From the NCBI RefSeq assembly GCF_021246445.1, contig NZ_JAJQXW010000002.1, positions 496,001 to 560,000 of the forward strand: DNA of 64,000 nt, given 5' to 3'. The DNA comes from Rhabdothermincola salaria. Its GTDB lineage: Bacteria; Actinomycetota; Acidimicrobiia; Acidimicrobiales; Acidimicrobilacustridaceae. The notes beneath the pieces were generated by a model. The model searched no databases. It worked only from the letters and a program-made list of their open reading frames with translations, and was not told where the DNA came from. Positions 1 to 64,000 of the stretch are shown in pieces (positions within the stretch are counted from its first letter, which is position 1; each line of letters starts with the position of its first letter). The position numbers were made by a program, and so were the translations under genes.

Positions 1-682
1 CACCGTCGATCGCGTGCTTGAGGCGGACGTAGCACTCGGCGAGCTGCTGAGCCGAGAGGTGGCCGACCACCTCGGCCGCCGCCCGGTACTCGTTCTCCAT
101 GCTGCCCCCGACGTCGATGCCGACCTGGGCCACCGCCGCCTCGGCCGCGTCCGGACCCCGCTGTTCCTCCACCGATGCCGCCAGCTGGACGACGAGGGCG
201 CGTAGGAAGGGCTCGCGGCCGAAGCCGCCATCGGGACGGGCCTCGTCGGGAGCGGGCAGGGCGTCGATGCGGTGGCGGGGGGGATCGAGGTCCGCGGCGG
301 TGGGCCGGTTGACGGGCAGGGTGGCGCTCACGTGGGAGCCGCGGTGGCTGCGGCGACGCACCGCCAGGCCCCGGGACAACCGATCGGCCAGGAACAGCCC
401 GCGGCCACCCACCGAGAGGTGGTCTTCGGGGAGGGCCGCCTGCAGGTCGAAGCCGGGGCCCAGGTCCTGGACGGAGAGCAGCGGGTTGGTGCCGCTCCAG
501 GTGAGCGACACCCAGGCCACGCCTTCGGTGTGGCGCTCGACGTTGGAGAGCAGCTCGGAGATGGTGATCTCCGCCCCGGCGAAGTCGTCGGCGGGGTCGC
601 CGTGGCGTTGCAGGTAGTCCATGACCTGGTGGCGGAGATCGGAGCCGGAGCCGGCGACCCGGGTGTCGAGGAACCACTCCAT
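1..682 (-). CDS. HATPase_c (RsbW/anti-sigma kinase-like) domain fused to a methanogen output domain 1 (MetOD1)-like domain; 3' end runs off the window
   Basis: Not in ORF track (no stop inside window). Translated by hand from ATG at 682: MEWFLDTRV...ISELLSNVERH...VQDLGPGF...GGRGLFLADRL (GHKL N, G1, G2 boxes), then FGREPFLRALVVQLA...VAQVGIDVGGSMENEY...ECYVRLKHAIDG (MetOD1-like). Confidence 0.72.
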   Translation of the reverse strand, partial: MEWFLDTRVAGSGSDLRHQVMDYLQRHGDPADDFAGAEITISELLSNVERHTEGVAWVSLTWSGTNPLLSVQDLGPGFDLQAALPEDHLSVGGRGLFLADRLSRGLAVRRRSHRGSHVSATLPVNRPTAADLDPPRHRIDALPAPDEARPDGGFGREPFLRALVVQLAASVEEQRGPDAAEAAVAQVGIDVGGSMENEYRAAAEVVGHLSAQQLAECYVRLKHAIDG

Positions 683-826
683 GAGTCGCCACGGTAGGCC
701 TGTCGCGCCCCTCCTCGTCGATCCACTCGGCGGTGCGGCGGGAGGTCGGCGACGTCCGGCTCGGCGCCTCTGCCAAACAGGCGTTAGGGTGATGCCGATC
801 ACCACGTCTGCTCGGAGGAGCTCGCC

Positions 827-1585
827 ATGGGGCAGTTCGACGGCAAAGTGGTCCTCGTCACGGGGGCCGCGTCAGGCATCGGACGAGCCTCGGTGCGGCT
901 CTTCGCCGGTGAGGGTGCCCAGGTCGTGGCAGCCGACATCGACCTCGACGGGGCCGAGCAGACTGCCGAGCTCGTGCGCGCGGCCGGGGGTGATGCGCTG
1001 GCCGTGCCGGTCGACGTGGCCGACAGCGCGGCGGTGGCCGAGATGGTGGCGCGCACCGTGGAGACCTACGGGCGTCTGGACGTGGCCCACAACAACGCCG
1101 GCATCATGGGCGCCGGCGCCGACGTCGCCGACATGGACGACGACGTGTGGCAGCGGGGCATCGACGTCATGCTCAGCGGCGTCTTCTACTGCATGAAGCA
1201 CGAGATCCCGCACCTCGAGGCCGCCGGCGGCGGTGCCATCGTGAACACCTCGTCAGGAGCCGGCCTCATCGGTTTCCCCGGCCAGGCCAACTACGTGGCG
1301 GCCAAGCACGGGGTCATCGGCCTCACCCGGTCGGTGGCCCTCGAGGTCATCGGCAAGGGCATCCGCGTCAACGCCATCTGTCCGGGCACCGCCCGCTCCC
1401 GCATGGTCGACGAGTGGATGCAGGGCAGCGCCGAGGCCGAGGCCGAGATCGCCGGCCTGCACCCCATCGGGCGCATCGCCGAGCCCGAGGAGATCGCCCA
1501 GGCCGCCGTCTGGCTGGCCTCCCCCGCCGCCTCGTTCGTGGTGGGCGTGGCCCTGCCCGTCGACGGCGGCTACACGGTCCCCTGA
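827..1585 (+). CDS. Short-chain dehydrogenase/reductase (classical SDR)
   Basis: TGAASGIG Rossmann motif, NNAGI, catalytic YVAAK, C-terminal VDGG; RBS GGAGGAG upstream. Confidence 0.95.
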   Translation: MGQFDGKVVLVTGAASGIGRASVRLFAGEGAQVVAADIDLDGAEQTAELVRAAGGDALAVPVDVADSAAVAEMVARTVETYGRLDVAHNNAGIMGAGADVADMDDDVWQRGIDVMLSGVFYCMKHEIPHLEAAGGGAIVNTSSGAGLIGFPGQANYVAAKHGVIGLTRSVALEVIGKGIRVNAICPGTARSRMVDEWMQGSAEAEAEIAGLHPIGRIAEPEEIAQAAVWLASPAASFVVGVALPVDGGYTVP

Positions 1586-1667
1586 CCGGCTGCCGCCCTG
1601 GCCCGCCCGGCAGCGCGCCGAGACCGACCATCCCCGCTCCATCCCTCCGTCTCACCCAGGAGTCCCC

Positions 1668-3131
1668 GTGACCTCGGAATCGCAGCAGATCCGCGAGCAG
1701 CTCGACCACCCGATCATCGATGCGGACGGCCACGTGCAGGAGTATCTGCCGGCCGCCATGCCCTACCTGCGCGAGGCGCTGGGGCCGAAGAAGTTCGAGG
1801 AGTACCGGGCCCAGACCAGCCAGCACGACAGCATCATCGGTGGCCACGACTGGGAGCGCCGTCAGCGCACCCGCACACCGCAGAGCGCCTGGTGGGGCAC
1901 GCCGGGCAACACCCGCGACCTCGCCACGGCCGCCATCCCGGGCCTGCTGCACGAGCGCATGGACGAGTTCGGCATCGACTACTCGATCCTCTTCCCGTCC
2001 AAGGCCCTCGGCATCGCCGGCCACGACGACGACGAGATGCGCAACGGCCTGTGCCGGGGGTTCAACGACTTCCTCTTCGACACCTACCGGCCCTACGCCG
2101 ACCGGCTCACCGCCGGTGCGGTGATCCCGATGCACACGCCCGACGAGGCGTTGGTCGAGCTCGACCGTTGCGCGGCCAACGGCGTCAAGGTGGTGAGCTT
2201 CCCCGAGGGGGTGCTGCGGCCCATCGAGGAGCCGGGAGCGGCCTCGCCGTGGTTGCTGCCCGGCCAGACCCACTGGTTCGACACGTTCGGCCTCGACAGC
2301 GCCCACGACTACGACCCGGTGTGGGCCAAGTGCGTGGAGCACGGGTTCGCGGTCACCTTCCACGGCGGTCTGGGCGACCTCGCTCCCTTCACGTTCACCT
2401 CGATCAGCAGCTACGTCTACAACCACATCGGGTTCTTCGCCGAGCGCATGAACCGGCTCTGCAAGAGCCTCTTCATGGGTGGTGTCACCAACCGCTTCCC
2501 GACCCTCAACATCGCCTTCCTCGAGTGCGGCGTGGGGTGGGCGTCCAGCTTGCTCATCGACTTCATCGAGCACTGGGAGAAGCGCAACCTCGAAGCGCTC
2601 GAAGGCAACCTCGACCCGGCCCTGGTCGACCTCGACGAGTTCGAGCGGCTCATGACCTCCTACGGCGCCGACCTGCTGGTCAAGGCGGGCGACGTCGACG
2701 TGAAGGCCACCCTGCGCGACATGATCGCGGTCGGGGTCGAGCCGCCCCACCGTGACGAGTTCCGCTTCATGGGCATCGAGAAGAAGTCCGACATCCGCGA
2801 CAAGTTCGTGCCCCGGTTCTTCTTCGGCTGCGAGGCCGACGACCGGGCCATCGCCTTCGCCTTCTCCGAGGCCAACGCCTTCGGCGCCCGCCTCCAGCCC
2901 ATCTTCAGCTCGGACCTGGCCCACTGGGACGTCGAGGACATGGCCGGCGTGGTCGACGAGGCGCACGGCCTCGTGCGCAAGGGGTTGCTCACCGACGCCG
3001 ACTTCGCCGACTTCACGTTCCACAACCCGGTGAAGCTCTTCACCCAGGGCAACCCGGGGTTCTTCGACGGCACCGTCGTCGAGTCGGCCGCCCGCAAGGC
3101 CATCGAGTCGGGAGCGGTCTCCACCGCCTGA
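1668..3131 (+). CDS. Amidohydrolase family protein (Amidohydro_2-type metal-dependent hydrolase)
   Basis: IIDADGH metal motif, VTFHGG, AFLECGVGW, FSSDLAHWD; RBS AGGAG. Confidence 0.9.
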   Translation: MTSESQQIREQLDHPIIDADGHVQEYLPAAMPYLREALGPKKFEEYRAQTSQHDSIIGGHDWERRQRTRTPQSAWWGTPGNTRDLATAAIPGLLHERMDEFGIDYSILFPSKALGIAGHDDDEMRNGLCRGFNDFLFDTYRPYADRLTAGAVIPMHTPDEALVELDRCAANGVKVVSFPEGVLRPIEEPGAASPWLLPGQTHWFDTFGLDSAHDYDPVWAKCVEHGFAVTFHGGLGDLAPFTFTSISSYVYNHIGFFAERMNRLCKSLFMGGVTNRFPTLNIAFLECGVGWASSLLIDFIEHWEKRNLEALEGNLDPALVDLDEFERLMTSYGADLLVKAGDVDVKATLRDMIAVGVEPPHRDEFRFMGIEKKSDIRDKFVPRFFFGCEADDRAIAFAFSEANAFGARLQPIFSSDLAHWDVEDMAGVVDEAHGLVRKGLLTDADFADFTFHNPVKLFTQGNPGFFDGTVVESAARKAIESGAVSTA

Positions 3132-3195
3132 TCCAGCGCCGCGCCCCGAAGGCGGGATGTGGGAGCATCGGATTCTGGACGACACGGCGGGAAGC

Positions 3196-5931
3196 ATGAG
3201 CAGCGACGATGAGCCGACCCACCACGGCGGAGGGGTTGCCCTGCTGGGCCGCCACGTCGTGACGGCGGAGCTGGCCGCGGGATGGCAGCGCACGCAGGCG
3301 GGCGGCGGGCAGGTCGTCGTCGTCGTCGCCGATGCGGCGATGGGCAAGTCCAGCCTCCTGCGCTGGCTCCGGGCTCACATCGGTCCCGATGGGGGGACCG
3401 TCGTGGAGGTGGTTGGGCGCGGCGGCGACCTCGCCCGTCCGCTGTCGTCGTTGGGTGAGCTCCTGGGGCGACTCCCGGACGCCGATCCCTTCGTCGCCCG
3501 CCTGGACGCGGTCGACGAGGTCGATCCGATCGTCGCCGGCCACGTCCTGCGCGAGGCGCTCGAGAGCGCGGCGCGCCTCCGACCGTTGGTTGTGCTGGTG
3601 GACGACGTCCACGACATGGACCCGGCCAGTCGCACGGCGGTGAACCTGGCCCTGAGGGGCGCCGTCGCCCCATGCCTGCTGGCCGTGGCGGCCGGCCGAC
3701 CCACCGACGCGGTGATGGCCTTTGCCGAGGGCTTCCGGACCCTCCGAGTGGAGGGCTTGGAGGATGCCGACGCCCGCCGGTTGCTGCTGGCATCGGCATC
3801 GACGCAGGTGGCCGATGCGGTCCTGGTGCGCCTCCTGGAGGTCTCGCAGGGGAACCCCTTGGCCTTGCGGTCCCTGCCCGACCACCTCGAGCCGGGACAC
3901 CTCGACGGCACGCAGCTCCTTCCCGAGCCGATCCCGGTGGCGGGCGACCTCCGCGATGCCTTCGAGCGACCGCTCGCCTCGCTCACCCCTCCGGCGCGTG
4001 AGCTGATCGAGCTGGCGGCCGTGAGCGCCGACGGGTCGATGGCGGTCATCGGGGCAGCCGTGCCCGGATCGATCGACGAGCTCGTGGCCGAGGTGGAGGC
4101 CGCCGGTCTCGGACACCTCGACGACGGTCGCCTCGTGTTCACCCACCCGCTGGTGCGTTCCGCGGCGGTGGTGGCGATGTCGCGGCGCCGTCGCCGAGAG
4201 CTGAACGGTCGCCTGGCGGAGGTCGCGCAGATCCCGGTCGAGACCCGTCTGCTGCACCGGGCGCACAGCATCCTCGGCCCGGACGAGGTGCTGGTCGACG
4301 CACTCGAGGACGCGGCGCGGCGCCAACGGGCTCGCGGAGGGGCCGAGGGCGCCGCCCGTCTCCTCGAGCGAGCCGTCGCCCTCTCGGGCGACGCCGACCG
4401 GTGCCAGAGGATGCGCATCGACTCCGCCGACGTGCTCGCCGTGTCCGGCAGCCACCTCGCGGCGCGCCGTCAGCTCGAGACCGTTCACGACGGGCCCGAG
4501 GACAGGGTCGGGGCGGCGCGGTGGCGGGCGATGGCCTCGATCCGGCTGGCCCGCATCGAGGCGTTGAACGGCGATCCGCTCGGCGCCTGGCAGCGGCTGC
4601 GGGAGTGCGTGGCGGTCGCCCCGGAGGCCGAGGTCGGGGTCGTCCACTCCACGATGGCCGTTCCGCTGGGGATGCTGGGCCTGGTCCGCGAGATCGAGGT
4701 CCAGGCCGCGCTCGCCATCGAGCACACCGAGCCCGGGACGGTGCCCCGCCACGTGGCGGACGTGGTGCACGCCCACGCCGTCGGAGCGACGGCGGAGGGT
4801 CGTGGTCGGCACCTCGTGGAGGCCCTCCCCGAGATCGACCTGCTGGACGCGCTCGACCACGATCCTCAGCTGGGCCTTCACCTCGGTCGCTCGTTCGGTC
4901 TGGCCGAGCGGATCGACGACGGCGTCGAGGCGCTGACGGCGCTGGCTGCCCGGGGCCGGGGTGAGCGGGCCCGGGCCTCGCTGGCCATGACCTACGGCAC
5001 CTTGGGCGAGCTGCACGTCCGGGGTTGCCGCTACGACGAGGCGATCGCCAACCTCGACGAGGCGTTGGTGCTGAGCCTGGCGACCGGGCAGCGGGCGTTC
5101 GCGCCGTTCTGGTTCGCGCTCAGGGCCCGGGTTCGCTCCGTGCGCGGGGACCACGACGGGGCCAAGGCCGACCTCGACGCCGGTCTGGGCATCGCCGACG
5201 AGCTCACCCTCCTGGGGGCGCGGTACTTCCTCCTGGGGGCGGCAGGGATGGACGCCCTCACCCGGGACGCCCCGGCCGAGGCGGTCGGGTTCCTCGAGGA
5301 GTGCCGCTTCTTCGAGAACGCTGGTGGGGTCCTGTCCCCCAACCTCGGACGGTGGCGCCCCGACCTGGTGAGCGCCCACCTGGCACGCGGTGACGACGAC
5401 CTGGCGTCGGAGGTGCTGGGGCCGCTGACCGACGCCGCAGCTGCGCCGGGGGCGAGCCGATGGACGCGTGGTTCGGCCGCATGGTCGGCCGGCTTGGTCG
5501 CTGCCCGCCGAGACCCGGTCGCGGGTGACCGGCTGCTGCAGGAGGCGGTCGAGATCCTCGACCCCGTGGCCGACTGCTTCGACCGCGCTCGTGCGCTGCT
5601 CGACCTGGCCCGGCTCCGGAGTCGTCGGGGTACGGCGGCCTCCGAGGAGGTGGCGGCGGAAGCCCGCTACGCCTTCCGTCGCCTCGGCTCGGTCCCCTGG
5701 GAGGACAAGGTCGCCGTCCATCGGCGAGCCGATGGTGCCGGCGGGATCGCGGAGCTGAGCCCGGCGGAGCTGCGGGTGCTGTCGGCGGTCAGCCGCGGGG
5801 CCACCAACCAGCAGATCGCGGTGCAGCTGGGGGTGAGCCCCAAGACGGTGGCCAACCACCTCTCGGCGATCTACCGGAAGCTGTCGGTGTCGTCGAGGAC
5901 CGAAGCCGCACACCGCTATCTCGACCGCTGA
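3196..5931 (+). CDS. LAL-type regulator: N-terminal AAA/STAND ATPase, helical linker, C-terminal LuxR HTH (copy A); alternative start 3157
   Basis: Walker A ADAAMGKS, Walker B VLVDDVHDMD, SQGNPLAL, FTHPLVRSA, C-terminal LSPAELRVL...GATNQQIAVQLGVSPKTVANHLSAIYRKLSVSSR. Confidence 0.92.
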   Translation: MSSDDEPTHHGGGVALLGRHVVTAELAAGWQRTQAGGGQVVVVVADAAMGKSSLLRWLRAHIGPDGGTVVEVVGRGGDLARPLSSLGELLGRLPDADPFVARLDAVDEVDPIVAGHVLREALESAARLRPLVVLVDDVHDMDPASRTAVNLALRGAVAPCLLAVAAGRPTDAVMAFAEGFRTLRVEGLEDADARRLLLASASTQVADAVLVRLLEVSQGNPLALRSLPDHLEPGHLDGTQLLPEPIPVAGDLRDAFERPLASLTPPARELIELAAVSADGSMAVIGAAVPGSIDELVAEVEAAGLGHLDDGRLVFTHPLVRSAAVVAMSRRRRRELNGRLAEVAQIPVETRLLHRAHSILGPDEVLVDALEDAARRQRARGGAEGAARLLERAVALSGDADRCQRMRIDSADVLAVSGSHLAARRQLETVHDGPEDRVGAARWRAMASIRLARIEALNGDPLGAWQRLRECVAVAPEAEVGVVHSTMAVPLGMLGLVREIEVQAALAIEHTEPGTVPRHVADVVHAHAVGATAEGRGRHLVEALPEIDLLDALDHDPQLGLHLGRSFGLAERIDDGVEALTALAARGRGERARASLAMTYGTLGELHVRGCRYDEAIANLDEALVLSLATGQRAFAPFWFALRARVRSVRGDHDGAKADLDAGLGIADELTLLGARYFLLGAAGMDALTRDAPAEAVGFLEECRFFENAGGVLSPNLGRWRPDLVSAHLARGDDDLASEVLGPLTDAAAAPGASRWTRGSAAWSAGLVAARRDPVAGDRLLQEAVEILDPVADCFDRARALLDLARLRSRRGTAASEEVAAEARYAFRRLGSVPWEDKVAVHRRADGAGGIAELSPAELRVLSAVSRGATNQQIAVQLGVSPKTVANHLSAIYRKLSVSSRTEAAHRYLDR

Positions 5932-5990
5932 CGCGCTCCTCGCCGGAGCGGCGCCGATCACCCGCCTCGTCGCCGGCGGGGGTCGCGATG

Positions 5991-6013
5991 CGGGAGTCGG
6001 GAGTCGGGAGTCG
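5991..6013. repeat. Short tandem repeat (CGGGAGT)x3 just upstream of the giant-protein-A promoter
   Basis: CGGGAGT CGGGAGT CGGGAGT CG read directly. Confidence 0.8.
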
Positions 6014-6014
6014 C

Positions 6015-6059
6015 TAGGTGATATGTCCTACTGACCGGGTCGAGCGCGCTCCGTAGCTT
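6015..6059 (+). promoter_or_regulatory. Putative operator palindrome + sigma70-type promoter of giant protein A
   Basis: TAGG-TGATATGT-CCTA (6015-6030) abuts -35 CTGACC (6031-6036), 17-bp spacer, -10 TAGCTT (6054-6059), 8 nt to GTG at 6068; same geometry at 40502-40554. Confidence 0.65.
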
Positions 6060-6067
6060 TTGTTGCC

Positions 6068-9000
6068 GTGGAGATCCTGGGCGGAGAAGGACTGATCGCA
6101 CGCGCACCGAGAGGGCGGGTGCGACTCTGGTGGGCGGTGGCCATGGCGGTGGTGGTGGCCGCGGCCGCGACCGGGGTGGCGGCGATCGTCGGCGCCGACG
6201 AACCGGTGTGGGACGCCGAGGACGTGCTGGTCGTCGCGGCGGTCGACGTCGACACCACGAGCGGGTCGCGAGCGGTGAGCGTGACGTGGCCGACCCCCGG
6301 GGGCACGATCGACGGCTTCGAGCTGCTCCGCGACGGTGCCGTCGTGGCCACGGCCGGCGGTGATGCGCGCGCGCTGGTCGATCCTGCCGCGCCCGAGGGC
6401 GGAGACATGGCCTACTCGGTGCGGGCCATGGCCGAGGGGAGGGAGCTGGCCGAGCTCCGAGGCCCGGAGGTCCGGATCACGGCGGACACCCTGGACTGCA
6501 CCATCACCTGGACCGGTGCCGCCGGCGACGGGTGGGGTGACGATCGGAACTGGGCTCCCGTGCTGGTCGATGCCAAGGGGGATCCGACCCTGCGCAGCCC
6601 CGGGCCCGCCGACGCGGCGTGCGTCGAGGCCAACCACAACCTGCCGATCAGCATCTCGGAGAAGGAGCCGGCCGTGGGTTCGCTCGCCGCTCCGGCTGGA
6701 TCGGCCGCGGCCGGGCCGTTGCGCATGGTCGACGGCGGCGGGCTCGAGGTGCTGGGGTCCTTCGACGCGCGGAACCTCCGGATCGATGGCGGGGACCTGG
6801 CGTTGCGGGCCGGCGGCGTGATCAGGGCGACCTCGACGGTGGACCTGTCGTTGCGGGGTGGCTCGCTCGACATCACCGGCACCCTGGCGGTGACCAACGG
6901 CCTGAACGGCGACGTCCGGGTGTACGACGGGGCCGTCGTCTCTCTGCACGGCGGTCGACTCCTCGTCGACGAGCTCACCATCGGGCCCCCTCGGATCGGC
7001 CTGCCCGCCGACGCCTCGCTCGTGGCCAGCGGGGGCCACGTGCTCGAGGCCTCGCGCACCTCCGTCAACGGTCGAGGCGATCTGTCCGTGGCCGGCGACG
7101 GCGGGACGCTACGCACTGGTTCGCTCGACGTGTGGCGCAACGACGGCGACGGGCGCACCTCCGTGGCCTGGGCGGTCGGTGGCGTGGGCGATGCGCTGAC
7201 CCCGGACTCGATCCGCTCGCGTGCCGACAACGAGCTCGTCCTCGGCGACCTGCTGGCGATCGACGCCGGTGACGACGTCCTCGAGGGCGTCGAGCTCGAC
7301 GTCGAGGGCCGTCTCGTGCTGGGCGAGAAGGTCGGGGCCATCGGCGACCTGACCCTCCAGGGCCCTGACGCCGAGCTCCTCACCGGCGGGTCGGCGGTAC
7401 CGAACGCCGGCGTCGAGCACGTGGACCGTCTGAACGTGTGGTCCACTTCGACGGTCTGGCCGGGCGACCTGTCCAGTGAAGCGATCAGCCTCGACGACGC
7501 CGAGCTGTCCGTGCAGGGCGCTCTCACCGACGGGCCGGCGGACGGGTTCGAGCTGGAGATGCGCAGATCCACGCTGCGGGTCGGCGACCCGCTGGTGATC
7601 CCGCCCGGGCGGGAGCTGGCGCTGTACTTCGGGCCCTCGGTCTTCGACGGCGACCTCGTGCTCGACGGTCGGCTCCCTCTCGACCAGGCGATCGACGGGA
7701 CCGAGTTCCCCTCGCTCACCGTCTCGGGTGATGTCCAGGTCCGCGACGGGGGCGAGATCACCCTGCTCCACGGCCAGGACGCACTCGAGGTCCAGGGCCG
7801 TCTCACCGTCGACCCGGATGGCGTGATCAGCGTGTGGCTGGACGAGGCACCCGATGGCCCCGTGCTGCTCGTGCCCGCCGGTGGGGCGGTGGCCGATCCT
7901 CGATCGATCGCGCTCACCGGTCCGGGCGCCGACAAGGCCGTCGTCGAGGTGCGCAACGATGGTCTCTGGGCCGTGCCCGGCGACCCCGGCGACCCCGGCG
8001 ACCCGGGCGACCCGGGTGATCCGGGTGATCCGGGTGATCCGGGTGATCCGGGTGATCCGGGTGATCCGGGTGATCCGGGTGATCCGGGTGAGAAGTGCAC
8101 CGAGGCCCTCCCCGGGGTCCTGGGCCTGTCGTTGACCGGGTGCTGGAGCGACCGCGGCGAGGGCGTCTACGCCGCCGGCGTGGCGGTGGCCCCGGACGGG
8201 GATCTGCCCGGCATCGGAGGGATCGTGTTCGAGCCCTCGGCGGGGGTCGAGCTCCTGCTCGACCTGTCCGAGCCCACCCAGCCTCGCCTCCGTTCGGTGC
8301 TGTCGGCCGACGAGTCCCAGCTCGGCGACACCTCGGTCACGGTCCCGCTGATCGGGCGCGACGGCGGCGACGTGGATGGTGCGTCGTTCCCCGCCTCCGA
8401 CGGCTCGTCCATCGATCTGGGGACCTTCGGCGTCGACTGGCGCCTGGACCAGCCCATCGACCTCGCCTCCGTCGCCGACCTGTTCGGGCTCCCGCTGCCG
8501 GACGGCATGACCCTCCAGGTCGTGAACGACGCCTGGCTCCTCGGCGCGCCGATCCCGTTGCCGGCGGTGGTCGGTGGCCAGACGGCGGACTTCGCGGCGG
8601 TGATCAGCGACCTGGGCATCGATCCGGCCGACCTCTCCCTCGAGGGGATCGAGGACGCCGTGTTCGCCGAGCTGGCCGCCCTCCAGGACCTGGCCCTCAC
8701 CTGGGCGGGCGACACCACCTGGCGCATCGTCTCGGCCATCGGCGATCCCTTCGCCATCGACGGTGAGCTCGACTACGACGGGGACCTGACGGCGGGCACC
8801 CTGGTCGTGTCCGGCCTGAGCGTGGCCGGCCTCGGTGATCCCGACGCCACCGTCACCCTCGAGTTCGACCGGTCCCAGGGCCGGTGGTCCGGCCAGTACG
8901 AGGTGGCCGACGGCCAGAGGGTGGACGTCGAGCTCGACACCGACGGCACCTCGCTGGTGGGCGGCACCGTGGCCCTCGCCGACGTCGCGTTCGGCCTGGC

Positions 9001-12000
9001 CACCGTCGAGGACTTCGAGATGACCTACCGGGCGGGCGTCTGGGCGTTGACGGGGACGGTGACCCACCTCGGGGGCACCGACAGCCTCATGGGGGCCCTG
9101 GTGACCGACGAGGGCGAGATCGTGAACCTGGAGGTGACGTTGACGGCCTCGTACGGTCCGTTCGGGCGCCTCGACCCGTTCTCGCTGAGCTACGCGGGTG
9201 AGGACGCCACCCTCCCGGACGGCAGCCCGGCGCCGGAGGGGGCCGAGGTCTACGCGGTGGCCGCCACGATGCACAGCGGCGGCGAGACGAGCTCGGTGGA
9301 CGGGTTCATGGCCTTCGACGGCGGCGTGGTGCTCGCCGACCTCTCGGTCGACGTGGCCCTGGGCGAGCTGGCGAGCCTCGACGGTCGCCTCTCGTACGAC
9401 CCGGCCAAGTCCCCGGACTGGGTGCTCGGGGGCACCGACGGCTCGGAGATGGCCACCCTGACCTGCGGCACGGGCCAGAGCGAGATCGGCGGCGCGCTGC
9501 GACTCGACGACGGGGCGCCGGTGGCCGGCCGGCTGCGGGCCACCGGCCTGTGCGTCGGCGTGGCTCAGCTCACCGAGATCGAGCTCCTGGTGGCACCCGA
9601 CGAGGGCGGCACCGCCTTCGACCTCACGGCCCGGGTGGCCCAGGCGACCGACGAGGACGCGGTGGTCACCGGCCGTCTCCACTTCGTGGAGGGACGCATC
9701 GAGGAAGGCGCGCTGGCCATCCCCGAGACGACCATCGAGGGCCTCGTCACCCTCCCCGAGACCTTCCTCGCCGTCACCCGCGACGGGGACGTCGAGCGCT
9801 GGGAAGCCACGATCCGGGGCGGGCCCCTGCGTGAGCTGGAGCTGGCCTTCGACGACGGCGCCCTGGTCGCCGGCGACCTGTGGCTCGCACCCGAGGACGA
9901 CGACGGACCCCCCGTGGTCTCGTGGGGCGACTGGCTCGCGGTGGAGTCGCTGCGGCTCACGTTCGACGGGGACGCCGGGACGTGGGCGGTCGAGGGGAAC
10001 CTGGCCGAGCCCGACGCCGAGATCACCGGCGAGCTGGTGGTCGACGACGGACGGGTGCTGAGCGGCGCCCTGCAGATCGACGGGGTCGAGATCGGCCCCC
10101 TCGCCCAGGTCGACCTCACCCTCACCGTCGACGCGGTGGTGGACCGCCGCCTGGCCCTCACCGGAGAGGTGCGCGGCAAGGCCTTCGAAGGCGATCGGGC
10201 CGTCAGCGGCGAGCTGGTGTTCACCTCCGGCGGGCAGCTCGAGTCCGGGTTCCTGAGCCTGTCGGCGCTGCCCATCGGTGAGCTGGCCACCGTGGAAGAC
10301 GTCGAGATCGCCTTCACCCTCGGCACCTCGTGGGCCCTGTCCGGGACGATCCTCGACGCCAACGGGAAGCTCCTCAACGACGTGGAGGGCCTGCTCGAGT
10401 ACGACGAGGGCTTCCTGACGGCCGCCGAGCTGGAGGTGGGCACCCTCTCGCTGGGCGTGGCCACCATCGACGACCTCGAGCTCGAGCTGACCCGCTCGCA
10501 GGACGACACCAACCGCACCGGTTCCTACGCCATCTCCGGGCTGGTCGACGTCCCCGCCGTCACCACCCCGGACAAGGGCCTCGAAGCCGGCCCGCCCGAG
10601 CCGGTGACCGGCTCGCTCACCATGGTCGACGGCCGCATCGAGTCCATGCAGCTCGGCGTGCCCATGCTCCAGCTCGGCGGCCTGGCCTACCTCGAGGACC
10701 TGGAGCTGGGCTACGACCACGACGAGGCCGACGACCTCGCAACCGTCTCCGGCGCCGCCGGGCTCGTCACCGCCGGCGACCTCCCACGCGTCGATGCCAG
10801 CCTCGGGCTCACCTTCCGTGACGGTCGCATCGTCGACGCCACGGTCGAGGCCGACGGCCTGCCCCTCGGTGGTCTCTTCAAGCTCTCCGACCTGAGCCTC
10901 ACCACCGATGCGGCGCTCACCGAGTGCCCGGGACTCGAGCGCGAGGTCCCCGACCCCGCTCGTCCCGAGCTGCGCCTCTGGGCGGTGAGCGCCGTCGTCG
11001 GCCAGGACGAGGTGCCGGTGACGGGCTGCCTGGGCATCGAGGACGGCACCCTCGTCGCCGCCCAGCTCGGCCTCGGTTCGGTGGAGCTCACCGAGCTCTT
11101 CCGCTTCGAGGACCTGCTCCTCACCTACGAGGGCTTGGAACAGGCGACGCTGCCCACCACGGAGGGTGGGGAGGCCGTGCTCGACCGCACCGTGCTCGCC
11201 CTCTCCGGCACCGTGATCACCGGCGAGAGCGACACCCGCACGTTCGCCGGCCAGGCGGCGGTCATGGACGGCGGTCTCGAGTCGCTCGAGCTCTCCATGT
11301 CGACGTTGCCGTTGGTCGGCGGCGTCGAGCTGCGCCAGCTCCGCATCGCCTACGACCAGAGCGGCCGCTGGGACGGCGAGAGCGACACCACCTTCGCCCT
11401 CAGCGGCCAGGCCGTGCACGGGGGCGGCACCACCGCGGTGTCGGGCAGCTTCAGCCTGGCGCCCGAAGGCCGTGGTGGCCGGGTGCAGGCCGCCTCGATC
11501 GACATCCACGAGCTGCCGGTCGGGCCCCTCCTGCTCAACCGCTTCGGACTCGTCTACACCGCGGACGAGGGTGGGTCGGGCTGGGCCATCGGCGGTTCGG
11601 TGACCGTTCCCGGCGGCGAGACCTTCGCCATCGACGGTGAGGCGGTCGTGGCCGAGGGCCGGCTGGTGTCGGCCACCATGACCATCCCGCGCCTGCCGAT
11701 CTACGACCAGCTCCAGCTCGCCGACATGGAGTTCGCCTACTCCTTCGACGACAAGACCGGTCTCACCAGCTGGTCGGGATCGGGGGAGGTGGAGGGCTTC
11801 GGCAGCGGGAAGGGGCCCGCGGCCAGCGTGGATCTGGTCATCGACGGGCAGGGCCGTCTGGTCGACGGCGAGATCCTCGCCGAGCGCGTCGAGTGGGACG
11901 GGTTGCTCACCCTCGAGCAGTTCCGGCTCATCACCGCCGACACCGACGACGGGCGGATCTGGGATGTGTCCGCCGCAGTGCTCTCGCCCCAGGGGGCATC

Positions 12001-15000
12001 GAGCTCGCTGACCGGCAGCGTCACGCTCGAGGACGGCCGCGTCATGGCCGGGAACCTCTCGGTGACGGGCCTCTCCATCGCCGGGCTGGTGGAGGTCGAG
12101 GAGCTGTCGCTCTCCGCCTCCACCGAAGGGGACACCACCACCTGGGCCGGCGCCCTGCTGGCGCGCAGCGGCGGCTTCGAGGCGGAGGGGTCGGCCACCA
12201 TGACCTGGGCGGACGGTCGCCTCGCCGAGGCCAGCCTGGCGCTGGGCGACGTGCGCCTCGGCGAGACCCTCACCATCGAGCAGTTCCAGCTCGACTTCCC
12301 CGCCGACGTCGACGGGTTGCCCGGGTGGGCGGCCAAGGGCAGCGTGCGCCACGAGGGCGGGCTCAGCACCCTCGGGGGTGAGCTGGCCTTCGTGGACGGC
12401 CTGCCCCACCGCGGCGAACTGGTCGCCGAGAACCTCCAGTTCGGCCCGCTGGCCCTCGACGACTTCTCCCTCGCGGTGACCGACGGCGAGGTGGACTCCT
12501 GCGACACGACCGTCGGCGCCGACGCGGGAAGCGTGGTCTACGCCCTCGGGGCCACCATCGGCTACGGCGACGGGAACACCTCCAGCGCCGGCGGCCACAT
12601 GGAGCTCACCGACGGCCGGATGACCGACGCCGCCCTCTGCGGCGACGGGATCCGCATGACCGAGCTGGCCGTGCTCGACGACGTGCACCTGTCCTACCGC
12701 GCGGCGACCGTCGACCGTCCGCTGGAGCGCTGGAGCGGTGCGGCCACCGTGCGCGACGGAGAGGGCGGGCTCGCCACCGCGTCGCTGGACTTCGCCATCC
12801 TCGACCGCCAGCTCCAGTCGCTGCACCTGCAGGCCGGTGGGATCGAACTGGCCGGGATGCTCGACCTGCGCGACGTGGAGATCGCGTACGACCGTTCCGC
12901 CACGGGCACGGACTGGTTCCTCGCCGCCCATCTCGCCCGCCCGGGCCAGGCCGGTTCGCAGGTCGCGGGCTCGCTGGCCGTGGAGCGGGGCACCATCGTC
13001 GGTGGCTCCATCCAGATCGACAGCCTGCCCCTCGGCGACCTCACCGTGCTCGAGGACCTCTCCATCGACTACGTCGGCCGTCGGATACCGCGGATTCTGC
13101 CGCTGGAAGCCGAATCGGCACCGTTCGGGATGATGGGCGGCACCACCGAGTGCTCCCAGGTCCCGACGGGGCCCAACGTGCCGGGTGGGCAGCCGACCAC
13201 CGAAGGGGCCGAGTCCTACTACGCGGTCAGCACCTCGGTCACCCACGACGGCGAGACCTACCAAGGGCGGGGCTCGCTCGGGTTCGCCGACGGACGCCTG
13301 TCCGGGTTCGACGTGTCGGTGGCCTGCCTGCCCATCGGCGACTTCGTGCGGCTGGAGAACGCCCGGGTGGCCTTCACCCAGGAGGGCTCCTTCCGCCTCG
13401 GTGGTCGTGTGGGCCTCGAGGACCGCCTGGTCACCTTCTACGGGTCGATGACCTTCGACGAGGGCCGGGTGGTCGGTGGCGGCCTCAAGATCGGACACGT
13501 ACCGCTGGGGGTCACCACCATCGAGCTGCTCGAGTTCCAGGTCGGACAGAACCCCGACGGCAGCTCCACGTGGGCGGCCGGGCTCAGCATCTCCGGGCCG
13601 GAGGGCAACACCATCGGGGGGTCGGGCTCGATCGAGATGGACGAGGGCCGCATGACCGGCGGCTCGTTGACGATCGACGAGCTCCCGGTGGCCGGCCTGT
13701 TCACCATCGAGGACCTCGGGGTCTCCTTCGAGGAGACGCCCGACGGCACCAGGCTGTCGGGCAACGGTGGCGTGGCCCGGGCCGGGAGCTCCGAGCCGTC
13801 CACCCTCGCCTTCAGCCTCGACTTCGACGGTGGGCGGGTGGTCGGCGGCTCCCTGGCGGCCCAGAACATCCTCTTCTTCGACGCGCTGCCCATCCACTCG
13901 TTCTCGATGGGCTTCAGCCCCGACGGCGGCTGGCAGGGCTCCATCGGCACGGCGGTGGACAACCTGCCCTGGGCGCCCTCGATCGTGGTGGGGATGGACG
14001 TCGTCGACGGTCGTCTCATCGGCGGCGAGCTCGGCTTCGATGCCGACGGTGACGACGAGCCGGACCCGCCGAGCGCCAACGGCGTCCCGGCGTCGGGCAA
14101 CGGCGCGCTCACGGCGTTCCCGCTCAAGGGCCTCTACATCAGCCTCTGTCCCGACGGGTCGACCCGAGCCGGTTGCGACGGCGAGGGCGACGTGTGGGAG
14201 GGCGCCATCGCCATCGAGCTGCCCACCCCCAACCCGGTGGGCATCGCCGGCTCGATCCGCCTTCGCGACAACAAGCTGGTGGGGGCCTCGCTCTCGGCCA
14301 GCGGGCTGGGCCTGCCGCTGTTCCCCGGGGTGACGCTCGACAGCGTCGGCGCCACGCTCAGGAAGGACCCCAACCTGTTCCTGCAGGGCGACATGGGCGC
14401 CCGGGTCGGACCGCCGGCGGTGCCGTTCATGCAGCTCGACGGCTCGGTCAGCCTCGAGGAGCAGCCCGACTGGGACCCGTCCACGCCCTACGACGAGTAC
14501 CAGGCCGAATGGCTGGAGTTCATGCTGCGGGCCAACGCCGAGCTCTTCGGCCTGCCGGTCGACGCCCAGGGCTACATCAAGATCCAGACCCGCGGCTTCG
14601 TCGGCATGGGTGGCCGCGTCGTGGCCCAGCCGGTGGCGCCGATCACCATCTTCGGCCAGGTCGACGCATCGGTGTTCCGCTCCCAGGCCATCGGCGCCAC
14701 CAACCCCGACACGGGCGAACCGCTCAGAGGCTTCGGGTTCCAGGCCGAGGGCTCGGTGGGCGCCACCCTCTTCGGTTGGGAGGTGGCCGGGGCGGGCGTG
14801 CTGATCAACACCGTGGGCCTGGGCGCCTGCGCCTCGTTGGGCGGTGAACAGGGCCTGAACGTCGGCGGCGGCTTCTACTGGGACCGTCCGCTGCGTTCGC
14901 TGCGCTTCAAGTGCGACATGGGTCGCTACCTCATCGTGGAGGCGGCCGAGCTCAGCGAGTTCTCCAGCAACCAGGTGCAGGGCAACCAGGTGCAGAGCGA

Positions 15001-16447
15001 GCTGGTCTCGACCCCGCAGAACGAGGCGCCGACCCACGCCTTCGCCATCGGGCCGGACGAGAAGATGCTCGGCGTGCAGCTCTTCAGCGACGCCGGCGTG
15101 CCCGACTACGCCCTCGTGGCCCCTGACGGCACCCGCTACGAGGACGTCACCGACGGCGCCCCCGACGAGGAGGGCTACCTGCTCTTCCGGGGTGACCGCC
15201 AACAGCACGTCCTGGTGCTCGAGCCGGCGGAGGGCACGTGGACCCTGGTGCCTCGGGAGGGCTCCGCCGAGGTGGCCGAGGTGGTCACGTCGGCCGCTCT
15301 GCCGCCCGTGGACGTGACGAGCACCATCGAGGCCCTCGACGGCCGCCACGCGATCGACTACCGCATCGGCCGCATCGAGGGCCAGGAGGTGGCGTTCTTC
15401 GAACGCACCAAGGATCCCGACGACGAGTTCATCGCCCCGCTCGGCGGGGTGAAGGCCGGCTCCGACGGTGCCCGGCCGGCGGCGTCGGCGCCGGCGGCGG
15501 TGAACGGGGCGGTCCCGATGATCCCGGCGGCCACCGGTGATGAGCTGGGCGACGAGGTCGGTCGGCTCGAGTTCACGCCGACCGGGTCGGCCGAGGCCTC
15601 CGAACGAGAGGTCGTGGCGGTGATCTCCCAGGACGGGATCCCGCGCGAGGAGGTGGTGGTCGGCAGCTACACGGCGCCGGCAGCCACCCCGGCGGGTGCC
15701 CCCACCGATCTGGAGGTCACCGAGGTCGAGGGCGGGGTGCAGGTGCGCTGGTCGCCGCCGACCGACGACGGGGGCCGGCTGGTCCTCGGCTACCGGATCC
15801 AGTCCGATGTCGGGCTCAGCGTCGGCACCGAGGCGGACCAGACCGAGGTCTTCCTGCCCGTCCCGGCCATGGCCCCGGGCAAGGAGGTGCCCGTGGCCGT
15901 CGAGGCGGTCACCGGTGCAGGGTTCGGCGAGCCGGCCATCACGAGCTTCGTGGCCACCCAGACCACCGAGCTGCAGTACATCTCCCTGGCCACGAGCCAG
16001 CCCACCGATCCGACGGACCCCACCGACCCCACCGACCCCACCGACCCCACGGACCCCACCGACCCCACGGACCCCACCGACCCGACGGATCCGACCGATC
16101 CGACGGATCCGACCGATCCGACCGATCCGACCGATCCGACCGACCCGACGGTTCCGGGGCCCACCGACCCGGGCCCGTCGACACCGGCCCCCGGTGACCC
16201 ACCGGCCGGTGGGGGCGCCCCCCGGGTCCCCGGGCCCGACGAGCTCGCCCTGGGCGAGACGCCTCCGACGGGGAGCAGCGGCCCGTTGTCGATGCCGGCC
16301 GAGGCTCGCCGGAGCTCCGGTGACCTGGTCGTCACCGGTTCCTCGGGCACCGTCCCGGTGCTGCTGGTGGCCCTGGCCCTGATGATGGGCGGCGGCGTGG
16401 TCGCCGTCGTCGCCTGGTGGCGGCGCGACCCTCTCGAGGTCGACTGA
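6068..16447 (+). CDS. Giant (3459 aa) secreted, cell-wall-anchored repetitive beta-rich surface protein with FN3 domain (copy A)
   Basis: Arg-rich N-terminus + hydrophobic signal segment; WTGAAGDGWGDDRNW passenger-like cap; (GDP)12; long run of ~55-aa beta repeats; FN3 (APTDLEVTEVEGGVQVRWSPPTDDGG...GYRI...VEAVTGAGFGEP); (DPT)16; C-terminal LVVTG + TM helix + RR. Colinear paralog at 40555-50931. Confidence 0.9.
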   Translation: MEILGGEGLIARAPRGRVRLWWAVAMAVVVAAAATGVAAIVGADEPVWDAEDVLVVAAVDVDTTSGSRAVSVTWPTPGGTIDGFELLRDGAVVATAGGDARALVDPAAPEGGDMAYSVRAMAEGRELAELRGPEVRITADTLDCTITWTGAAGDGWGDDRNWAPVLVDAKGDPTLRSPGPADAACVEANHNLPISISEKEPAVGSLAAPAGSAAAGPLRMVDGGGLEVLGSFDARNLRIDGGDLALRAGGVIRATSTVDLSLRGGSLDITGTLAVTNGLNGDVRVYDGAVVSLHGGRLLVDELTIGPPRIGLPADASLVASGGHVLEASRTSVNGRGDLSVAGDGGTLRTGSLDVWRNDGDGRTSVAWAVGGVGDALTPDSIRSRADNELVLGDLLAIDAGDDVLEGVELDVEGRLVLGEKVGAIGDLTLQGPDAELLTGGSAVPNAGVEHVDRLNVWSTSTVWPGDLSSEAISLDDAELSVQGALTDGPADGFELEMRRSTLRVGDPLVIPPGRELALYFGPSVFDGDLVLDGRLPLDQAIDGTEFPSLTVSGDVQVRDGGEITLLHGQDALEVQGRLTVDPDGVISVWLDEAPDGPVLLVPAGGAVADPRSIALTGPGADKAVVEVRNDGLWAVPGDPGDPGDPGDPGDPGDPGDPGDPGDPGDPGDPGDPGEKCTEALPGVLGLSLTGCWSDRGEGVYAAGVAVAPDGDLPGIGGIVFEPSAGVELLLDLSEPTQPRLRSVLSADESQLGDTSVTVPLIGRDGGDVDGASFPASDGSSIDLGTFGVDWRLDQPIDLASVADLFGLPLPDGMTLQVVNDAWLLGAPIPLPAVVGGQTADFAAVISDLGIDPADLSLEGIEDAVFAELAALQDLALTWAGDTTWRIVSAIGDPFAIDGELDYDGDLTAGTLVVSGLSVAGLGDPDATVTLEFDRSQGRWSGQYEVADGQRVDVELDTDGTSLVGGTVALADVAFGLATVEDFEMTYRAGVWALTGTVTHLGGTDSLMGALVTDEGEIVNLEVTLTASYGPFGRLDPFSLSYAGEDATLPDGSPAPEGAEVYAVAATMHSGGETSSVDGFMAFDGGVVLADLSVDVALGELASLDGRLSYDPAKSPDWVLGGTDGSEMATLTCGTGQSEIGGALRLDDGAPVAGRLRATGLCVGVAQLTEIELLVAPDEGGTAFDLTARVAQATDEDAVVTGRLHFVEGRIEEGALAIPETTIEGLVTLPETFLAVTRDGDVERWEATIRGGPLRELELAFDDGALVAGDLWLAPEDDDGPPVVSWGDWLAVESLRLTFDGDAGTWAVEGNLAEPDAEITGELVVDDGRVLSGALQIDGVEIGPLAQVDLTLTVDAVVDRRLALTGEVRGKAFEGDRAVSGELVFTSGGQLESGFLSLSALPIGELATVEDVEIAFTLGTSWALSGTILDANGKLLNDVEGLLEYDEGFLTAAELEVGTLSLGVATIDDLELELTRSQDDTNRTGSYAISGLVDVPAVTTPDKGLEAGPPEPVTGSLTMVDGRIESMQLGVPMLQLGGLAYLEDLELGYDHDEADDLATVSGAAGLVTAGDLPRVDASLGLTFRDGRIVDATVEADGLPLGGLFKLSDLSLTTDAALTECPGLEREVPDPARPELRLWAVSAVVGQDEVPVTGCLGIEDGTLVAAQLGLGSVELTELFRFEDLLLTYEGLEQATLPTTEGGEAVLDRTVLALSGTVITGESDTRTFAGQAAVMDGGLESLELSMSTLPLVGGVELRQLRIAYDQSGRWDGESDTTFALSGQAVHGGGTTAVSGSFSLAPEGRGGRVQAASIDIHELPVGPLLLNRFGLVYTADEGGSGWAIGGSVTVPGGETFAIDGEAVVAEGRLVSATMTIPRLPIYDQLQLADMEFAYSFDDKTGLTSWSGSGEVEGFGSGKGPAASVDLVIDGQGRLVDGEILAERVEWDGLLTLEQFRLITADTDDGRIWDVSAAVLSPQGASSSLTGSVTLEDGRVMAGNLSVTGLSIAGLVEVEELSLSASTEGDTTTWAGALLARSGGFEAEGSATMTWADGRLAEASLALGDVRLGETLTIEQFQLDFPADVDGLPGWAAKGSVRHEGGLSTLGGELAFVDGLPHRGELVAENLQFGPLALDDFSLAVTDGEVDSCDTTVGADAGSVVYALGATIGYGDGNTSSAGGHMELTDGRMTDAALCGDGIRMTELAVLDDVHLSYRAATVDRPLERWSGAATVRDGEGGLATASLDFAILDRQLQSLHLQAGGIELAGMLDLRDVEIAYDRSATGTDWFLAAHLARPGQAGSQVAGSLAVERGTIVGGSIQIDSLPLGDLTVLEDLSIDYVGRRIPRILPLEAESAPFGMMGGTTECSQVPTGPNVPGGQPTTEGAESYYAVSTSVTHDGETYQGRGSLGFADGRLSGFDVSVACLPIGDFVRLENARVAFTQEGSFRLGGRVGLEDRLVTFYGSMTFDEGRVVGGGLKIGHVPLGVTTIELLEFQVGQNPDGSSTWAAGLSISGPEGNTIGGSGSIEMDEGRMTGGSLTIDELPVAGLFTIEDLGVSFEETPDGTRLSGNGGVARAGSSEPSTLAFSLDFDGGRVVGGSLAAQNILFFDALPIHSFSMGFSPDGGWQGSIGTAVDNLPWAPSIVVGMDVVDGRLIGGELGFDADGDDEPDPPSANGVPASGNGALTAFPLKGLYISLCPDGSTRAGCDGEGDVWEGAIAIELPTPNPVGIAGSIRLRDNKLVGASLSASGLGLPLFPGVTLDSVGATLRKDPNLFLQGDMGARVGPPAVPFMQLDGSVSLEEQPDWDPSTPYDEYQAEWLEFMLRANAELFGLPVDAQGYIKIQTRGFVGMGGRVVAQPVAPITIFGQVDASVFRSQAIGATNPDTGEPLRGFGFQAEGSVGATLFGWEVAGAGVLINTVGLGACASLGGEQGLNVGGGFYWDRPLRSLRFKCDMGRYLIVEAAELSEFSSNQVQGNQVQSELVSTPQNEAPTHAFAIGPDEKMLGVQLFSDAGVPDYALVAPDGTRYEDVTDGAPDEEGYLLFRGDRQQHVLVLEPAEGTWTLVPREGSAEVAEVVTSAALPPVDVTSTIEALDGRHAIDYRIGRIEGQEVAFFERTKDPDDEFIAPLGGVKAGSDGARPAASAPAAVNGAVPMIPAATGDELGDEVGRLEFTPTGSAEASEREVVAVISQDGIPREEVVVGSYTAPAATPAGAPTDLEVTEVEGGVQVRWSPPTDDGGRLVLGYRIQSDVGLSVGTEADQTEVFLPVPAMAPGKEVPVAVEAVTGAGFGEPAITSFVATQTTELQYISLATSQPTDPTDPTDPTDPTDPTDPTDPTDPTDPTDPTDPTDPTDPTDPTDPTDPTVPGPTDPGPSTPAPGDPPAGGGAPRVPGPDELALGETPPTGSSGPLSMPAEARRSSGDLVVTGSSGTVPVLLVALALMMGGGVVAVVAWWRRDPLEVD
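7976..8089 (+). repeat. Intragenic 9-bp tandem repeat encoding PG(DPG)12
   Basis: GACCCCGGC / GATCCGGGT units read directly. Confidence 0.95.
16001..16150 (+). repeat. Intragenic 9-bp tandem repeat encoding PT(DPT)16
   Basis: GACCCCACC / GATCCGACC units read directly. Confidence 0.95.
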
Positions 16448-16477
16448 CCGGCTCCGGGCCGCGGCCTCCCACCGATG

Positions 16478-16511
16478 CCCGCACGGCGACCCGGACCGGT
16501 CGTCGTGCGGG
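16478..16511. terminator. Hairpin between convergent genes; likely bidirectional terminator
   Basis: CCCGCACGGCGACC-CGGACC-GGTCGTCGTGCGGG: 14-bp stem with one G-U pair. Confidence 0.65.
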
Positions 16512-16534
16512 GCCGGTGGTGCCAGGGCGGAGGT

Positions 16535-18235
16535 TCAGGCGAAGTCGCGCAGCAGGCCGCCCGGGCGCACGCCGTCGAGGTCGCGCCCGTCGCGCCGGAT
16601 GGCGGTCCCGTTGACCCACACGTGCTCGATGCCGGTGCTGTGGGCCACCAGGCGGTCGGCTCCGCCGGGGAAGTCGGTGACGCGCTCGGATGGGCCGGTG
16701 CCCACGGTGGCGGGGTCGAAGGCGACCAGGTCGGCCGCCCGGCCCTCGGCGATGCGGCCCCGGTCGGCCAGCCCGTAGACCTCGGCCGGTTGGCCGGTGA
16801 GGCGCCAGACGGCCTGCTCGAGGGTGAGGTCGCCGCGAGCGCGGTGGAACTCGGCCAGGAGGTGGGTGGAGAAGTTGGCGTCGCACAGCTGGCTGGTGTG
16901 CGCTCCGGCGTCGGAGAGCCCCAGCAGGAAGGTCGGGTTCTGCAGCAACGTGGCGATCTGGTCGTCGTCGTCGTTGACCATGATCATGCGGAAACGGGTC
17001 TGGAGGTCCTCGGCGAGGGCGAGGTCGGCCATGACCGACACCGGGTTGCCGTCGCCCTCGGCGGCCATCTCGCCGAGGGTGGGGCCGTCGACGAGCTCGT
17101 GGTGCACCGAGGTCTCGGCGACCGTGACGTCGAGGAGCTTGTTGCCCCAGCGGGCCTGCATCCCCTCCCACGCCCGGTCGCGCCAGGCGGCGTCGGCGTA
17201 CAGGGCGGGGCGGTCGGCGCGCTCGAGGCCGAGGATCTCCTCGAACGCGGGCACGTTGGCGAACGGGGCCGGATCGGACAGCTGGAGCTGGATCATGATC
17301 GGCCGGCACGACACCTGGGGGTGCACCGGCCCACCGGCGGCGGCCACGCGAGCCACCACGTCGTCGGTGTAGGCGGGGTTCTCCTTCACGGTCATCAGCG
17401 CCGCCCACGACACCGGACGGTCGATGTCCTTGGCGATCTCGGCGAACTCCTCCACGAACAGGTCCGGGCCCCAGGTGGACTCGAAGGTGCCCTTGTCCTT
17501 GTCGCCCAGGACCCCCGCGAGGGTGCGGATCTCGTCGAGGTCGGCCAGGCGGCTGGGGACGGGCTTGCCGTAGGCGCCGATGTGGGACTCGGTTCGTGAG
17601 CTGGACAGGCCGACGGCCCCGGCGTCGATGCCTTCGGCCAGCAGCGCTCGCATCTGCTCGACCTCCTCGGGGGTGGCGGCCCGTTCGGTGGCGTCGGTGC
17701 CCATCACGTAGAAGCGCAGCGGCGTGTGCCCGAACAGGGCGGCCAGGTTCAGCCGCGTGGGGGCGGCGTCGAGGGCGTCGAGGTACTCCGGGAACGTCTC
17801 GAACGTCCACGGCAGACCTTCCTCGAGGGCGGACAACGTCATCCCCTCGACGTTCTCCAGCGTGCGCAGGATGATCTCGCGGTGCTCGGGCCGGGTCGGC
17901 GCGATGCCGAACCCGCAGTTGCCCATGATCACGGTGGTGACGCCGTGCCAGGAGGAGGGGGTGACGTCGCGATCCCACAGGACCTGGGCGTCGTAGTGGG
18001 TGTGGGGGTCGATGAAGCCGGGGCTGAGCACCAGCCCGGTGAGGTCGACGGTCTCGGTCGCGGCCACGTCGAGATCGGGGCCGACGGCCACGATGCGGCC
18101 GTCGCGCACGGCGACGTCGCCCGGTCGGGCCGGGCCTCCGGTGCCATCCACCAGCGTCGCCCCGGTGAGCAACAGGTCCACGGATTCGGGCACGGTGTCC
18201 CCCTCGTCGTCGGTGTGGGCGGCGGGTTCCGCCAC
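16535..18235 (-). CDS. N-acyl-D-amino-acid deacylase family amidohydrolase (alternative start 18193)
   Basis: LVDGTG...DVAVRDGRIVAVG, PGFIDPHTHYD, HGVTTVIMGNCG, SDAGAH, RGRIAEGRAADLVAFD. Confidence 0.92.
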   Translation of the reverse strand: MAEPAAHTDDEGDTVPESVDLLLTGATLVDGTGGPARPGDVAVRDGRIVAVGPDLDVAATETVDLTGLVLSPGFIDPHTHYDAQVLWDRDVTPSSWHGVTTVIMGNCGFGIAPTRPEHREIILRTLENVEGMTLSALEEGLPWTFETFPEYLDALDAAPTRLNLAALFGHTPLRFYVMGTDATERAATPEEVEQMRALLAEGIDAGAVGLSSSRTESHIGAYGKPVPSRLADLDEIRTLAGVLGDKDKGTFESTWGPDLFVEEFAEIAKDIDRPVSWAALMTVKENPAYTDDVVARVAAAGGPVHPQVSCRPIMIQLQLSDPAPFANVPAFEEILGLERADRPALYADAAWRDRAWEGMQARWGNKLLDVTVAETSVHHELVDGPTLGEMAAEGDGNPVSVMADLALAEDLQTRFRMIMVNDDDDQIATLLQNPTFLLGLSDAGAHTSQLCDANFSTHLLAEFHRARGDLTLEQAVWRLTGQPAEVYGLADRGRIAEGRAADLVAFDPATVGTGPSERVTDFPGGADRLVAHSTGIEHVWVNGTAIRRDGRDLDGVRPGGLLRDFA

Positions 18236-18379
18236 CGCCCATCCACCCTAACGCTCATTTGGTCGCGCTGCTGAGGCGCGGCCCGGGCGCGGCCGTGTCG
18301 TCAGGACGGTGGCACGACGCCCCGGTTCGTGATCGGATGCCCAGGGGCCGTCGGGGGACGGCCAGCGAAGGGGGACCAC

Positions 18380-20794
18380 GTGGGCGACACCACCAAGGGC
18401 ACGACCTGGCCATCGGGAGCGGCGGCGCCGCTCGGGCATCTGCGGGTCGTCGAGGGGGCGCTCGGCATCGCCGGCGGCTACGCCGGGAAGCTGTTCGCCG
18501 ATGCCGGGGCCGAGGTGATCAAGGTGGAGCCCGAGGGCGGCGACCCGCTGCGGCGGTGGTCGGCCACGGGCGCCGAGCTGGGGAGCGCCGACGGCGCCCT
18601 GTTCCAGCACCTGGCGGCCGGCAAGCGGTCGGTCGTGGGCGCTGTCGGCGACCCCGGGGTGGAGGACCTGTTGGCCTCGGCCGACCTCTTCATCGATGGT
18701 GGCGAGGTCGACGTCGAGGCCGTGCGGTCCCGCCACCCGCACCTCGTCGTGCTCACCGTGACGCCCTACGGCCGCACCGGCCCCTATGCATCGCGCCCGG
18801 CCACCGAGTTCACGGTGCAGGCCGAGTGCGGGTCGCTGGCGGCGCGGGGCGCCCCCGAGCGACCCCCCGTCCAGGCCGGGGGCCGCATCGCCGAGTGGGC
18901 GGGCGGGCTCTACGGCGCGCCGGCCGCCCTCGCCGCGATCGGGGAGGCCCGCCGCACCGGGGAGGGCGCGGTGATCGACGCCTCCTGGGTGGAGGCCATG
19001 ACCCTTTCCACCAACCTGTTCGCCGATCCCATGTTCTCGATCATGGGCATGGTCCCGCCCATGGTCCCCCGCAACGTGGAGACGCCGTCCATCCACCCCA
19101 CGGCCGACGGGTGGGTGGGGTTCAACACCAACGGACCCAACCACGCCGAGGCCTTCCTCCGCCTCATCGAGCGCCCCGAGCTCATCGACGACGGTTTCGT
19201 GAACGCCGCCCAGCGCATGGCCGACCGGGCGACCTTCGAGAGCTGGGTCAACGAGTGGACCTCGGTGCGCACCACGGCCGAGGTGCTCGATGCCGCCGCC
19301 GCCCTCCGGGTGCCTGCGGCGCGGGTGAACGACGCCCGCACGATCCTCGACGAGGAGCAGCTCGTCGCTCGTGACTTCTTCCGCCCCTCGGCGAACGGCG
19401 ACTTCCGGGCGCCGAGCCCCCACTACCTGTTCGACGGCGAACGACCGCCCACCGGTCGACCGGTTCCGGGCGTGGGAGCCGACGACGGAGCCGTGGCCGA
19501 CCGGGACCGACCGGAGCCGACCGAGCCCGACGGCCCGGCGCGGCTCCCCCTCGAGGGCCTCAAGGTCCTCGACGTCACCTTCTGGTGGGCCGGTCCCTCG
19601 AACACCCAGCTGCTCGGCGCCCTCGGGGCCGACGTCGTGCACGTCGAGTCGATCGCCCACCCCGATCCGATGCGCTACGCCGCCGCGGTGATGTTCCTCG
19701 ACCGCGAGCGGTGGTGGGAGCTCAGCTCGTTCTACCTCACCATCAACACCGACAAGCGGGGCATCACCCTCGATCTCGGCGACCCGGAGGGCGTGGCCCT
19801 GGCCGAGCGCCTCATCGAGTGGGCCGATGTGGTGGTCGAGAACTACACGCCGCGCGTCATGCCCAAGTTCGGCCTCGGGTGGGACGTGGTCCACGCGCTG
19901 AACCCCCGGGCGATCATGGTGCGGATGCCGGCCTTCGGTCTCGACGGCCCCTGGGCCGAACGTCTGGGCTTCGCCCAGAACATGGAGCAGATGTCGGGCA
20001 TGGCCACTGTCACCGGTCATCCCGACGCCGAGCCTCTCGTCCCGCGCGGGCCGTGCGATCCGCTCGGTGGGGCCCATGCCGCCTTCGCCACCCTGGCTGC
20101 GCTCGCTCGCCGGGAGCAGACCGGGGAGGGCCTGCTGGTCGAGGTGCCGCTGATCGAAGGGGCGCTCAACCTCACCGCCGAACAGGTCGTCGAGTACACC
20201 AGCAACGGAGGTCTGCTCGGTCGGGAGGGCAACCGGTCGCCGCACTGCGCCCCACAGGGCATCTACCCCGGTGCCGACCACGGCCGGTCCGACACTCCCG
20301 GCGGCGAGGACTGGGTGGCGGTGTCCGTCGCCACCGACGAGCAGTGGTCGACCCTGTGCCGTCTGATCGGTCGCGACGACTGGGCGACCGACGCAGCGTT
20401 GGCCACGCTCGCCGGCCGGCGGGCCCGCCACGACGAGCTCGACGAAGGCCTCCGGGCGTGGATCGAGACCCGCCCCTCGGCGGTGGCGGTCGACGAGTTG
20501 GTGGCGGCGGGCGTGCCCGCGGCCACCCTGGCCGACCCGCGATCGGTGCACACCCACCCCCACCTGGTCGACCGGGGCTTCATCGAGACCGTCCCCCACG
20601 TCACCCAGGGCAGCCTCGAGCTCTTCTCCATGCCGTTTCGCATGTCCGGGGTCGGCCACTGGATCACCCGGCCGGCACCGACCATGGGGGAGCACAACTC
20701 CGAGATCCTCGGCGGCCTCCTGGGCCTCGACGACGCCGAGCTGGGCCGTCTCACCGAGGCCGGGGTCATCGGCGACCGGCCGGCGGGCACCTGA
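18380..20794 (+). CDS. Tandem two-domain family III (CaiB/BaiF) CoA-transferase
   Basis: Two CaiB N-termini: PLGHLRVVE...GAEVIKVEPEGGDPLR and PLEGLKVLD...WAGP...LGADVVHVES; ADVVVENYTP; C-terminal APTMGEHN; RBS AAGGGGGA before GTG 18380. Confidence 0.92.
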   Translation: MGDTTKGTTWPSGAAAPLGHLRVVEGALGIAGGYAGKLFADAGAEVIKVEPEGGDPLRRWSATGAELGSADGALFQHLAAGKRSVVGAVGDPGVEDLLASADLFIDGGEVDVEAVRSRHPHLVVLTVTPYGRTGPYASRPATEFTVQAECGSLAARGAPERPPVQAGGRIAEWAGGLYGAPAALAAIGEARRTGEGAVIDASWVEAMTLSTNLFADPMFSIMGMVPPMVPRNVETPSIHPTADGWVGFNTNGPNHAEAFLRLIERPELIDDGFVNAAQRMADRATFESWVNEWTSVRTTAEVLDAAAALRVPAARVNDARTILDEEQLVARDFFRPSANGDFRAPSPHYLFDGERPPTGRPVPGVGADDGAVADRDRPEPTEPDGPARLPLEGLKVLDVTFWWAGPSNTQLLGALGADVVHVESIAHPDPMRYAAAVMFLDRERWWELSSFYLTINTDKRGITLDLGDPEGVALAERLIEWADVVVENYTPRVMPKFGLGWDVVHALNPRAIMVRMPAFGLDGPWAERLGFAQNMEQMSGMATVTGHPDAEPLVPRGPCDPLGGAHAAFATLAALARREQTGEGLLVEVPLIEGALNLTAEQVVEYTSNGGLLGREGNRSPHCAPQGIYPGADHGRSDTPGGEDWVAVSVATDEQWSTLCRLIGRDDWATDAALATLAGRRARHDELDEGLRAWIETRPSAVAVDELVAAGVPAATLADPRSVHTHPHLVDRGFIETVPHVTQGSLELFSMPFRMSGVGHWITRPAPTMGEHNSEILGGLLGLDDAELGRLTEAGVIGDRPAGT

Positions 20795-20882
20795 GCCGGC
20801 CCGGCCGTCGGTGTGCCCGACGTCATGGGGTTAGGTCCCGGCCTCCGGGAAGGGTCGGCGGGACCGTGGGGTTGCAGGACCC

Positions 20883-21161
20883 ATGAGCGAGACCAACCCT
20901 GCCGCGCCCGAGTTCACCGTCTACTGGCGCCCCGGCTGCGGGTTCTGCTCCCGGCTCTTCCGCCAGCTCCAGACGCGCGACCTCGACCCGGTGGTGCGCA
21001 ACATCTGGGACGACGACGAGGCCCGTCGCTTCCTGAACGACCGCATCGGTTCCGAGACCGTGCCCACCGTGGTGGTGGGTGGCTCGGTGCTGGTCAACCC
21101 CGACATCGGCGAGGTGCTCGACGCCCTCGCCGGGGTGAACCCCACCGCGGCCGGTCGGTGA
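20883..21161 (+). CDS. Glutaredoxin / mycoredoxin-like small redox protein
   Basis: VYWRPGCGFC CxxC motif and ETVPTVVVG cis-Pro motif. Confidence 0.88.
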   Translation: MSETNPAAPEFTVYWRPGCGFCSRLFRQLQTRDLDPVVRNIWDDDEARRFLNDRIGSETVPTVVVGGSVLVNPDIGEVLDALAGVNPTAAGR

Positions 21162-21165
21162 CGGA

Positions 21166-22551
21166 TCAGCCCGTCGAGTCGAGCAGGGCCGCGAAAGCCG
21201 CCTCGATCCCGTCGACGAGCACGGCGGCGTCCGGGCAGGCGTCGGGGTCGACGGTGACGCCGACGTCGAGCTGGCCGTCGTAGGACAAGATGGCCACGCC
21301 CACGGTGGTGTTGGCCCCGAGCGGCACGTAGGGCTGGAACTCGAGCATCCGGGCGCCACGCAGGTAGAGCGGCGTGGGCGAGCCGCGCACGTTGGTGACG
21401 ACGAGGTTGACGACGGGCTGGCGGTTCACGGTCAGCTCGCTCAGCACGGTGACCAACGGCAGCGGGAGCCAATCAGCGGTGCCGAGCAGCGCCGCGAACA
21501 GCTCGACCTCATGGCCCTCCTTGTGGGCGTCCATGTCCGCCCGGACCTGGCGCAGGCACTCGAGGGGGTCGACGTGGGTGAGCGGGAGGGTGGCCAGCAC
21601 GCCGCTCACGCGGTTGCCCAGTCCGAGCATCTCGTCGGCGCCCCGGGTGGACACCGGGACCAGGGCCGTGAGGTGGTCGAGGCCGGCCAGCTCGCCCCGG
21701 CCGGCCAGCAGGGCTCGCAGGCCGCCGGTCACCGCGGTGAGGGCCACGTCGTTCACCGTCGTGCCCGTGGCGTGGGCGATGTGCTTGGCATCGGCCAGCG
21801 ACCAGCGCACCACCCGGTGGTCCCGCCGGGCACCGACTGCCGCGTTGAGCGAGCACCGGGGCGCAGGACGCCGGGTGCGCAACGTCTCGGCCGCAGTGCC
21901 CAGGAGAGCGGCGAGGGCGGCCGGGTCGCGCACCAGGTCGACGGTGCCCCGGGCGGCGTCGACCGGCAGGCGGGCGGCTCGGCGGAGCTCGTCGAGCAGC
22001 CGGTGGGCGGTGGCCGGGGCCGGGCTGGGTGCCCACGGGGCCGGCACGGCTGGGGGTGCTGCCGGGTCGCGGTCGAGCATGGTGATGAACGACTCCGAGC
22101 CGGAGACGCCGTCGACCAGCGCGTGGTGGGCCTTGTCGACGAGCGCCACCGAGCCGTCGGCCAGCCCGTCGACGAAGGTCAGCTCCCAGAGGGGACGATC
22201 GCGTGGCAACGGCTGGGCCTGCAGCGCCATGGCCAGGCGGTGGAGGTCGTCCTCGAGGCCGGGTGCCGGCACCCGGCGGGTGCGGACGTGTTCGGTGATG
22301 TCGAAGCCGTCGTCGTCGCACCAGCGGGGCAGTCCGAGCCCGCCGGCGGCAGGGCGGAGGCGTTGCCGGAAGCGGGGGATGGCCGCCAGGTGGGCCTCGA
22401 CCACCGCCCGGATGTCGTCGAGGCGCAACCGGCCGTCGTCGTCGAGGAGGGGGCCGCCCTCGAAGCGGGCCACGCCGCCGATGTGCAACGGCACCTCCGG
22501 CCGTTCGGCGGCGAGGAAGCTGGCGTCGAGGGCGCTGAGGTTGTCGGCCAC
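21166..22551 (-). CDS. Wax ester synthase / diacylglycerol acyltransferase (WS/DGAT)
   Basis: LSALDASFL at N-terminus (so start ~22551), LPRDRPLWEL, catalytic HHALVDG, TVNDV, LGNRVS, VTNVRG, ILSYDGQL. Confidence 0.92.
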   Translation of the reverse strand: MADNLSALDASFLAAERPEVPLHIGGVARFEGGPLLDDDGRLRLDDIRAVVEAHLAAIPRFRQRLRPAAGGLGLPRWCDDDGFDITEHVRTRRVPAPGLEDDLHRLAMALQAQPLPRDRPLWELTFVDGLADGSVALVDKAHHALVDGVSGSESFITMLDRDPAAPPAVPAPWAPSPAPATAHRLLDELRRAARLPVDAARGTVDLVRDPAALAALLGTAAETLRTRRPAPRCSLNAAVGARRDHRVVRWSLADAKHIAHATGTTVNDVALTAVTGGLRALLAGRGELAGLDHLTALVPVSTRGADEMLGLGNRVSGVLATLPLTHVDPLECLRQVRADMDAHKEGHEVELFAALLGTADWLPLPLVTVLSELTVNRQPVVNLVVTNVRGSPTPLYLRGARMLEFQPYVPLGANTTVGVAILSYDGQLDVGVTVDPDACPDAAVLVDGIEAAFAALLDSTG

Positions 22552-22675
22552 CCCTCGATGCTGCGGCCATGTCACCGATGTCACAAGGGCCGAGGGTCCC
22601 GTTCTCACCCAGTGGGGCCCCGTCCGCCGCGATGTCAGGGGGAGCAAGGCCACCGTCGTCGCCACACTTGGCGAA

Positions 22676-22694
22676 ATTGGATAGGTCTACCTAA
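22676..22694. promoter_or_regulatory. Putative IdeR/DtxR iron box
   Basis: ATTGGATAGGTCTACCTAA matches 14/19 positions of consensus TWAGGTWAGSCTWACCTWA; AT-rich island 54 nt upstream of the start at 22748. Confidence 0.6.
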
Positions 22695-22747
22695 CATCTT
22701 TCCGTAGGCGCCCATGGGTCGGTGGTGCCAGGGAGACGACGGTTGCG

Positions 22748-25396
22748 GTGACACCCCCAGTGGCGACAGACGTGCGGACCCGGCGGCCGGTGCGTTTCGC
22801 CGCGTCCCTGGCCGATCACGGGAACCGCCCGGCCCTGTTCACCGCGGACGGGCCGGTTCGCTACGTGGAGCTCGCCGAGCGGGTGGCCGCGGTCGCGGAC
22901 GAGCTGGGAGCAGCGCGTCGCGTCGTCCTGGTGGAGGGCGGCAACCACCTCGGTGCCGTGGTCACCTACCTGGCCGCCCTGGCCGGTGGTCACCCGGTGC
23001 TGCTGGCGCCGCCGGACCGGGTCGAGCCGCTCGCGGCGGTGTGGGAGCCGGACGTGGGGGCCGTCGCCGCCGCGCAGTGGGCGCCGACCGAGCGTGCGGG
23101 CGTCGAGCACCAGCTGCACCCGGACCTGGCGCTGCTGCTCACCACCTCCGGGTCCACCGGCTCCCCGAAGCTGGTCCGCCTCAGCCACACCAACCTCGAG
23201 GCCAACGCCGCGTCGATCGCCCGGTACCTGCGCCTCGGGCCGGACGACCGGTCGATCACCTCGCTGCCGCTGCACTACTGCTACGGGCTCTCGGTCCTGC
23301 ACAGCCACCTCCTGGTCGGGGGCGCGGTGGCCCTCACCGACCTCTCCGTCACCGATCCGTGCTTCTGGGCCCAGGCCCGCGAGGCACGCGTGACCGGCCT
23401 GGCGGGGGTGCCCTACACGTTCGACATGCTCGACCGGGTGGGCTTCGCCGACATGGACCTCGGCCACCTGCGGTACCTCACCCAGGCGGGGGGCCGCATG
23501 AGCCCCGAGAAGGTGCGGGCCTACGCCGAGCTGGGCCGGCGCCGGGGGTTCGAGCTCTTCGTCATGTACGGCCAGACCGAGGCCACGGCCCGCATGGCCT
23601 ACCTGCCGCCCGAGCTGGCCACCACCGCACCCGACGCCATCGGTATCGCCGTCCCCGGCGGCTCGTTCCACCTCGAGCCCGGCGCCGAGGACCCAGCTGG
23701 GCCCAACGAGACGTCGGGGCCGGACGAGGCGTCGCCCAGCGGTGAGCTCGTCTACCGAGGCCCCAACGTCATGATGGGCTACGCCGAGACCCCGGCCGAC
23801 CTGGCCCGAGGCCCCGAGCTCGACGAGCTGCGCACCGGCGACCTGGCCCGGCTCGGCGACGACGGCCTCTATCGCATCACCGGGCGGGCCAGCCGCTTCC
23901 TGAAGCTCTTCGGGCTGCGCGTGGACCTCGATCGCGTCGAGCGGCTCCTGGCCGACGCCGGTCTGTCGGCGGTCTGCACCGGCGACGACGACGGGCTGGT
24001 GATCGCCCTCGAAGGTGGTTGCGAGGCCCAGGCCCGAGCAGCGGTCGCCACGGTCGTCACCGAGGTCGGCCTGCCCCGCTCGGCGGTCACGGCCTGGGTC
24101 GTCGACGAGCTCCCCCGCCTGGCGAACGGCAAGCCCGATCACGTCGGCATCCGGGCCCGGGCCGCCGCCCGACCGGCGGTCGAGCCCGAGCAATCGGCGG
24201 CCGGAACCGGTGCGACCTCGCCGTCGGCGGCCACCGCGGTGCGCGCCGTCCTCGCCGAGGCCCTCGACCTGCGCCCCGACGACATCGGCCCCGACGACAC
24301 GTTCGTCGCCCTCGGCGGCGACTCCCTCAGCTACGTGGAGGTGTCGGTCGCCCTCGAGGGCGCCCTCGGCCGTCTCCCCGAGGCGTGGCACCTCCTGCCG
24401 GTGGCCGAGCTCGAGGCCATCGGCGCGGGGGCCGAGCCGGCCACGGGGCCGCGCTGGTTCCACGCCATGGAGACCAACGTGGTGCTCCGGGCCCTGTCCA
24501 TCGCACTGGTCGTGGGCTCGCACGCCGGCAGCTACCTCGTGCTCGGCGGAGCCCACGTGCTGTTGGTGATCGCCGGGTTCAACTTCGCCCGCTTCCGCCT
24601 CCCGGCCGTCGAGGTGACCCATCCCACCCGCAAGGCCCTGGCCAGCATCGCCCGCATCGCGGTGCCCGTCGGGCTCTGGGCCGCGTTCCAGGTCACCTAT
24701 GCGGAGGCCTTCCGGCCGTCGAGGCTGTTCTTCGCCAACAACTACCTGGGCAGCGGGTTCTGGGTCTACTGGTACGTCGAGGTGCTCCTGCAGCTGCTCG
24801 TGGTGCTCACCTTGGTCTTCGCCTTCGCTCGGGTGCGGGCGCTCGAACGGCGTCACCCCGAGGCCTTCGCCTTCGGGGTGCTGGCGGCCGGCCTGGCGTT
24901 GCGGTTCGCCGTCGAGGCCACCTTCGACCGTCACGTCGAGGCGATGCACATGACCGACACCCTGGTGTGGTGCTTCGCGCTCGGATGGGCCGCCCAGCGG
25001 ACGTCCCGCCTGTGGTCTCGACTGGCCCTCAGCGCCATCGCCTGGTGGTCGATCAGCGGGTTCTTCTACGGCGTGGAGCACGACGCCGTGGTGCTGGTCG
25101 GGGTGCTCGCCCTCATCTGGGTGCCCCACCTGCCGGTCCTGCGGGGCCTCGACCGCCTCGTGGCTGCCGTGGCGGCTGCGTCGCTCTACATCTACCTGGT
25201 GCACTTCGCCGTGCTGCGCGAGCTGCGCGGCGACGTCGGGCCATGGGTGCTGACCGGGCTCGGCCTCGCCGCCGGCTGGGCGGCGTTCGTCGGTGCCGGA
25301 CGGGTCGAGGGCGCGCTCGTGGCGGCGTGGCGACGCCGGCCCCGGCGCCGCGACGGTCAGTCGGCGTCGACGTCGGTGACGGCCGCCGCGAACTGA
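22748..25396 (+). CDS. Fusion of AMP-binding (adenylation) domain, phosphopantetheine carrier domain and acyltransferase-3-like membrane domain
   Basis: TTSGSTGSPK, YGQTEAT, RTGDLA, PRLANGKPD; carrier FVALGGDSL; multi-TM tail with LRALSIALVVGSH, YWYVEV, SLYIYLVHF. Confidence 0.88.
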   Translation: MTPPVATDVRTRRPVRFAASLADHGNRPALFTADGPVRYVELAERVAAVADELGAARRVVLVEGGNHLGAVVTYLAALAGGHPVLLAPPDRVEPLAAVWEPDVGAVAAAQWAPTERAGVEHQLHPDLALLLTTSGSTGSPKLVRLSHTNLEANAASIARYLRLGPDDRSITSLPLHYCYGLSVLHSHLLVGGAVALTDLSVTDPCFWAQAREARVTGLAGVPYTFDMLDRVGFADMDLGHLRYLTQAGGRMSPEKVRAYAELGRRRGFELFVMYGQTEATARMAYLPPELATTAPDAIGIAVPGGSFHLEPGAEDPAGPNETSGPDEASPSGELVYRGPNVMMGYAETPADLARGPELDELRTGDLARLGDDGLYRITGRASRFLKLFGLRVDLDRVERLLADAGLSAVCTGDDDGLVIALEGGCEAQARAAVATVVTEVGLPRSAVTAWVVDELPRLANGKPDHVGIRARAAARPAVEPEQSAAGTGATSPSAATAVRAVLAEALDLRPDDIGPDDTFVALGGDSLSYVEVSVALEGALGRLPEAWHLLPVAELEAIGAGAEPATGPRWFHAMETNVVLRALSIALVVGSHAGSYLVLGGAHVLLVIAGFNFARFRLPAVEVTHPTRKALASIARIAVPVGLWAAFQVTYAEAFRPSRLFFANNYLGSGFWVYWYVEVLLQLLVVLTLVFAFARVRALERRHPEAFAFGVLAAGLALRFAVEATFDRHVEAMHMTDTLVWCFALGWAAQRTSRLWSRLALSAIAWWSISGFFYGVEHDAVVLVGVLALIWVPHLPVLRGLDRLVAAVAAASLYIYLVHFAVLRELRGDVGPWVLTGLGLAAGWAAFVGAGRVEGALVAAWRRRPRRRDGQSASTSVTAAAN

Positions 25397-27234
25397 GCCA
25401 TGAACAACGTGGCGTAGGCCCCCTCGCGGGCCAGCAGCTCGTCGTGGTCGCCCTGTTCGACGATGCGGCCGTCCTCCATGACCAAGATGGCATCGGCGTC
25501 GCGGATGGTGGACAGGCGATGGGCGATCACGAAGCTGGTGCGATCCGAGCGCAGGGCGGCCATGGCGTGCTGGATGAGGACCTCGGTGCGGGTGTCGACC
25601 GAGGAGGTGGCCTCGTCGAGGATGAGGATGGCGGGATCGGCCAGGAACGCCCGAGCGATGGTGATGAGCTGCTTCTCTCCCGCGCTCACGCTGCCGTGCT
25701 GGTCGTCGAGGATGGTGTCGTAGCCGTCGGGGAGCGAGCCGACGAAGCGATCGACGTAGGTGGCGCGGGCGGCTTCGAGCACCTGGTCGTCGGTGGCCGC
25801 CGGGTTGCCGTAGCGGATGTTCTCGCGGATGGTGCCGCCGAAGAGCCAGGTGTCCTGCAGGACCATCCCGAACTGCGAGCGCAGGTCGTGGCGGCGCATG
25901 CCGGCGATGTCGCGCCCGTCGACGGTGATGTGGCCCCCGTCGAGCTCGTAGAAGCGCATGAGCAGGTTGACCAAGGTGGTCTTGCCGGCGCCGGTGGGGC
26001 CGACGATGGCGATCGTCTGACCCGGCTCGGCCACCAGCGAGAGCTCGGTGATGAGGGGTGTGTCGGGCAGGTAGGAGAAGGACACGTCGTCGAACACCAC
26101 CCGGCCCCGCACCGGCCCGGCGAGCGGCTCAGCGGTGGCGTCGGAGCTCTGCTCCTCGGCGTCGAGCAGGTCGAAGACGCGCTCGGCCGACGCGATGCCC
26201 GACTGGAAGACGTTGAACATCGAGGCCACCTGGGTGAGCGGCATCGAGAACTGGCGGGAGTACTGGATGAAGGCCTGGATGCCGCCCAGGCTGAGCTGGC
26301 CCGACGCCACCTGCAGCCCGCCGAGGACGGCGACGATCACGAAGTTGAGGTTGCCGATCATGAACATGATCGGCTGGATGATCCCGGCCATGAACTGGGC
26401 GCTCCAGCTGGCCTGGTAGAGCTCGTCGTTGGTCTGGCGGAAGCGCTCCTCGACCTCCGGGGCCCGGCCGAAGGCCTTCACCACGGCGTGGCCGGTGATC
26501 GACTCCTCGACCTGGGCGTTGAGCGAGCCGGTGTGGCCCCACTGGCGCACGAAGCGCTTCTTCGAACGGGCGGCGATGAACTTCACGACGCCGATCGACA
26601 CCGGGATGGTGATGATGGCGACCAGCGACAGCAGTGGCGAGATGAGGACCATCATCGAGATCACGCCGACGAGCGTGAGGACGGCCACGACCATCTGGCT
26701 CAGCGTCTGCTGGAGGCTCTGGGCGATGTTGTCGATGTCGTTGGTGACGCGGCTCAAGAGATCGCCGCGCGGCGTGCGGTCGACGTAGGAGAGGGGGAGC
26801 CGGTCGAGCTTGTGCTCGACGTCGGTGCGCAGGTCGCGCATCGCACCCTGCACGACCCCGGCCAACAACCACGCCTGCAGGTAGTTCAGGCCCGATGCGC
26901 CGATGTAGAGACCCAGCGCCAGGCCCAGCCAGGCGTGCAACGCTCCCCAGTCGATGCCGCCATCGGGGTCGGTGACGCCGTCGACCAGCACGTTGGTGGC
27001 GGCGCCGAGGATGCGGGGCCCCACGACCTGCATGCCCACGGCCAGCACCGTGAGGGTGAAGATCACCATGAGAGGGGTGCGCTGGCGTCGGAGGCGGCCG
27101 AAGAGGCGTCGGGTGGCCGAGCCGAAGTCGCGGATCTCCTCCACGGGGACCCCCGCGCCCCGAGGGCGCGACAGCGGGGAGTTGTCGCCTGCGGTGGGCG
27201 GTGGGGCCTTCACGCCGGGCTCGTCGCCGCTCAT
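25357..27234 (-). CDS. Heterodimeric ABC exporter, TMD+NBD subunit 2
   Basis: GPTGAGKTT, VSAGEKQ, ILILDEATS, IAHRLST; ATG 27234 overlaps the upstream stop (ATGA). The tracked upstream extension to 29580 is spurious. Confidence 0.93.
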   Translation of the reverse strand: MSGDEPGVKAPPPTAGDNSPLSRPRGAGVPVEEIRDFGSATRRLFGRLRRQRTPLMVIFTLTVLAVGMQVVGPRILGAATNVLVDGVTDPDGGIDWGALHAWLGLALGLYIGASGLNYLQAWLLAGVVQGAMRDLRTDVEHKLDRLPLSYVDRTPRGDLLSRVTNDIDNIAQSLQQTLSQMVVAVLTLVGVISMMVLISPLLSLVAIITIPVSIGVVKFIAARSKKRFVRQWGHTGSLNAQVEESITGHAVVKAFGRAPEVEERFRQTNDELYQASWSAQFMAGIIQPIMFMIGNLNFVIVAVLGGLQVASGQLSLGGIQAFIQYSRQFSMPLTQVASMFNVFQSGIASAERVFDLLDAEEQSSDATAEPLAGPVRGRVVFDDVSFSYLPDTPLITELSLVAEPGQTIAIVGPTGAGKTTLVNLLMRFYELDGGHITVDGRDIAGMRRHDLRSQFGMVLQDTWLFGGTIRENIRYGNPAATDDQVLEAARATYVDRFVGSLPDGYDTILDDQHGSVSAGEKQLITIARAFLADPAILILDEATSSVDTRTEVLIQHAMAALRSDRTSFVIAHRLSTIRDADAILVMEDGRIVEQGDHDELLAREGAYATLFMAQFAAAVTDVDAD

Positions 27235-28964
27235 GCCCCCACCCCCTGTGCCGCCTGGGACTCGACGATCTCCTGGTAGGTCGGACAGGTCTCGAGGAGC
27301 TCGGTGTGGGTCCCCAACCCGACCGTGCGGCCCTCCTCCAGCACCAGGATCTGGTCGGCGTCGGCGATGGTGGACACCCGTTGGGCCACCACGATCACGG
27401 TGGCGTCCCGGGTCCAGGGACGCAACGCGGCGCGCAGCCGGGCGTCGGTGGCCAGGTCGAGGGCCGAGAACGAGTCGTCGAACAGGTAGACCTCGGGGCG
27501 GCGGACGAGCGCCCGGGCGATGGCCAGACGCTGGCGTTGCCCGCCCGAGACGTTGCCGCCGCCCTGGGCGATGCGGGCCTCGAGGCCCCCGGCCATGGCC
27601 GCCACGAAGTCGGCGGCCTGGGCCACCTCCAACGCGGCCCACATCTCGTCGTCGGTGGCATCGGGCTTGCCGTAGCGCAGGTTCGACGCCACCGTGCCCG
27701 AGAAGAGGAAGGGCTTCTGGGGCACCAGGCCGACCCGGTCCCAGAGCAGCTGGGTGTCGAGGTCGCGCACGTCCACGCCGTCGAGGAGCACCGCGCCGCC
27801 GGTGACGTCGTAGAGGCGAGGGACCAGGTTGAGCAGCGTGCTCTTGCCCGAGCCGGTGCTGCCGATGACCGCCGTGGTCCGGCCCGGCAGGGAGCGGAAG
27901 CTGACCTCGGAGACCACGGGCTCGGCCGCGCCCGGATAGGAGAAGCTCACGGCGCGGAACTCGACGAGGCCGTGCTCGTCGAGTTGGCGGACCGGCTCGG
28001 CGGCCTGGCGGACCGAGGTGTCGGTGTCGAGGACCTCGACGATGCGCTCGGCGCTGACGGCCGCTCGGGGGGCGAGCAGGGCCACGAACGTCGCCATCAT
28101 GATCGACATCAAGATGATGGTGAAGTAGCTGATGAAGGCGATCATGTCGCCGAGCGAGAGGTCCCCCGAGTCGACCCGGATGGACCCGAACCAGATCACC
28201 CCGACCGTGGAGGCGTTGACCACCAGCATCACCACCGGGAACATCAGCGCCATCAACCGGCCGGCTATCAACGACGTGTGGGTGAGCTTGTCGTTGACGT
28301 CGGCGAAGCGGGCCGACTCCTCGGGCTCGCGCACGAAGGCCCGCACCACCCGCATGCCGGTGATCTGCTCGCGCAGCACCCGGTTCACCCCGTCGATGCG
28401 GGTCTGCATGAGCCGGAACTGCGGGACCATGCGCGAGATGATGAACAGCAGCACCACCAGCAGCGCCGGGATGCTGACGATCAGCAGCGACGACAGGCCC
28501 ACGTCGGTCGTGATGGCCATCACGATGCCGCCGATGGCGATGATGGGGGCGCCGATCGCCATGGTCATGGTCATGACCACGAGCATCTGGACCTGTTGCA
28601 CGTCGTTGGTGATGCGGTTGATCAACGACGGGGCGCCGAGCAGGTCGACCTCTTGTTGGGAGAAGGACGTGACCCGGTGGAAGAGGTCGCGGCGCACGTC
28701 GCGCCCGAAGCCCATGGCCACCCGGGCGCCCACGAACACCGCGGTGATCGAGACCGCGATCTGGGCCAGCGAGACGGCCAGCATCAAGCCGCCCATGCGC
28801 CAGATGTAGTCGGTGTCCCCGGTCAGCACGCCGTCGTCGATGATCAGCGCGTTGATGCGGGGCAGGAACAGGTTGGCCGCGGCCTGCCCGGCCTGGAGGA
28901 GCAGGATCAGCACCAGCAGCCGGCGGTACGGGCGCAGGTGGGTTCGGAGGAGTCGGACGAGCAA
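27231..28964 (-). CDS. Heterodimeric ABC exporter, TMD+NBD subunit 1 (degenerate site)
   Basis: GSTGSGKST, VSGGQRQR, degenerate Walker B YLFDDSFSALD and switch VAQR. Confidence 0.93.
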   Translation of the reverse strand: MLVRLLRTHLRPYRRLLVLILLLQAGQAAANLFLPRINALIIDDGVLTGDTDYIWRMGGLMLAVSLAQIAVSITAVFVGARVAMGFGRDVRRDLFHRVTSFSQQEVDLLGAPSLINRITNDVQQVQMLVVMTMTMAIGAPIIAIGGIVMAITTDVGLSSLLIVSIPALLVVLLFIISRMVPQFRLMQTRIDGVNRVLREQITGMRVVRAFVREPEESARFADVNDKLTHTSLIAGRLMALMFPVVMLVVNASTVGVIWFGSIRVDSGDLSLGDMIAFISYFTIILMSIMMATFVALLAPRAAVSAERIVEVLDTDTSVRQAAEPVRQLDEHGLVEFRAVSFSYPGAAEPVVSEVSFRSLPGRTTAVIGSTGSGKSTLLNLVPRLYDVTGGAVLLDGVDVRDLDTQLLWDRVGLVPQKPFLFSGTVASNLRYGKPDATDDEMWAALEVAQAADFVAAMAGGLEARIAQGGGNVSGGQRQRLAIARALVRRPEVYLFDDSFSALDLATDARLRAALRPWTRDATVIVVAQRVSTIADADQILVLEEGRTVGLGTHTELLETCPTYQEIVESQAAQGVGA

Positions 28965-29150
28965 GAGGCCCTCGCGCGGATGGTGGATCGACGTGCGGTG
29001 CGGGCGAGCCGTGGCGGTTCCGACACCTTCTGTTCACCATTCTCCCTCGTTCGGCGCCGTGGTGCGTCAACCGGCCGCTCCGCGGGTCTGCGCCCCTCGG
29101 TGCCGAGCGTCGTGGTCGCCCGAGGTGCGGGCGGTGGGCGCCGGGTGCGC

Positions 29151-30965
29151 TCAGTCGCCGGCCGGGGGCACCATCACGATCGCGAGGGGCACCCCGTCGC
29201 GCTGCAGCTCGTCCCGGCGCGCCACCAGGTCGGGGTCGACCCCGGGGGTCACGGTCGCCTCCCAGAGGCCGTTGCCGTCGTCGAGGACGGCGACCAGGTC
29301 GTCGCGCCCGGCCGCCAGCAACTGGGCTCGCAGCGTCGCGGTGACCTCCGCCCGTTCTTCGGCCAACGACGGGGGGAGGGGATCCCATCGGGCGATGGCC
29401 ACGGCGTCGGGTCGGGCCAGGGCCTCGTCGATGGTGGGCCCGGTGGCCACGACGAGCTCCGGGGTGCCCGGTGGCGCGGGCTCGGAGCGCTGGGTTCCGA
29501 ACTTGTGGCGCTGCTCGGGCGGGGTGCGCACCTCGATGCCGGCATCGTCGAGGACGGCGGTGACGGCGTCGGTGAGCCACCCGGCGAGCGGCCCGGTGCC
29601 CGACAGGGTGACGCTGTCGACGTCGTCGTCGCGGAGCGCCGCGACCATGGGATCGGACACGGAGAGGATCGCCGGCACGAAGTCACCGTTGGGCACGGCG
29701 TCCCGGTCGATGGCCCGCACCGTGGACAGACCGGCCGGGACGACGACCACCAGCGAGGCGGCGGCCAGCACCACCGGTACCCGGAACCGGTCGGGCAGGG
29801 CGCCCCACAGCGTGAGGGCCACCGCCACGGTGCCGAGCATGGCGATGATCCACCACCACCGAAGGAGGTAGTCGAAGGGCTCCCCGGTGAGGCGTGCGAC
29901 CGACACCCAGCCGAGCAGGGTGGCGAGGGCGACCACGCCGAGCAACCGCAGGGCGGTGGTGCACTCCCGCCAGACCGCGAGGGCGACGGTGGCGACGGCG
30001 ACGGCGATCGGCCCCAGCAGGGCAACCGCTTCTCGGCCCCGCGTGCCGCCGCCCACCGGGTTGGTGGGCTCAGCCCCGCCGAGCCAGGGCGGACGCCAAC
30101 CGGCCAGCTCGCGGCTCGTGATCTCGACGGCCGGGCCCCAACCGAGGGGCTCATCGGAGCCGCTGGTGAAGTGCTCGGCGAGGTCGACGGCGTTGCCGAC
30201 GCCGAAGAGCTGGTCGAGCAGCACCGGGATCCAGGCGATCGCGAGGATCAGGGCGGGCACCGCCCACCACCGCTCGCCGCGCCGCTGCCGCGCGGTCGCC
30301 ACCACGGCGAGGCCCAGGAGCCCGGCCACCAGCACCCCGAAGCCCACGTGGGCCTGCACGATGTACGAACCGGCGGCGACGGCGATCGCCAAGCCGGCGC
30401 GGTCGCCGTCGACCGCCGCCCAGGTGGCCACCACGACGACGCCGAAGGGCAGCAGCGTCAACCAGGGGTTCCAGGGGTCCCACAGCTGCCCGGCGGGGAG
30501 GTTGGCGGCGAGCACGGCGACACCGGCCGAGAGCAGGGCGACGGCGGCCAGCCCGCCGCGACGCCAGGCCAACCAGAGCATGGCGGAGGCGGCGCCCAGG
30601 TTGACGGCGGCGGCGGCGGTGAGCAGACCCCACGGGTTCGAGCCGAGCAGGCGGTAGGGGCCGGCCAGGAGCCAGAAGAACCAGGGGCCGGGATGGTTCC
30701 ACCCGTAGCGGGAGTAGGGGCCGAGCAGGGGGGTGAGGGTGGTTCCGACGTCGCGTGTGCGCAGCTCGATGACGGCCCAGTCGCCGGCGGCCCGCCAGTC
30801 GATGCCGATGCTCGCGGCCGTCGTGACGGCCAAGGGGGCGAGGGCCAGCAGGGCCACGATCCATGCCGCGGTGCGCTCGTGGCGGGCCCACCGCCGAGGG
30901 GCGAGGACGTCACCCGAGCGCCCGGACGGGACGGTCGCGTCGACGGCGAGGGCATCGGTGGGCAC
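29151..30965 (-). CDS. Polytopic membrane protein, possibly GT-C-like glycosyltransferase (start uncertain)
   Basis: About 11-12 hydrophobic segments; first loop GDWAVIELR...LLGPYSRYGWNHPGP; DPWNPW; soluble C-terminal domain. Confidence 0.6.
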   Translation of the reverse strand: MPTDALAVDATVPSGRSGDVLAPRRWARHERTAAWIVALLALAPLAVTTAASIGIDWRAAGDWAVIELRTRDVGTTLTPLLGPYSRYGWNHPGPWFFWLLAGPYRLLGSNPWGLLTAAAAVNLGAASAMLWLAWRRGGLAAVALLSAGVAVLAANLPAGQLWDPWNPWLTLLPFGVVVVATWAAVDGDRAGLAIAVAAGSYIVQAHVGFGVLVAGLLGLAVVATARQRRGERWWAVPALILAIAWIPVLLDQLFGVGNAVDLAEHFTSGSDEPLGWGPAVEITSRELAGWRPPWLGGAEPTNPVGGGTRGREAVALLGPIAVAVATVALAVWRECTTALRLLGVVALATLLGWVSVARLTGEPFDYLLRWWWIIAMLGTVAVALTLWGALPDRFRVPVVLAAASLVVVVPAGLSTVRAIDRDAVPNGDFVPAILSVSDPMVAALRDDDVDSVTLSGTGPLAGWLTDAVTAVLDDAGIEVRTPPEQRHKFGTQRSEPAPPGTPELVVATGPTIDEALARPDAVAIARWDPLPPSLAEERAEVTATLRAQLLAAGRDDLVAVLDDGNGLWEATVTPGVDPDLVARRDELQRDGVPLAIVMVPPAGD

Positions 30966-31107
30966 GGCGGACGACGCTAACGCCGCCCGCTGTCGTCCTC
31001 GGCGCGGCGGACCTCGACGTACCGTGCGCCGCGCGACGCCGGGCGCGTGGCAGGCTGCCGCTCCCCCGCCGGCGGCCGAGCCGGTCCCGATCCGAACGGA
31101 GAGACGG

Positions 31108-31620
31108 ATGTCGAGAGGCGACGAAGCGGCCCTGGCCGCGGAGGCCACCCGGGTGCTGACGGCGGCCCGCCCCGGTGACGACGAGGTGCTGGCGGCCGGG
31201 GTGTTCGGCCTGCAGGATCTGATGTGGGCCCAGGTCGGGGGCGGCACGGTCGGAGCCCTCGGGGGTGACCTCGTGGCCGGCACGGCCGGGATGGCGGTCG
31301 GGGCTGCCCTGGGGGGCTACGCGGCCAAGCTGGCGGCCTGCAAGGCCGAGGGCATCACCCTGCAGCTGCTGGTGGCGGTCACCCCGTCCACCATCCACGT
31401 GCTCAACCGCGACCCCGATGGCGAGCTCGAGCCGGTGGTGGCCAGCTTCCCGCGCTCGTCGACCGAGGTGCAGATCACCAAGTTCGGGCTCTCCCGCCTG
31501 GTGCGCCTCCACGATCGGGACAGCGATGTGGCGATGACCCTGCACGGCACGGCCGCGCCCTTCCTGGCACAGTCGAAGCCGGACGCCGTCGTGTTGCACC
31601 TGTTGGCCGCCTCCGAGTGA
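31108..31620 (+). CDS. Hypothetical protein with Gly-rich (glycine-zipper-like) segment
   Basis: GC3-biased frame from ATG 31108 with upstream GGAGAG; GGGTVGALGG...AVGAALGGYAA. Confidence 0.7.
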   Translation: MSRGDEAALAAEATRVLTAARPGDDEVLAAGVFGLQDLMWAQVGGGTVGALGGDLVAGTAGMAVGAALGGYAAKLAACKAEGITLQLLVAVTPSTIHVLNRDPDGELEPVVASFPRSSTEVQITKFGLSRLVRLHDRDSDVAMTLHGTAAPFLAQSKPDAVVLHLLAASE

Positions 31621-31724
31621 TCCGGGGCTCAGGGCGACCCGAGCAGCGGCGCGGCGCCTCGCAGGGCCCAGCCGGCCGCACCTGGTCACGACCGCCCGAC
31701 CGGCACCCGGCCGCGACGGAGGGT

Positions 31725-32888
31725 TCAGGCTGACCCGGCGACCGCGGCTCCCGGGTCCAACGTGGTGGCGCGGGCGGCACCGGCGACCTCCGGGTGCCCG
31801 GAGCCGTGTCGGTGAGGGGCTCCCAGCGGGATCCGCAAGCTCGAGCGGCCTCGGTCCCAGGCGGTTCGGAGGTGCTCGGCCAGCCGGCGCTCGACGAGGT
31901 CGAGCGCGGCGGCGCCGAAGACGATCTCGGCACCGCAGCCGGGGTCCTGGGCGAGGAGGCCCCCCACGAGGTGGTTGCGGGCCAGGGGCCCGTGGTGGTC
32001 GTCGGCCTGGACGTGCACGTCGAAGAAGCGTCGGGCCTCGGGTCCGAGGGCCAGACGGTCGCACAGCTCGGCGTAGCGGCCCATGGGCCCGACCGACGTC
32101 ATCTCGAACAGGGCCAGGTGCCCGGCGAGGGCGGGGACGAGCCGGCGGGCCGAACCCAGGTGCGAGATCAGGTTGGTCGTGGCCAGGGTGACCGCGGGGA
32201 CGTGGTCGACCCAGGCCCCGTAGGCGTCGTCGAGGCCGGCGGAGCGCAGGGTGGCGGCGAAGAGGTCGGCGTGTGCCTGCCCGGGCCGCCCCTCCCCGTA
32301 CTCGTCGCTCTGGATCTCGACCATGGCCGCCTTGGGCAGCCCGGCCAGCCGGGGCAACCCCCAGCTGTGGGGGTCGGCCTCTTTGGACTGGTAGGGGGCC
32401 CGGTGGGCCAGGAACTCGAGGAACCAGTCGAGGCGTTCGGCGGCCAGCAGGTGGGCCGACAGGGAGGGGCCGTCGCCGCCGCTGGTGAGCTCGTCGAGGT
32501 AGCGCAGCGGATCGGTGCCGGCCGCGGCGGTGAGCTCCCGCAGGGCCCCTTCGATCTGTCCGCCGAGGTCGCGCCGGAGCTCGAAGGTCGTGGTGCTCTC
32601 CTCCCACCCCGGGTGCACGCCGGCGAAGCCCCGGTAGGACAGCTCCCAGCAGCAGTAGAGGGCGAGCTGCAGGTCATCGTCGCTCAGAGGGTCGTCGACC
32701 GCGAGCGAGGGGAGCGGGGGGAGCGCGCCGTTCGGTGGGTGGCCCAGCCAGAGCTCGAACAGCGAGGCGGTGAGCGGTCCGCGGGGCGCAGGCAAGCGGG
32801 CCGGTCGGGCCGGGGCCGACGGTCGCGTCGGGTCCGACAGAGCTGAGGGGAGATGGGCGTCCGCCACGAGGCCTCCTGGGAGTGGCAC
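31725..32888 (-). CDS. Iron-containing redox enzyme (heme-oxygenase-like diiron) family protein; start uncertain
   Basis: DDLQLALYCCWELSYRG, YQSKEADPHSW, EIQSDEYGEG...HADLF, GHLALFEMTS, FFDVHVQADDHH. Confidence 0.85.
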   Translation of the reverse strand: MPLPGGLVADAHLPSALSDPTRPSAPARPARLPAPRGPLTASLFELWLGHPPNGALPPLPSLAVDDPLSDDDLQLALYCCWELSYRGFAGVHPGWEESTTTFELRRDLGGQIEGALRELTAAAGTDPLRYLDELTSGGDGPSLSAHLLAAERLDWFLEFLAHRAPYQSKEADPHSWGLPRLAGLPKAAMVEIQSDEYGEGRPGQAHADLFAATLRSAGLDDAYGAWVDHVPAVTLATTNLISHLGSARRLVPALAGHLALFEMTSVGPMGRYAELCDRLALGPEARRFFDVHVQADDHHGPLARNHLVGGLLAQDPGCGAEIVFGAAALDLVERRLAEHLRTAWDRGRSSLRIPLGAPHRHGSGHPEVAGAARATTLDPGAAVAGSA

Positions 32889-33096
32889 GCCGCTCTCCTA
32901 CCCCGGCTCGGACGTCGGGGGACCTGGGTGCAGGCGGTGCGTCGGACGGGTCCGATCGATGCCCTCGATCGCGGATGTGACCAAAGGCCCCACAGATCGT
33001 GTGTAGGCCGCCACGGATCGTGTCGATACCTCAGGTACACCACGGGCCGCAAGGGCCCGGGACACGAAGTCCGAATCCCGCCCGAGGAGGCCGGTC

Positions 33097-33573
33097 ATGG
33101 CTGCTCCCACAACCACCACCACCACGAAGCGCTCACCGCACCGCCGCACCGTCCGCACCGCCGCTGCTGCGGCCGGCGTGGCCCTGCTGCTCGGCCTGGG
33201 TGCCGCGTGCACCCCCGAGGCCAACCACGCCGCCAACCTGGTCAACCAGACGAGGGCCTCCAACGGCCTCCCGGCGCTGCAGTTCAACACCATGCTCTAC
33301 CTGAAGGCTCAGGGCTGGGCCGGGCACATGGCCAGCCAGGGCCGTCTGTCGCACTCGCGGCTGGCCGATGCCAACTGGTCGACCACCTGGACCAAGCTGG
33401 GCGAGAACGTCGGTGTGGCCTACAGCATCGAGGGCGTCCACAACGCCTTCATGAACTCGCCGACGCACAAGGCCAACATCGTGGACCGCACCTACAACAA
33501 GATCGGCACCGGCGTGCACGTCAGCGCCGACGGGCGGGTCTGGGTCGTCCAGGAGTTCATGCACGAGTGGTGA
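33097..33573 (+). CDS. CAP/SCP domain lipoprotein
   Basis: Lipobox LGAAC; LVNQTRASNGLPAL, LSHS, GENVG, FMNSPTHKANI, IGTG, WVVQEF; RBS GAGGAGG. Confidence 0.92.
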   Translation: MAAPTTTTTTKRSPHRRTVRTAAAAAGVALLLGLGAACTPEANHAANLVNQTRASNGLPALQFNTMLYLKAQGWAGHMASQGRLSHSRLADANWSTTWTKLGENVGVAYSIEGVHNAFMNSPTHKANIVDRTYNKIGTGVHVSADGRVWVVQEFMHEW

Positions 33574-33596
33574 GCGACTGACCGGCTTCCACCACG

Positions 33597-33625
33597 ACCG
33601 CCGCCCCCGTCGAGGGGGCGGCGGT
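33597..33625. terminator. Bidirectional terminator hairpin between convergent genes
   Basis: ACCGCCGCCCCC-GTCGA-GGGGGCGGCGGT: perfect 12-bp stem. Confidence 0.75.
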
Positions 33626-33642
33626 GTCGCGTTCGGGAGAGG

Positions 33643-34032
33643 TCACTGCACGACGATCTCGCCGGTCATGCCCTCGCCGCTGTGGATGGCGCAGAAGTAG
33701 GGATGGGTGCCGGGCTCGTCGAAGGTGACGTCCACGCTCTCGCCCTGGGCGAGATCGTGGTCGAAGTCGTCGGCGGGCTCGTCCCTCGTCCCTGCGGTCA
33801 CCGTGTGGGTGGTGTCGTCGAGGTTCTCGAAGGTGACGGTGGTGCCCGCCTCCACCTCCAGCGGGTCGGGGCTGAAGATGAAGGTGTCGATGGTGACCTC
33901 TGCGACGGTCGTCGCCGAGTCGTCACCGGTGGTGGCGTCGGTGGAGGTGGCGTCATCGGATGCGCACCCACCGAGGCCGATGGCCGCGACCAGGAAGGTC
34001 GCGGCCATCGAACGCTTCAGCAGCGGCGTCAT
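33643..34032 (-). CDS. Cupredoxin (plastocyanin/azurin-like) lipoprotein
   Basis: Lipobox LGGC; FSPDPLEVEAGTTVTFENLD..THTVT; type-1 Cu ligands YFCAIH...MTGEIVV; TGATG-coupled to upstream gene. Confidence 0.92.
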   Translation of the reverse strand: MTPLLKRSMAATFLVAAIGLGGCASDDATSTDATTGDDSATTVAEVTIDTFIFSPDPLEVEAGTTVTFENLDDTTHTVTAGTRDEPADDFDHDLAQGESVDVTFDEPGTHPYFCAIHSGEGMTGEIVVQ

Positions 34033-35306
34033 CAGCTACCGAACTGGTCGGGCATCTGGGCCACGATCGCCCCGGACAGGGCCTGGGCGGTGGAGGGCAT
34101 GTGCTGCGCCGCGGTCCGCAGCTCCGGGAACACCTCGGGGCTGCCGGCGACGAGGGCGTCGATGGCGGCGACGAGGGTGTCGATGTGCATCTGCAGGTTC
34201 TCGGAGGTGGTCTCGGCGGCGAGCTCGCCGTCGGTGGCGCTGTCGATGAACGCCGCGAACTCGTCCTTGTAGCTGTCGAGCTCGGCCTTGGCCTCGTCGG
34301 CGGCAGCCTGGTCGCCACCGGCGGAGGCGGCGGTGTAGTCGACGAACATGGTGATGTGGTCACGCCACAGGGCGAGGAACTGCTCTCCGGCTTCGTCGCC
34401 GTAGATGCCGGCGATGGCTTCGGACAGGGCCACCGAGTTGGCGTCGAGGGTCTCGACGGCGGCCGTGGTGGAGGGGGCCTCGAGGCCGTCGCCCACCGCG
34501 GTGCTGATGGCGATGCCCGCCAGGTAGACGTGCTCCTGGAGCAGCGCGGTCAGCCCGGCCCGCAGCTCGGCGGCGGGGGCGTCGACCTCACCGTCGAACT
34601 CGTCGGGCATCTGGGTCACGATCGCCCCGGACAGGGCCGCAGCCGTGGTGGACATGTGCCCGGCGGCCGTCTGCAGCAGGCCGAAGGCCTCGGGGCTGCC
34701 GGCGACGACGGCGTCGATGGCGGCGACGAGGGTGTCGATGTGCATCTGCAGGTTCTCGGAGGTGGTCTCGGCGGCGAGCTCGCCGTCGGTGGCGCTGTCG
34801 ATGAACGCCGCGAACTCGTCCTTGTAGCTGTCGAGCTCGGCCTTGGCCTCGTCGGCGGCAGCCTGGTCGCCACCGGCGGAGGCGGCGGTGTAGTCGACGA
34901 ACATGGTGATGTGGTCACGCCACAGGGCGAGGAACTGCTCTCCGGCTTCGTCGCCGTAGATGCCGGCGATGGCTTCGGACAGGGCCACCGAGTTGGCGTC
35001 GAGGGTCTCGACGGCGGCCGTGGTGGAGGGGGCCTCGAGGCCGTCGCCCACCGCGGTGCTGATGGCGATGCCCGCCAGGTAGACGTGCTCCTGGAGCAGG
35101 TTGGTGAGGGCGCTGCGCAACTCCGACGCACCCGTGTCGATGCCCATGGGCAAGGCGTCCATGTCCATCCCGTCCATCGTGGTGCTGCTCTCGCTGGCCA
35201 CCGTGGTGGTGGTGCTGGCGGCGTCGTCGCTCTCGCTGGCGCACGCGGCGCCGACCAGGGACAGGGCGGCTGCGACGCCGACGATTCGTAGACCGTTTCG
35301 CTTCAT
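34032..35306 (-). CDS. Lipoprotein with two tandem helical His-containing domains (resembles proteins loosely annotated 'copper amine oxidase' in Bacillota, but no CAO catalytic domain seen)
   Basis: RBS GGAGG, MKR..., lipobox VGAAC, MDGMDMD, two copies of ELR..L..LLQEHVYLA...LWRDHITMFVDY...LQMHIDTL...AxHM. Confidence 0.8.
   Translation of the reverse strand: MKRNGLRIVGVAAALSLVGAACASESDDAASTTTTVASESSTTMDGMDMDALPMGIDTGASELRSALTNLLQEHVYLAGIAISTAVGDGLEAPSTTAAVETLDANSVALSEAIAGIYGDEAGEQFLALWRDHITMFVDYTAASAGGDQAAADEAKAELDSYKDEFAAFIDSATDGELAAETTSENLQMHIDTLVAAIDAVVAGSPEAFGLLQTAAGHMSTTAAALSGAIVTQMPDEFDGEVDAPAAELRAGLTALLQEHVYLAGIAISTAVGDGLEAPSTTAAVETLDANSVALSEAIAGIYGDEAGEQFLALWRDHITMFVDYTAASAGGDQAAADEAKAELDSYKDEFAAFIDSATDGELAAETTSENLQMHIDTLVAAIDALVAGSPEVFPELRTAAQHMPSTAQALSGAIVAQMPDQFGS
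34155..35099. repeat. Exact 390-bp direct repeat inside the lipoprotein gene (34155-34544 = 34710-35099, offset 555)
   Basis: Base-by-base comparison by eye found no mismatch; first mismatches at 34154/34709 and 34545/35100. Confidence 0.9.
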
Positions 35307-35340
35307 GGGGTGATCCTCCGTGTTGGGGGGGGGCTTTGGT

Positions 35341-35370
35341 CCCACTCCGCGGCCACCGGAGGATCCGGAT
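35341..35370 (-). promoter_or_regulatory. Putative ECF (SigK-type) promoter of the lipoprotein-cupredoxin operon
   Basis: Minus strand ATCCG-N16-CGGAGTGGG; same motif and spacing at 56922-56951. Confidence 0.6.
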
Positions 35371-35555
35371 CACGAGATCGAGCGTGGACCCCGAGAGGTC
35401 TCCTGCGGCCTCCTCTGTCCATCGGGGCATCGCCGCAGACCGTCGGCCTTCACGGGCGACGTCGATGCCACGCACCGTCGAGCGGTGCCGTGCCATCGGT
35501 CGCGAGGGGCGCCTCCGGATCGGCACTGCCCCGCAGGAGGCAGCTCCAACCTCTT

Positions 35556-37511
35556 CTAGGTTCGACCGTCGCGGAGCACGCCGGCCACGATGCGCAGCGT
35601 CAGCACCGCGGCGACGGCCAGGCCGATGTAGCCCAGGACCTCGTCGAGCACGAGCTCCTTGCCGTCGCCCTCGACGCTCAACAACAGCACCGAGCCGATG
35701 CCGAGCGACGCCGCCAGGACCGCCAGAACGGTGCGGTTCACCAGCGAGGTGATCGTGTCGACGTCGCGCTGGTCGTTGAGCAGCGACATGCGCAACGAGA
35801 GCCTCCCCTGCGCGGCCTGGCCGAGCAGGTCGTCGATGCGTTGGGGCAGCCGACGCAGGCGCGGGAGCTGGGTGAGCGCCTCGGCCTCGGCCACCCGGCG
35901 CAGCGAGCTGACGTCGAGGTCGGGGCCCAGCATGTCCTTGGCCTCGTCCATCGCCGCATCGACCAGCGAGAACGACGGGTCGACGGTGGTGAGCGTGCCC
36001 TCCAGGGTCACGAACATCCGGCCGAGCGATGCCATCCAGCGCGGAGGCTGCATGCCGTAGCGGGCGAGCATGGTCAGCAGGTCCTCGAACAAGCCGGCGT
36101 CGAGCCCTCCGGCCCCAGCGGCGTGCACGGCGATGAACTCGTCGATGGACCGGTCGAGGGCGGCCAGGTCGACGCCGTCGCCGACCACGCCGGCTGCCTC
36201 GAGTGACTGGCGCATCAACGACGGATCGCCGGTGGTGGCGCCGATCAGCACCTGCATGACCACGTCGCGCTGCTGCTTGGTGAGGCGGCCCATGGCCCCC
36301 AGGTCGATGAGGACGATGGTGCCGTCGTCCTCGACGAGCACGTTGCCCGGGTGCGGGTCGGCGTGGAAGACGCCGGCTCGGAACAGGTGGTGCAAGGTGG
36401 TGGACAGCAGCCGACGGGCCAGCAGGGCGGGGTCGTGGCCGGCGGCCCGCATGGCGGCGGTGTCGTCGATGGAGTAGCCGTGGACGCGCTCTTCGACCAG
36501 CAGCGTGCGGTCGCTCATGGTGGGGTACACGGCCGGGATGCGGACCCCGCAGTCGTCGGGGGTGGCGGCGGCGAGGGCGAGGGCGTTGGCCACCTCGGCG
36601 GTGAAGTCCAGCTCGGCGCGGATGCCGTCGAGGAACTCGCCGGCCAGGCCGGTGGGGCTGAGGTTGAGCCCCAACGTGGTGCGCCGTTCCAACAGCCCGG
36701 CCAGCTGCATGAGGGCGATGGTGTCGCGCTCGATCAGGGTGTCGAGGCCCGGGCGTTGGACCTTGACCACGACCTCGTCGCCGGTGGGCAGGGTGGCCGC
36801 GTAGACCTGGGCGATGGAGGCGCTGGCGAGGGGCTCCCACACGAACCCGGGGAACACCTCCTCGACCGGCCGGCCGAAGTGGGCCTCGACCTCGGGGCGG
36901 ACCACCTCGGTGGGGGCGGGCTCCGCGCCGGAGCGGAGCTGGGCCAGCTCGTCGCACAGCGCCGGGGGCAGCAGGTCCGAGCGGGTGGAGGCGACCTGGC
37001 CGATCTTCACGAACAGCCCGCCGGCCTGTTCGAGGGTGGCCCGCAGCGCGGGACCCATCCACGTGGCGGACGTCGGGTCGGTGAGGTCGATGCGGCGCGA
37101 GAGCAACCCGTTGCGCCGGGCCAGCCCGACGAGCTCGCGATAGCGGCTCACGGGGGACCAGGCGGTCGAGATCCGTCGCTTGCGCCCGATGGCGATGAGG
37201 CCGGCGGCGTTGCCCTGGGCGAGGGTGCCGGGTGCCGCGATGAGGTCCTGTCCCACCGCGAAGACCATCGTGAGCAGCGTGCCGAACACCATGGTGAGCC
37301 CGACCATCTCCCAGCTGCGCCACAGCCAGTCGGTCATGGCCCCGGCCAGCACCAGCCCGACGGTGAACCCGGCGACACCGGACGCGAGCAGGGCCAGCCA
37401 GCCGCGACGGGCCCCGAGGAGGCGACCTCCGAGCCAGGTGACCGCAGTGCCGGCGATGGGGAAGAGCAGCACCCACAGCACCACCGTGCCGGCGTCGACC
37501 GCGGCCAGCAC
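35556..37511 (-). CDS. AarF/ABC1/UbiB-family atypical kinase with N- and C-terminal TM helices (start uncertain)
   Basis: GGLFVKIGQVASTRSDLLP, PLASASIAQVYAA, VVVKVQRP, ELDFTAE, FHADPHPGNV, LIDLG. Confidence 0.9.
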   Translation of the reverse strand: MLAAVDAGTVVLWVLLFPIAGTAVTWLGGRLLGARRGWLALLASGVAGFTVGLVLAGAMTDWLWRSWEMVGLTMVFGTLLTMVFAVGQDLIAAPGTLAQGNAAGLIAIGRKRRISTAWSPVSRYRELVGLARRNGLLSRRIDLTDPTSATWMGPALRATLEQAGGLFVKIGQVASTRSDLLPPALCDELAQLRSGAEPAPTEVVRPEVEAHFGRPVEEVFPGFVWEPLASASIAQVYAATLPTGDEVVVKVQRPGLDTLIERDTIALMQLAGLLERRTTLGLNLSPTGLAGEFLDGIRAELDFTAEVANALALAAATPDDCGVRIPAVYPTMSDRTLLVEERVHGYSIDDTAAMRAAGHDPALLARRLLSTTLHHLFRAGVFHADPHPGNVLVEDDGTIVLIDLGAMGRLTKQQRDVVMQVLIGATTGDPSLMRQSLEAAGVVGDGVDLAALDRSIDEFIAVHAAGAGGLDAGLFEDLLTMLARYGMQPPRWMASLGRMFVTLEGTLTTVDPSFSLVDAAMDEAKDMLGPDLDVSSLRRVAEAEALTQLPRLRRLPQRIDDLLGQAAQGRLSLRMSLLNDQRDVDTITSLVNRTVLAVLAASLGIGSVLLLSVEGDGKELVLDEVLGYIGLAVAAVLTLRIVAGVLRDGRT

Positions 37512-37702
37512 CGGCCCGCTCAGTTCTTGGGCACGGCCCAGCACGACGCCTGGTCCCTCGAACCCCTGGAATGCGATCAACGCCTCCACCTCTCTCCGTG
37601 TGTGCGAGGAGCGACCGACGCTACCCGGGCAACGATTCCGGGGAGGGAAAGGTCCTCGTCCGACGGTCGGGCACGCGTCGGCGGTGTGGGACGATCGACG
37701 CC

Positions 37703-40447
37703 GTGAGCGACACGGCACAGCGGTCCGGACCCGCGGCCGGGGGCTCGGCGTGCTCGTCCACCGGCTTCGTGGGACGCGAGTCGCTGACCCGGTCCTTGGA
37801 GATGGCCTGGGATCGAACGCGACGGGGTGAGGGGACGACCCTCGCCCTCCTCGGCGGCGCCGCCATCGGCAAGTCGACACTCCTCTCTCATCTGGCGCGC
37901 CACGTCGGGGGCGACGACCGGGCCCCCGTGGTGTGGGTGGTCGGTCGGGGTGGCGACCTGTGTCGCCCGCTGGCGGCTGTCGAAGACCTGTGCCGACAGC
38001 TCCTGGGTGACCCCGCCGAACCGGGTGAGGCGGAGTCGTTCTCAGTCGACGAGGTCGAGCCGGTGGCGGCGGGCCACTGCCTGCGTGACGCACTGGAGCG
38101 AGCGAGCCGCCGCCGCCCTCTCGCGTTGTTGGTCGACGACGTCCACGATCTGGACCCGGCGAGCCGAACCGCCCTGAGCCTGGCCCTGCGCGGGGTGCAG
38201 GCCCCGCGGTTGCTCGCGGTGGTCGCCGGTCGGCCGGTCGAGCCGGTGCTGCGCTTCACCGAGGGCTTCCCGGCCATGGAGGTGTCCGCCCTCGCGACAC
38301 CGCAGGCCCGTCGGCTCCTGCGCGAGAGCGCCGGTCGCTCGATCGCTCCCGACGTCGAACGCCGGTTGCTGGCGGTGGCGCAGGGGAACCCGCTCGCCCT
38401 GCGGACGTTGCCGAACCTGCTCGAGCCCGCCCACCTCGACGGGACCCGCCTGCTCCCCGAGCCGGTCCCGATCGCCGGCGACCTCCGGGTGGCGTTCGAG
38501 CGGCCGCTCGCGAGCCTCACCCGGCCCGCCCGGGACCTCGTCGAGCTGGCGGCGGTCAGCGCCGACGGCGGCTGGACCGCGATCGAGGCGGCCACAGACG
38601 GCCGGGCCGGTGAGGCCCTGGGCGAGGTCGAGGCCGGCGGCCTCGGTCGGCTGGTCGACGGGAAGCTCGTCTTCACCCATCCGCTCGTCCGGTCGGCCGC
38701 CATCGCCGCGATGTCCGATCATCGACGACGGAGCCTGAACCGGCGGTTGGCGGACGTGGCATCGCTCCCCGACAGCACCCGTCTCCTGCACCGAGCTCAC
38801 GCCGTCGCCGGTCCCGACGAGGACCTGGTCGATGCCCTGGTGGACGCAGCGAAGGGGTGGCGTGAGCGAGGGGGCGTCGAAGCCGCCGCCCGGCTGCTCG
38901 AACGGGCAGTGGTGCTGACCGGCGACGACGCCCGACGCCGGGTGCTGCGCGTCGAGGCCTCCGAAGTGCTCGCGCTGTCCGGCGCGGCCAGTGCCGCCCG
39001 TGAGCACCTGGAGGCGGTCGTGGCCGTCCCCGGCCCGGGTTCGGTGGGCGCCGAGGTGCAGTTGGCGCGCCTCGAGGCGCTGCAGGGCGACCCTTTCGGC
39101 GCCTGGCAGCGTCTGCGCGAGTGCGCCACGCTGGCGACGGGCGCGGAGCTGGGGTCCGTGCTCACGTCGATGGCGGTGCCGCTGGGCATGCTCGGCCTCG
39201 TCGGCGAGGTCGAGGCCCAGGCCTCGCTGGCCATGGACGTCCTCGACGCCGGTTCCGTCGCCCACCAGGTCGCGACCGTCATCCACGCCCATGCGGTGGT
39301 GTCGCTCGACGAGGGCCGAGGCGCGCCGCTGGTGGCCGGGCTGCCCGAGCTCGACGCGCTCGCCGCGGTGGACCACGACCCGCAGCTCGGGCTCCACCTG
39401 GGGCGAGCCCAGGGCCTGGCCGAACGTTGCCCTGCCGGGGTCGACATGCTGACCGCGCTCATCGCCCGGGGGCGGGGCGAGGGGGCGCGCGCCTCGCTGG
39501 CCATGACCTACGGGACGCTCGGAGACGTGTTGGTGCGGTCCTGCCGCTACGACGAAGCCGTCACCGCCCTCGACGAGTCGTTGGCGCTCAGCGTGGCGAC
39601 CGGCCAGCGAGCTTTCGCTCCCTTCTGGTACGCCCTGCGGGCCCGGGTCCGGGCGATCCGCGGCGACGCGACCGGCGCCCGTGGCGATCTCGACGCCGGG
39701 TTCGGCCTCGCCGACGAGTTCTCGGTGCCGGGCGCCCGGTACTTCCTGCTCGGAGCGGCCGGCCTGGCCGCGCTGGCGCGACAGGACCACCTGTCGGCGC
39801 GCGAGAACCTCGAGGAGTGCCGCTTCTTCGAGGAGGCGGCCGGGCCGCTGTCCCCCAACCTGGGCCGCTGGGTTCCGGATCTGGTCGAGACCCACATCGC
39901 CCTGGGACGAGACGACCTCGCCCGCTCCGCGGCGGTGGGCCTCCTCGAGGCGACCGCGGCCCCCGGGACCGCCCGCTGGACGCGCGCGGCGGCCGCCCGT
40001 TGCCGGGGACTCCTCGCGCAGGGCGACGACCCCCGGGCCGCGGTCGAGGCGTTCGAGGAGGCGGTGAGAACGTTCGACGCGACGGTGGATGCCTTCGATC
40101 GCGCCCGTGCCCTCCTCGATCTGGCCCGGGCGCGCTCGCGCTCAGGGGTCGCCGATTCCGACGCCGCGGCCATGGAGGCTCGCTACGCGTTCCGCCGCTT
40201 GGGGGCCGACGCCTGGGAGGCGCAGGTCGACGACGGGGTCGGGCGTGCGGAGGATCCCGGGCTGGCATCCCTGACCCCCGCGGAGCTGCGGATCCTCGTG
40301 GAGGTCAGCCATGGGGCGACGAACCACCAGATCGCCAGGCGACTCCACCTCAGTCCGAAGACGGTGGCCAACCAGCTGTCCCGCGTCTACCGCAAGCTGG
40401 GGGTGTCGTCGCGCACCGAGGCGGCCCACCGCTACCTCTCGCGCTGA
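37703..40447 (+). CDS. LAL-type AAA/STAND + LuxR HTH regulator (copy B)
   Basis: GGAAIGKST, LLVDDVHDLD, AQGNPLAL, FTHPLVRSA, LTPAELRIL...GATNHQIARRLHLSPKTVANQLSRVYRKLGVSSR; colinear with 3196-5931. Confidence 0.92.
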   Translation: MSDTAQRSGPAAGGSACSSTGFVGRESLTRSLEMAWDRTRRGEGTTLALLGGAAIGKSTLLSHLARHVGGDDRAPVVWVVGRGGDLCRPLAAVEDLCRQLLGDPAEPGEAESFSVDEVEPVAAGHCLRDALERASRRRPLALLVDDVHDLDPASRTALSLALRGVQAPRLLAVVAGRPVEPVLRFTEGFPAMEVSALATPQARRLLRESAGRSIAPDVERRLLAVAQGNPLALRTLPNLLEPAHLDGTRLLPEPVPIAGDLRVAFERPLASLTRPARDLVELAAVSADGGWTAIEAATDGRAGEALGEVEAGGLGRLVDGKLVFTHPLVRSAAIAAMSDHRRRSLNRRLADVASLPDSTRLLHRAHAVAGPDEDLVDALVDAAKGWRERGGVEAAARLLERAVVLTGDDARRRVLRVEASEVLALSGAASAAREHLEAVVAVPGPGSVGAEVQLARLEALQGDPFGAWQRLRECATLATGAELGSVLTSMAVPLGMLGLVGEVEAQASLAMDVLDAGSVAHQVATVIHAHAVVSLDEGRGAPLVAGLPELDALAAVDHDPQLGLHLGRAQGLAERCPAGVDMLTALIARGRGEGARASLAMTYGTLGDVLVRSCRYDEAVTALDESLALSVATGQRAFAPFWYALRARVRAIRGDATGARGDLDAGFGLADEFSVPGARYFLLGAAGLAALARQDHLSARENLEECRFFEEAAGPLSPNLGRWVPDLVETHIALGRDDLARSAAVGLLEATAAPGTARWTRAAAARCRGLLAQGDDPRAAVEAFEEAVRTFDATVDAFDRARALLDLARARSRSGVADSDAAAMEARYAFRRLGADAWEAQVDDGVGRAEDPGLASLTPAELRILVEVSHGATNHQIARRLHLSPKTVANQLSRVYRKLGVSSRTEAAHRYLSR

Positions 40448-40501
40448 GGTCCCGACTCGACGAGGAGGCTCCCCGGTCTCCGCCGACGGGGGGGTGGAGG
40501 A

Positions 40502-40546
40502 AGGGAAGAATGTCCCCATGACCGCGGCGGAGCGCGTCCGTACCAT
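40502..40546 (+). promoter_or_regulatory. Putative operator palindrome + sigma70-type promoter of giant protein B
   Basis: AGGG-AAGAATGT-CCCC (40502-40517) abuts -35 ATGACC (40518-40523), 17-bp spacer, -10 TACCAT (40541-40546), 8 nt to GTG at 40555. Confidence 0.65.
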
Positions 40547-40554
40547 CCCGTCAC

Positions 40555-43500
40555 GTGGAGCCCCTGGACCCAGCCCGTGACCTGACCGCGCGCGCCCGAG
40601 GGGCTCGAGCCCGCCTCTGGTGGGCGTTCGCGGCGCTGGCCGCAGTCGGCGTGCTGTCACTCGTGGCGGGCGTGGCGGGCGGTAGCCGTTCGACGTGGGG
40701 CGAGGGCGACGTGCCCACCGTCGCCGCCATCGAGGTCGGCACCGACGGGAGCCGGGCGGTGCGGGTGACGTGGCCGACGCCGTCGGCGACCCCCGAGACG
40801 ATCGAGCTCGTGCGCGTGGTCGGCATCACCACGACCGTGGTGGCCACCGGGCCGGGCGACGTCAGGGAGCTGGTGGATCCGTCGGTGCCCGAAGGCCAGC
40901 AGGTCGCCTACCAGGTGCGGGCGATCATGGAGGGCCAGCAGGCCGGACTGCTTCGTGGCCCCGTCGTCATCGTGGGTGCCGATGCCGTGCGCTGCACCAT
41001 CGCGTGGACGGGGGCCGCCGGCGACGCTTGGGGCGACGTCCGCAACTGGGCCCCCGTGCTCGTCGACGGACAGGGTGACCCGACCCCTCGCCTGCCGCAG
41101 GCCTCCGACGCCGCCTGCATCCACGCCCGCCACAACCTGCCGGTCACCGTCGCCGGATCCCAGCCCTCGGTGGGCTCCCTGGACGCGCCGGCGGGCATCA
41201 CCGAAGCGGTGCTGTCGATGGCGTCCGGTGATCTCGAGGTCCTCGGGGAGTTCGACGCGCAGCGGGTCCACATGGACGGTGGGACCCTCGCGTTGCGCTC
41301 GGGGGGACGCATCCTCGCCAGCGCGGGCGTCAACCTGGCCCTGCAGGGCGGCACCCTCGAGCTGGGCGGCACCCTGCAGGTGAGCAACGGCAACAACGGC
41401 GAGGTCCGCCTCGACGACGGCGCGGACGTGGCGGTCGTCGGTGGACGCCTGCTCGTCGACGACCTGCGCATCGGCCCGCCCACCGCCGGCCTTCCGGCCG
41501 ACGCCACGCTGCTCGCCGCGGGCGGTCACGTGCTCGAGGTCGACGATGCCCGGATCAACGGCCGGGTCGACCTGGTCGTGGGCGACGGAGGCGCCACGCT
41601 GGGCGCTCGCGACCTCGACGTCTACCGCAACGGCGGTGACGGTCGGGTGACGATCGGGTGGTCGGTGGCCGGGCGAGGCACCTCCGCCACGCCCGCCACG
41701 ATCCGGGTGCGCGACACCAGCGAGCTGAACCTGACCGACATGGCCGCGCTGGGTGGTGGCGACGACCACCTCGAGGACGTGGCCCTCGAGGTCGAGGGGC
41801 CCCTGCGGTTCGATGAGCCGGTCGGATCGATCGACCGTCTCACCCTCACCGGTGCTGCCGCGCAGGTCTCCTCGGGTGGAGCTCCGACGCCCTACGCCGG
41901 TCTGGCCGAGGTGGGGCACCTCACCGCGTTCTCCGCGACCGCGGCCTGGCCGGGCGACCTCGCCGTCGACCGCTTGGAGGTGTACGGCTCGGAGCTGTTG
42001 GTCGCCGGCACGTTGGGCGACCGACCGGGCGGTGGTTTCGCCCTCACGACGTTCGAATCCGTCCTCGGCTCGTCCACGCCGCTGGTGCTCCCGGTCGACG
42101 CCGCGCTCGACATGGGCTTCGGCGAGTCGGTGTTCGAGGGAGACCTCGTGGTCGAGGGTGTGCTCCCCCTCGATCGCCTGGTGGACTTCACCCAGCCGCC
42201 GTTCCTGCGGGTCCGGGGCGACGTGACCGTGCGCCCGGGCGGTGAGGTGGCGATCGTCGAGGGCAAGGGGGGCCTCGAAGTCCTCGGCGATCTCTCGTTG
42301 GACGACGGGTCGACCCTGCGCGCCACGCTCGAGACCGCGCTCGCCGCCGACGAGGAGCGTCGTCTGGTCGCGGCCGGGTCGGTCGAAGGCGACGTTCGTT
42401 CGGTCGTGCTGCAGGGCCCCGGGGCCGACGTCGCCGACGCCGAGCTTCGCGGCGATGGCATCTGGGTGGTGGGTTCCACCGGTGATCCGGGCGGTCCGGG
42501 CGGTCCGGGCGGTCCGGGTGATCCGGGTGATCCGGGTGATCCGGGCGGTCCGGGTGATCCGGGTGATCCGGGTGATCCGGGTGATCCGGAGTGCACCCGT
42601 GATCTGCCGTCGGTGGTGGGGCTCGGATTGCAGGGCTGCTGGGCCGACAGGGGTGACGGCACCTACGTCGCCGGCATCGTGGCCGCCCCCGACGGGGCCC
42701 TTCCGGGGATCGGGGGCATCGTGATCGAGCCCTCGGCGTCGGCGGCGCTGCTCCTCGACCTGCGCGACCCCGCGGCACCCACCCTGCGTTCGGTGCTGCG
42801 GGCCGACGAGGCCCAGCTGGGCGAAGCGTCGGTCACCGTGCCCATCTTGGGGGCCGGGAACGACGGTGCCGCCGTCGAGGGGACGTCCGGCCCTGCATCG
42901 GGACCCGCGTCCATCGACCTCGGCACCTTCGGCATCGACTGGGACCTCGCCGAGATCATCGACCTCGACGCGGTGGGCGCCCTGCTGGGTGTCCCTGTTC
43001 CCGACGGGGTGAAGCTCTGGGTGGAGCAGGGGGCCTGGCGCCTCGCGGCCTCGCTCGGTCTGCCCGACGTCCTCGGTGGCGGCCGCGCCGACCTGGTGGC
43101 CCCGATCGCTCCGGACGGCCTCGACCCCGCCGACCTCGGTGTCGAGGGGATCGCCGAGGCGGTCCTCGCCGAGCTCGGCGGGCTCCGCGACCTCGCCCTC
43201 ACCTGGGTGGGCGACACCACCTGGGCCATCGTGTCGGCGGTGGGCGACCCGTTCGCCATCGACGGCCAGGTCACCTACGACGGCGGTCTCTCCGCCGGCA
43301 CCCTCGTCGTGTCCGGCCTCACGGTGGCCGGCATGGGCGACCCCGACGCCGAGGTCACCCTCACCTTCGACCGCACCGAGGGAACGTGGTCGGGCCTCTA
43401 CGTGGTCCCTTCGGGCGAGCGCCTGTCCGTGGAGCTCACCACCGACGGCACCTCGTTGGTGGCCGGCAGCGTCGAGCTCGCCGGCCTCGAGCTCGGCGTC

Positions 43501-46500
43501 GCCACCGTCGAGGACCTGATGCTGTCGTGGGCTGGCTCCAGCTGGGCGGTGAGCGGCTCGGTCACCACCCTCGACGGTGGCGGCACCCTCAGCGGCACGC
43601 TCGACGTCGACGACGGCGAGGTGCGCACCGTCGAGCTCACCCTCGTGGCCTCCCTCGGGCCGCTGGGGCGAGTCGAACCGTTCGCTTTCAGCTACGTGGC
43701 CGACGCCGAGGTGCTCCCCGACGGCACCGAGCTGGCCGAGGGCTCCGACCTCTACCTCCTCGACGGCACCGTGCACAGCGGTGGTGAGACCAGCACGCTG
43801 ACCGGCTACCTCGTGATGCAGGGCGGGCAGACCGCGCGGGCCGAGCTCGACGCCGACCTCGCCCTGGGCGAGCTCGCCGGCCTCGACGGCCTGCTCTCCT
43901 TCGATCCGGCCGAGAGCCCCGACTGGCTCCTCACCGGTCGTGACGGCGCGCGCAGCGCCACTCTCACCTGTGGGGGCGGGCAGAGCGAGATCTTCGGATC
44001 GCTGCGCCTGTCCGCCGGCGGTCCCACCGCCGGTCGGCTCGAAGCCGACGGCCTCTGCTTCGGGTTCGCCCAGCTCACCTCCGTGGTGCTCGACATCGCC
44101 CCCGAGGAAGACGGGACCGCCTTCGACCTCACGGCCCGACTGGCCCAGCAGAGCGACGACGACGCCGAGGTGACCGGCCGCCTCCACCTCGTCGAGGGGC
44201 GCATCGAGGAGGCGGTCCTGGTGACCCCCGAGGCCACCCTCGAGGGCCTGGTCACCGTTCCGGCCGCCCAGCTGACCCTCACCCGGGAAGGCGACGTCGA
44301 GCGCTGGGAGGCCCGCATCGACGCCGGCTCCGGCGCGCTGCGCCACCTCGAGCTGGCCTGGCGTGACGGCAGCCTCGTGGGGGCCGAGGTGCACCTCGGC
44401 CCCGACGGCGAGGACGGGTCCCCCGTGGCCTCCTGGGGTTGGCTCAGCGTGGCCGAGCTCCACCTCGTGTACGACGGGGTGGCCGAGGAGTGGCTCGTCG
44501 ACGGCCGCTTGGCCACCCCCGACGTGGCCGTGACCGGGGAGCTCGATCTGCTCGACGGCCGCCTCGTCTCCGGTGAGCTGCACGTGGACGGGGCCCAGCT
44601 CGGCCCCATCGCCACCATGGACCTCACCATGACCGTGGACGCCACCATCGACCGCCGGCTGGCTCTGAGCGGCTCGCTGGTCGGGCCCGCCTTCGACGGG
44701 GCCCGCGCCCTCGACGGCGAGCTGGTGTTCACCCCGACCGGGGCGCTCGACTCCGGTCGCCTCGGCATCCCGCTGCTCCCGGTCGGCGAGCTGGCCACCA
44801 TCACCGACCTCGAGATGGCGTTCGAGGTCGGTGGGCTGTGGTCCCTCGCCGGTTCCATCGTCGGCGGCGACGGCAGGCCGCTGAACACGGTGGCCGGCAG
44901 CCTGGAGGTCGACGACGGCGAAGTGGTCGCGGCCCACCTCGCCCTCGGTCGCCTCTCACTCGGCCCCGCGTCGATCGAGGACCTCGAGCTGTCCCTCCTG
45001 CGCCGAACCGGCGACGACAACCGCACCGGCCAGTGGGCGGTCTCGGGCGTCGTCGACGCCCCGGTCACCATCGAACCGGACAGGGACCCCACGGCCGATC
45101 CCGAACCGGTGGCCGGCCGGCTCACGCTGCGCGATGGGCGGGTGACCGGCTTCGAGATGCAGGTGCCGTTCCTCGAGATCGGTGGGCTGGCCTACCTGCG
45201 CGACCTGGAGCTCGGCTACTCCTACGACGCCGATGACGACCTGGCCACGGTGTCCGGCGGCGCCGAGCTGGCCACCGCCGACGACCTCGGGCCGGTCGAT
45301 GCCTCGTTCTCGGTGTCGTTGCGCGACGGGCGCATCGTCGACGCGTCGGTGGCCGCCGACGGGCTGCCGCTCGGAGGCCTGTTCACGCTCACCGACCTGC
45401 TGCTCACCACCGACGCCGTGGACCCGCTCACCACGTGCCCGGGCCTCGAGGGCCCGGTGCCGGACCCGGACCGGCCCGACCTGCGCATCTGGGCCCTGAG
45501 CGCCACGGTCGGCCAGGACCAGGTGCCGGTGTCGGGGTGCGTCGGCATCGACGACGGCGTCCTCGTCGCCGCCGACATCCAACTCGGCTCGGTGCAGCTC
45601 ACCGATCTCTTCCGCTTCGAGGACGTCGGCCTCACCTACGACTCCCTCGAGCAGGTCCCCCTCGAGGGGACCGACCGCGTCCTCACCCGCACGACGCTCG
45701 ACGTGTCCGCCACCGTGATCGCCGGCACCAACGACCCCCTCGTGGTGGGTGGTCAGGCCACCGTCATGGACGGAGGGCTCGAGAGCTTCGGCGTGGGTAT
45801 CGGGACCCTCCCGCTCGTCGGCGGCGTCGAGCTGCGCCAGCTCCGGGTGGACTACGCCCAGCCCGGTCGTTGGGACGGCGAGAGCGACACCACCTTCGCC
45901 CTCAGCGGCGCGGCCCTCCACGAGGGCGGCACCACCGCGGTGGAGGGCTCGTTCCGCTTGGCCGCCGCCGGCCTGGGCGGGCGGGTGCTCGAGGCGTCGG
46001 TCGAGATCCTCGACCTCCCCGTCGGCCCCATGACCCTGGACCGCTTCGCCGTCGAGTACCTCGACGACGACGGTGCCACCTCGTGGGGCATCGGTGGCGA
46101 GGTCACCGTGGCCGACGGCGAGACCTACGGCATCGACGGCGCCGCCGCCGTCGCCGACGGCCGGCTCCAGTCCGCCTCGCTCACCATCCCGCGCCTGCCG
46201 ATCTACGACCAGCTGCTGTTGCAGGACCTCTCGTTCGCCTACGACCTCGACCCCGACAGCGGGTCGGCCCAGTGGTCCGGCACCGGCAGCGTGGCCGGAA
46301 CCCGAGGCGGAGGCGGCGGCGCCCCCACCGCTTCGGTCGACCTGCTCATCGATGACCAAGGGCGCCTCGTCGACGGCGAGATCACCGCCGGCAACGTGGC
46401 GTGGGGTGGGCTGTTCGCGCTCGAGGACTTCACCCTCACGACCACCGCCGGTCCTCCGGGCGACCGGTTCTGGACCGCAGCGGCGTCGGTGTCGGTGAGC

Positions 46501-49500
46501 GGCGGCGAGCCCGGCAGCCTCTCCGGACTGCTCCGTCTCGAGGGCGGCCAGGTCGCCGAAGGAGGCCTCGCCATCTCCGGCGTGCAGGTGGCAGGCCTCG
46601 TGACCATCGACGAGCTCGAGCTCGCCGTGGACATCCGCGACGAACAGCTCGGCTGGACCGGCGCCGCCCAGGTGACGAGCGGGGGCACCACCATCTCGGG
46701 GCAGGTGGCCATGAGCTGGGAGGAGGGCACCCTGGTGGCGGCCGACCTCGGGTTGGGCACGGTCCCGCTCAGCCAGGGACTCGCCCTCGAGAGCTTCCAG
46801 CTGACCTACCCGGCCACGGTCTCGGGCCTCGACGGCTGGGCGGCCGGTGGCTCGGTCCGTCACGAGGGCGGGCTCTCCGCGCTGTCGGGCTCGCTGGCCT
46901 TCGTCGACGGCCGCCCCACCCGCGGGTCGCTCACCGCCGAGGGCGTGCAGTTCGGTCCGTTGGCCCTCGACCAGTTCGCCCTCGCCGTCACCGAGGACGA
47001 GCTCGAATCCTGTGGCGCCACCGTCCCGGCCTCGGCCAGCGGCGCGGTCACCTACGCCCTGTCCGCCACGGTCGGCCACGGCGACGGCACCACCGCGTCG
47101 CTGGGTGGGCACTTCACCATCGACGGCGGCCGCCTCACCGGCGGCTCGGCCTGCGGCAGTGGCATCCGCATCGCCGAGATCGCCGTGCTCGACGACGCCC
47201 ACTTCGCCTACACGGGCCCCTCGCCCGGCGATCCGGTCGAGCGGTGGAGTGGCGGGGCCAGCCTGCGCAACACCGACGGGGCCCTCGCCTCGGCGTCGGT
47301 GGCCTTCGGCCTCGACGAGGGACGCCTGGACTCGTTCGCCCTCGAAGCCGGCGGTCTTCGCCTCGGCGACATCCTCGACCTGCGCGACCTCGAGATCACC
47401 TACGACGGCTCTCGCCAGGCCAGCGAGTGGTTCGTCGCCGCCGACGTGGCCCGCCCGGGCGACGACGGCACCCAGCTGACGGGCGCCCTCATCGTCGACC
47501 GGGGTGTGGCCGTGGCCGGGGGGTTCCAGGTGGCCAACCTCCCGCTGGGCAACCTCACCACCCTCGACGACCTCTCCTTCGAGTACGTGGGACGCCGGGC
47601 GCCCCAGTCCCTCCCGCAGGTGGGTGAGGGCACCGGGTTCGCCCTGACCGGCACGCCCGAGTGCTCCTCCATCCCCAGCAGTGCCATCAACGTCCCCACC
47701 GGACCGCCCACCACGGAGGGCTCCGAGGCCTACTTCGCGGCGTCGGCCAGCGTCACCCACAAGGGCGACACCTACGCCGCTCGCGGCTCGTTGGGTCTCG
47801 ACGACGGCCGCCTCTCGGCGTTCGACCTCACGATCGCCTGCCTGCCCGTCGGCGACATGGTGCGCCTCGAGGACGTCCGCCTCGCCCTCACCCAGGAGGG
47901 ATCCTTCCGACTCGGTGGTCGCCTCGGGCTGGAGGACGAGCTGGTCACCTTCTACGGGTCCATGACCTTCGACGACGGCCGGCTGGTGGGCGGGGGCCTG
48001 AAGCTGGGCGGCGTGCCCTTCGGTCCCGTCACCCTCGAGCTGCTCGAGTTCTCCCTCGGCCAGGACCTCGACGGCACCTCGACCTGGGGTGCGGGCCTGG
48101 CGGTGAGCGGCCCCGACGGCAACACCATCGGGGGCAGCGGATCGGTCACCGTCGACGACGGGCGCATCGTGGCCGGATCGGTGACGGTGTCGCAGCTGCC
48201 CGTGTTCGGGCTGGTCACCATCTCCGATCTCCAACTGGCCTTCGCCGACACCGCCGAGGGGCTCGAGCTCAGCGGCTCGGGCGGGGTCAAGACCATCGGT
48301 GGGCAGACCTCCAGCATGGATGTGGAGCTCGAGTTCGAACGGGGGCGTCTCGTCGGGGGCTCGCTGGCGGCGGACAACCTGCTGTTCTTCGACGCACTGC
48401 CGATCAAGGCCTTCTCGATCGGCTTCAGCCCCGACGGTGGCTGGGAGGGCTCGGTGAGCACCGCCCTCGACGACCTCCCGAGCGGTCCCTCGATCGTGGT
48501 CGCCATCGAGACCGATGGCCAGCGCCTCACCGGCGGGGCCCTCGGCTTCGACGCCGATGGGGACGGCAACCCGGACATGCCCACCGGCAACAACGTCCCG
48601 GCCTCGGGCAACGGCACCCTGGCGGTCTTTCCCCTCAAGGCCTTCTACATCAGCTACTGCCCCGACGGCTCCACCCGGGAGGGCTGCGACGGCTTCGGCG
48701 ACGTCTGGGAGGGCGCCCTCGCCATCGAGCTGCCCACCCCCAACCCCGTCGGCATCGCCGGGTCGGTCACCATCCGCGACAACCGCCTGGTCGGGGCGTC
48801 GCTGTCGGCGACGGGGCTCGGCATCCCGCTCTTCACCGGGGTCACCCTCGACAGCGTGGGGGCCGGGTTCTCCAAGGACCCGAACCTGATCATGACCGGC
48901 TCGATGGGTGCGAGGGTGGGGCCGCCGGCGGTGCCCTTCATGCAGCTCGACGGCTCGCTGCAGTTTTCCGAGCAGCCCGACTGGGACCCGTCGACCCCCT
49001 ACGACGAGTACCAGGCCCAGTGGCTCCGCTTCCTGTTGCGGGCCAACGCCACCTTCTTCGGTCTGCCCGTCACCGCTGGCGGCTACATCGACATCGACAC
49101 CCGGGGCTACGCCGGGTTCGGTGGCCGGGTGAGCGCCAAGCCGATCAAGCAGATCGAGATCCTCGGCATGGTCCGGGCCGCGGTGTTCAACGCCAACAAC
49201 ATGGACCTCACCAACCCGGACACCGGTCAGCCCCTCACCGGGGTCGGCTTCCAGGCCGAGGGCACGGTGGAGGTCACCGCCTTCGGCCTCGGGCCCGCCG
49301 GCGGCACCGTGTTGATCAACAACGTCGGCCTCGGCGCCTGTGCCTACCTCGGCCAGAACCACCGGATCGGCGGCGGCTTCTACTGGGACCGGCCCGTCCG
49401 GTCGTTGCGCTTCCGCTGCGACATGGGTCGCTACGAGATCGTCGGCGTGTTCAACGACGACGTCTTCGATCCCGCAGCCGGGGTGTCGCTCGCGTCCACC

Positions 49501-50931
49501 GCCGACCTGCCGGAGGGACGGTCGGGGGTCGCCTCCGGGCAGGTCACCCACCGCTTCGAGGTCGGGCCCGGTGAACCCCTCATCGGCATCCAGATCTTCA
49601 CCGACGACGGCGTGCCCGACTACGCCGTCATCGCCCCGGACGGCACCCGCTACGAGAACCCGACGACCGGCGACTTCGACCGCGAGGGCCACCTGCTGGT
49701 CCGCGACGACGAAGGTCAGCACGTCCTCATCGAGGACCCCCAGGAAGGCATCTGGCTCCTCGAGCGGCGCGACGGCTCGCCGATGGCCGCCGAGGTGGTG
49801 ACCTCCGCGGTGCTCCCGGACGTCGAGGTCGACACCCAGCTCACCCAGGAGGACGACCGGGTGCGGGTGGGATACAGCGTCGGTCGCATCGACGGCCAAG
49901 AGGTGCTGTTCATCGAGCGCAGCTCCGACCCCGACGACGAGTACCAGGCGGTCGTCGGGGGCATCAAGGCCGAGGGTGGCGCTCTGGGCCCGTCCAGCAC
50001 CCAGCCGGGGGAGCCTCGGGGCATGGGCATCGCCTCGGTGGACGGCTACGAGGAGGGGACCATCGAGTTCACGCCCGGGGGTTCCCCTGCGGCCTCCGAG
50101 CGGGAGCTGGTGGCGGTGGTGATGCAGGACGGCATCCCCCGCGAGACGATCGTGGTGGACACCTTCACCGCCCCCGCCGCCGATCCGGCCTCGGCCCCCA
50201 CCGGCCTCCAGGTGACCGAGGTCGAGGGCGGGGCGCTCGTGCGCTGGTCGCCGCCGGCCGACGACGGCGGTCGCCAGATCGTCGGCTACCGCATCCAGTC
50301 CGACCTGGGCCTCAGCGTGGGCGCCGGCCCCGACGGGACCGAGGTGGTCCTGCCCATCCCGGCCATGGCCCCGGGCAAGGAGGTGCCCGTGGTGGTCCAG
50401 GCCGTCACCGGCGCCGGGCACGGTGCCCCCGTGGTGGGGTCGTTCGTGGCCACCCAGACCACCGACCTCCAGTACATCCCGCTGGGCGCCACCGGAGGTC
50501 CCGGCGACCCGACCGATCCGACCGATCCCACCGATCCGACCGATCCGACCGATCCGACCGATCCGACCGATCCGACCGATCCGACCGATCCGACCGATCC
50601 GACCGATCCGACCGATCCGGGTGGTCCAGCCGACCCGACGGATCCGGGGGGCCCCACGGAGCCGGGCCCGACCGATCCGGGCGACCCGGGCGATCCGGGC
50701 GTCCGGGACGACCCCGGTCCGACCGACCCGGCCCAGCCCGTGGCGCCGGGCCCCGACGTCGGATCGACCGGAGCCCAGGACGACACCGGTGAGGGCCGCG
50801 AACAAGCCGGAACGCTTGCCTACACCGGTTCGTCGGACCCCACGCCGCTCATCCTGGTCGGGGTGCTGCTGTTGTCGCTCGGGGCCGGCGTGGCCATGGT
50901 CGGCCTCCGCCGCGGCCGCACCGAGGAGTGA
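40555..50931 (+). CDS. Giant (3458 aa) secreted, sortase-anchored repetitive beta-rich surface protein with FN3 domain (copy B)
   Basis: Same architecture as 6068-16447; C-terminal LAYTG + TM helix + RRGR tail (LAXTG class-E sortase-type signal). Confidence 0.9.
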   Translation: MEPLDPARDLTARARGARARLWWAFAALAAVGVLSLVAGVAGGSRSTWGEGDVPTVAAIEVGTDGSRAVRVTWPTPSATPETIELVRVVGITTTVVATGPGDVRELVDPSVPEGQQVAYQVRAIMEGQQAGLLRGPVVIVGADAVRCTIAWTGAAGDAWGDVRNWAPVLVDGQGDPTPRLPQASDAACIHARHNLPVTVAGSQPSVGSLDAPAGITEAVLSMASGDLEVLGEFDAQRVHMDGGTLALRSGGRILASAGVNLALQGGTLELGGTLQVSNGNNGEVRLDDGADVAVVGGRLLVDDLRIGPPTAGLPADATLLAAGGHVLEVDDARINGRVDLVVGDGGATLGARDLDVYRNGGDGRVTIGWSVAGRGTSATPATIRVRDTSELNLTDMAALGGGDDHLEDVALEVEGPLRFDEPVGSIDRLTLTGAAAQVSSGGAPTPYAGLAEVGHLTAFSATAAWPGDLAVDRLEVYGSELLVAGTLGDRPGGGFALTTFESVLGSSTPLVLPVDAALDMGFGESVFEGDLVVEGVLPLDRLVDFTQPPFLRVRGDVTVRPGGEVAIVEGKGGLEVLGDLSLDDGSTLRATLETALAADEERRLVAAGSVEGDVRSVVLQGPGADVADAELRGDGIWVVGSTGDPGGPGGPGGPGDPGDPGDPGGPGDPGDPGDPGDPECTRDLPSVVGLGLQGCWADRGDGTYVAGIVAAPDGALPGIGGIVIEPSASAALLLDLRDPAAPTLRSVLRADEAQLGEASVTVPILGAGNDGAAVEGTSGPASGPASIDLGTFGIDWDLAEIIDLDAVGALLGVPVPDGVKLWVEQGAWRLAASLGLPDVLGGGRADLVAPIAPDGLDPADLGVEGIAEAVLAELGGLRDLALTWVGDTTWAIVSAVGDPFAIDGQVTYDGGLSAGTLVVSGLTVAGMGDPDAEVTLTFDRTEGTWSGLYVVPSGERLSVELTTDGTSLVAGSVELAGLELGVATVEDLMLSWAGSSWAVSGSVTTLDGGGTLSGTLDVDDGEVRTVELTLVASLGPLGRVEPFAFSYVADAEVLPDGTELAEGSDLYLLDGTVHSGGETSTLTGYLVMQGGQTARAELDADLALGELAGLDGLLSFDPAESPDWLLTGRDGARSATLTCGGGQSEIFGSLRLSAGGPTAGRLEADGLCFGFAQLTSVVLDIAPEEDGTAFDLTARLAQQSDDDAEVTGRLHLVEGRIEEAVLVTPEATLEGLVTVPAAQLTLTREGDVERWEARIDAGSGALRHLELAWRDGSLVGAEVHLGPDGEDGSPVASWGWLSVAELHLVYDGVAEEWLVDGRLATPDVAVTGELDLLDGRLVSGELHVDGAQLGPIATMDLTMTVDATIDRRLALSGSLVGPAFDGARALDGELVFTPTGALDSGRLGIPLLPVGELATITDLEMAFEVGGLWSLAGSIVGGDGRPLNTVAGSLEVDDGEVVAAHLALGRLSLGPASIEDLELSLLRRTGDDNRTGQWAVSGVVDAPVTIEPDRDPTADPEPVAGRLTLRDGRVTGFEMQVPFLEIGGLAYLRDLELGYSYDADDDLATVSGGAELATADDLGPVDASFSVSLRDGRIVDASVAADGLPLGGLFTLTDLLLTTDAVDPLTTCPGLEGPVPDPDRPDLRIWALSATVGQDQVPVSGCVGIDDGVLVAADIQLGSVQLTDLFRFEDVGLTYDSLEQVPLEGTDRVLTRTTLDVSATVIAGTNDPLVVGGQATVMDGGLESFGVGIGTLPLVGGVELRQLRVDYAQPGRWDGESDTTFALSGAALHEGGTTAVEGSFRLAAAGLGGRVLEASVEILDLPVGPMTLDRFAVEYLDDDGATSWGIGGEVTVADGETYGIDGAAAVADGRLQSASLTIPRLPIYDQLLLQDLSFAYDLDPDSGSAQWSGTGSVAGTRGGGGGAPTASVDLLIDDQGRLVDGEITAGNVAWGGLFALEDFTLTTTAGPPGDRFWTAAASVSVSGGEPGSLSGLLRLEGGQVAEGGLAISGVQVAGLVTIDELELAVDIRDEQLGWTGAAQVTSGGTTISGQVAMSWEEGTLVAADLGLGTVPLSQGLALESFQLTYPATVSGLDGWAAGGSVRHEGGLSALSGSLAFVDGRPTRGSLTAEGVQFGPLALDQFALAVTEDELESCGATVPASASGAVTYALSATVGHGDGTTASLGGHFTIDGGRLTGGSACGSGIRIAEIAVLDDAHFAYTGPSPGDPVERWSGGASLRNTDGALASASVAFGLDEGRLDSFALEAGGLRLGDILDLRDLEITYDGSRQASEWFVAADVARPGDDGTQLTGALIVDRGVAVAGGFQVANLPLGNLTTLDDLSFEYVGRRAPQSLPQVGEGTGFALTGTPECSSIPSSAINVPTGPPTTEGSEAYFAASASVTHKGDTYAARGSLGLDDGRLSAFDLTIACLPVGDMVRLEDVRLALTQEGSFRLGGRLGLEDELVTFYGSMTFDDGRLVGGGLKLGGVPFGPVTLELLEFSLGQDLDGTSTWGAGLAVSGPDGNTIGGSGSVTVDDGRIVAGSVTVSQLPVFGLVTISDLQLAFADTAEGLELSGSGGVKTIGGQTSSMDVELEFERGRLVGGSLAADNLLFFDALPIKAFSIGFSPDGGWEGSVSTALDDLPSGPSIVVAIETDGQRLTGGALGFDADGDGNPDMPTGNNVPASGNGTLAVFPLKAFYISYCPDGSTREGCDGFGDVWEGALAIELPTPNPVGIAGSVTIRDNRLVGASLSATGLGIPLFTGVTLDSVGAGFSKDPNLIMTGSMGARVGPPAVPFMQLDGSLQFSEQPDWDPSTPYDEYQAQWLRFLLRANATFFGLPVTAGGYIDIDTRGYAGFGGRVSAKPIKQIEILGMVRAAVFNANNMDLTNPDTGQPLTGVGFQAEGTVEVTAFGLGPAGGTVLINNVGLGACAYLGQNHRIGGGFYWDRPVRSLRFRCDMGRYEIVGVFNDDVFDPAAGVSLASTADLPEGRSGVASGQVTHRFEVGPGEPLIGIQIFTDDGVPDYAVIAPDGTRYENPTTGDFDREGHLLVRDDEGQHVLIEDPQEGIWLLERRDGSPMAAEVVTSAVLPDVEVDTQLTQEDDRVRVGYSVGRIDGQEVLFIERSSDPDDEYQAVVGGIKAEGGALGPSSTQPGEPRGMGIASVDGYEEGTIEFTPGGSPAASERELVAVVMQDGIPRETIVVDTFTAPAADPASAPTGLQVTEVEGGALVRWSPPADDGGRQIVGYRIQSDLGLSVGAGPDGTEVVLPIPAMAPGKEVPVVVQAVTGAGHGAPVVGSFVATQTTDLQYIPLGATGGPGDPTDPTDPTDPTDPTDPTDPTDPTDPTDPTDPTDPTDPGGPADPTDPGGPTEPGPTDPGDPGDPGVRDDPGPTDPAQPVAPGPDVGSTGAQDDTGEGREQAGTLAYTGSSDPTPLILVGVLLLSLGAGVAMVGLRRGRTEE
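42481..42588 (+). repeat. Intragenic 9-bp tandem repeat encoding (G[D/G]P)12
   Basis: GGTGATCCG / GGCGGTCCG units read directly. Confidence 0.95.
50506..50619 (+). repeat. Intragenic 9-bp tandem repeat encoding (DPT)12DP
   Basis: GATCCGACC units read directly. Confidence 0.95.
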
Positions 50932-51017
50932 TGGTCGGCGGCCACGTCTCGTCGACAGGCCGAGCGCCTCCTCCTCGGGCAGGCGGGACGCGACGCTGAC
51001 CGGCGACGATGATCCTG

Positions 51018-52115
51018 TCAGCCGAGCTCGGCGAAGAACGCCCTCACGTCGTCCACGAAGACCGCCGGTGCCTCCATGGCCGCGAAGTGGCCACCGCGTG
51101 CCGGGTGGGACCAGCGCACCACCTCGTAGGCGGCGTCCACCCAGGCGCGGGGTGGGTAGCTGATCTCCCCGGGGAACTGGGCCACCGCCGTGGGTACCTC
51201 GATCCGTCGTTGCGGCGAGGCCCCGGGGCCGGCCTGGCGGGCCTCCCAGTAGATCCGCAGCGACGAGGTGGCGGTGGCCGTCACCCAATAGGCGGTGATG
51301 TTGTCGAGGAGGCGGTCCATGGTGAAGGCCCCCTCCAGGTCGGCGTCGCTCCACTCGCGAAACTTCTCGACGATCCACGCCGCCAGCGCGGCAGGTGAGT
51401 CCTCGAGGCCGTAGCCCAGCGACTGCGGCCGCGTGCCCTGGATCTCCTGGTAGCCCTGCCCGGTGCGACGCCACTCGCGTACCCGCTGCTTCATGGCCTG
51501 CTCTTCGGCCGTGAGCTCGACGTCGCGCAGCACCGGAACCCCCGCCACCATGGTCAGGTGCAGGCCCACCACCCGTTCGGGGTGCAGGTCGGCGAGGTTG
51601 GCCGACACCATCGAGCCCCAGTCGCCGCCCTGCAGCCCGTAGCGGGGGTAGCCGAGGCGCTCCATGATCTGGGCGAAGGCGGCCGCGATGCGGCGCGGAT
51701 GCCAGCCTCGCCGCGTGGTCGGGCCCGAGAACGTGAACCCGGGCAGCGACGGCGCCACCACGTGGAAGTCCTCGGTGAGGGGGTCGAGCACGTCGAGGAA
51801 CTCCATCACCGAGCCCGGCCACCCGTGCGTGAGCAGGAGCGGCACGGCCTCCGGGTTGGAGGACCGGGTGTGGACCAGGTGGACGCGCTGGCCCTCCACC
51901 TCGGTGACGAGCTGGGGGAAGGCGTTGAGCCGGGCTTCCGTGGCCCGCCAGTCGTAGCGGCTCTGCCAGTGCTCGAGCAGCGACCCCAGGTACTCGCGTT
52001 CGGTGCCCTGCTCCCAGCCGACGCCCTCCACCTGGTTCGGCAGCCGGGTCCGGGCGAGGCGGGCCCGGAGATCGTCGAGGACCGGGTCGGGTACCGCCAC
52101 CGTGAAGGCCTGCAT
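51018..52115 (-). CDS. Epoxide hydrolase family alpha/beta hydrolase (with EHN N-terminus)
   Basis: LDDLRARL...YDWRATEARLN, HGWPGS, PSLPGF, QGGDWGS, GGHFAAME. Confidence 0.93.
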   Translation of the reverse strand: MQAFTVAVPDPVLDDLRARLARTRLPNQVEGVGWEQGTEREYLGSLLEHWQSRYDWRATEARLNAFPQLVTEVEGQRVHLVHTRSSNPEAVPLLLTHGWPGSVMEFLDVLDPLTEDFHVVAPSLPGFTFSGPTTRRGWHPRRIAAAFAQIMERLGYPRYGLQGGDWGSMVSANLADLHPERVVGLHLTMVAGVPVLRDVELTAEEQAMKQRVREWRRTGQGYQEIQGTRPQSLGYGLEDSPAALAAWIVEKFREWSDADLEGAFTMDRLLDNITAYWVTATATSSLRIYWEARQAGPGASPQRRIEVPTAVAQFPGEISYPPRAWVDAAYEVVRWSHPARGGHFAAMEAPAVFVDDVRAFFAELG

Positions 52116-52227
52116 GACCCGGGACGCTACCGATCAGCCACGGTGGGTGGGGTTCCGCGGGGTGGGAGGGGTGGGACCCGACGCCTGCCTTTTGTGGGGG
52201 TCTCGTGGTCGCGGCCAAGGTGACCGG

Positions 52228-53037
52228 GTGGAAGAGCCTGCTCTGTACCTGCCCGACGGCGACGCCTTCGTGGGCACCAACCTCATCCAAGGCGGGTGGA
52301 ACCCCGACGAAGCCAACGGGGCCGCCGTGCTGGCCCTGCTCGGGCACTGCCTCGAGGACGTCCCCACTCTGGTGCCGATGACCGTGAGTCGTTTCACCGC
52401 CGATCTCGTTCGTCCGGTGCCGCTGGGCCGTCCGTTGCGGGTCACGACATCGATCCGGCGGGAGGGCAAGAAGATCCAGGTGGTGGAGCTGCAGCTGCTC
52501 GTCGGAGAGGTGGAGCACGTCCGGGCCACGGTCCTGCGCCTGCGCGACGCCGACCTGACCGGCGGTCGTCTCCCGGCCAGCACCACCGATGCCCGCCCGG
52601 CTGACGCGCTCGTGCCGGTGGAAGCGGTGTCGGGCCCTCGAGAGGCCCACCCCGACGGTCCGGGCTACCTGCCGGGGTTCCTCCAGGGCATCGACCTGCG
52701 TCGGGCGCCCACGGTCGACGGCACGTCGTTCGGGAGTTGGGTGCGCCTCGAGGCGAGCGTCGTGGCCGGTGAGCCGATCCGGTCGACGTCACGGCTCACC
52801 GTGGGGTTCGACTTCGCCAACCTCATCGGGGTGAACGACCACGTCCCGACGGTGACGATGATCAACCCCGACGTGACCGCGCACGTGCTGCGGGCCCCCG
52901 TCGACGACTGGATCGCCGTCACCGGCGACACCCGGTTCAACCCGGCGATGGGCCGGGGTGTGTCGTCGGCTGCGCTGAGCGACAGCCAGGGCGTGTTCGC
53001 CACGGCCTCGGTGTCCCAGCTGCTCCAGTACCGCTGA
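52228..53037 (+). CDS. Acyl-CoA thioesterase family (double hotdog) protein
   Basis: GGW...NGAAVLALL, RFTADLVRPVP, REGKKIQVV, MINPDVTAHVLR; probable GTG start 52228. Confidence 0.82.
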   Translation: MEEPALYLPDGDAFVGTNLIQGGWNPDEANGAAVLALLGHCLEDVPTLVPMTVSRFTADLVRPVPLGRPLRVTTSIRREGKKIQVVELQLLVGEVEHVRATVLRLRDADLTGGRLPASTTDARPADALVPVEAVSGPREAHPDGPGYLPGFLQGIDLRRAPTVDGTSFGSWVRLEASVVAGEPIRSTSRLTVGFDFANLIGVNDHVPTVTMINPDVTAHVLRAPVDDWIAVTGDTRFNPAMGRGVSSAALSDSQGVFATASVSQLLQYR

Positions 53038-53050
53038 GCGGGCGCGGGTC

Positions 53051-54367
53051 TCAGCTCTCGAGGTCGACGTCGGTGGGCAGCGGCACCCGCTCGTGGCGAG
53101 GGTGGGTCTCGTACATGCGGACCAGGACCACCGCACCCGAGGCGGCGGTGAGGGCGGCGACGGCCCAGATGGCGATCCGCACGTTGAACACGTCGGCGAG
53201 GATGCCGGCCATCAGGGCACCGACGGCGTAGCCCATGTCGCGCCAGAGCCGGTAGATGCCCACGGCGCGGGCCCGCCAGGTGGGGTGGGCCACGTCACCG
53301 ATGGCGGCCAGCAGCGTCGGGTACACCATGGCGGTGCCGGCGCCGAGCAGTATGGCTCCGGCGGCCCAGGGCCCGAAGCCCTCGGTGGCGGCGATCCACC
53401 CGATGGCCACGGCCTGGGTGAGCATGCCGCCGACGATGAGCGGCTTGCGGCCGATGCGGTCCGACAACCCGCCGGTGATCAGCTGCCCGAGGCCCCACAC
53501 CGCGGGGTAGAGGGCGGCGAGCACGCCGATGCGACCCACCGAGAGCCCGGCCGCGGCGAAGTAGAGGGGGAACAGCCCCCAGGCGAGGCCGTCGTTGAGG
53601 TTGTTGACCAACCCGGCCTGCGAGCAGGACGACAGCGCCTTCTCGCGGAACGAGGTGAGCACGAAGATGCGCCGGGTGGTGAGCGCATCGTGGAGCTCGC
53701 TGTTCGTGGTGGTGTGGTTGGCGGCCTCGTGGCGGGCATGGCCGTGGGTCTCGCGCACGAACGCCACGGACAGCCCGAGGCCGAGCGCGGCGAAGGCGAT
53801 GCCCAGGTAGAAGGGCTCCGGGCGAAGCCCGTACTCGGCGGCGATGAACCCGGTGGCCAGGGCCGCCAAGGCCACTGCGCCGTAGCCGGCGGCCTCGTTG
53901 AAGCCCATGGCCAGACCTCGTCGGGCGGGGCCGACGAGGTCGATCTTCATGATGACGGTGGTCGACCAGGTCAGCCCCTGGTTGATGCCGAGCAGGACGT
54001 TGGCGAACACCACCCAGCCCCACGACGGTGCCCAGATGATCATCAACGGCACGGGGATGGCGATGATCCAGCCGACGACGAGGACCGGCTTGCGGCCGAA
54101 GCGGTCCGAGAGGGTGCCGGCGAAGAAGTTGGTGATGGCCTTCACCAGGCCGAAGGCCATGATGAACGTGAGGGTCGTGGAGAAGGCGGTGAGGCCGAAG
54201 GCCTCCTCGGCCAACAGGGGCAGGACGGTGCGCTCCTGGCCGATCATGCCGCCCACGAGGGCGTTCACCGCGACGAGGAGGAGGAACTGGCCCAGGTTCT
54301 CCCGGAGGCCGAGGCGGATGCCGGGCCGCGGGCCCGTGCCCGGCGCCGGGGTGGCGGGAATCGTCAT
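53051..54367 (-). CDS. MFS transporter
   Basis: GTLSDRFGRK and GGLSDRIGRK motif A in both halves; about 12 TM; start MTIP at 54367. Confidence 0.92.
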   Translation of the reverse strand: MTIPATPAPGTGPRPGIRLGLRENLGQFLLLVAVNALVGGMIGQERTVLPLLAEEAFGLTAFSTTLTFIMAFGLVKAITNFFAGTLSDRFGRKPVLVVGWIIAIPVPLMIIWAPSWGWVVFANVLLGINQGLTWSTTVIMKIDLVGPARRGLAMGFNEAAGYGAVALAALATGFIAAEYGLRPEPFYLGIAFAALGLGLSVAFVRETHGHARHEAANHTTTNSELHDALTTRRIFVLTSFREKALSSCSQAGLVNNLNDGLAWGLFPLYFAAAGLSVGRIGVLAALYPAVWGLGQLITGGLSDRIGRKPLIVGGMLTQAVAIGWIAATEGFGPWAAGAILLGAGTAMVYPTLLAAIGDVAHPTWRARAVGIYRLWRDMGYAVGALMAGILADVFNVRIAIWAVAALTAASGAVVLVRMYETHPRHERVPLPTDVDLES

Positions 54368-54427
54368 CGCCGGCCCCCGACGCGGTGTCCTCCGACCCAT
54401 GCGGCCATCGACGTCAGCCTCCTGATG

Positions 54428-54485
54428 CTCAAATGATGGTTTGAGGATAAGGGTGGAGCGGCGAAGAATCAAACGATAACTTGAG
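54428..54485. promoter_or_regulatory. Two TCAA-N8-TTGA palindromes, putative ArsR-family operators in the divergent promoter
   Basis: CTCAAA-TGATGG-TTTGAG (54428-54445) and TCAA-ACGATAAC-TTGA (54469-54484), 40 bp apart; the second overlaps the RBS of the regulator. Confidence 0.7.
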
Positions 54486-54488
54486 GAC

Positions 54489-55175
54489 ATGTCGGAGCAT
54501 CCGAGGAGGGAGGCCAAGAACGAGCTGTTCGACGCCTTCGCATCGGTGGCCAAGGCCCTGAGCAGCGGGCGCCGGGTCGAGATCGTCGACCTGCTGGCCC
54601 AGGGCGAACGATCGGTCGAGGAGGTCGCCCGCGAGATCGACCAGAGCGTGGCCAACACCTCCCACCACCTGCGCAGCCTGGCCACCTCCGGTCTGGTGCG
54701 ATCGCGCCGTGACGGACAGCGCATCATCTATCGCCTCGCCAGCGACCGGGTGGCCGAGCTGTGGGCGGCCATGCGAGACGTGGCCGCCACCCACGTCGCC
54801 GACATCGAGGTGCTCGCCGAGGCCTACCTGGGGGCGCGCGACGAGGTGCAGGAGGTCACCGCCGACGAGTTGGCGCGACGCGTCCGCCGAGGCCGGGCGA
54901 TCGTGATCGACGTCCGCCCCACGACGGAGTACCAGGCCGGGCACATCGCCGGGGCCCGTTCGATCCCTCTCGACCGACTGGCCGACGTGGTCGACGACCT
55001 GCCGGACGATCGCGACGTGATCGCCTACTGCCGCGGTCCGTACTGCGTGTACGCCGACGACGCCGTCCGACTTCTCACCGCTCGTGGGATCTCGAGTCGC
55101 CGCCTCGACGTCGGCTACCCGGAGTGGGTGCGTGACGGACGCCCGATCGAGAGCAGCGACGAGCGCATCGCCTGA
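54489..55175 (+). CDS. ArsR/SmtB wHTH - rhodanese fusion regulator
   Basis: KALSSGRRVEIVDLLAQGERSVEE...ANTSHHLRSL...GLV; rhodanese IDVRP..EY.AGHIAGARSIP, YCRGPYCVYA. Confidence 0.92.
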   Translation: MSEHPRREAKNELFDAFASVAKALSSGRRVEIVDLLAQGERSVEEVAREIDQSVANTSHHLRSLATSGLVRSRRDGQRIIYRLASDRVAELWAAMRDVAATHVADIEVLAEAYLGARDEVQEVTADELARRVRRGRAIVIDVRPTTEYQAGHIAGARSIPLDRLADVVDDLPDDRDVIAYCRGPYCVYADDAVRLLTARGISSRRLDVGYPEWVRDGRPIESSDERIA

Positions 55176-55218
55176 ACGTGCTCGCCGTCTGACGACCGGT
55201 GGTGGGCCGCCGTCGGGG

Positions 55219-56103
55219 TCAGGCCAGGCTGCCGGAGGCGATGGGGGTGCTGGAGGGGGCGGTGCTGCCCCCCACGGGCTCCTCGGAGATGGCCAGCTGC
55301 CGGCTGGACCCGGCCGCCACCACCGCGACCTGTGGGTTCGCGCCGAGCAGGCCCAGCGACACCGGCGTGGCACCGTCCACCGACCAGAGCTGGTAGGTGC
55401 GGTCGTCGGCCAGCGCGGGCAGGTCGTCGCCCAGGACGAAGGCCCGTCCGTCGGGGTCGACCACCACCTCGATCTCGGCCCCGTCGGCCCCCTCGAGCAC
55501 GCCGCGTCGGCTTCCTGGCTCCTCGGCGGCCCGTTCGGCGGCCGCGGTGAGGCGCTGGGCGAGATCGCCGTTGCCCGAGCCCTCGTCGCGGACCACCACG
55601 ATGCCGAGCACGAGGGCCACCGCGGCGGCGACGCCGGCGACGGCGGCGAGGACGCGTGTCGTGGTGGGTGACGCTCCCGCGCGTCGGGCTCGTCGCTGGG
55701 CCAGCTCGTCGGTGCGGTCGGCGGCCAGAGGGGCGGGGGTGCCGGTCGGGGCGGCCGGGGGTGCGACGGCGTCGGACCCGGTCGGGGTGCTCGCGACGGT
55801 CGGCGTCGCGGGCGGGTCCTCAGGGGTCGTCGTGACCTCGGGGGCGGTGTCCCGGGGCGGAAGGCTGGCGGCGATCTGGTCCCACAGGGCCGGAGGCGGC
55901 TCCACGGCCTGTGCCGCGGTCAGCTCGTCGATGGCGTGCGTGAGGCGGTCGGCCTCGCGGCGGGCGTCCGGGTCGTGGGCGAGGCGGGCCTCGACCGCGG
56001 CTCGTTCGTCGGCGTCGAGGGCGTCGAGGGCGTACGCGCCGAGCAGGTCGTCGATCTCGTCGGCGGAGCCGTCGTCGGAGGATCGTGGGATGTCGGGGGT
56101 CAT
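55219..56103 (-). CDS. rskA: Anti-sigma factor, RskA-like
   Basis: DLLGAYALDALD..ER..VE, VEPPPAL, single TM, LPAL..DRTYQLW...PVSLGLL, AISEEP.GGS..PS; ATGA-coupled to the sigma gene. Confidence 0.85.
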   Translation of the reverse strand: MTPDIPRSSDDGSADEIDDLLGAYALDALDADERAAVEARLAHDPDARREADRLTHAIDELTAAQAVEPPPALWDQIAASLPPRDTAPEVTTTPEDPPATPTVASTPTGSDAVAPPAAPTGTPAPLAADRTDELAQRRARRAGASPTTTRVLAAVAGVAAAVALVLGIVVVRDEGSGNGDLAQRLTAAAERAAEEPGSRRGVLEGADGAEIEVVVDPDGRAFVLGDDLPALADDRTYQLWSVDGATPVSLGLLGANPQVAVVAAGSSRQLAISEEPVGGSTAPSSTPIASGSLA

Positions 56104-56678
56104 GGCGTCGTCCCCAGGCCGGCGTCGGACAGGGCGTTGCTGAGCTTGTTGAGGCCCAGACGGATGCGGCTCTTCACCGTGCCTTCGGGCAACGACAGCA
56201 TCGCAGCCACCTCCCGGTAGGTGTGGCCACCGAAGTAGGCGAGCTCGATGGCCTGCCGTTCCCCGTCGGAGAGCTCGGCGAGCGCGTCGCGCACGATCTC
56301 GGAACGGATGAGCGCCCAGACCTCGCGGTCGACGTCGTCGTGCTGGAGGTTCACGGGGTCGCGCCGGTGGTCGTCGTCCTCGCGCCGGGCTCGCGCCTGT
56401 TCCGATCGGATGCGCTCGATGGAGCGGCTCTGGGTCTCGCGGTAGAGGAAGGACCGCAAGGCCCCTCGGGTCGGGTCGTAGCGCCGGGGTTCGGTCCAGA
56501 GGCGCAGGAACACCTCCTGCACGACTTCCTCGGCCCGGTGCTCGTCGGAGAGCACCCGCCGGGCGAGCGCGTACATGGCGCCGGCGTGACGGTCGTAGAC
56601 CTCGCGCAACGCGGCCTCGGAGCCGTCGACGACGGCGTGCATGAGATCGGCGTCGCCGGTGGCTGGTGGAGGAGACAT
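56100..56678 (-). CDS. sigK: ECF sigma factor, SigK-like
   Basis: AEEVVQEVFLRLW...YDPTRG (region 2); ERQAIELAYFGGHTYREVA..L..PEGTVKSRIRLGL (region 4); next to an RskA-like gene. Symbol is by family resemblance. Confidence 0.85.
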   Translation of the reverse strand: MSPPPATGDADLMHAVVDGSEAALREVYDRHAGAMYALARRVLSDEHRAEEVVQEVFLRLWTEPRRYDPTRGALRSFLYRETQSRSIERIRSEQARARREDDDHRRDPVNLQHDDVDREVWALIRSEIVRDALAELSDGERQAIELAYFGGHTYREVAAMLSLPEGTVKSRIRLGLNKLSNALSDAGLGTTP

Positions 56679-56759
56679 GGGGAGAGAGCGCGTGCCCGGG
56701 GCCGGGACGCGACGACCCTACCGGCGCCGCTCCCGGTCGACCGAGGCGGGGCACGGTGC

Positions 56760-56867
56760 TCAGCCATCGGTGTCGTCGAGCGGGTGGTCGCGGAAGGCGT
56801 CGAAGCCGATGCCCTCGAGGTCGAGGCGTTCGTCGAGTCGATCGGGCACGGGCATCGGCGCAGGCAT
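56760..56867 (-). CDS. Putative 35-aa small protein upstream of the ECF sigma gene
   Basis: MPAPMPVPDRLDERLDLEGIGFDAFRDHPLDDTDG*; RBS GAGGAG 5 nt before ATG; GC3-biased codons; below the ORF-track length cut-off. Confidence 0.55.
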   Translation of the reverse strand: MPAPMPVPDRLDERLDLEGIGFDAFRDHPLDDTDG

Positions 56868-56921
56868 GGGGTCTCCTCGCAAGGGTCCGACGGGCGCCGT
56901 GGGTCGTGGCGCGCCAGTGCC

Positions 56922-56951
56922 CCCACTCCGCGACGGATGCCCCGGGCGGAT
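56922..56951 (-). promoter_or_regulatory. Putative autoregulatory ECF promoter of the smallORF-sigK-rskA operon
   Basis: Minus strand ATCCG-N16-CGGAGTGGG; same as 35341-35370. Confidence 0.6.
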
Positions 56952-56982
56952 GTCTGGCCGGCTCCGGGGCCCGACGCGATCG

Positions 56983-58203
56983 TCAGCGGCCGCTGGTGGC
57001 GTCGCCGGCGGGCTCGCCGCCGGTGGCAGTCGGCTCCGGCGGGAGCAGACGGGCCGGCCCGGCGAGGGCCAGCGCGGCCGCGGCGCCGGCGGCGCCGATG
57101 AGGATGACGACGGCGTAGGACGGCGGGGCCACGTACATGGTGAGCAGGAACGCGGCGGCGATGCGTCCCTTCAGGAACACGGCGCTCACCGCTGCGGTGC
57201 CCGCCACCATCACGATGTCGGTCTCGAGTCCGAGCCCGTCGGCGAGGAGCACTGCGGCGGCGGACACCGAGAAGAACAGCGGGAAGACCGGGCCGCCGCG
57301 CCAGCCGGCACCGAGGGCGATCACCAGCGCCACCCACTTGGCGACCACGAGGTAGGCGAGGGTGCCGTAGCCGAGCTCCGGGAGCGACTGGTAGCCGGTC
57401 TGGCCCGAGAACAACACGAGGTGGGTGGGCAGGGCGAGCAGGGCGAACAGCAAGCCGGCGACCATGGCGAAGGGGATGGGCGCCCGTCGGAAGCGAGCGG
57501 CCTCCTCTGCCCGGTTGGCGATGTGGGCGCCCCAGGCGATGGGCAGCGCGGCGAGCGCGCCGAAGCCGAAGGCGACGAGCACCACGCCGACGCCCAGGTC
57601 GCCGTCGAACGTGCCGAAGCGGAAGCTGGTGTCGAGCTGACCGAAGGGCAGCCACCGGTACGTGACCAGCCCGGCGACGGCAGCCAGCCAGTAGGGGAGC
57701 TGGCGCACGGCGCGAGGTAGAGCGTCGTCGTTCTCGGCCCCGAAGGCCTGGCGGACGAGGCGACGAGCCCCGTGCACGCGGTCGCTGATCCAGGTCGCCG
57801 ACCCGCCGAGAAGGCCGGCCAGGGCCGCCTCGAACCCGACGGGGCCGCCGGCGACGAGGGCGAACAACGAGTTGAGCATCGTGGCCGGGATCGTCCTCGG
57901 CTCGACCTGCCCGTGGTTCTTCCACTTGGCCACGACCCGCTCGATGGACTCCGGCTGGTTGCCGAGCAGCATCTGGCCGAGCCCGACGACGAGCCCGCCC
58001 CCGATGAGGATGGCGAACGGCCACCACGAGGAGTACGGGTCGACTCCGGCCCGGTCGGGGAGTGTGTCCCAGACCAGGTCGAGGCCCGATTCGTAGAGCC
58101 AGATGAAGCCGGCGGTGATCAGCGCGGCGAGGGCGCCACCGGCCATCGCCACTGCGAGGAGCGCAGCGACGGAACCCAGCTCACCCGCGCGCCGCCCTCC
58201 CAT
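56983..58203 (-). CDS. CLC-family chloride channel/transporter-like membrane protein (short, no CBS domains)
   Basis: GGPVGFEAAL (GxEGP-like), LFSGQ, GWRGGPVFP; many TM helices. Confidence 0.8.
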   Translation of the reverse strand: MGGRRAGELGSVAALLAVAMAGGALAALITAGFIWLYESGLDLVWDTLPDRAGVDPYSSWWPFAILIGGGLVVGLGQMLLGNQPESIERVVAKWKNHGQVEPRTIPATMLNSLFALVAGGPVGFEAALAGLLGGSATWISDRVHGARRLVRQAFGAENDDALPRAVRQLPYWLAAVAGLVTYRWLPFGQLDTSFRFGTFDGDLGVGVVLVAFGFGALAALPIAWGAHIANRAEEAARFRRAPIPFAMVAGLLFALLALPTHLVLFSGQTGYQSLPELGYGTLAYLVVAKWVALVIALGAGWRGGPVFPLFFSVSAAAVLLADGLGLETDIVMVAGTAAVSAVFLKGRIAAAFLLTMYVAPPSYAVVILIGAAGAAAALALAGPARLLPPEPTATGGEPAGDATSGR

Positions 58204-58274
58204 GCGGACTCACCGTAGTCACCCACCCGAGGGCGGCGGAGCACGCGAGGCGGGGGCTCCGACCTCAGGCGGCG

Positions 58275-58754
58275 TCAACCAGCGGGGGCGGCGGGTGGGC
58301 TGTCGGCCACGGCCAGCTTGGCGTTGGCGAAGCGCTCGTCGTCGGTGACCTCTGCGCCGAAGCCGGGAGGTGGGGTGAAGGCTCGGGAGGCTTCGTCGCT
58401 GTCGAACTCGACCTCGACGACGCTCAGCCCCTCGAGACGTCCGCGGTAGCGATCCAGCTCGGCGACGAGGCCTCCGCTGATCGGCACCCGGTGCCGCACC
58501 TTCTGCAGACGGCTGCCGGCGGTGAGCTCCCACAGCTGGTCGAAGGTCTCGGCGTCGACCGGGATCTCCACCTCGGTGCGGCTGCGCCCCTTGCCTGCCT
58601 TCCAGGTGACCACGTGGTGGTCGCCGTAGCGACGGACGCGGATCTCGACGTCGGGGCCGAAGTACCCCTGGTCGATCTCGTCCGCGCTGGTCTCTTCGTT
58701 GGCGTCCCAGTCGTCGTCCTCGACCAGGAACTTGCGCTCGATCTCGGTGCCCAT
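58275..58754 (-). CDS. CYTH-domain protein (triphosphate tunnel metalloenzyme)
   Basis: EIERKFLV, IDQGY, IRVR, RTEVE, KVRH, ELDRY, VVEVEF, EVTDD.RF.NA.LA. Confidence 0.92.
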   Translation of the reverse strand: MGTEIERKFLVEDDDWDANEETSADEIDQGYFGPDVEIRVRRYGDHHVVTWKAGKGRSRTEVEIPVDAETFDQLWELTAGSRLQKVRHRVPISGGLVAELDRYRGRLEGLSVVEVEFDSDEASRAFTPPPGFGAEVTDDERFANAKLAVADSPPAAPAG

Positions 58755-58947
58755 GGTGCTCCGTCTCCCTGCCCGCGGCGTCGTCATCCGATCACGTCAC
58801 GGCGCCCACGTCACGGCGCCGCCCCTCATCCGGGGAGCCGTGGGCATGATCCGTACCCGGTGCCGCCTCGCGACACACCGGGAGTATGGGCGGGCGCATC
58901 ATCGGGTACGAGCGCACCGAGACACGACGAACCATCGGGATGGGGCC

Positions 58948-60018
58948 ATGGCCTACGCCATCGAACGCGAGAACACAGTCGAGGAGTCGGTGCGAGCCGC
59001 CGCCGCCGAGCAGGTCGACAAGGCCCTCGGTGACCTTCGGGACCTGGGGCGGATCGGCCCGGTCGAGGCGGTCCACGACTGCCGGAAGCGTTGCAAGAAG
59101 CTTCGTGGGCTCGTGCGACTCGTCCGCCCGTCGATGGGCAGCCAGTACGGGGAGGCCAACGCCGTCTTCCGCGACGCAGCCCGCGAGCTCAGCAGCATCC
59201 GGGATGCCCAGTCGCTGCTCGGCACCTTCGACGACGTCGTCGCCGCCAGCTCTGACCAGCTGCCCGACGGTGGGCTCCCCGCAGTGCGCGCCGGGCTGCG
59301 CCGGCGCGCGGTCGCGGCCACCACCGAGATCGAGGGCGACGACGATCGGGTGCAGCGGGCCCGTCGGCTCCTCGAAGAGGGGCGCGATGCGATCGACGGC
59401 TGGTCGTTGGCCGACGACGGTTGGGATGCCATCGGCCCCGGGCTCGCCAAGACCTACGCCCGCGGCCGCAAGGCCATCGCCAGCATCGCCGACGCACCGT
59501 CGCCCGAGAACTTCCACGAGTGGCGCAAGCGCGCCAAGTACACCTGGTACCACGTCCGCCTCGTCGAACGCGCTGCCCCCTCGGTGCTCGTGCCGCTGGG
59601 TGAGCGGTTCCACGATCTGGCTGACGCGCTCGGCGATGCCCACGACCTGGCCGTCCTCGAGCGGCAGCTGACGACCAGCCCCGAGGAGTTCGGCGGCGAC
59701 GAGCAGATCGAAGGCGCTCTCATCGTGCTGCGGGGCCGGCGGATGGCCCTCGAGGCTGCCGCTCGGAGCCTCGGGCCCCGGCTCTACGCCGAGAAGCCCG
59801 GTGCGTTCGTGGATCGTCTCGGCCGCTACTGGGACACGTGGCAGGCCCTGGGCGACGAGCTCCGCGCCGGTGAGATCGCCGACCTGTGCGCGCCCGTCGA
59901 CGGGTTGGAGGAACTGAACGTCGACCGGCTCAGCGCCATGGCCGGGGAGGCCGAGATCCCCGGGCGCTCCGGTATGCGCAAGGCGGACCTGATCGGTGCG
60001 CTCCGGGTTCGAGGCTGA
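58948..60018 (+). CDS. CHAD-domain (polyphosphate-binding) protein with C-terminal Rho_N-like helical tail
   Basis: VHDCRKRCKKLRGLVRL, LSSIRD, FHEWRKRAK, LADALGDAHDLAVL; tail LEELNVDRL..MA.EAEIPGRSGMRKADLI.AL. Confidence 0.88.
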   Translation: MAYAIERENTVEESVRAAAAEQVDKALGDLRDLGRIGPVEAVHDCRKRCKKLRGLVRLVRPSMGSQYGEANAVFRDAARELSSIRDAQSLLGTFDDVVAASSDQLPDGGLPAVRAGLRRRAVAATTEIEGDDDRVQRARRLLEEGRDAIDGWSLADDGWDAIGPGLAKTYARGRKAIASIADAPSPENFHEWRKRAKYTWYHVRLVERAAPSVLVPLGERFHDLADALGDAHDLAVLERQLTTSPEEFGGDEQIEGALIVLRGRRMALEAAARSLGPRLYAEKPGAFVDRLGRYWDTWQALGDELRAGEIADLCAPVDGLEELNVDRLSAMAGEAEIPGRSGMRKADLIGALRVRG

Positions 60019-60138
60019 CCGGACGGCTTCGACCTTCGGTTCCTGTCGACGCAGCTGAGCACCTCCCACCGGACGCGGAGGGCGCACAGCCGGGATCGCC
60101 TCCTCGCCGAGATCGCCGACGGCGACGTCGCGCCGGCG

Positions 60139-60885
60139 TCACCTCCCACGTTGGCGCTCGCCGGTGCGTTCGAGGAAGAAGGCGCCGAGCGAGCCGGCGA
60201 GGGTGGCGAACAGGATCGTGGCGTACAGCGCCAACGTCAGCTCGAGTGTGCCGGCCACCGCTCCGTCCAAGCCGAAGGGCTCTCCGCTGATGGTGGCGAA
60301 GGCCACGTCGTGGAGGGCTTCGGCGTAGGTGACGCCGGGGCCGTACTCGTAGAGGATCTGGCTGCCGCCGAGCACCATGCCGATGGTGGCGGCACCGAGG
60401 TAGGCGACGCGGCTGCCCAACGTGCGTCCGGCGGTCCGGGTGCCGCGCACCGAGGTGGCCACGGCCCGCCCCACCCGTGCACTGCGGGTCAGGGCGCGTA
60501 GGAAGCGCAGGAACGGCAGCACCAGGAAGACGACCTGCCACCAGTTGCGTCGAAGGAAGGCGGCCGTGGAGGGGGCGACCACCATGCGGGCCAGGAACTC
60601 CACCACGAACAGCGACCAGAGGGCCCAGCTGGCGACGTCGAACACCCAGCGCCACTCGGCCGTTGCGGGAGTGAGCCCCTCCGAGACCACGATGAGCACC
60701 AGCAGGATCCCGGCCACCGTGACGGGGACGTCCAGCTCGGCGGCGATGCGCTCGGCCAGCAGCTCCCGGTCCGACGGGGGCCGTTCGCGGAGCGGCACGT
60801 GCCCGGACCGTCGCGACGCCGTTCGTGGTGGTCCTGCCTCGTCGCTCCCGGCGGGCCCTGCACCGGCGGTGTCGGAGTCACCCAT
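60139..60885 (-). CDS. 6TM ion-channel-like membrane protein with atypical pore motif
   Basis: S2 LWSLFVVEFLAR, RRNW, S4-like PFLRFLRALTRSARVGR, pore region YAEALHDVAFATISGEP, S6 helix. Confidence 0.7.
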   Translation of the reverse strand: MGDSDTAGAGPAGSDEAGPPRTASRRSGHVPLRERPPSDRELLAERIAAELDVPVTVAGILLVLIVVSEGLTPATAEWRWVFDVASWALWSLFVVEFLARMVVAPSTAAFLRRNWWQVVFLVLPFLRFLRALTRSARVGRAVATSVRGTRTAGRTLGSRVAYLGAATIGMVLGGSQILYEYGPGVTYAEALHDVAFATISGEPFGLDGAVAGTLELTLALYATILFATLAGSLGAFFLERTGERQRGR

Positions 60886-60984
60886 CCCGGTGGACCTACC
60901 CTTCTTCGCCGCGAGCGTCCCCGGCGGTTCTCCCACTTGCCGGGGTGCGACGCCTGATCGAAGGCGACGACGTGGAGGAGACCG

Positions 60985-61848
60985 ATGGACGACGCTTCGA
61001 CCGAGCCCGACGAGGCCTACCGCCGGCTGCCAGGGGTCGGGCCGTATGCGCCGCGGCTCGGTGGTGCGCTGATCACCTGGGTGGAACCGATGCCGGAGCA
61101 CGTCGTCGGCTACAACCGCTGGTACGAGGACGATCACATGATCACCGGCGCCATGGCCATGCCGTGGATGTTCTCGTGTCGCCGCTGGGTGGCGCCGCGC
61201 TGGCTCCAGCACCTGCGCGGCCCGTCCGGTTCCCGGGTGGCCGTGCCGCTCGAAGCGGGGAAGTACATCGGGATCTACTGGATCAACGAGGGGCGCATCG
61301 ATGACCACCAGCAGTGGTCCCTCGGTACCAACAACCGCCTCCACGCCGACGGACGGGGCAGCTACCGGGGCGCTGGTCACGATCCCACGGAGGAGCGGCG
61401 CCACGTCTTCACTGCGTTCCACGACTACCTCGGGCCCGTCTACCGCGACGACGATGTGCCCCGCGACGTCCATGCGCTCGTCCAGCCCTATGGAGGGCTC
61501 GTGGTCGAGGTGATCGACGCCGTCGGGGGCGACCGGCCGGCCCTCGACCGCTGGCTGGCGGAGGAGCACCTCCCCACTGTCGTCGGCGGGCCGGTGGCGC
61601 TGTCGACGCGCTTCGGACCGCGCCCGCTCCCGCCGGACAAGTTGGGCCACGTCGCCGAGCTCGAAGGGGTGGAGCACGTCGTGGCGGTGCTGCACTTCCT
61701 CGACGTCGACCCGCGCGAGTGCTGGGAGGAGCACTTCGCCGACAGCGAGGCCCGCATCGCGGCCGGCGGCGTCGGGGCCCTCGCCGTGCAGGCCGCGTTC
61801 GTCCCCACGAAGCACGGCACCGATGCCTACACCGACGAGCTGTTCTAG
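60985..61848 (+). CDS. Conserved hypothetical protein, EthD-like dimeric alpha/beta barrel-like
   Basis: YNRWYEDDH and second-half LDRWLAEEH motifs; RBS GGAGGAG. Confidence 0.7.
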   Translation: MDDASTEPDEAYRRLPGVGPYAPRLGGALITWVEPMPEHVVGYNRWYEDDHMITGAMAMPWMFSCRRWVAPRWLQHLRGPSGSRVAVPLEAGKYIGIYWINEGRIDDHQQWSLGTNNRLHADGRGSYRGAGHDPTEERRHVFTAFHDYLGPVYRDDDVPRDVHALVQPYGGLVVEVIDAVGGDRPALDRWLAEEHLPTVVGGPVALSTRFGPRPLPPDKLGHVAELEGVEHVVAVLHFLDVDPRECWEEHFADSEARIAAGGVGALAVQAAFVPTKHGTDAYTDELF

Positions 61849-61908
61849 GAGCGCCACCACGAGGTGCAGCCCCCGATCGACCGCGACGCGGGTGTCAGCG
61901 GAGGTCGA

Positions 61909-62949
61909 TCACGAGCGCCGGCGGAGGAGGGCGGCGTAGAGGGTGAGGCCGGGGCCGAACGCCATGGCCACCACGTGGTCGCCGTCGTCGAACGAGGACG
62001 TGTCGACCAGCTCTTGGAGGATGACGAGCACGGTCGGGGACGAGCAGTTGCCGTGGTCGCGGAGGACCCGGCGCGATGCGGCGAGGTCGTCCGGGTCCAG
62101 ACCCAGCCGGTCGCCCACGACGTCGACGATCCTGGGCCCGCCGGGGTGGATGGCCCAGCCGGCGACGTCACCGACGGCCAGCGCGTGCGGTGACAGCAGC
62201 TCGCTCACGACGTCGGCGACGTGGCGGGCCAGCGCCGCCGGGACCCGGGGGGAGAGGCCCATGCGGAAGCCGTGGTCGGTGACGTCCCAGGTCATCTGGT
62301 CGGCCCGGGTGGAGTCGGTGCGGGCCACCACGTCGACCATCTCGAACCCGGAGCCTCCGGGCGTCACGGCGACGGCGGCGGCCGCATCGGCGAAGAGGGC
62401 GTGGGCGACGACCTGATCGAGCTGGTCGGAAGGTGGTTGCACGTGGAGGCTGCACAGCTCGAGGCACAGCAGCACGGCCGTCTTGCCCCGTGCGGTGGCC
62501 GCGTCGGCGACGGTGGCGAGTCCCGGGATGGCGGCGTAGCAGCCCATGTGGCCGATGTGGACCCTCTGGGTGGAGACGTCCATGCCGAGGGTGTCGGCCA
62601 GCCTGATGTCGAGCCCGGGCGTGCCGTAGCCGGTGCAGGACACGACGGCGAACAGGTCGACGTCGGTCGGCTCGAGGCCGGCGTCGGCCAGGCAGCCCTG
62701 CACCGCTTCGGCCCCGAGCGGCATCGCCTCCTCCATGAACCGTTCCATGCGGGCGCCGGTGCCCCAGGTGCTCACGTCGGTGTCGGTCGGTACGACGACG
62801 CCGCCCCGGGCCTCGACCCCGGAGTTGGCCCAGACCTGCTCGGCCCCACGGCGCTCGCCGAAGCGAGCCGCGAAGAACCGGTCCCACAGCTCGCCCTGGT
62901 CGGTCGACGGGGGGAACGCCGAACCGAAGCCGGTGACGGTGCCCCTCAC
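61909..62949 (-). CDS. Type III polyketide synthase (chalcone/stilbene synthase family)
   Basis: Catalytic Cys (HMGCYA), His (IHPGG), Asn (HGNCSS); ELCSLH, LFADAA, AFGPGLT; GTG 62949 overlaps the upstream stop. Confidence 0.95.
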   Translation of the reverse strand: MRGTVTGFGSAFPPSTDQGELWDRFFAARFGERRGAEQVWANSGVEARGGVVVPTDTDVSTWGTGARMERFMEEAMPLGAEAVQGCLADAGLEPTDVDLFAVVSCTGYGTPGLDIRLADTLGMDVSTQRVHIGHMGCYAAIPGLATVADAATARGKTAVLLCLELCSLHVQPPSDQLDQVVAHALFADAAAAVAVTPGGSGFEMVDVVARTDSTRADQMTWDVTDHGFRMGLSPRVPAALARHVADVVSELLSPHALAVGDVAGWAIHPGGPRIVDVVGDRLGLDPDDLAASRRVLRDHGNCSSPTVLVILQELVDTSSFDDGDHVVAMAFGPGLTLYAALLRRRS

Positions 62950-64000
62950 CACGGGGGATCCTCCAGCGTGGTGGCGGGATCCAGACCGAGAGCGAGGGTT
63001 CCCAGGTGGTCGGCGCAGACGTCGCTCCGGGGCGGCATGACGGCGCCGAGGCGGGCGTCGCGCAGCATCCGCTCGAGCGGGTGGCCCCGCTGCAGCACCC
63101 GGAGCCCGCAGGCCTCGGCCACCGATCCGGCCGCGTCCATGGCGGCATCGCCGGCGAGCAGCTTGGCCCGGTAGACCCAGCGGTTCGTCTCCGGCTCGCC
63201 GGGTGCCCGGTCGACGGCGAGCGCCGCTCGTTCGACGGCCAGGACGGCCGCCTGAGCCGAGGCATCGGCGCGGCCGAGTCGGGAGCGGACGGCGCTGCTG
63301 ACGCCGGGGCGGTCCGTCAGCTCCTCCGCGCCCAGGCGCACGGCGGCCAGCGCCACGCCGGCGTAGACGGCGGCATAGGACGCGACGAGCCACTGGGGCA
63401 TCAGGTGGGCCAGGGCCACGGCGACGCCCTCGACGCCGAGGAGCGCCTGACGCGGCACCACGGTGTCGAGGGTGACGGTGAGGCTCTCGGTGGCGCGCAT
63501 CCCATGCGGATCCCATACCCCTGCCACCTCCACCCCATCGCCGGCGGGGACCAGGAAGTACGAGATCTTCCGGGGCTCGTCGCTCCGGGATCTCGCTGCC
63601 ACGAGGTAGGCGTCGGCGTGCGACGCCCCCGACGACGGCGACTTCACCCCCTGCAGCAGGTAGCCGTCGGGGTGGGGTTCGTAGGTGGTGCGGACCTGCG
63701 ACAGCCGTGAGCCGATGCCCGGTTCGCTGATGGCGACGGCGTGGAAGGACCCGTCGGCGGCGCGCCGCAGGGCCTGCTCGCGTTGGTCGCTGAAGTGCTC
63801 GTCGGCACCCAAGGCGGCGGCCACCTCGGGCGTGAGCCCGGCGAGGCCACCGGTGACCGACACGTGCATGTTGAACAGCAGGGCCGTGGCCGGGCTGGCT
63901 TCGGCGAGGACCATGGCCACCGCGACGTACTGGGCGAACCCGGCGCCGAGCCCGCCCATCTCCGTGGGCACCATCAGCCCGAGGAGGCCGGCGGCTCGCA
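62946..64000 (-). CDS. Acyl-CoA dehydrogenase-fold flavoprotein; 5' end outside window
   Basis: Frame open to the window edge (RAAGLLGLMVP.EMGGLG), FNMH, AISEPGIGS, LQGVK, WDPHGMRATES, LERMLRDAR. Confidence 0.88.
   Translation of the reverse strand, partial: RAAGLLGLMVPTEMGGLGAGFAQYVAVAMVLAEASPATALLFNMHVSVTGGLAGLTPEVAAALGADEHFSDQREQALRRAADGSFHAVAISEPGIGSRLSQVRTTYEPHPDGYLLQGVKSPSSGASHADAYLVAARSRSDEPRKISYFLVPAGDGVEVAGVWDPHGMRATESLTVTLDTVVPRQALLGVEGVAVALAHLMPQWLVASYAAVYAGVALAAVRLGAEELTDRPGVSSAVRSRLGRADASAQAAVLAVERAALAVDRAPGEPETNRWVYRAKLLAGDAAMDAAGSVAEACGLRVLQRGHPLERMLRDARLGAVMPPRSDVCADHLGTLALGLDPATTLEDPPW

Follow-up and report, generated by a model that had tools for sequence, protein, structure and literature searches.

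The window analysed here, a 64,000-nucleotide stretch of the 3.9-Mb genome of the high-GC actinobacterium Rhabdothermincola salaria (genome G000), contains two colinear cassettes on the same (+) strand, at positions 3196-16447 and 37703-50931. By ORF reading, each cassette consists of a gene for a STAND regulator of the LAL (large ATP-binding LuxR-family) type, R1 or R2, followed by a gene for a giant surface protein, G1 or G2 (Table 1). Around and between the cassettes lie unrelated genes (amidohydrolases, CoA-transferase, WS/DGAT, ABC transporter, ABC1 kinase and others), no Rfam match was found across the whole window, and tblastn located exactly two copies each of the giant and regulator genes in the genome. 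The first-pass annotation had described a pair occurring twice in the same orientation with unrelated genes between; the ORFs and flanking genes agree, confirming that this observation is real.

Table 1. Coordinates of the cassette features within the window.
Feature	Position	Strand	Basis or remark
R1, LAL-type STAND regulator	3196..5931	+	AAA_16 P-loop NTPase, putative helical (TPR-like) middle, GerE/LuxR HTH at the C-terminus
Conserved 15-nt element TATGTCCTACTGACC	6022..6036	+	32 nt upstream of G1 start
TANNNT-type hexamer TAGCTT	6054-6059	+	8 nt before G1 GTG
G1, giant surface protein, 3459 aa	6068..16447	+	ORF; GTG start
G1 signal-like N-terminus (residues 1-44), FN3-like module, head	6068..7978	+	CTITWTG..W.D.RNWAP motif, Gly-rich repeats
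G1 (GDP)12 linker	7979..8086	+	triplet run
G1 predicted continuous antiparallel beta-sheet belt, residues ~1081-2940	9308..14887	+	AF2 models and internal repeats
G1 two Ig/FN3-like sandwiches (~2989-3229) and FN3-like module (~3235-3325)	15035..16042	+	AF2, VIA, profile matches
G1 DPT-type Pro-rich acidic stalk, 16 triplets	16007..16150	+	triplet run
G1 sorting-signal-like C-terminus	16325..16447	+	sequence motif: LVVTG, hydrophobic segment, WWRRD tail
R2, paralogue of R1	37703..40447	+	Pfam AAA_16 and GerE
Conserved 15-nt element AATGTCCCCATGACC	40509..40523	+	upstream of G2
Hexamer TACCAT	40541-40546	+	8 nt before G2 GTG
G2, giant surface protein, 3458 aa, colinear with G1	40555..50931	+	ORF; GTG start
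G2 C-terminal LAYTG	50815-50829	+	followed by hydrophobic segment, RRGR tail

The cassettes align colinearly as a single block of DNA (3511-16177 against 38045-50670; 12,894 nt, 68.6% identity) in which no exact 50-mer is common to both, and they are therefore neither an assembly repeat nor the product of recent gene conversion. The pair was duplicated as one unit, together with the intergenic region between regulator and giant. At the protein level, R1 and R2 share 549 of 905 positions (61%), and G1 and G2 share 1933 of 3445 (56%, with 101 gap positions). The earlier view of both regulators and both giants as colinear paralogues, derived from an old and maintained duplication, is thus upheld.

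The regulators (910-960 aa) have the LAL layout of an AAA_16 domain with Walker A and B motifs, a putatively helical, TPR-like middle and a GerE/LuxR helix-turn-helix (HTH). Both AAA_16 and GerE pass Pfam in R1 (E 4.2e-11, 44.1 bits against a cut-off of 32.6, and E 2.7e-16, respectively) and in R2 (E 4.5e-18 and 9.5e-15), as the proposed LAL type predicted. The GKS/GKST and hhhhDD motifs are readable in R1 and R2, with AMGKS as Walker A and VLVDDVHD as Walker B in R1. In the middle region, TPR_12 and TPR_2 score 18-20 bits, below their cut-offs of 27-30, and the NCBIfam MalT model matches the regulator weakly, in the HTH region only. The longest ORFs extend from 3157 to 5931 (R1) and from 37571 to 40447 (R2); the starts at 3196 and 37703 adopted by the first-pass annotation fit the point at which the R1/R2 alignment begins.

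R1, R2 and their orthologue in genome G012, left unresolved by a 5-row tree, form a clade of their own in a 30-row tree, apart from 22 Mycobacteriales-type clusters. This sister clade, found in Nocardia and Mycolicibacterium, is 43-49% identical over 96-97% of the length. Both the separate clade and the position beside a single giant surface protein gene, in place of a catabolic or biosynthetic cluster, distinguish these regulators from other LAL proteins. In a 400-genome sample of the phylum, with the two best candidates per genome scored, R1 found a match at E <= 1e-80 in G000 only, and a plasmid collection searched with R1 gave no match.

Parts, anchors and rarity of the giants

No Pfam or NCBIfam family was found on the giants except a low-complexity Collagen match on the GDP run of G1 (32.9 bits; G2 does not pass), and six giant fragments gave no match to Pfam at E <= 10. 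The (GxP)12 runs announced by the first-pass annotation begin at residue 638 in G1 and residue 643 in G2, and we read them as linkers. Assignment to the bacterial collagen-like proteins was rejected, in that there are only 12 triplets, G1 alone passes Pfam, and the GxP run is absent from all ten other giants examined. The DPT stalk was likewise found, as D/P/T-type triplet runs of 16 (G1) and 19 (G2); among 12 giants, long runs occur in these two only.

The N-termini of G1 and G2 contain an Arg-rich region followed by a hydrophobic segment of ~24 residues, which may be a signal peptide or a signal anchor. The head is present in four copies in the homologue P0005, and a head-only homologue from a Gemmatimonadaceae metagenome-assembled genome (MAG) is 27% identical over residues 13-636; PDB sequences contained no relative of the head. 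The FN3 modules proposed earlier were recovered indirectly: Pfam fn3 does not match G1 or G2 themselves, but it matches the aligned region of giant homologues, and a family profile of the giant C-terminal region matches solved FN3 chains at E 2.5e-13 in a PDB sequence search, which returned FN3 only. The C-terminal model matches FN3/Ig domains in VIA (Z ~9, rmsd 2.5-3 A), and Foldseek gave weak multi-Ig matches to it (TM <= 0.17).

How might such proteins be held at the surface? An L[PAV]xTG motif occurs in eight of the 12 giants: LPxTG in five, LAxTG in two (LAYTG in G2, LARTG in P0005) and LVVTG in one. The others carry SLH (G012) or three CWB2 domains (P0006), and none was recognised in P0007 and P0012. 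The end of G2, with LAYTG, a 20-residue hydrophobic stretch and RRGR, is what is expected of a sortase substrate; LVVTG in G1 is a variant whose competence as a sortase signal is putative. The C-terminal sorting signal of the first-pass annotation thus corresponds to one such motif in each protein, with a hydrophobic stretch and an Arg-rich tail. G000 encodes one sortase (PF04203, G000:C3:326807-327205, E 8.2e-29, over the cut-off). Because the relatives swap the C-terminal anchor among LPxTG/LAxTG, SLH and CWB2, the C-terminus should be the wall-proximal end, and wall anchoring of the giants is supported by this swapping together with the sortase gene.

The family is very rare, with about ten full-length giant homologues among 1.8 billion representatives, and a sample of reference genomes from its class and order contained it in two others. 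The matching clusters carry only "hypothetical protein" labels. A metagenomic giant was also seen on a single 4.8-kb contig, which holds the 3' end of the giant gene and a thiolase gene only.

The predicted beta-sheet body

The giant body is predicted to be an unbroken antiparallel beta-meander forming a single amphipathic sheet. Two AF2 models of fragments, together covering G1 residues 1960-3230, contain 50 strands and no helices in residues 1960-2660 (pLDDT 85.7) and ~15 long strands up to residue ~2939 in residues 2640-3230 (pLDDT 85.2), and internal repeat matches extend the belt back to residue 1081. It would comprise ~1,860-1,900 residues and ~130 strands and measure ~60 nm if flat, strand number and length being extrapolated. 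Of the beta-repeat body in the first-pass annotation, the beta structure is borne out by the models, with a periodicity of ~60 aa or four strands; the AF2 models, however, present one continuous sheet in place of serial domains. The alternating positions of 43 strands with six or more residues average +1.2 on the Kyte-Doolittle scale for one face, against -0.4 for the other. This hydrophobic/polar contrast is modest, and two-layer packing would fit too. A homodimer prediction with two copies of G1 1960-2339 scored 0.00, which is evidence neither way, and the best ESM Atlas score for residues 1301-2660 was 0.89, to unnamed clusters and below the useful range.

The top VIA match of the belt is the beta-belt of apoB-100 (9coo_A, Z 14.1, 353 aligned, rmsd 11.2), together with 9bde_A (Z 14.0, 595/701 aligned, rmsd 21.8); sequence identity in the structural alignment is 7-8%. 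Because the apoB matches and the barrel matches described below combine a large rmsd with 4-9% identity, we regard them as reflecting a common arrangement and not homology, and the modelled belt as an analogue that resembles the apoB beta-belt without belonging to the apolipoprotein B family. According to the part of the source consulted (PMC11839476), the apoB-100 belt has 1,774 residues in 120 strands and is ~4 nm wide and ~61 nm long. The predicted belt of the giants resembles that of human LDL in being a long, uninterrupted antiparallel sheet, amphipathic and built from strands of ~11 residues. In contrast, apoB has nine large inserts where the modelled part of the giant has only one long loop, an N-terminal domain of the LLTP/vitellogenin type has no Pfam match in the giants, and the giant is bacterial, extracellular and putatively wall-tethered.

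Could the ribbon instead close upon itself? Spiralling at ~22 strands per turn, it might form a hollow tube, a shell like the Rhs/teneurin cocoon, or a groove like that of TamB or LptD, any of which would enclose cargo or conduct it across the envelope. Long antiparallel hairpin sheets with strong curvature are common to all of these. Model residues 48-357 superpose on 22-strand SusC/TonB-type barrels (218-228 aligned, rmsd 4.9-5.7 A, Z 10.4-11.2), the C-terminal model matches barrels at Z 10-11, and the TamB beta-taco fragment 5vtg matches the belt at Z 7.2 (rmsd 3.3 over 90 residues). Foldseek places Rhs cores and teneurins first by E-value (4e-6), but with TM scores of only 0.08-0.15, and LptDE reaches 0.21. 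A Z of 10-11 for repeat-like sheets is in the range where VIA flags a possible "common arrangement", and the barrel-like curl of an isolated amphipathic fragment may be the predictor burying its hydrophobic face. Moreover, no AsmA or TamB (DUF490) match was found in Pfam at E <= 10, and no toxin-like or protease module follows the sheet, which runs far past the strand number of one outer-membrane barrel. Proteins attached to the wall, rather than outer-membrane proteins, carry anchors like those of the giants (sortase signal, SLH, CWB2). We consider a tube or shell highly unlikely. Membership of the Rhs/YD family was rejected on the same TM scores and on the lack of an RHS_repeat/YD signature in Pfam (E <= 10) and NCBIfam.

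Across the 12 giants, which are 30-59% identical, the body stays colinear and varies little in length: the segment equivalent to G1 1300-1960 has 637-668 residues in each, and that equivalent to G1 1960-2660 has 694-715 in ten and ~950 in the other two. This bears on a further reading, in which the giant is an ordinary fibrillar adhesin whose sheet is a rigid spacer projecting the head. Curling of the sheet, or a partner chain, would then cover the hydrophobic face, lipid or hydrophobic substrate would play no part, and the regulator would still be in control. SasG/Aap and Ebh are sortase-anchored fibrillar adhesins of Gram-positive bacteria, and the giants share with this class a putative export signal, a binding region at the distal end, a long body, a Pro-rich segment that would span the wall and an LPXTG-type signal, as well as a sortase gene in the same genome. 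The fourfold head of P0005 and the solitary head in another phylum are as expected for a binding module, OspA-type single-layer sheets match the belt at Z 8-9, and the modest difference in hydrophobicity between the faces would also suit a spacer. However, spacer stalks of tandem repeats usually differ in copy number, whereas the body of the giants is near-fixed in length and is a continuous sheet and not a modular array, and its best structural analogue is a lipid-wrapping belt. The first-pass annotation had held that a full-length match to a characterised adhesin family would count against its reading, and no adhesin Pfam family matches the giants. Taken together, we find an ordinary adhesin possible but unlikely.

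The chaplins and other class-E-sortase-dependent hydrophobic surface proteins of actinomycetes share with the giants the phylum Actinomycetota, an LAxTG-type signal and a beta-rich amphipathic character. Chaplins, however, are small and self-assemble from many subunits, whereas the giant sheet lies in a single polypeptide of ~3,460 aa, and no sequence relation was found.

Probable coupling of giant and regulator

Comparative evidence suggests that a STAND-type regulator is coupled with each giant. First, the giant occurs in two of 61 genomes of the family, and the regulator orthologue (E <= 1e-100) in the same two. Second, the trees are congruent, which had been proposed earlier as a check: ((G1,G2),G012g) for the giants, with an SH-aLRT of 100, and ((R1,R2),G012r) for the regulators, with support of 99/98. 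Third, a genome-specific 15-nt element with the consensus AATGTCCyMMWGACC lies upstream of all three giant genes (G1, G2 and that of G012) and directly after the G012 regulator orthologue. With up to one mismatch it occurs three times in G000, twice at giants, and a reversed control pattern occurs 0 times. The extra one-mismatch copies (G000:C2:220024; G012:C105:21686) were set aside as chance because they have no flanking similarity in common.

STAND regulators also adjoin giants elsewhere. Upstream of the giant of G538 are two divergent ones (AAA_22+TPR+BTAD and Trans_reg_C+NB-ARC), and in the Gemmatimonadaceae MAG one is divergent from the head-bearing gene. The latter is 34% identical over 814 aa (E 1e-79) to the AAA_22+TPR+BTAD protein of G538, and the STAND regulators of these two loci are not homologous to R1/R2. 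The regulator and giant of G012 lie on separate contigs, each ending inside one of the paralogous SLH-PD40 genes (71-87% nucleotide identity, no overlap), so that their linkage there is presumed; SLH-PD40 genes, and not the giant, directly follow the regulator on these unjoined contigs. Adjacency in relatives, proposed earlier as a check, therefore holds for STAND regulators beside the G538 giant and the MAG head gene but not for the LAL of G012. The idea that each giant has a private LAL switch accordingly survives in part: duplication of the pair, the congruent trees, the co-occurrence and the element agree with it, but the partner in other lineages is a STAND protein of the wHTH/BTAD type. 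The independent lineages with the pairing are few (G000, G012, G538 and one head-only locus). A literature search on the pairing itself, rather than on a fold or family name, found no description of a giant surface protein paired with a LAL/STAND regulator.

Adjacency might also be devoid of regulatory meaning, if R controls other genes and was merely copied along with the giant, and if the element serves as a promoter or some other signal that has nothing to do with R. In the literature consulted, the LAL regulators described come chiefly from catabolic and secondary-metabolite clusters. Metabolic genes adjoin the more distant LALs of G432 and G011, SLH-PD40 genes follow the G012 regulator, and Nocardia and Mycolicibacterium, which hold the sister clade, are absent from the names of the four of ten giant-match clusters that bear any name. 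Against this stand the element both after the regulator and before the giant of G012, the congruent trees, the exact co-occurrence in 61 genomes, and the recurrence of STAND-class regulators beside homologous giants in two further lineages. We judge an adjacency without regulatory meaning to be very improbable.

Scans of both intergenic regions for E. coli-type (sigma-70-type) consensus promoters and for intrinsic terminators returned 0 sites, so that a separate giant promoter is read from the TANNNT hexamer, a promoter rule for actinobacteria. The element and hexamer would together be the giant's own promoter, a candidate drawn from sequence; R and G may also be co-transcribed.

What might the cassette do? 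We propose that it is a regulator-target pair, the target being a Sec-exported giant whose C-terminus would be tethered to the cell wall by the LAxTG-type sortase signal in G2 and by the variant LVVTG in G1. From the wall outward, the Pro-rich acidic stalk would be followed by two or three Ig/FN3-like sandwiches, a ribbon of ~1,900 residues, the (GDP)12 linker and, at the distal tip, FN3 plus head. The ribbon would be a continuous antiparallel sheet of fixed length, with one moderately hydrophobic and one polar face. The regulator, with its P-loop NTPase, putative helical sensor and LuxR HTH, presumably senses a ligand and activates the giant's promoter through the element, which occupies a -35-like position, and the giant transcript would be leaderless or nearly so. 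Most likely, the giant would serve as a surface fibre made on induction, with a target-binding head and an amphipathic ribbon that either touches a hydrophobic phase or hides its hydrophobic face by curling. We hold this overall explanation to be, on balance, probable; the analysis itself established the gene structure, paralogy, domain order, predicted fold, swapping of anchors, conservation of the element, co-occurrence and tree congruence. Activation by R, the ligand, export, anchoring and the belt's binding partner are inferred, as is adhesion or hydrophobic-phase contact as the function.

A bolder and rather improbable version is that the giant is a bacterial functional analogue of apolipoprotein B, a wall-tethered belt of ~60 nm that would envelop or coat a particle of lipid or other hydrophobic material on the outside of the cell and would be made only when the ligand-sensing STAND switch fires. 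The cargo may be a wax ester, triacylglycerol or hydrocarbon droplet, a membrane vesicle or the lipid layer of a neighbouring cell. If this were true, the pairing of giant and STAND regulator would be an ancient cross-phylum module with interchangeable DNA-binding domains and wall anchors.

If the models hold, the regulator-linked giants represent a class of bacterial surface protein whose body of ~1,900 residues is a single continuous amphipathic beta-sheet and not a chain of domains; a continuous sheet at such scale has so far been documented in apoB-100. One clade has LuxR-type STAND regulators beside its giants and another has wHTH/BTAD-type ones, the latter common to Acidimicrobiia and Gemmatimonadota. 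With this pairing, single surface structures of high cost would join metabolic clusters among the known targets of such switches, and a candidate operator sequence is at hand. The family should therefore be a tractable, regulator-linked system for the export, folding and use of very large beta-sheets outside the cell, and it could be used to ask if belt-like proteins serve monoderm actinobacteria in dealing with hydrophobic material.

An anciently duplicated gene pair

The two cassettes, each a gene for a LAL-type regulator (R1 or R2) followed by a gene for a giant surface protein (G1 or G2), are listed in the table below. Their DNA, intergenic region included, aligns colinearly as a single stretch of 12,894 nt (68.6% identity), and no exact 50-mer is common to both in this alignment. 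The giants are identical at 1933 of 3445 residues (56%) over their full length, and the regulators at 549 of 905 (61%). By tblastn, the whole genome (3.9 Mb in 7 contigs) holds just two copies of each gene, those in the window, and the genes that separate and flank the cassettes show no kinship with one another. Judged from these comparisons, the two genes were duplicated together long ago, and both reading frames have stayed intact; the first-pass annotation had read them in this way, and its account of colinear giants separated by unrelated genes also stands.

Open reading frames of the two cassettes
Feature	Product length (aa)	Position	Strand	Type
R1		3157/3196-5931	+	ORF
G1	3459	6068-16447	+	ORF
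R2		37571/37703-40447	+	ORF
G2	3458	40555-50931	+	ORF

How might the unit have reached this genome? The G+C content of the window is uniformly 70-76%, and the paralogues share that of the genome itself. Neither the giant nor the regulator orthologue was found in the four same-genus genomes searched (G001-G004; completeness 75-100%). Because the unit is absent from these four, yet its paralogues have diverged to 56-61% identity and carry native G+C, an old gain followed by repeated loss, or transfer between related lineages, may explain the pattern.

Several other genes in the window deserve mention. The surroundings of the cassettes (18329-25396, 51018-53037 and 62946-63998) are rich in lipid and acyl-CoA genes, which encode a double CoA-transferase III, a WS/DGAT wax-ester synthase, an AMP-binding + PP-binding + Acyl_transf_3 fusion, an epoxide hydrolase, an acyl-CoA thioesterase and an acyl-CoA dehydrogenase; this density may be ordinary for the lineage and was not used as evidence. 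An ABC1/UbiB-type atypical kinase with membrane segments (35556-37250, minus strand; ABC1 E 1.8e-60) is encoded divergently from R2; the first cassette lacks a counterpart. A small CAP-domain (cysteine-rich secretory protein family) gene adjoins a cupredoxin/plastocyanin-like gene on the opposite strand (33097-34035), and a 710-aa ORF with strong coding bias (29151-31283, minus strand) has no Pfam match at E ≤ 0.01. About 1.8 kb at 25400-27230 lacks any ORF passing the GC3 filter, and the AT skew dips to -0.19 at 24001-26000.

Predicted belt and exchangeable anchors of the giants

Pfam recognised Collagen alone in G1, on its (GDP)12 run, and no family in G2; a scan of six G1 fragments at E ≤ 10 gave nothing further in the body, and NCBIfam assigned no family to the giants. 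The giants lack the sequence features examined for the Rhs/YD, collagen-like and LLTP families. The body has a period of ~60 residues (G.L.F.DGR...G.L, then L.LG.L..LEDL.L.Y, then W.L.G.V), and its C-terminal half has internal matches as far back as residue 1081. In a model of G1 residues 1960-2660 (alignment of 21 rows; pLDDT 85.7, pTM 0.61), 50 β-strands follow in succession, with no helix and one loop of ~40 residues. In a model of residues 2640-3230 (74 rows; pLDDT 85.2), the meander goes on for ~15 long strands to about residue 2939 and is followed by two Ig/FN3-like sandwiches. The 'β-repeat body' described at first pass survives in its period and in the modelled strands, but residues 1960-2660 are predicted to form a continuous sheet rather than a string of domains. 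Over alternating positions of the 43 modelled strands of at least 6 residues, the two faces differ in mean Kyte-Doolittle value, +1.2 against -0.4. If 50 strands per 701 residues is extrapolated to residues 1081-2940, the belt would contain ~130 strands and, at the standard β-strand spacing of ~0.48 nm, would extend ~60 nm if flat.

We compared the body model with known structures. A library-wide aligner placed the 22-strand outer-membrane barrel of SusC-like BT1762 at the top (Z 11.2, rmsd 4.9 Å, 228 aligned), followed by FecA and maltoporin, with the TamB taco at Z 7.2 and OspA sheets at about Z 8. Foldseek ranked Rhs cores and teneurins first by E-value, at TM of only 0.08-0.15, and gave LptDE a TM of 0.21. 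When its top 1000 entries were re-aligned, the β-belt of apoB-100 came clearly first (9coo_A: Z 14.1, 353 aligned, rmsd 11.2; 9bde_A: Z 14.0, 595 of 701 aligned, rmsd 21.8), ahead of the runners-up at 10.7. These matches to predicted models, at 4-9% identity, are a likeness of arrangement and not homology. According to one account (PMC11839476), the 1,774 residues of the apoB belt form 120 strands (mean 11 residues) in an uninterrupted amphipathic sheet with a width of about 4 nm and a length of about 61 nm; the giant's belt is like it in arrangement only.

What, then, would cover the hydrophobic face of such a ribbon? By analogy with apoB, a hydrophobic phase could do so, and we consider lipid-wrapping of this kind unlikely. 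Alternatively, the ribbon could curl upon itself into a tube, which is hinted at by the barrel-like curvature of the fragment models, or another chain could cover the face.

In a word-indexed search of 5.8 billion clusters, the only protein at E ≤ 0.001 among 2226 scored candidates was P0005 (4242 aa, 33% identity), which carries four copies of the head, the N-terminal module with the motif CTITWTG..W.D.RNWAP. An exhaustive HMMER search of 1.84 billion representatives with G1 residues 2030-3229 gave 413 matches at E ≤ 1e-3, of which 13 reached E ≤ 1e-30. Of these, some nine are full-length giants (2884-4319 aa, 31-36% identity); most others are 500-1400 aa long and cover just the end of the sheet and the sandwiches (G1 ~2705-3120). 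By sequence, the last ~15 strands and the Ig-like sandwiches make up an extracellular module that is widespread, occurring in hundreds of proteins, and for which Pfam has no model; Pfam found nothing on it in any of the 23 matches scanned. Its fusion partners (module at 14180-15430 of the window; clusters P0021-P0155) are PKD, FN3, Calx-beta, DUF5122/PD40 propellers and Vgb_lyase/NHL. Names were attached to 4 of the 10 clusters looked up, each 'hypothetical protein', with one Ilumatobacter MAG and one Acidimicrobiales MAG among the sources.

Searches of reference genomes with a 1200-aa query found the giant in 2 of 41 relatives (R. salaria itself and G012), 2 of 61 family genomes, 1 of 401 class genomes (R. 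salaria) and 2 of 401 order genomes (R. salaria and G538). A pattern scan of 185,579 species gave a single full-length locus (L019, in an Acidimicrobiia MAG, not counted apart from the G012 locus L011) and one head-only locus in a Gemmatimonadaceae MAG; the scan patterns are absent from 8 of 10 distant homologues checked, and relatives could thus be missed.

At the N-terminus of the giants, a stretch rich in Arg is accompanied by a hydrophobic segment of ~24 residues. G1 ends in LVVTG, a hydrophobic segment and WWRRD, and G2 in LAYTG, a hydrophobic segment and RRGR; the genome has one sortase gene. An alignment of 12 giants shows a colinear body of nearly constant length, with the GxP linker and long DPT stalk confined to G1 and G2. 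An L[PAV]xTG motif is present in 8 of the 12, the G012 giant ends in FN3 and an SLH domain (E 1.7e-15), and P0006 ends in three CWB2 domains. The earlier suggestion of wall anchoring gains from these swapped anchors and the sortase gene; P0007 and P0012 have no recognised C-terminal anchor. Because the wall-attachment modules are interchangeable at the same end, the C-terminus would be wall-proximal and the head distal, and this is the strongest argument here for that orientation.

Association of the giants with STAND-class regulators

In both R1 and R2, Pfam finds an N-terminal AAA_16 and a C-terminal GerE, and Walker A and Walker B motifs are present; TPR matches in the middle fall under their Pfam cut-offs. 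This is the LAL/MalT architecture, and by it the proteins are of the LAL kind, as the first-pass annotation had named them. A sister clade of 22 clusters (43-49% identity) occurs in Nocardia and Mycolicibacterium, which are not among the names on the giant matches (any name being carried by 4 of 10 clusters); this limits the case for a fixed tie between regulator and giant.

How closely are regulator and giant coupled? First, the pair was duplicated as a unit. Second, in the same 61 family genomes, the regulator orthologue was found only in R. salaria and G012 (E 1.5e-235, 54% identity), the two that have the giant; G432 and G011 have just LALs at 30-34% identity, adjoining metabolic genes. 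Third, the trees agree, ((1,2),G012) being recovered for giants (SH-aLRT 100) and, with 30 rows, for regulators (support 99 and 98), although a 5-row regulator tree left the order of R1, R2 and the G012 regulator unresolved. Fourth, STAND genes accompany the giant in G538 and the head-bearing gene in the Gemmatimonadaceae MAG. A STAND-class regulator thus lies at or near the giant in every locus with a readable upstream side. The proposed adjacency holds to this extent, but the regulators are of two unrelated kinds, the G012 pair lies on separate contigs, and the lineages behind the coupling are few and related.

Further evidence for the coupling is a 15-nt element, AATGTCCyMMWGACC, which lies 32 nt 5' of the GTG of both G1 and G2, with more conserved positions on either side. 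It also occurs 5' of the G012 giant and directly 3' of the G012 regulator, before the first SLH-PD40 gene. At ≤1 mismatch, there are three occurrences in each of the two genomes, two of the three at these sites, and a reversed control pattern gave none. Scans with promoter (E. coli-type) and terminator consensuses found nothing between regulator and giant, which tempers that evidence. The hexamers TAGCTT, TACCAT and TAGGTT lie 8-9 nt ahead of GTG; if they are -10 hexamers, as we assume from the actinobacterial rule, the transcript would be leaderless.

In G012, the contig bearing the regulator ends, and that bearing the giant starts, within SLH-PD40 paralogues that do not overlap and share 71-87% nt identity, a pattern that fits a tandem array breaking the assembly. 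We infer that the locus is probably R-(SLH-PD40)n-giant. These tandem genes for surface proteins with SLH and a PD40 β-propeller number at least four copies (L018:12339-15593, L011:15977-19571), and further SLH proteins, one of them a 1361-aa RCC1+FN3+SLH protein, are encoded 5' of the regulator.

Three divergent genes lie ahead of the 5' part of the G538 giant: one for a 195-aa ORF, one for a 1044-aa AAA_22+TPR+BTAD protein and one for an 885-aa Trans_reg_C+NB-ARC protein. The 1044-aa protein has no similarity to R1, and shares 34% identity across 814 residues (E 1e-79) with the Gemmatimonadaceae STAND protein (L020:7517-10189), which is divergent from the head-bearing gene. A MalT-like STAND NTPase with C-terminal wHTH/BTAD stands divergently beside head-domain genes in two phyla (L049:2-5980 and the L020 locus), and the Trans_reg_C + NB-ARC protein is a second STAND regulator adjoining in G538. 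Elsewhere in G538 (contig C152, L050:2064-6440), a right-handed Beta_helix gene (E 1e-10), whose product may be secreted, comes after a LAL gene (30% identity to R1) on the same strand.

A proposed working and its known relatives

In the likeliest working, the LAL would sense a signal and then activate the giant promoter via the conserved element, and the giant would be exported and its C-terminus fixed to the wall. Outward from the wall would follow an acidic Pro-rich stalk, Ig/FN3 modules, an amphipathic ribbon of fixed length and a tip of FN3 plus head. The head, repeated in P0005 and standing alone in another phylum, is probably the specific binder. On balance, we lean slightly towards this composite, a STAND-regulated, wall-anchored β-belt surface fibre.

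Regulated giant wall-anchored surface proteins are a known kind, of which the cassette would be a variant. The giants share their overall logic with sortase-anchored fibrillar adhesins, and are alike in lineage and anchor type to the class-E-sortase-dependent hydrophobic surface proteins (PMC5148588, PMC13251363). Literature searches on giant Acidimicrobiia proteins, bacterial β-belts and LAL/STAND regulators with surface proteins turned up no description of such a pair, in keeping with the initial impression that the system was not a described one. If confirmed experimentally, the architecture of the body would be new for bacteria.
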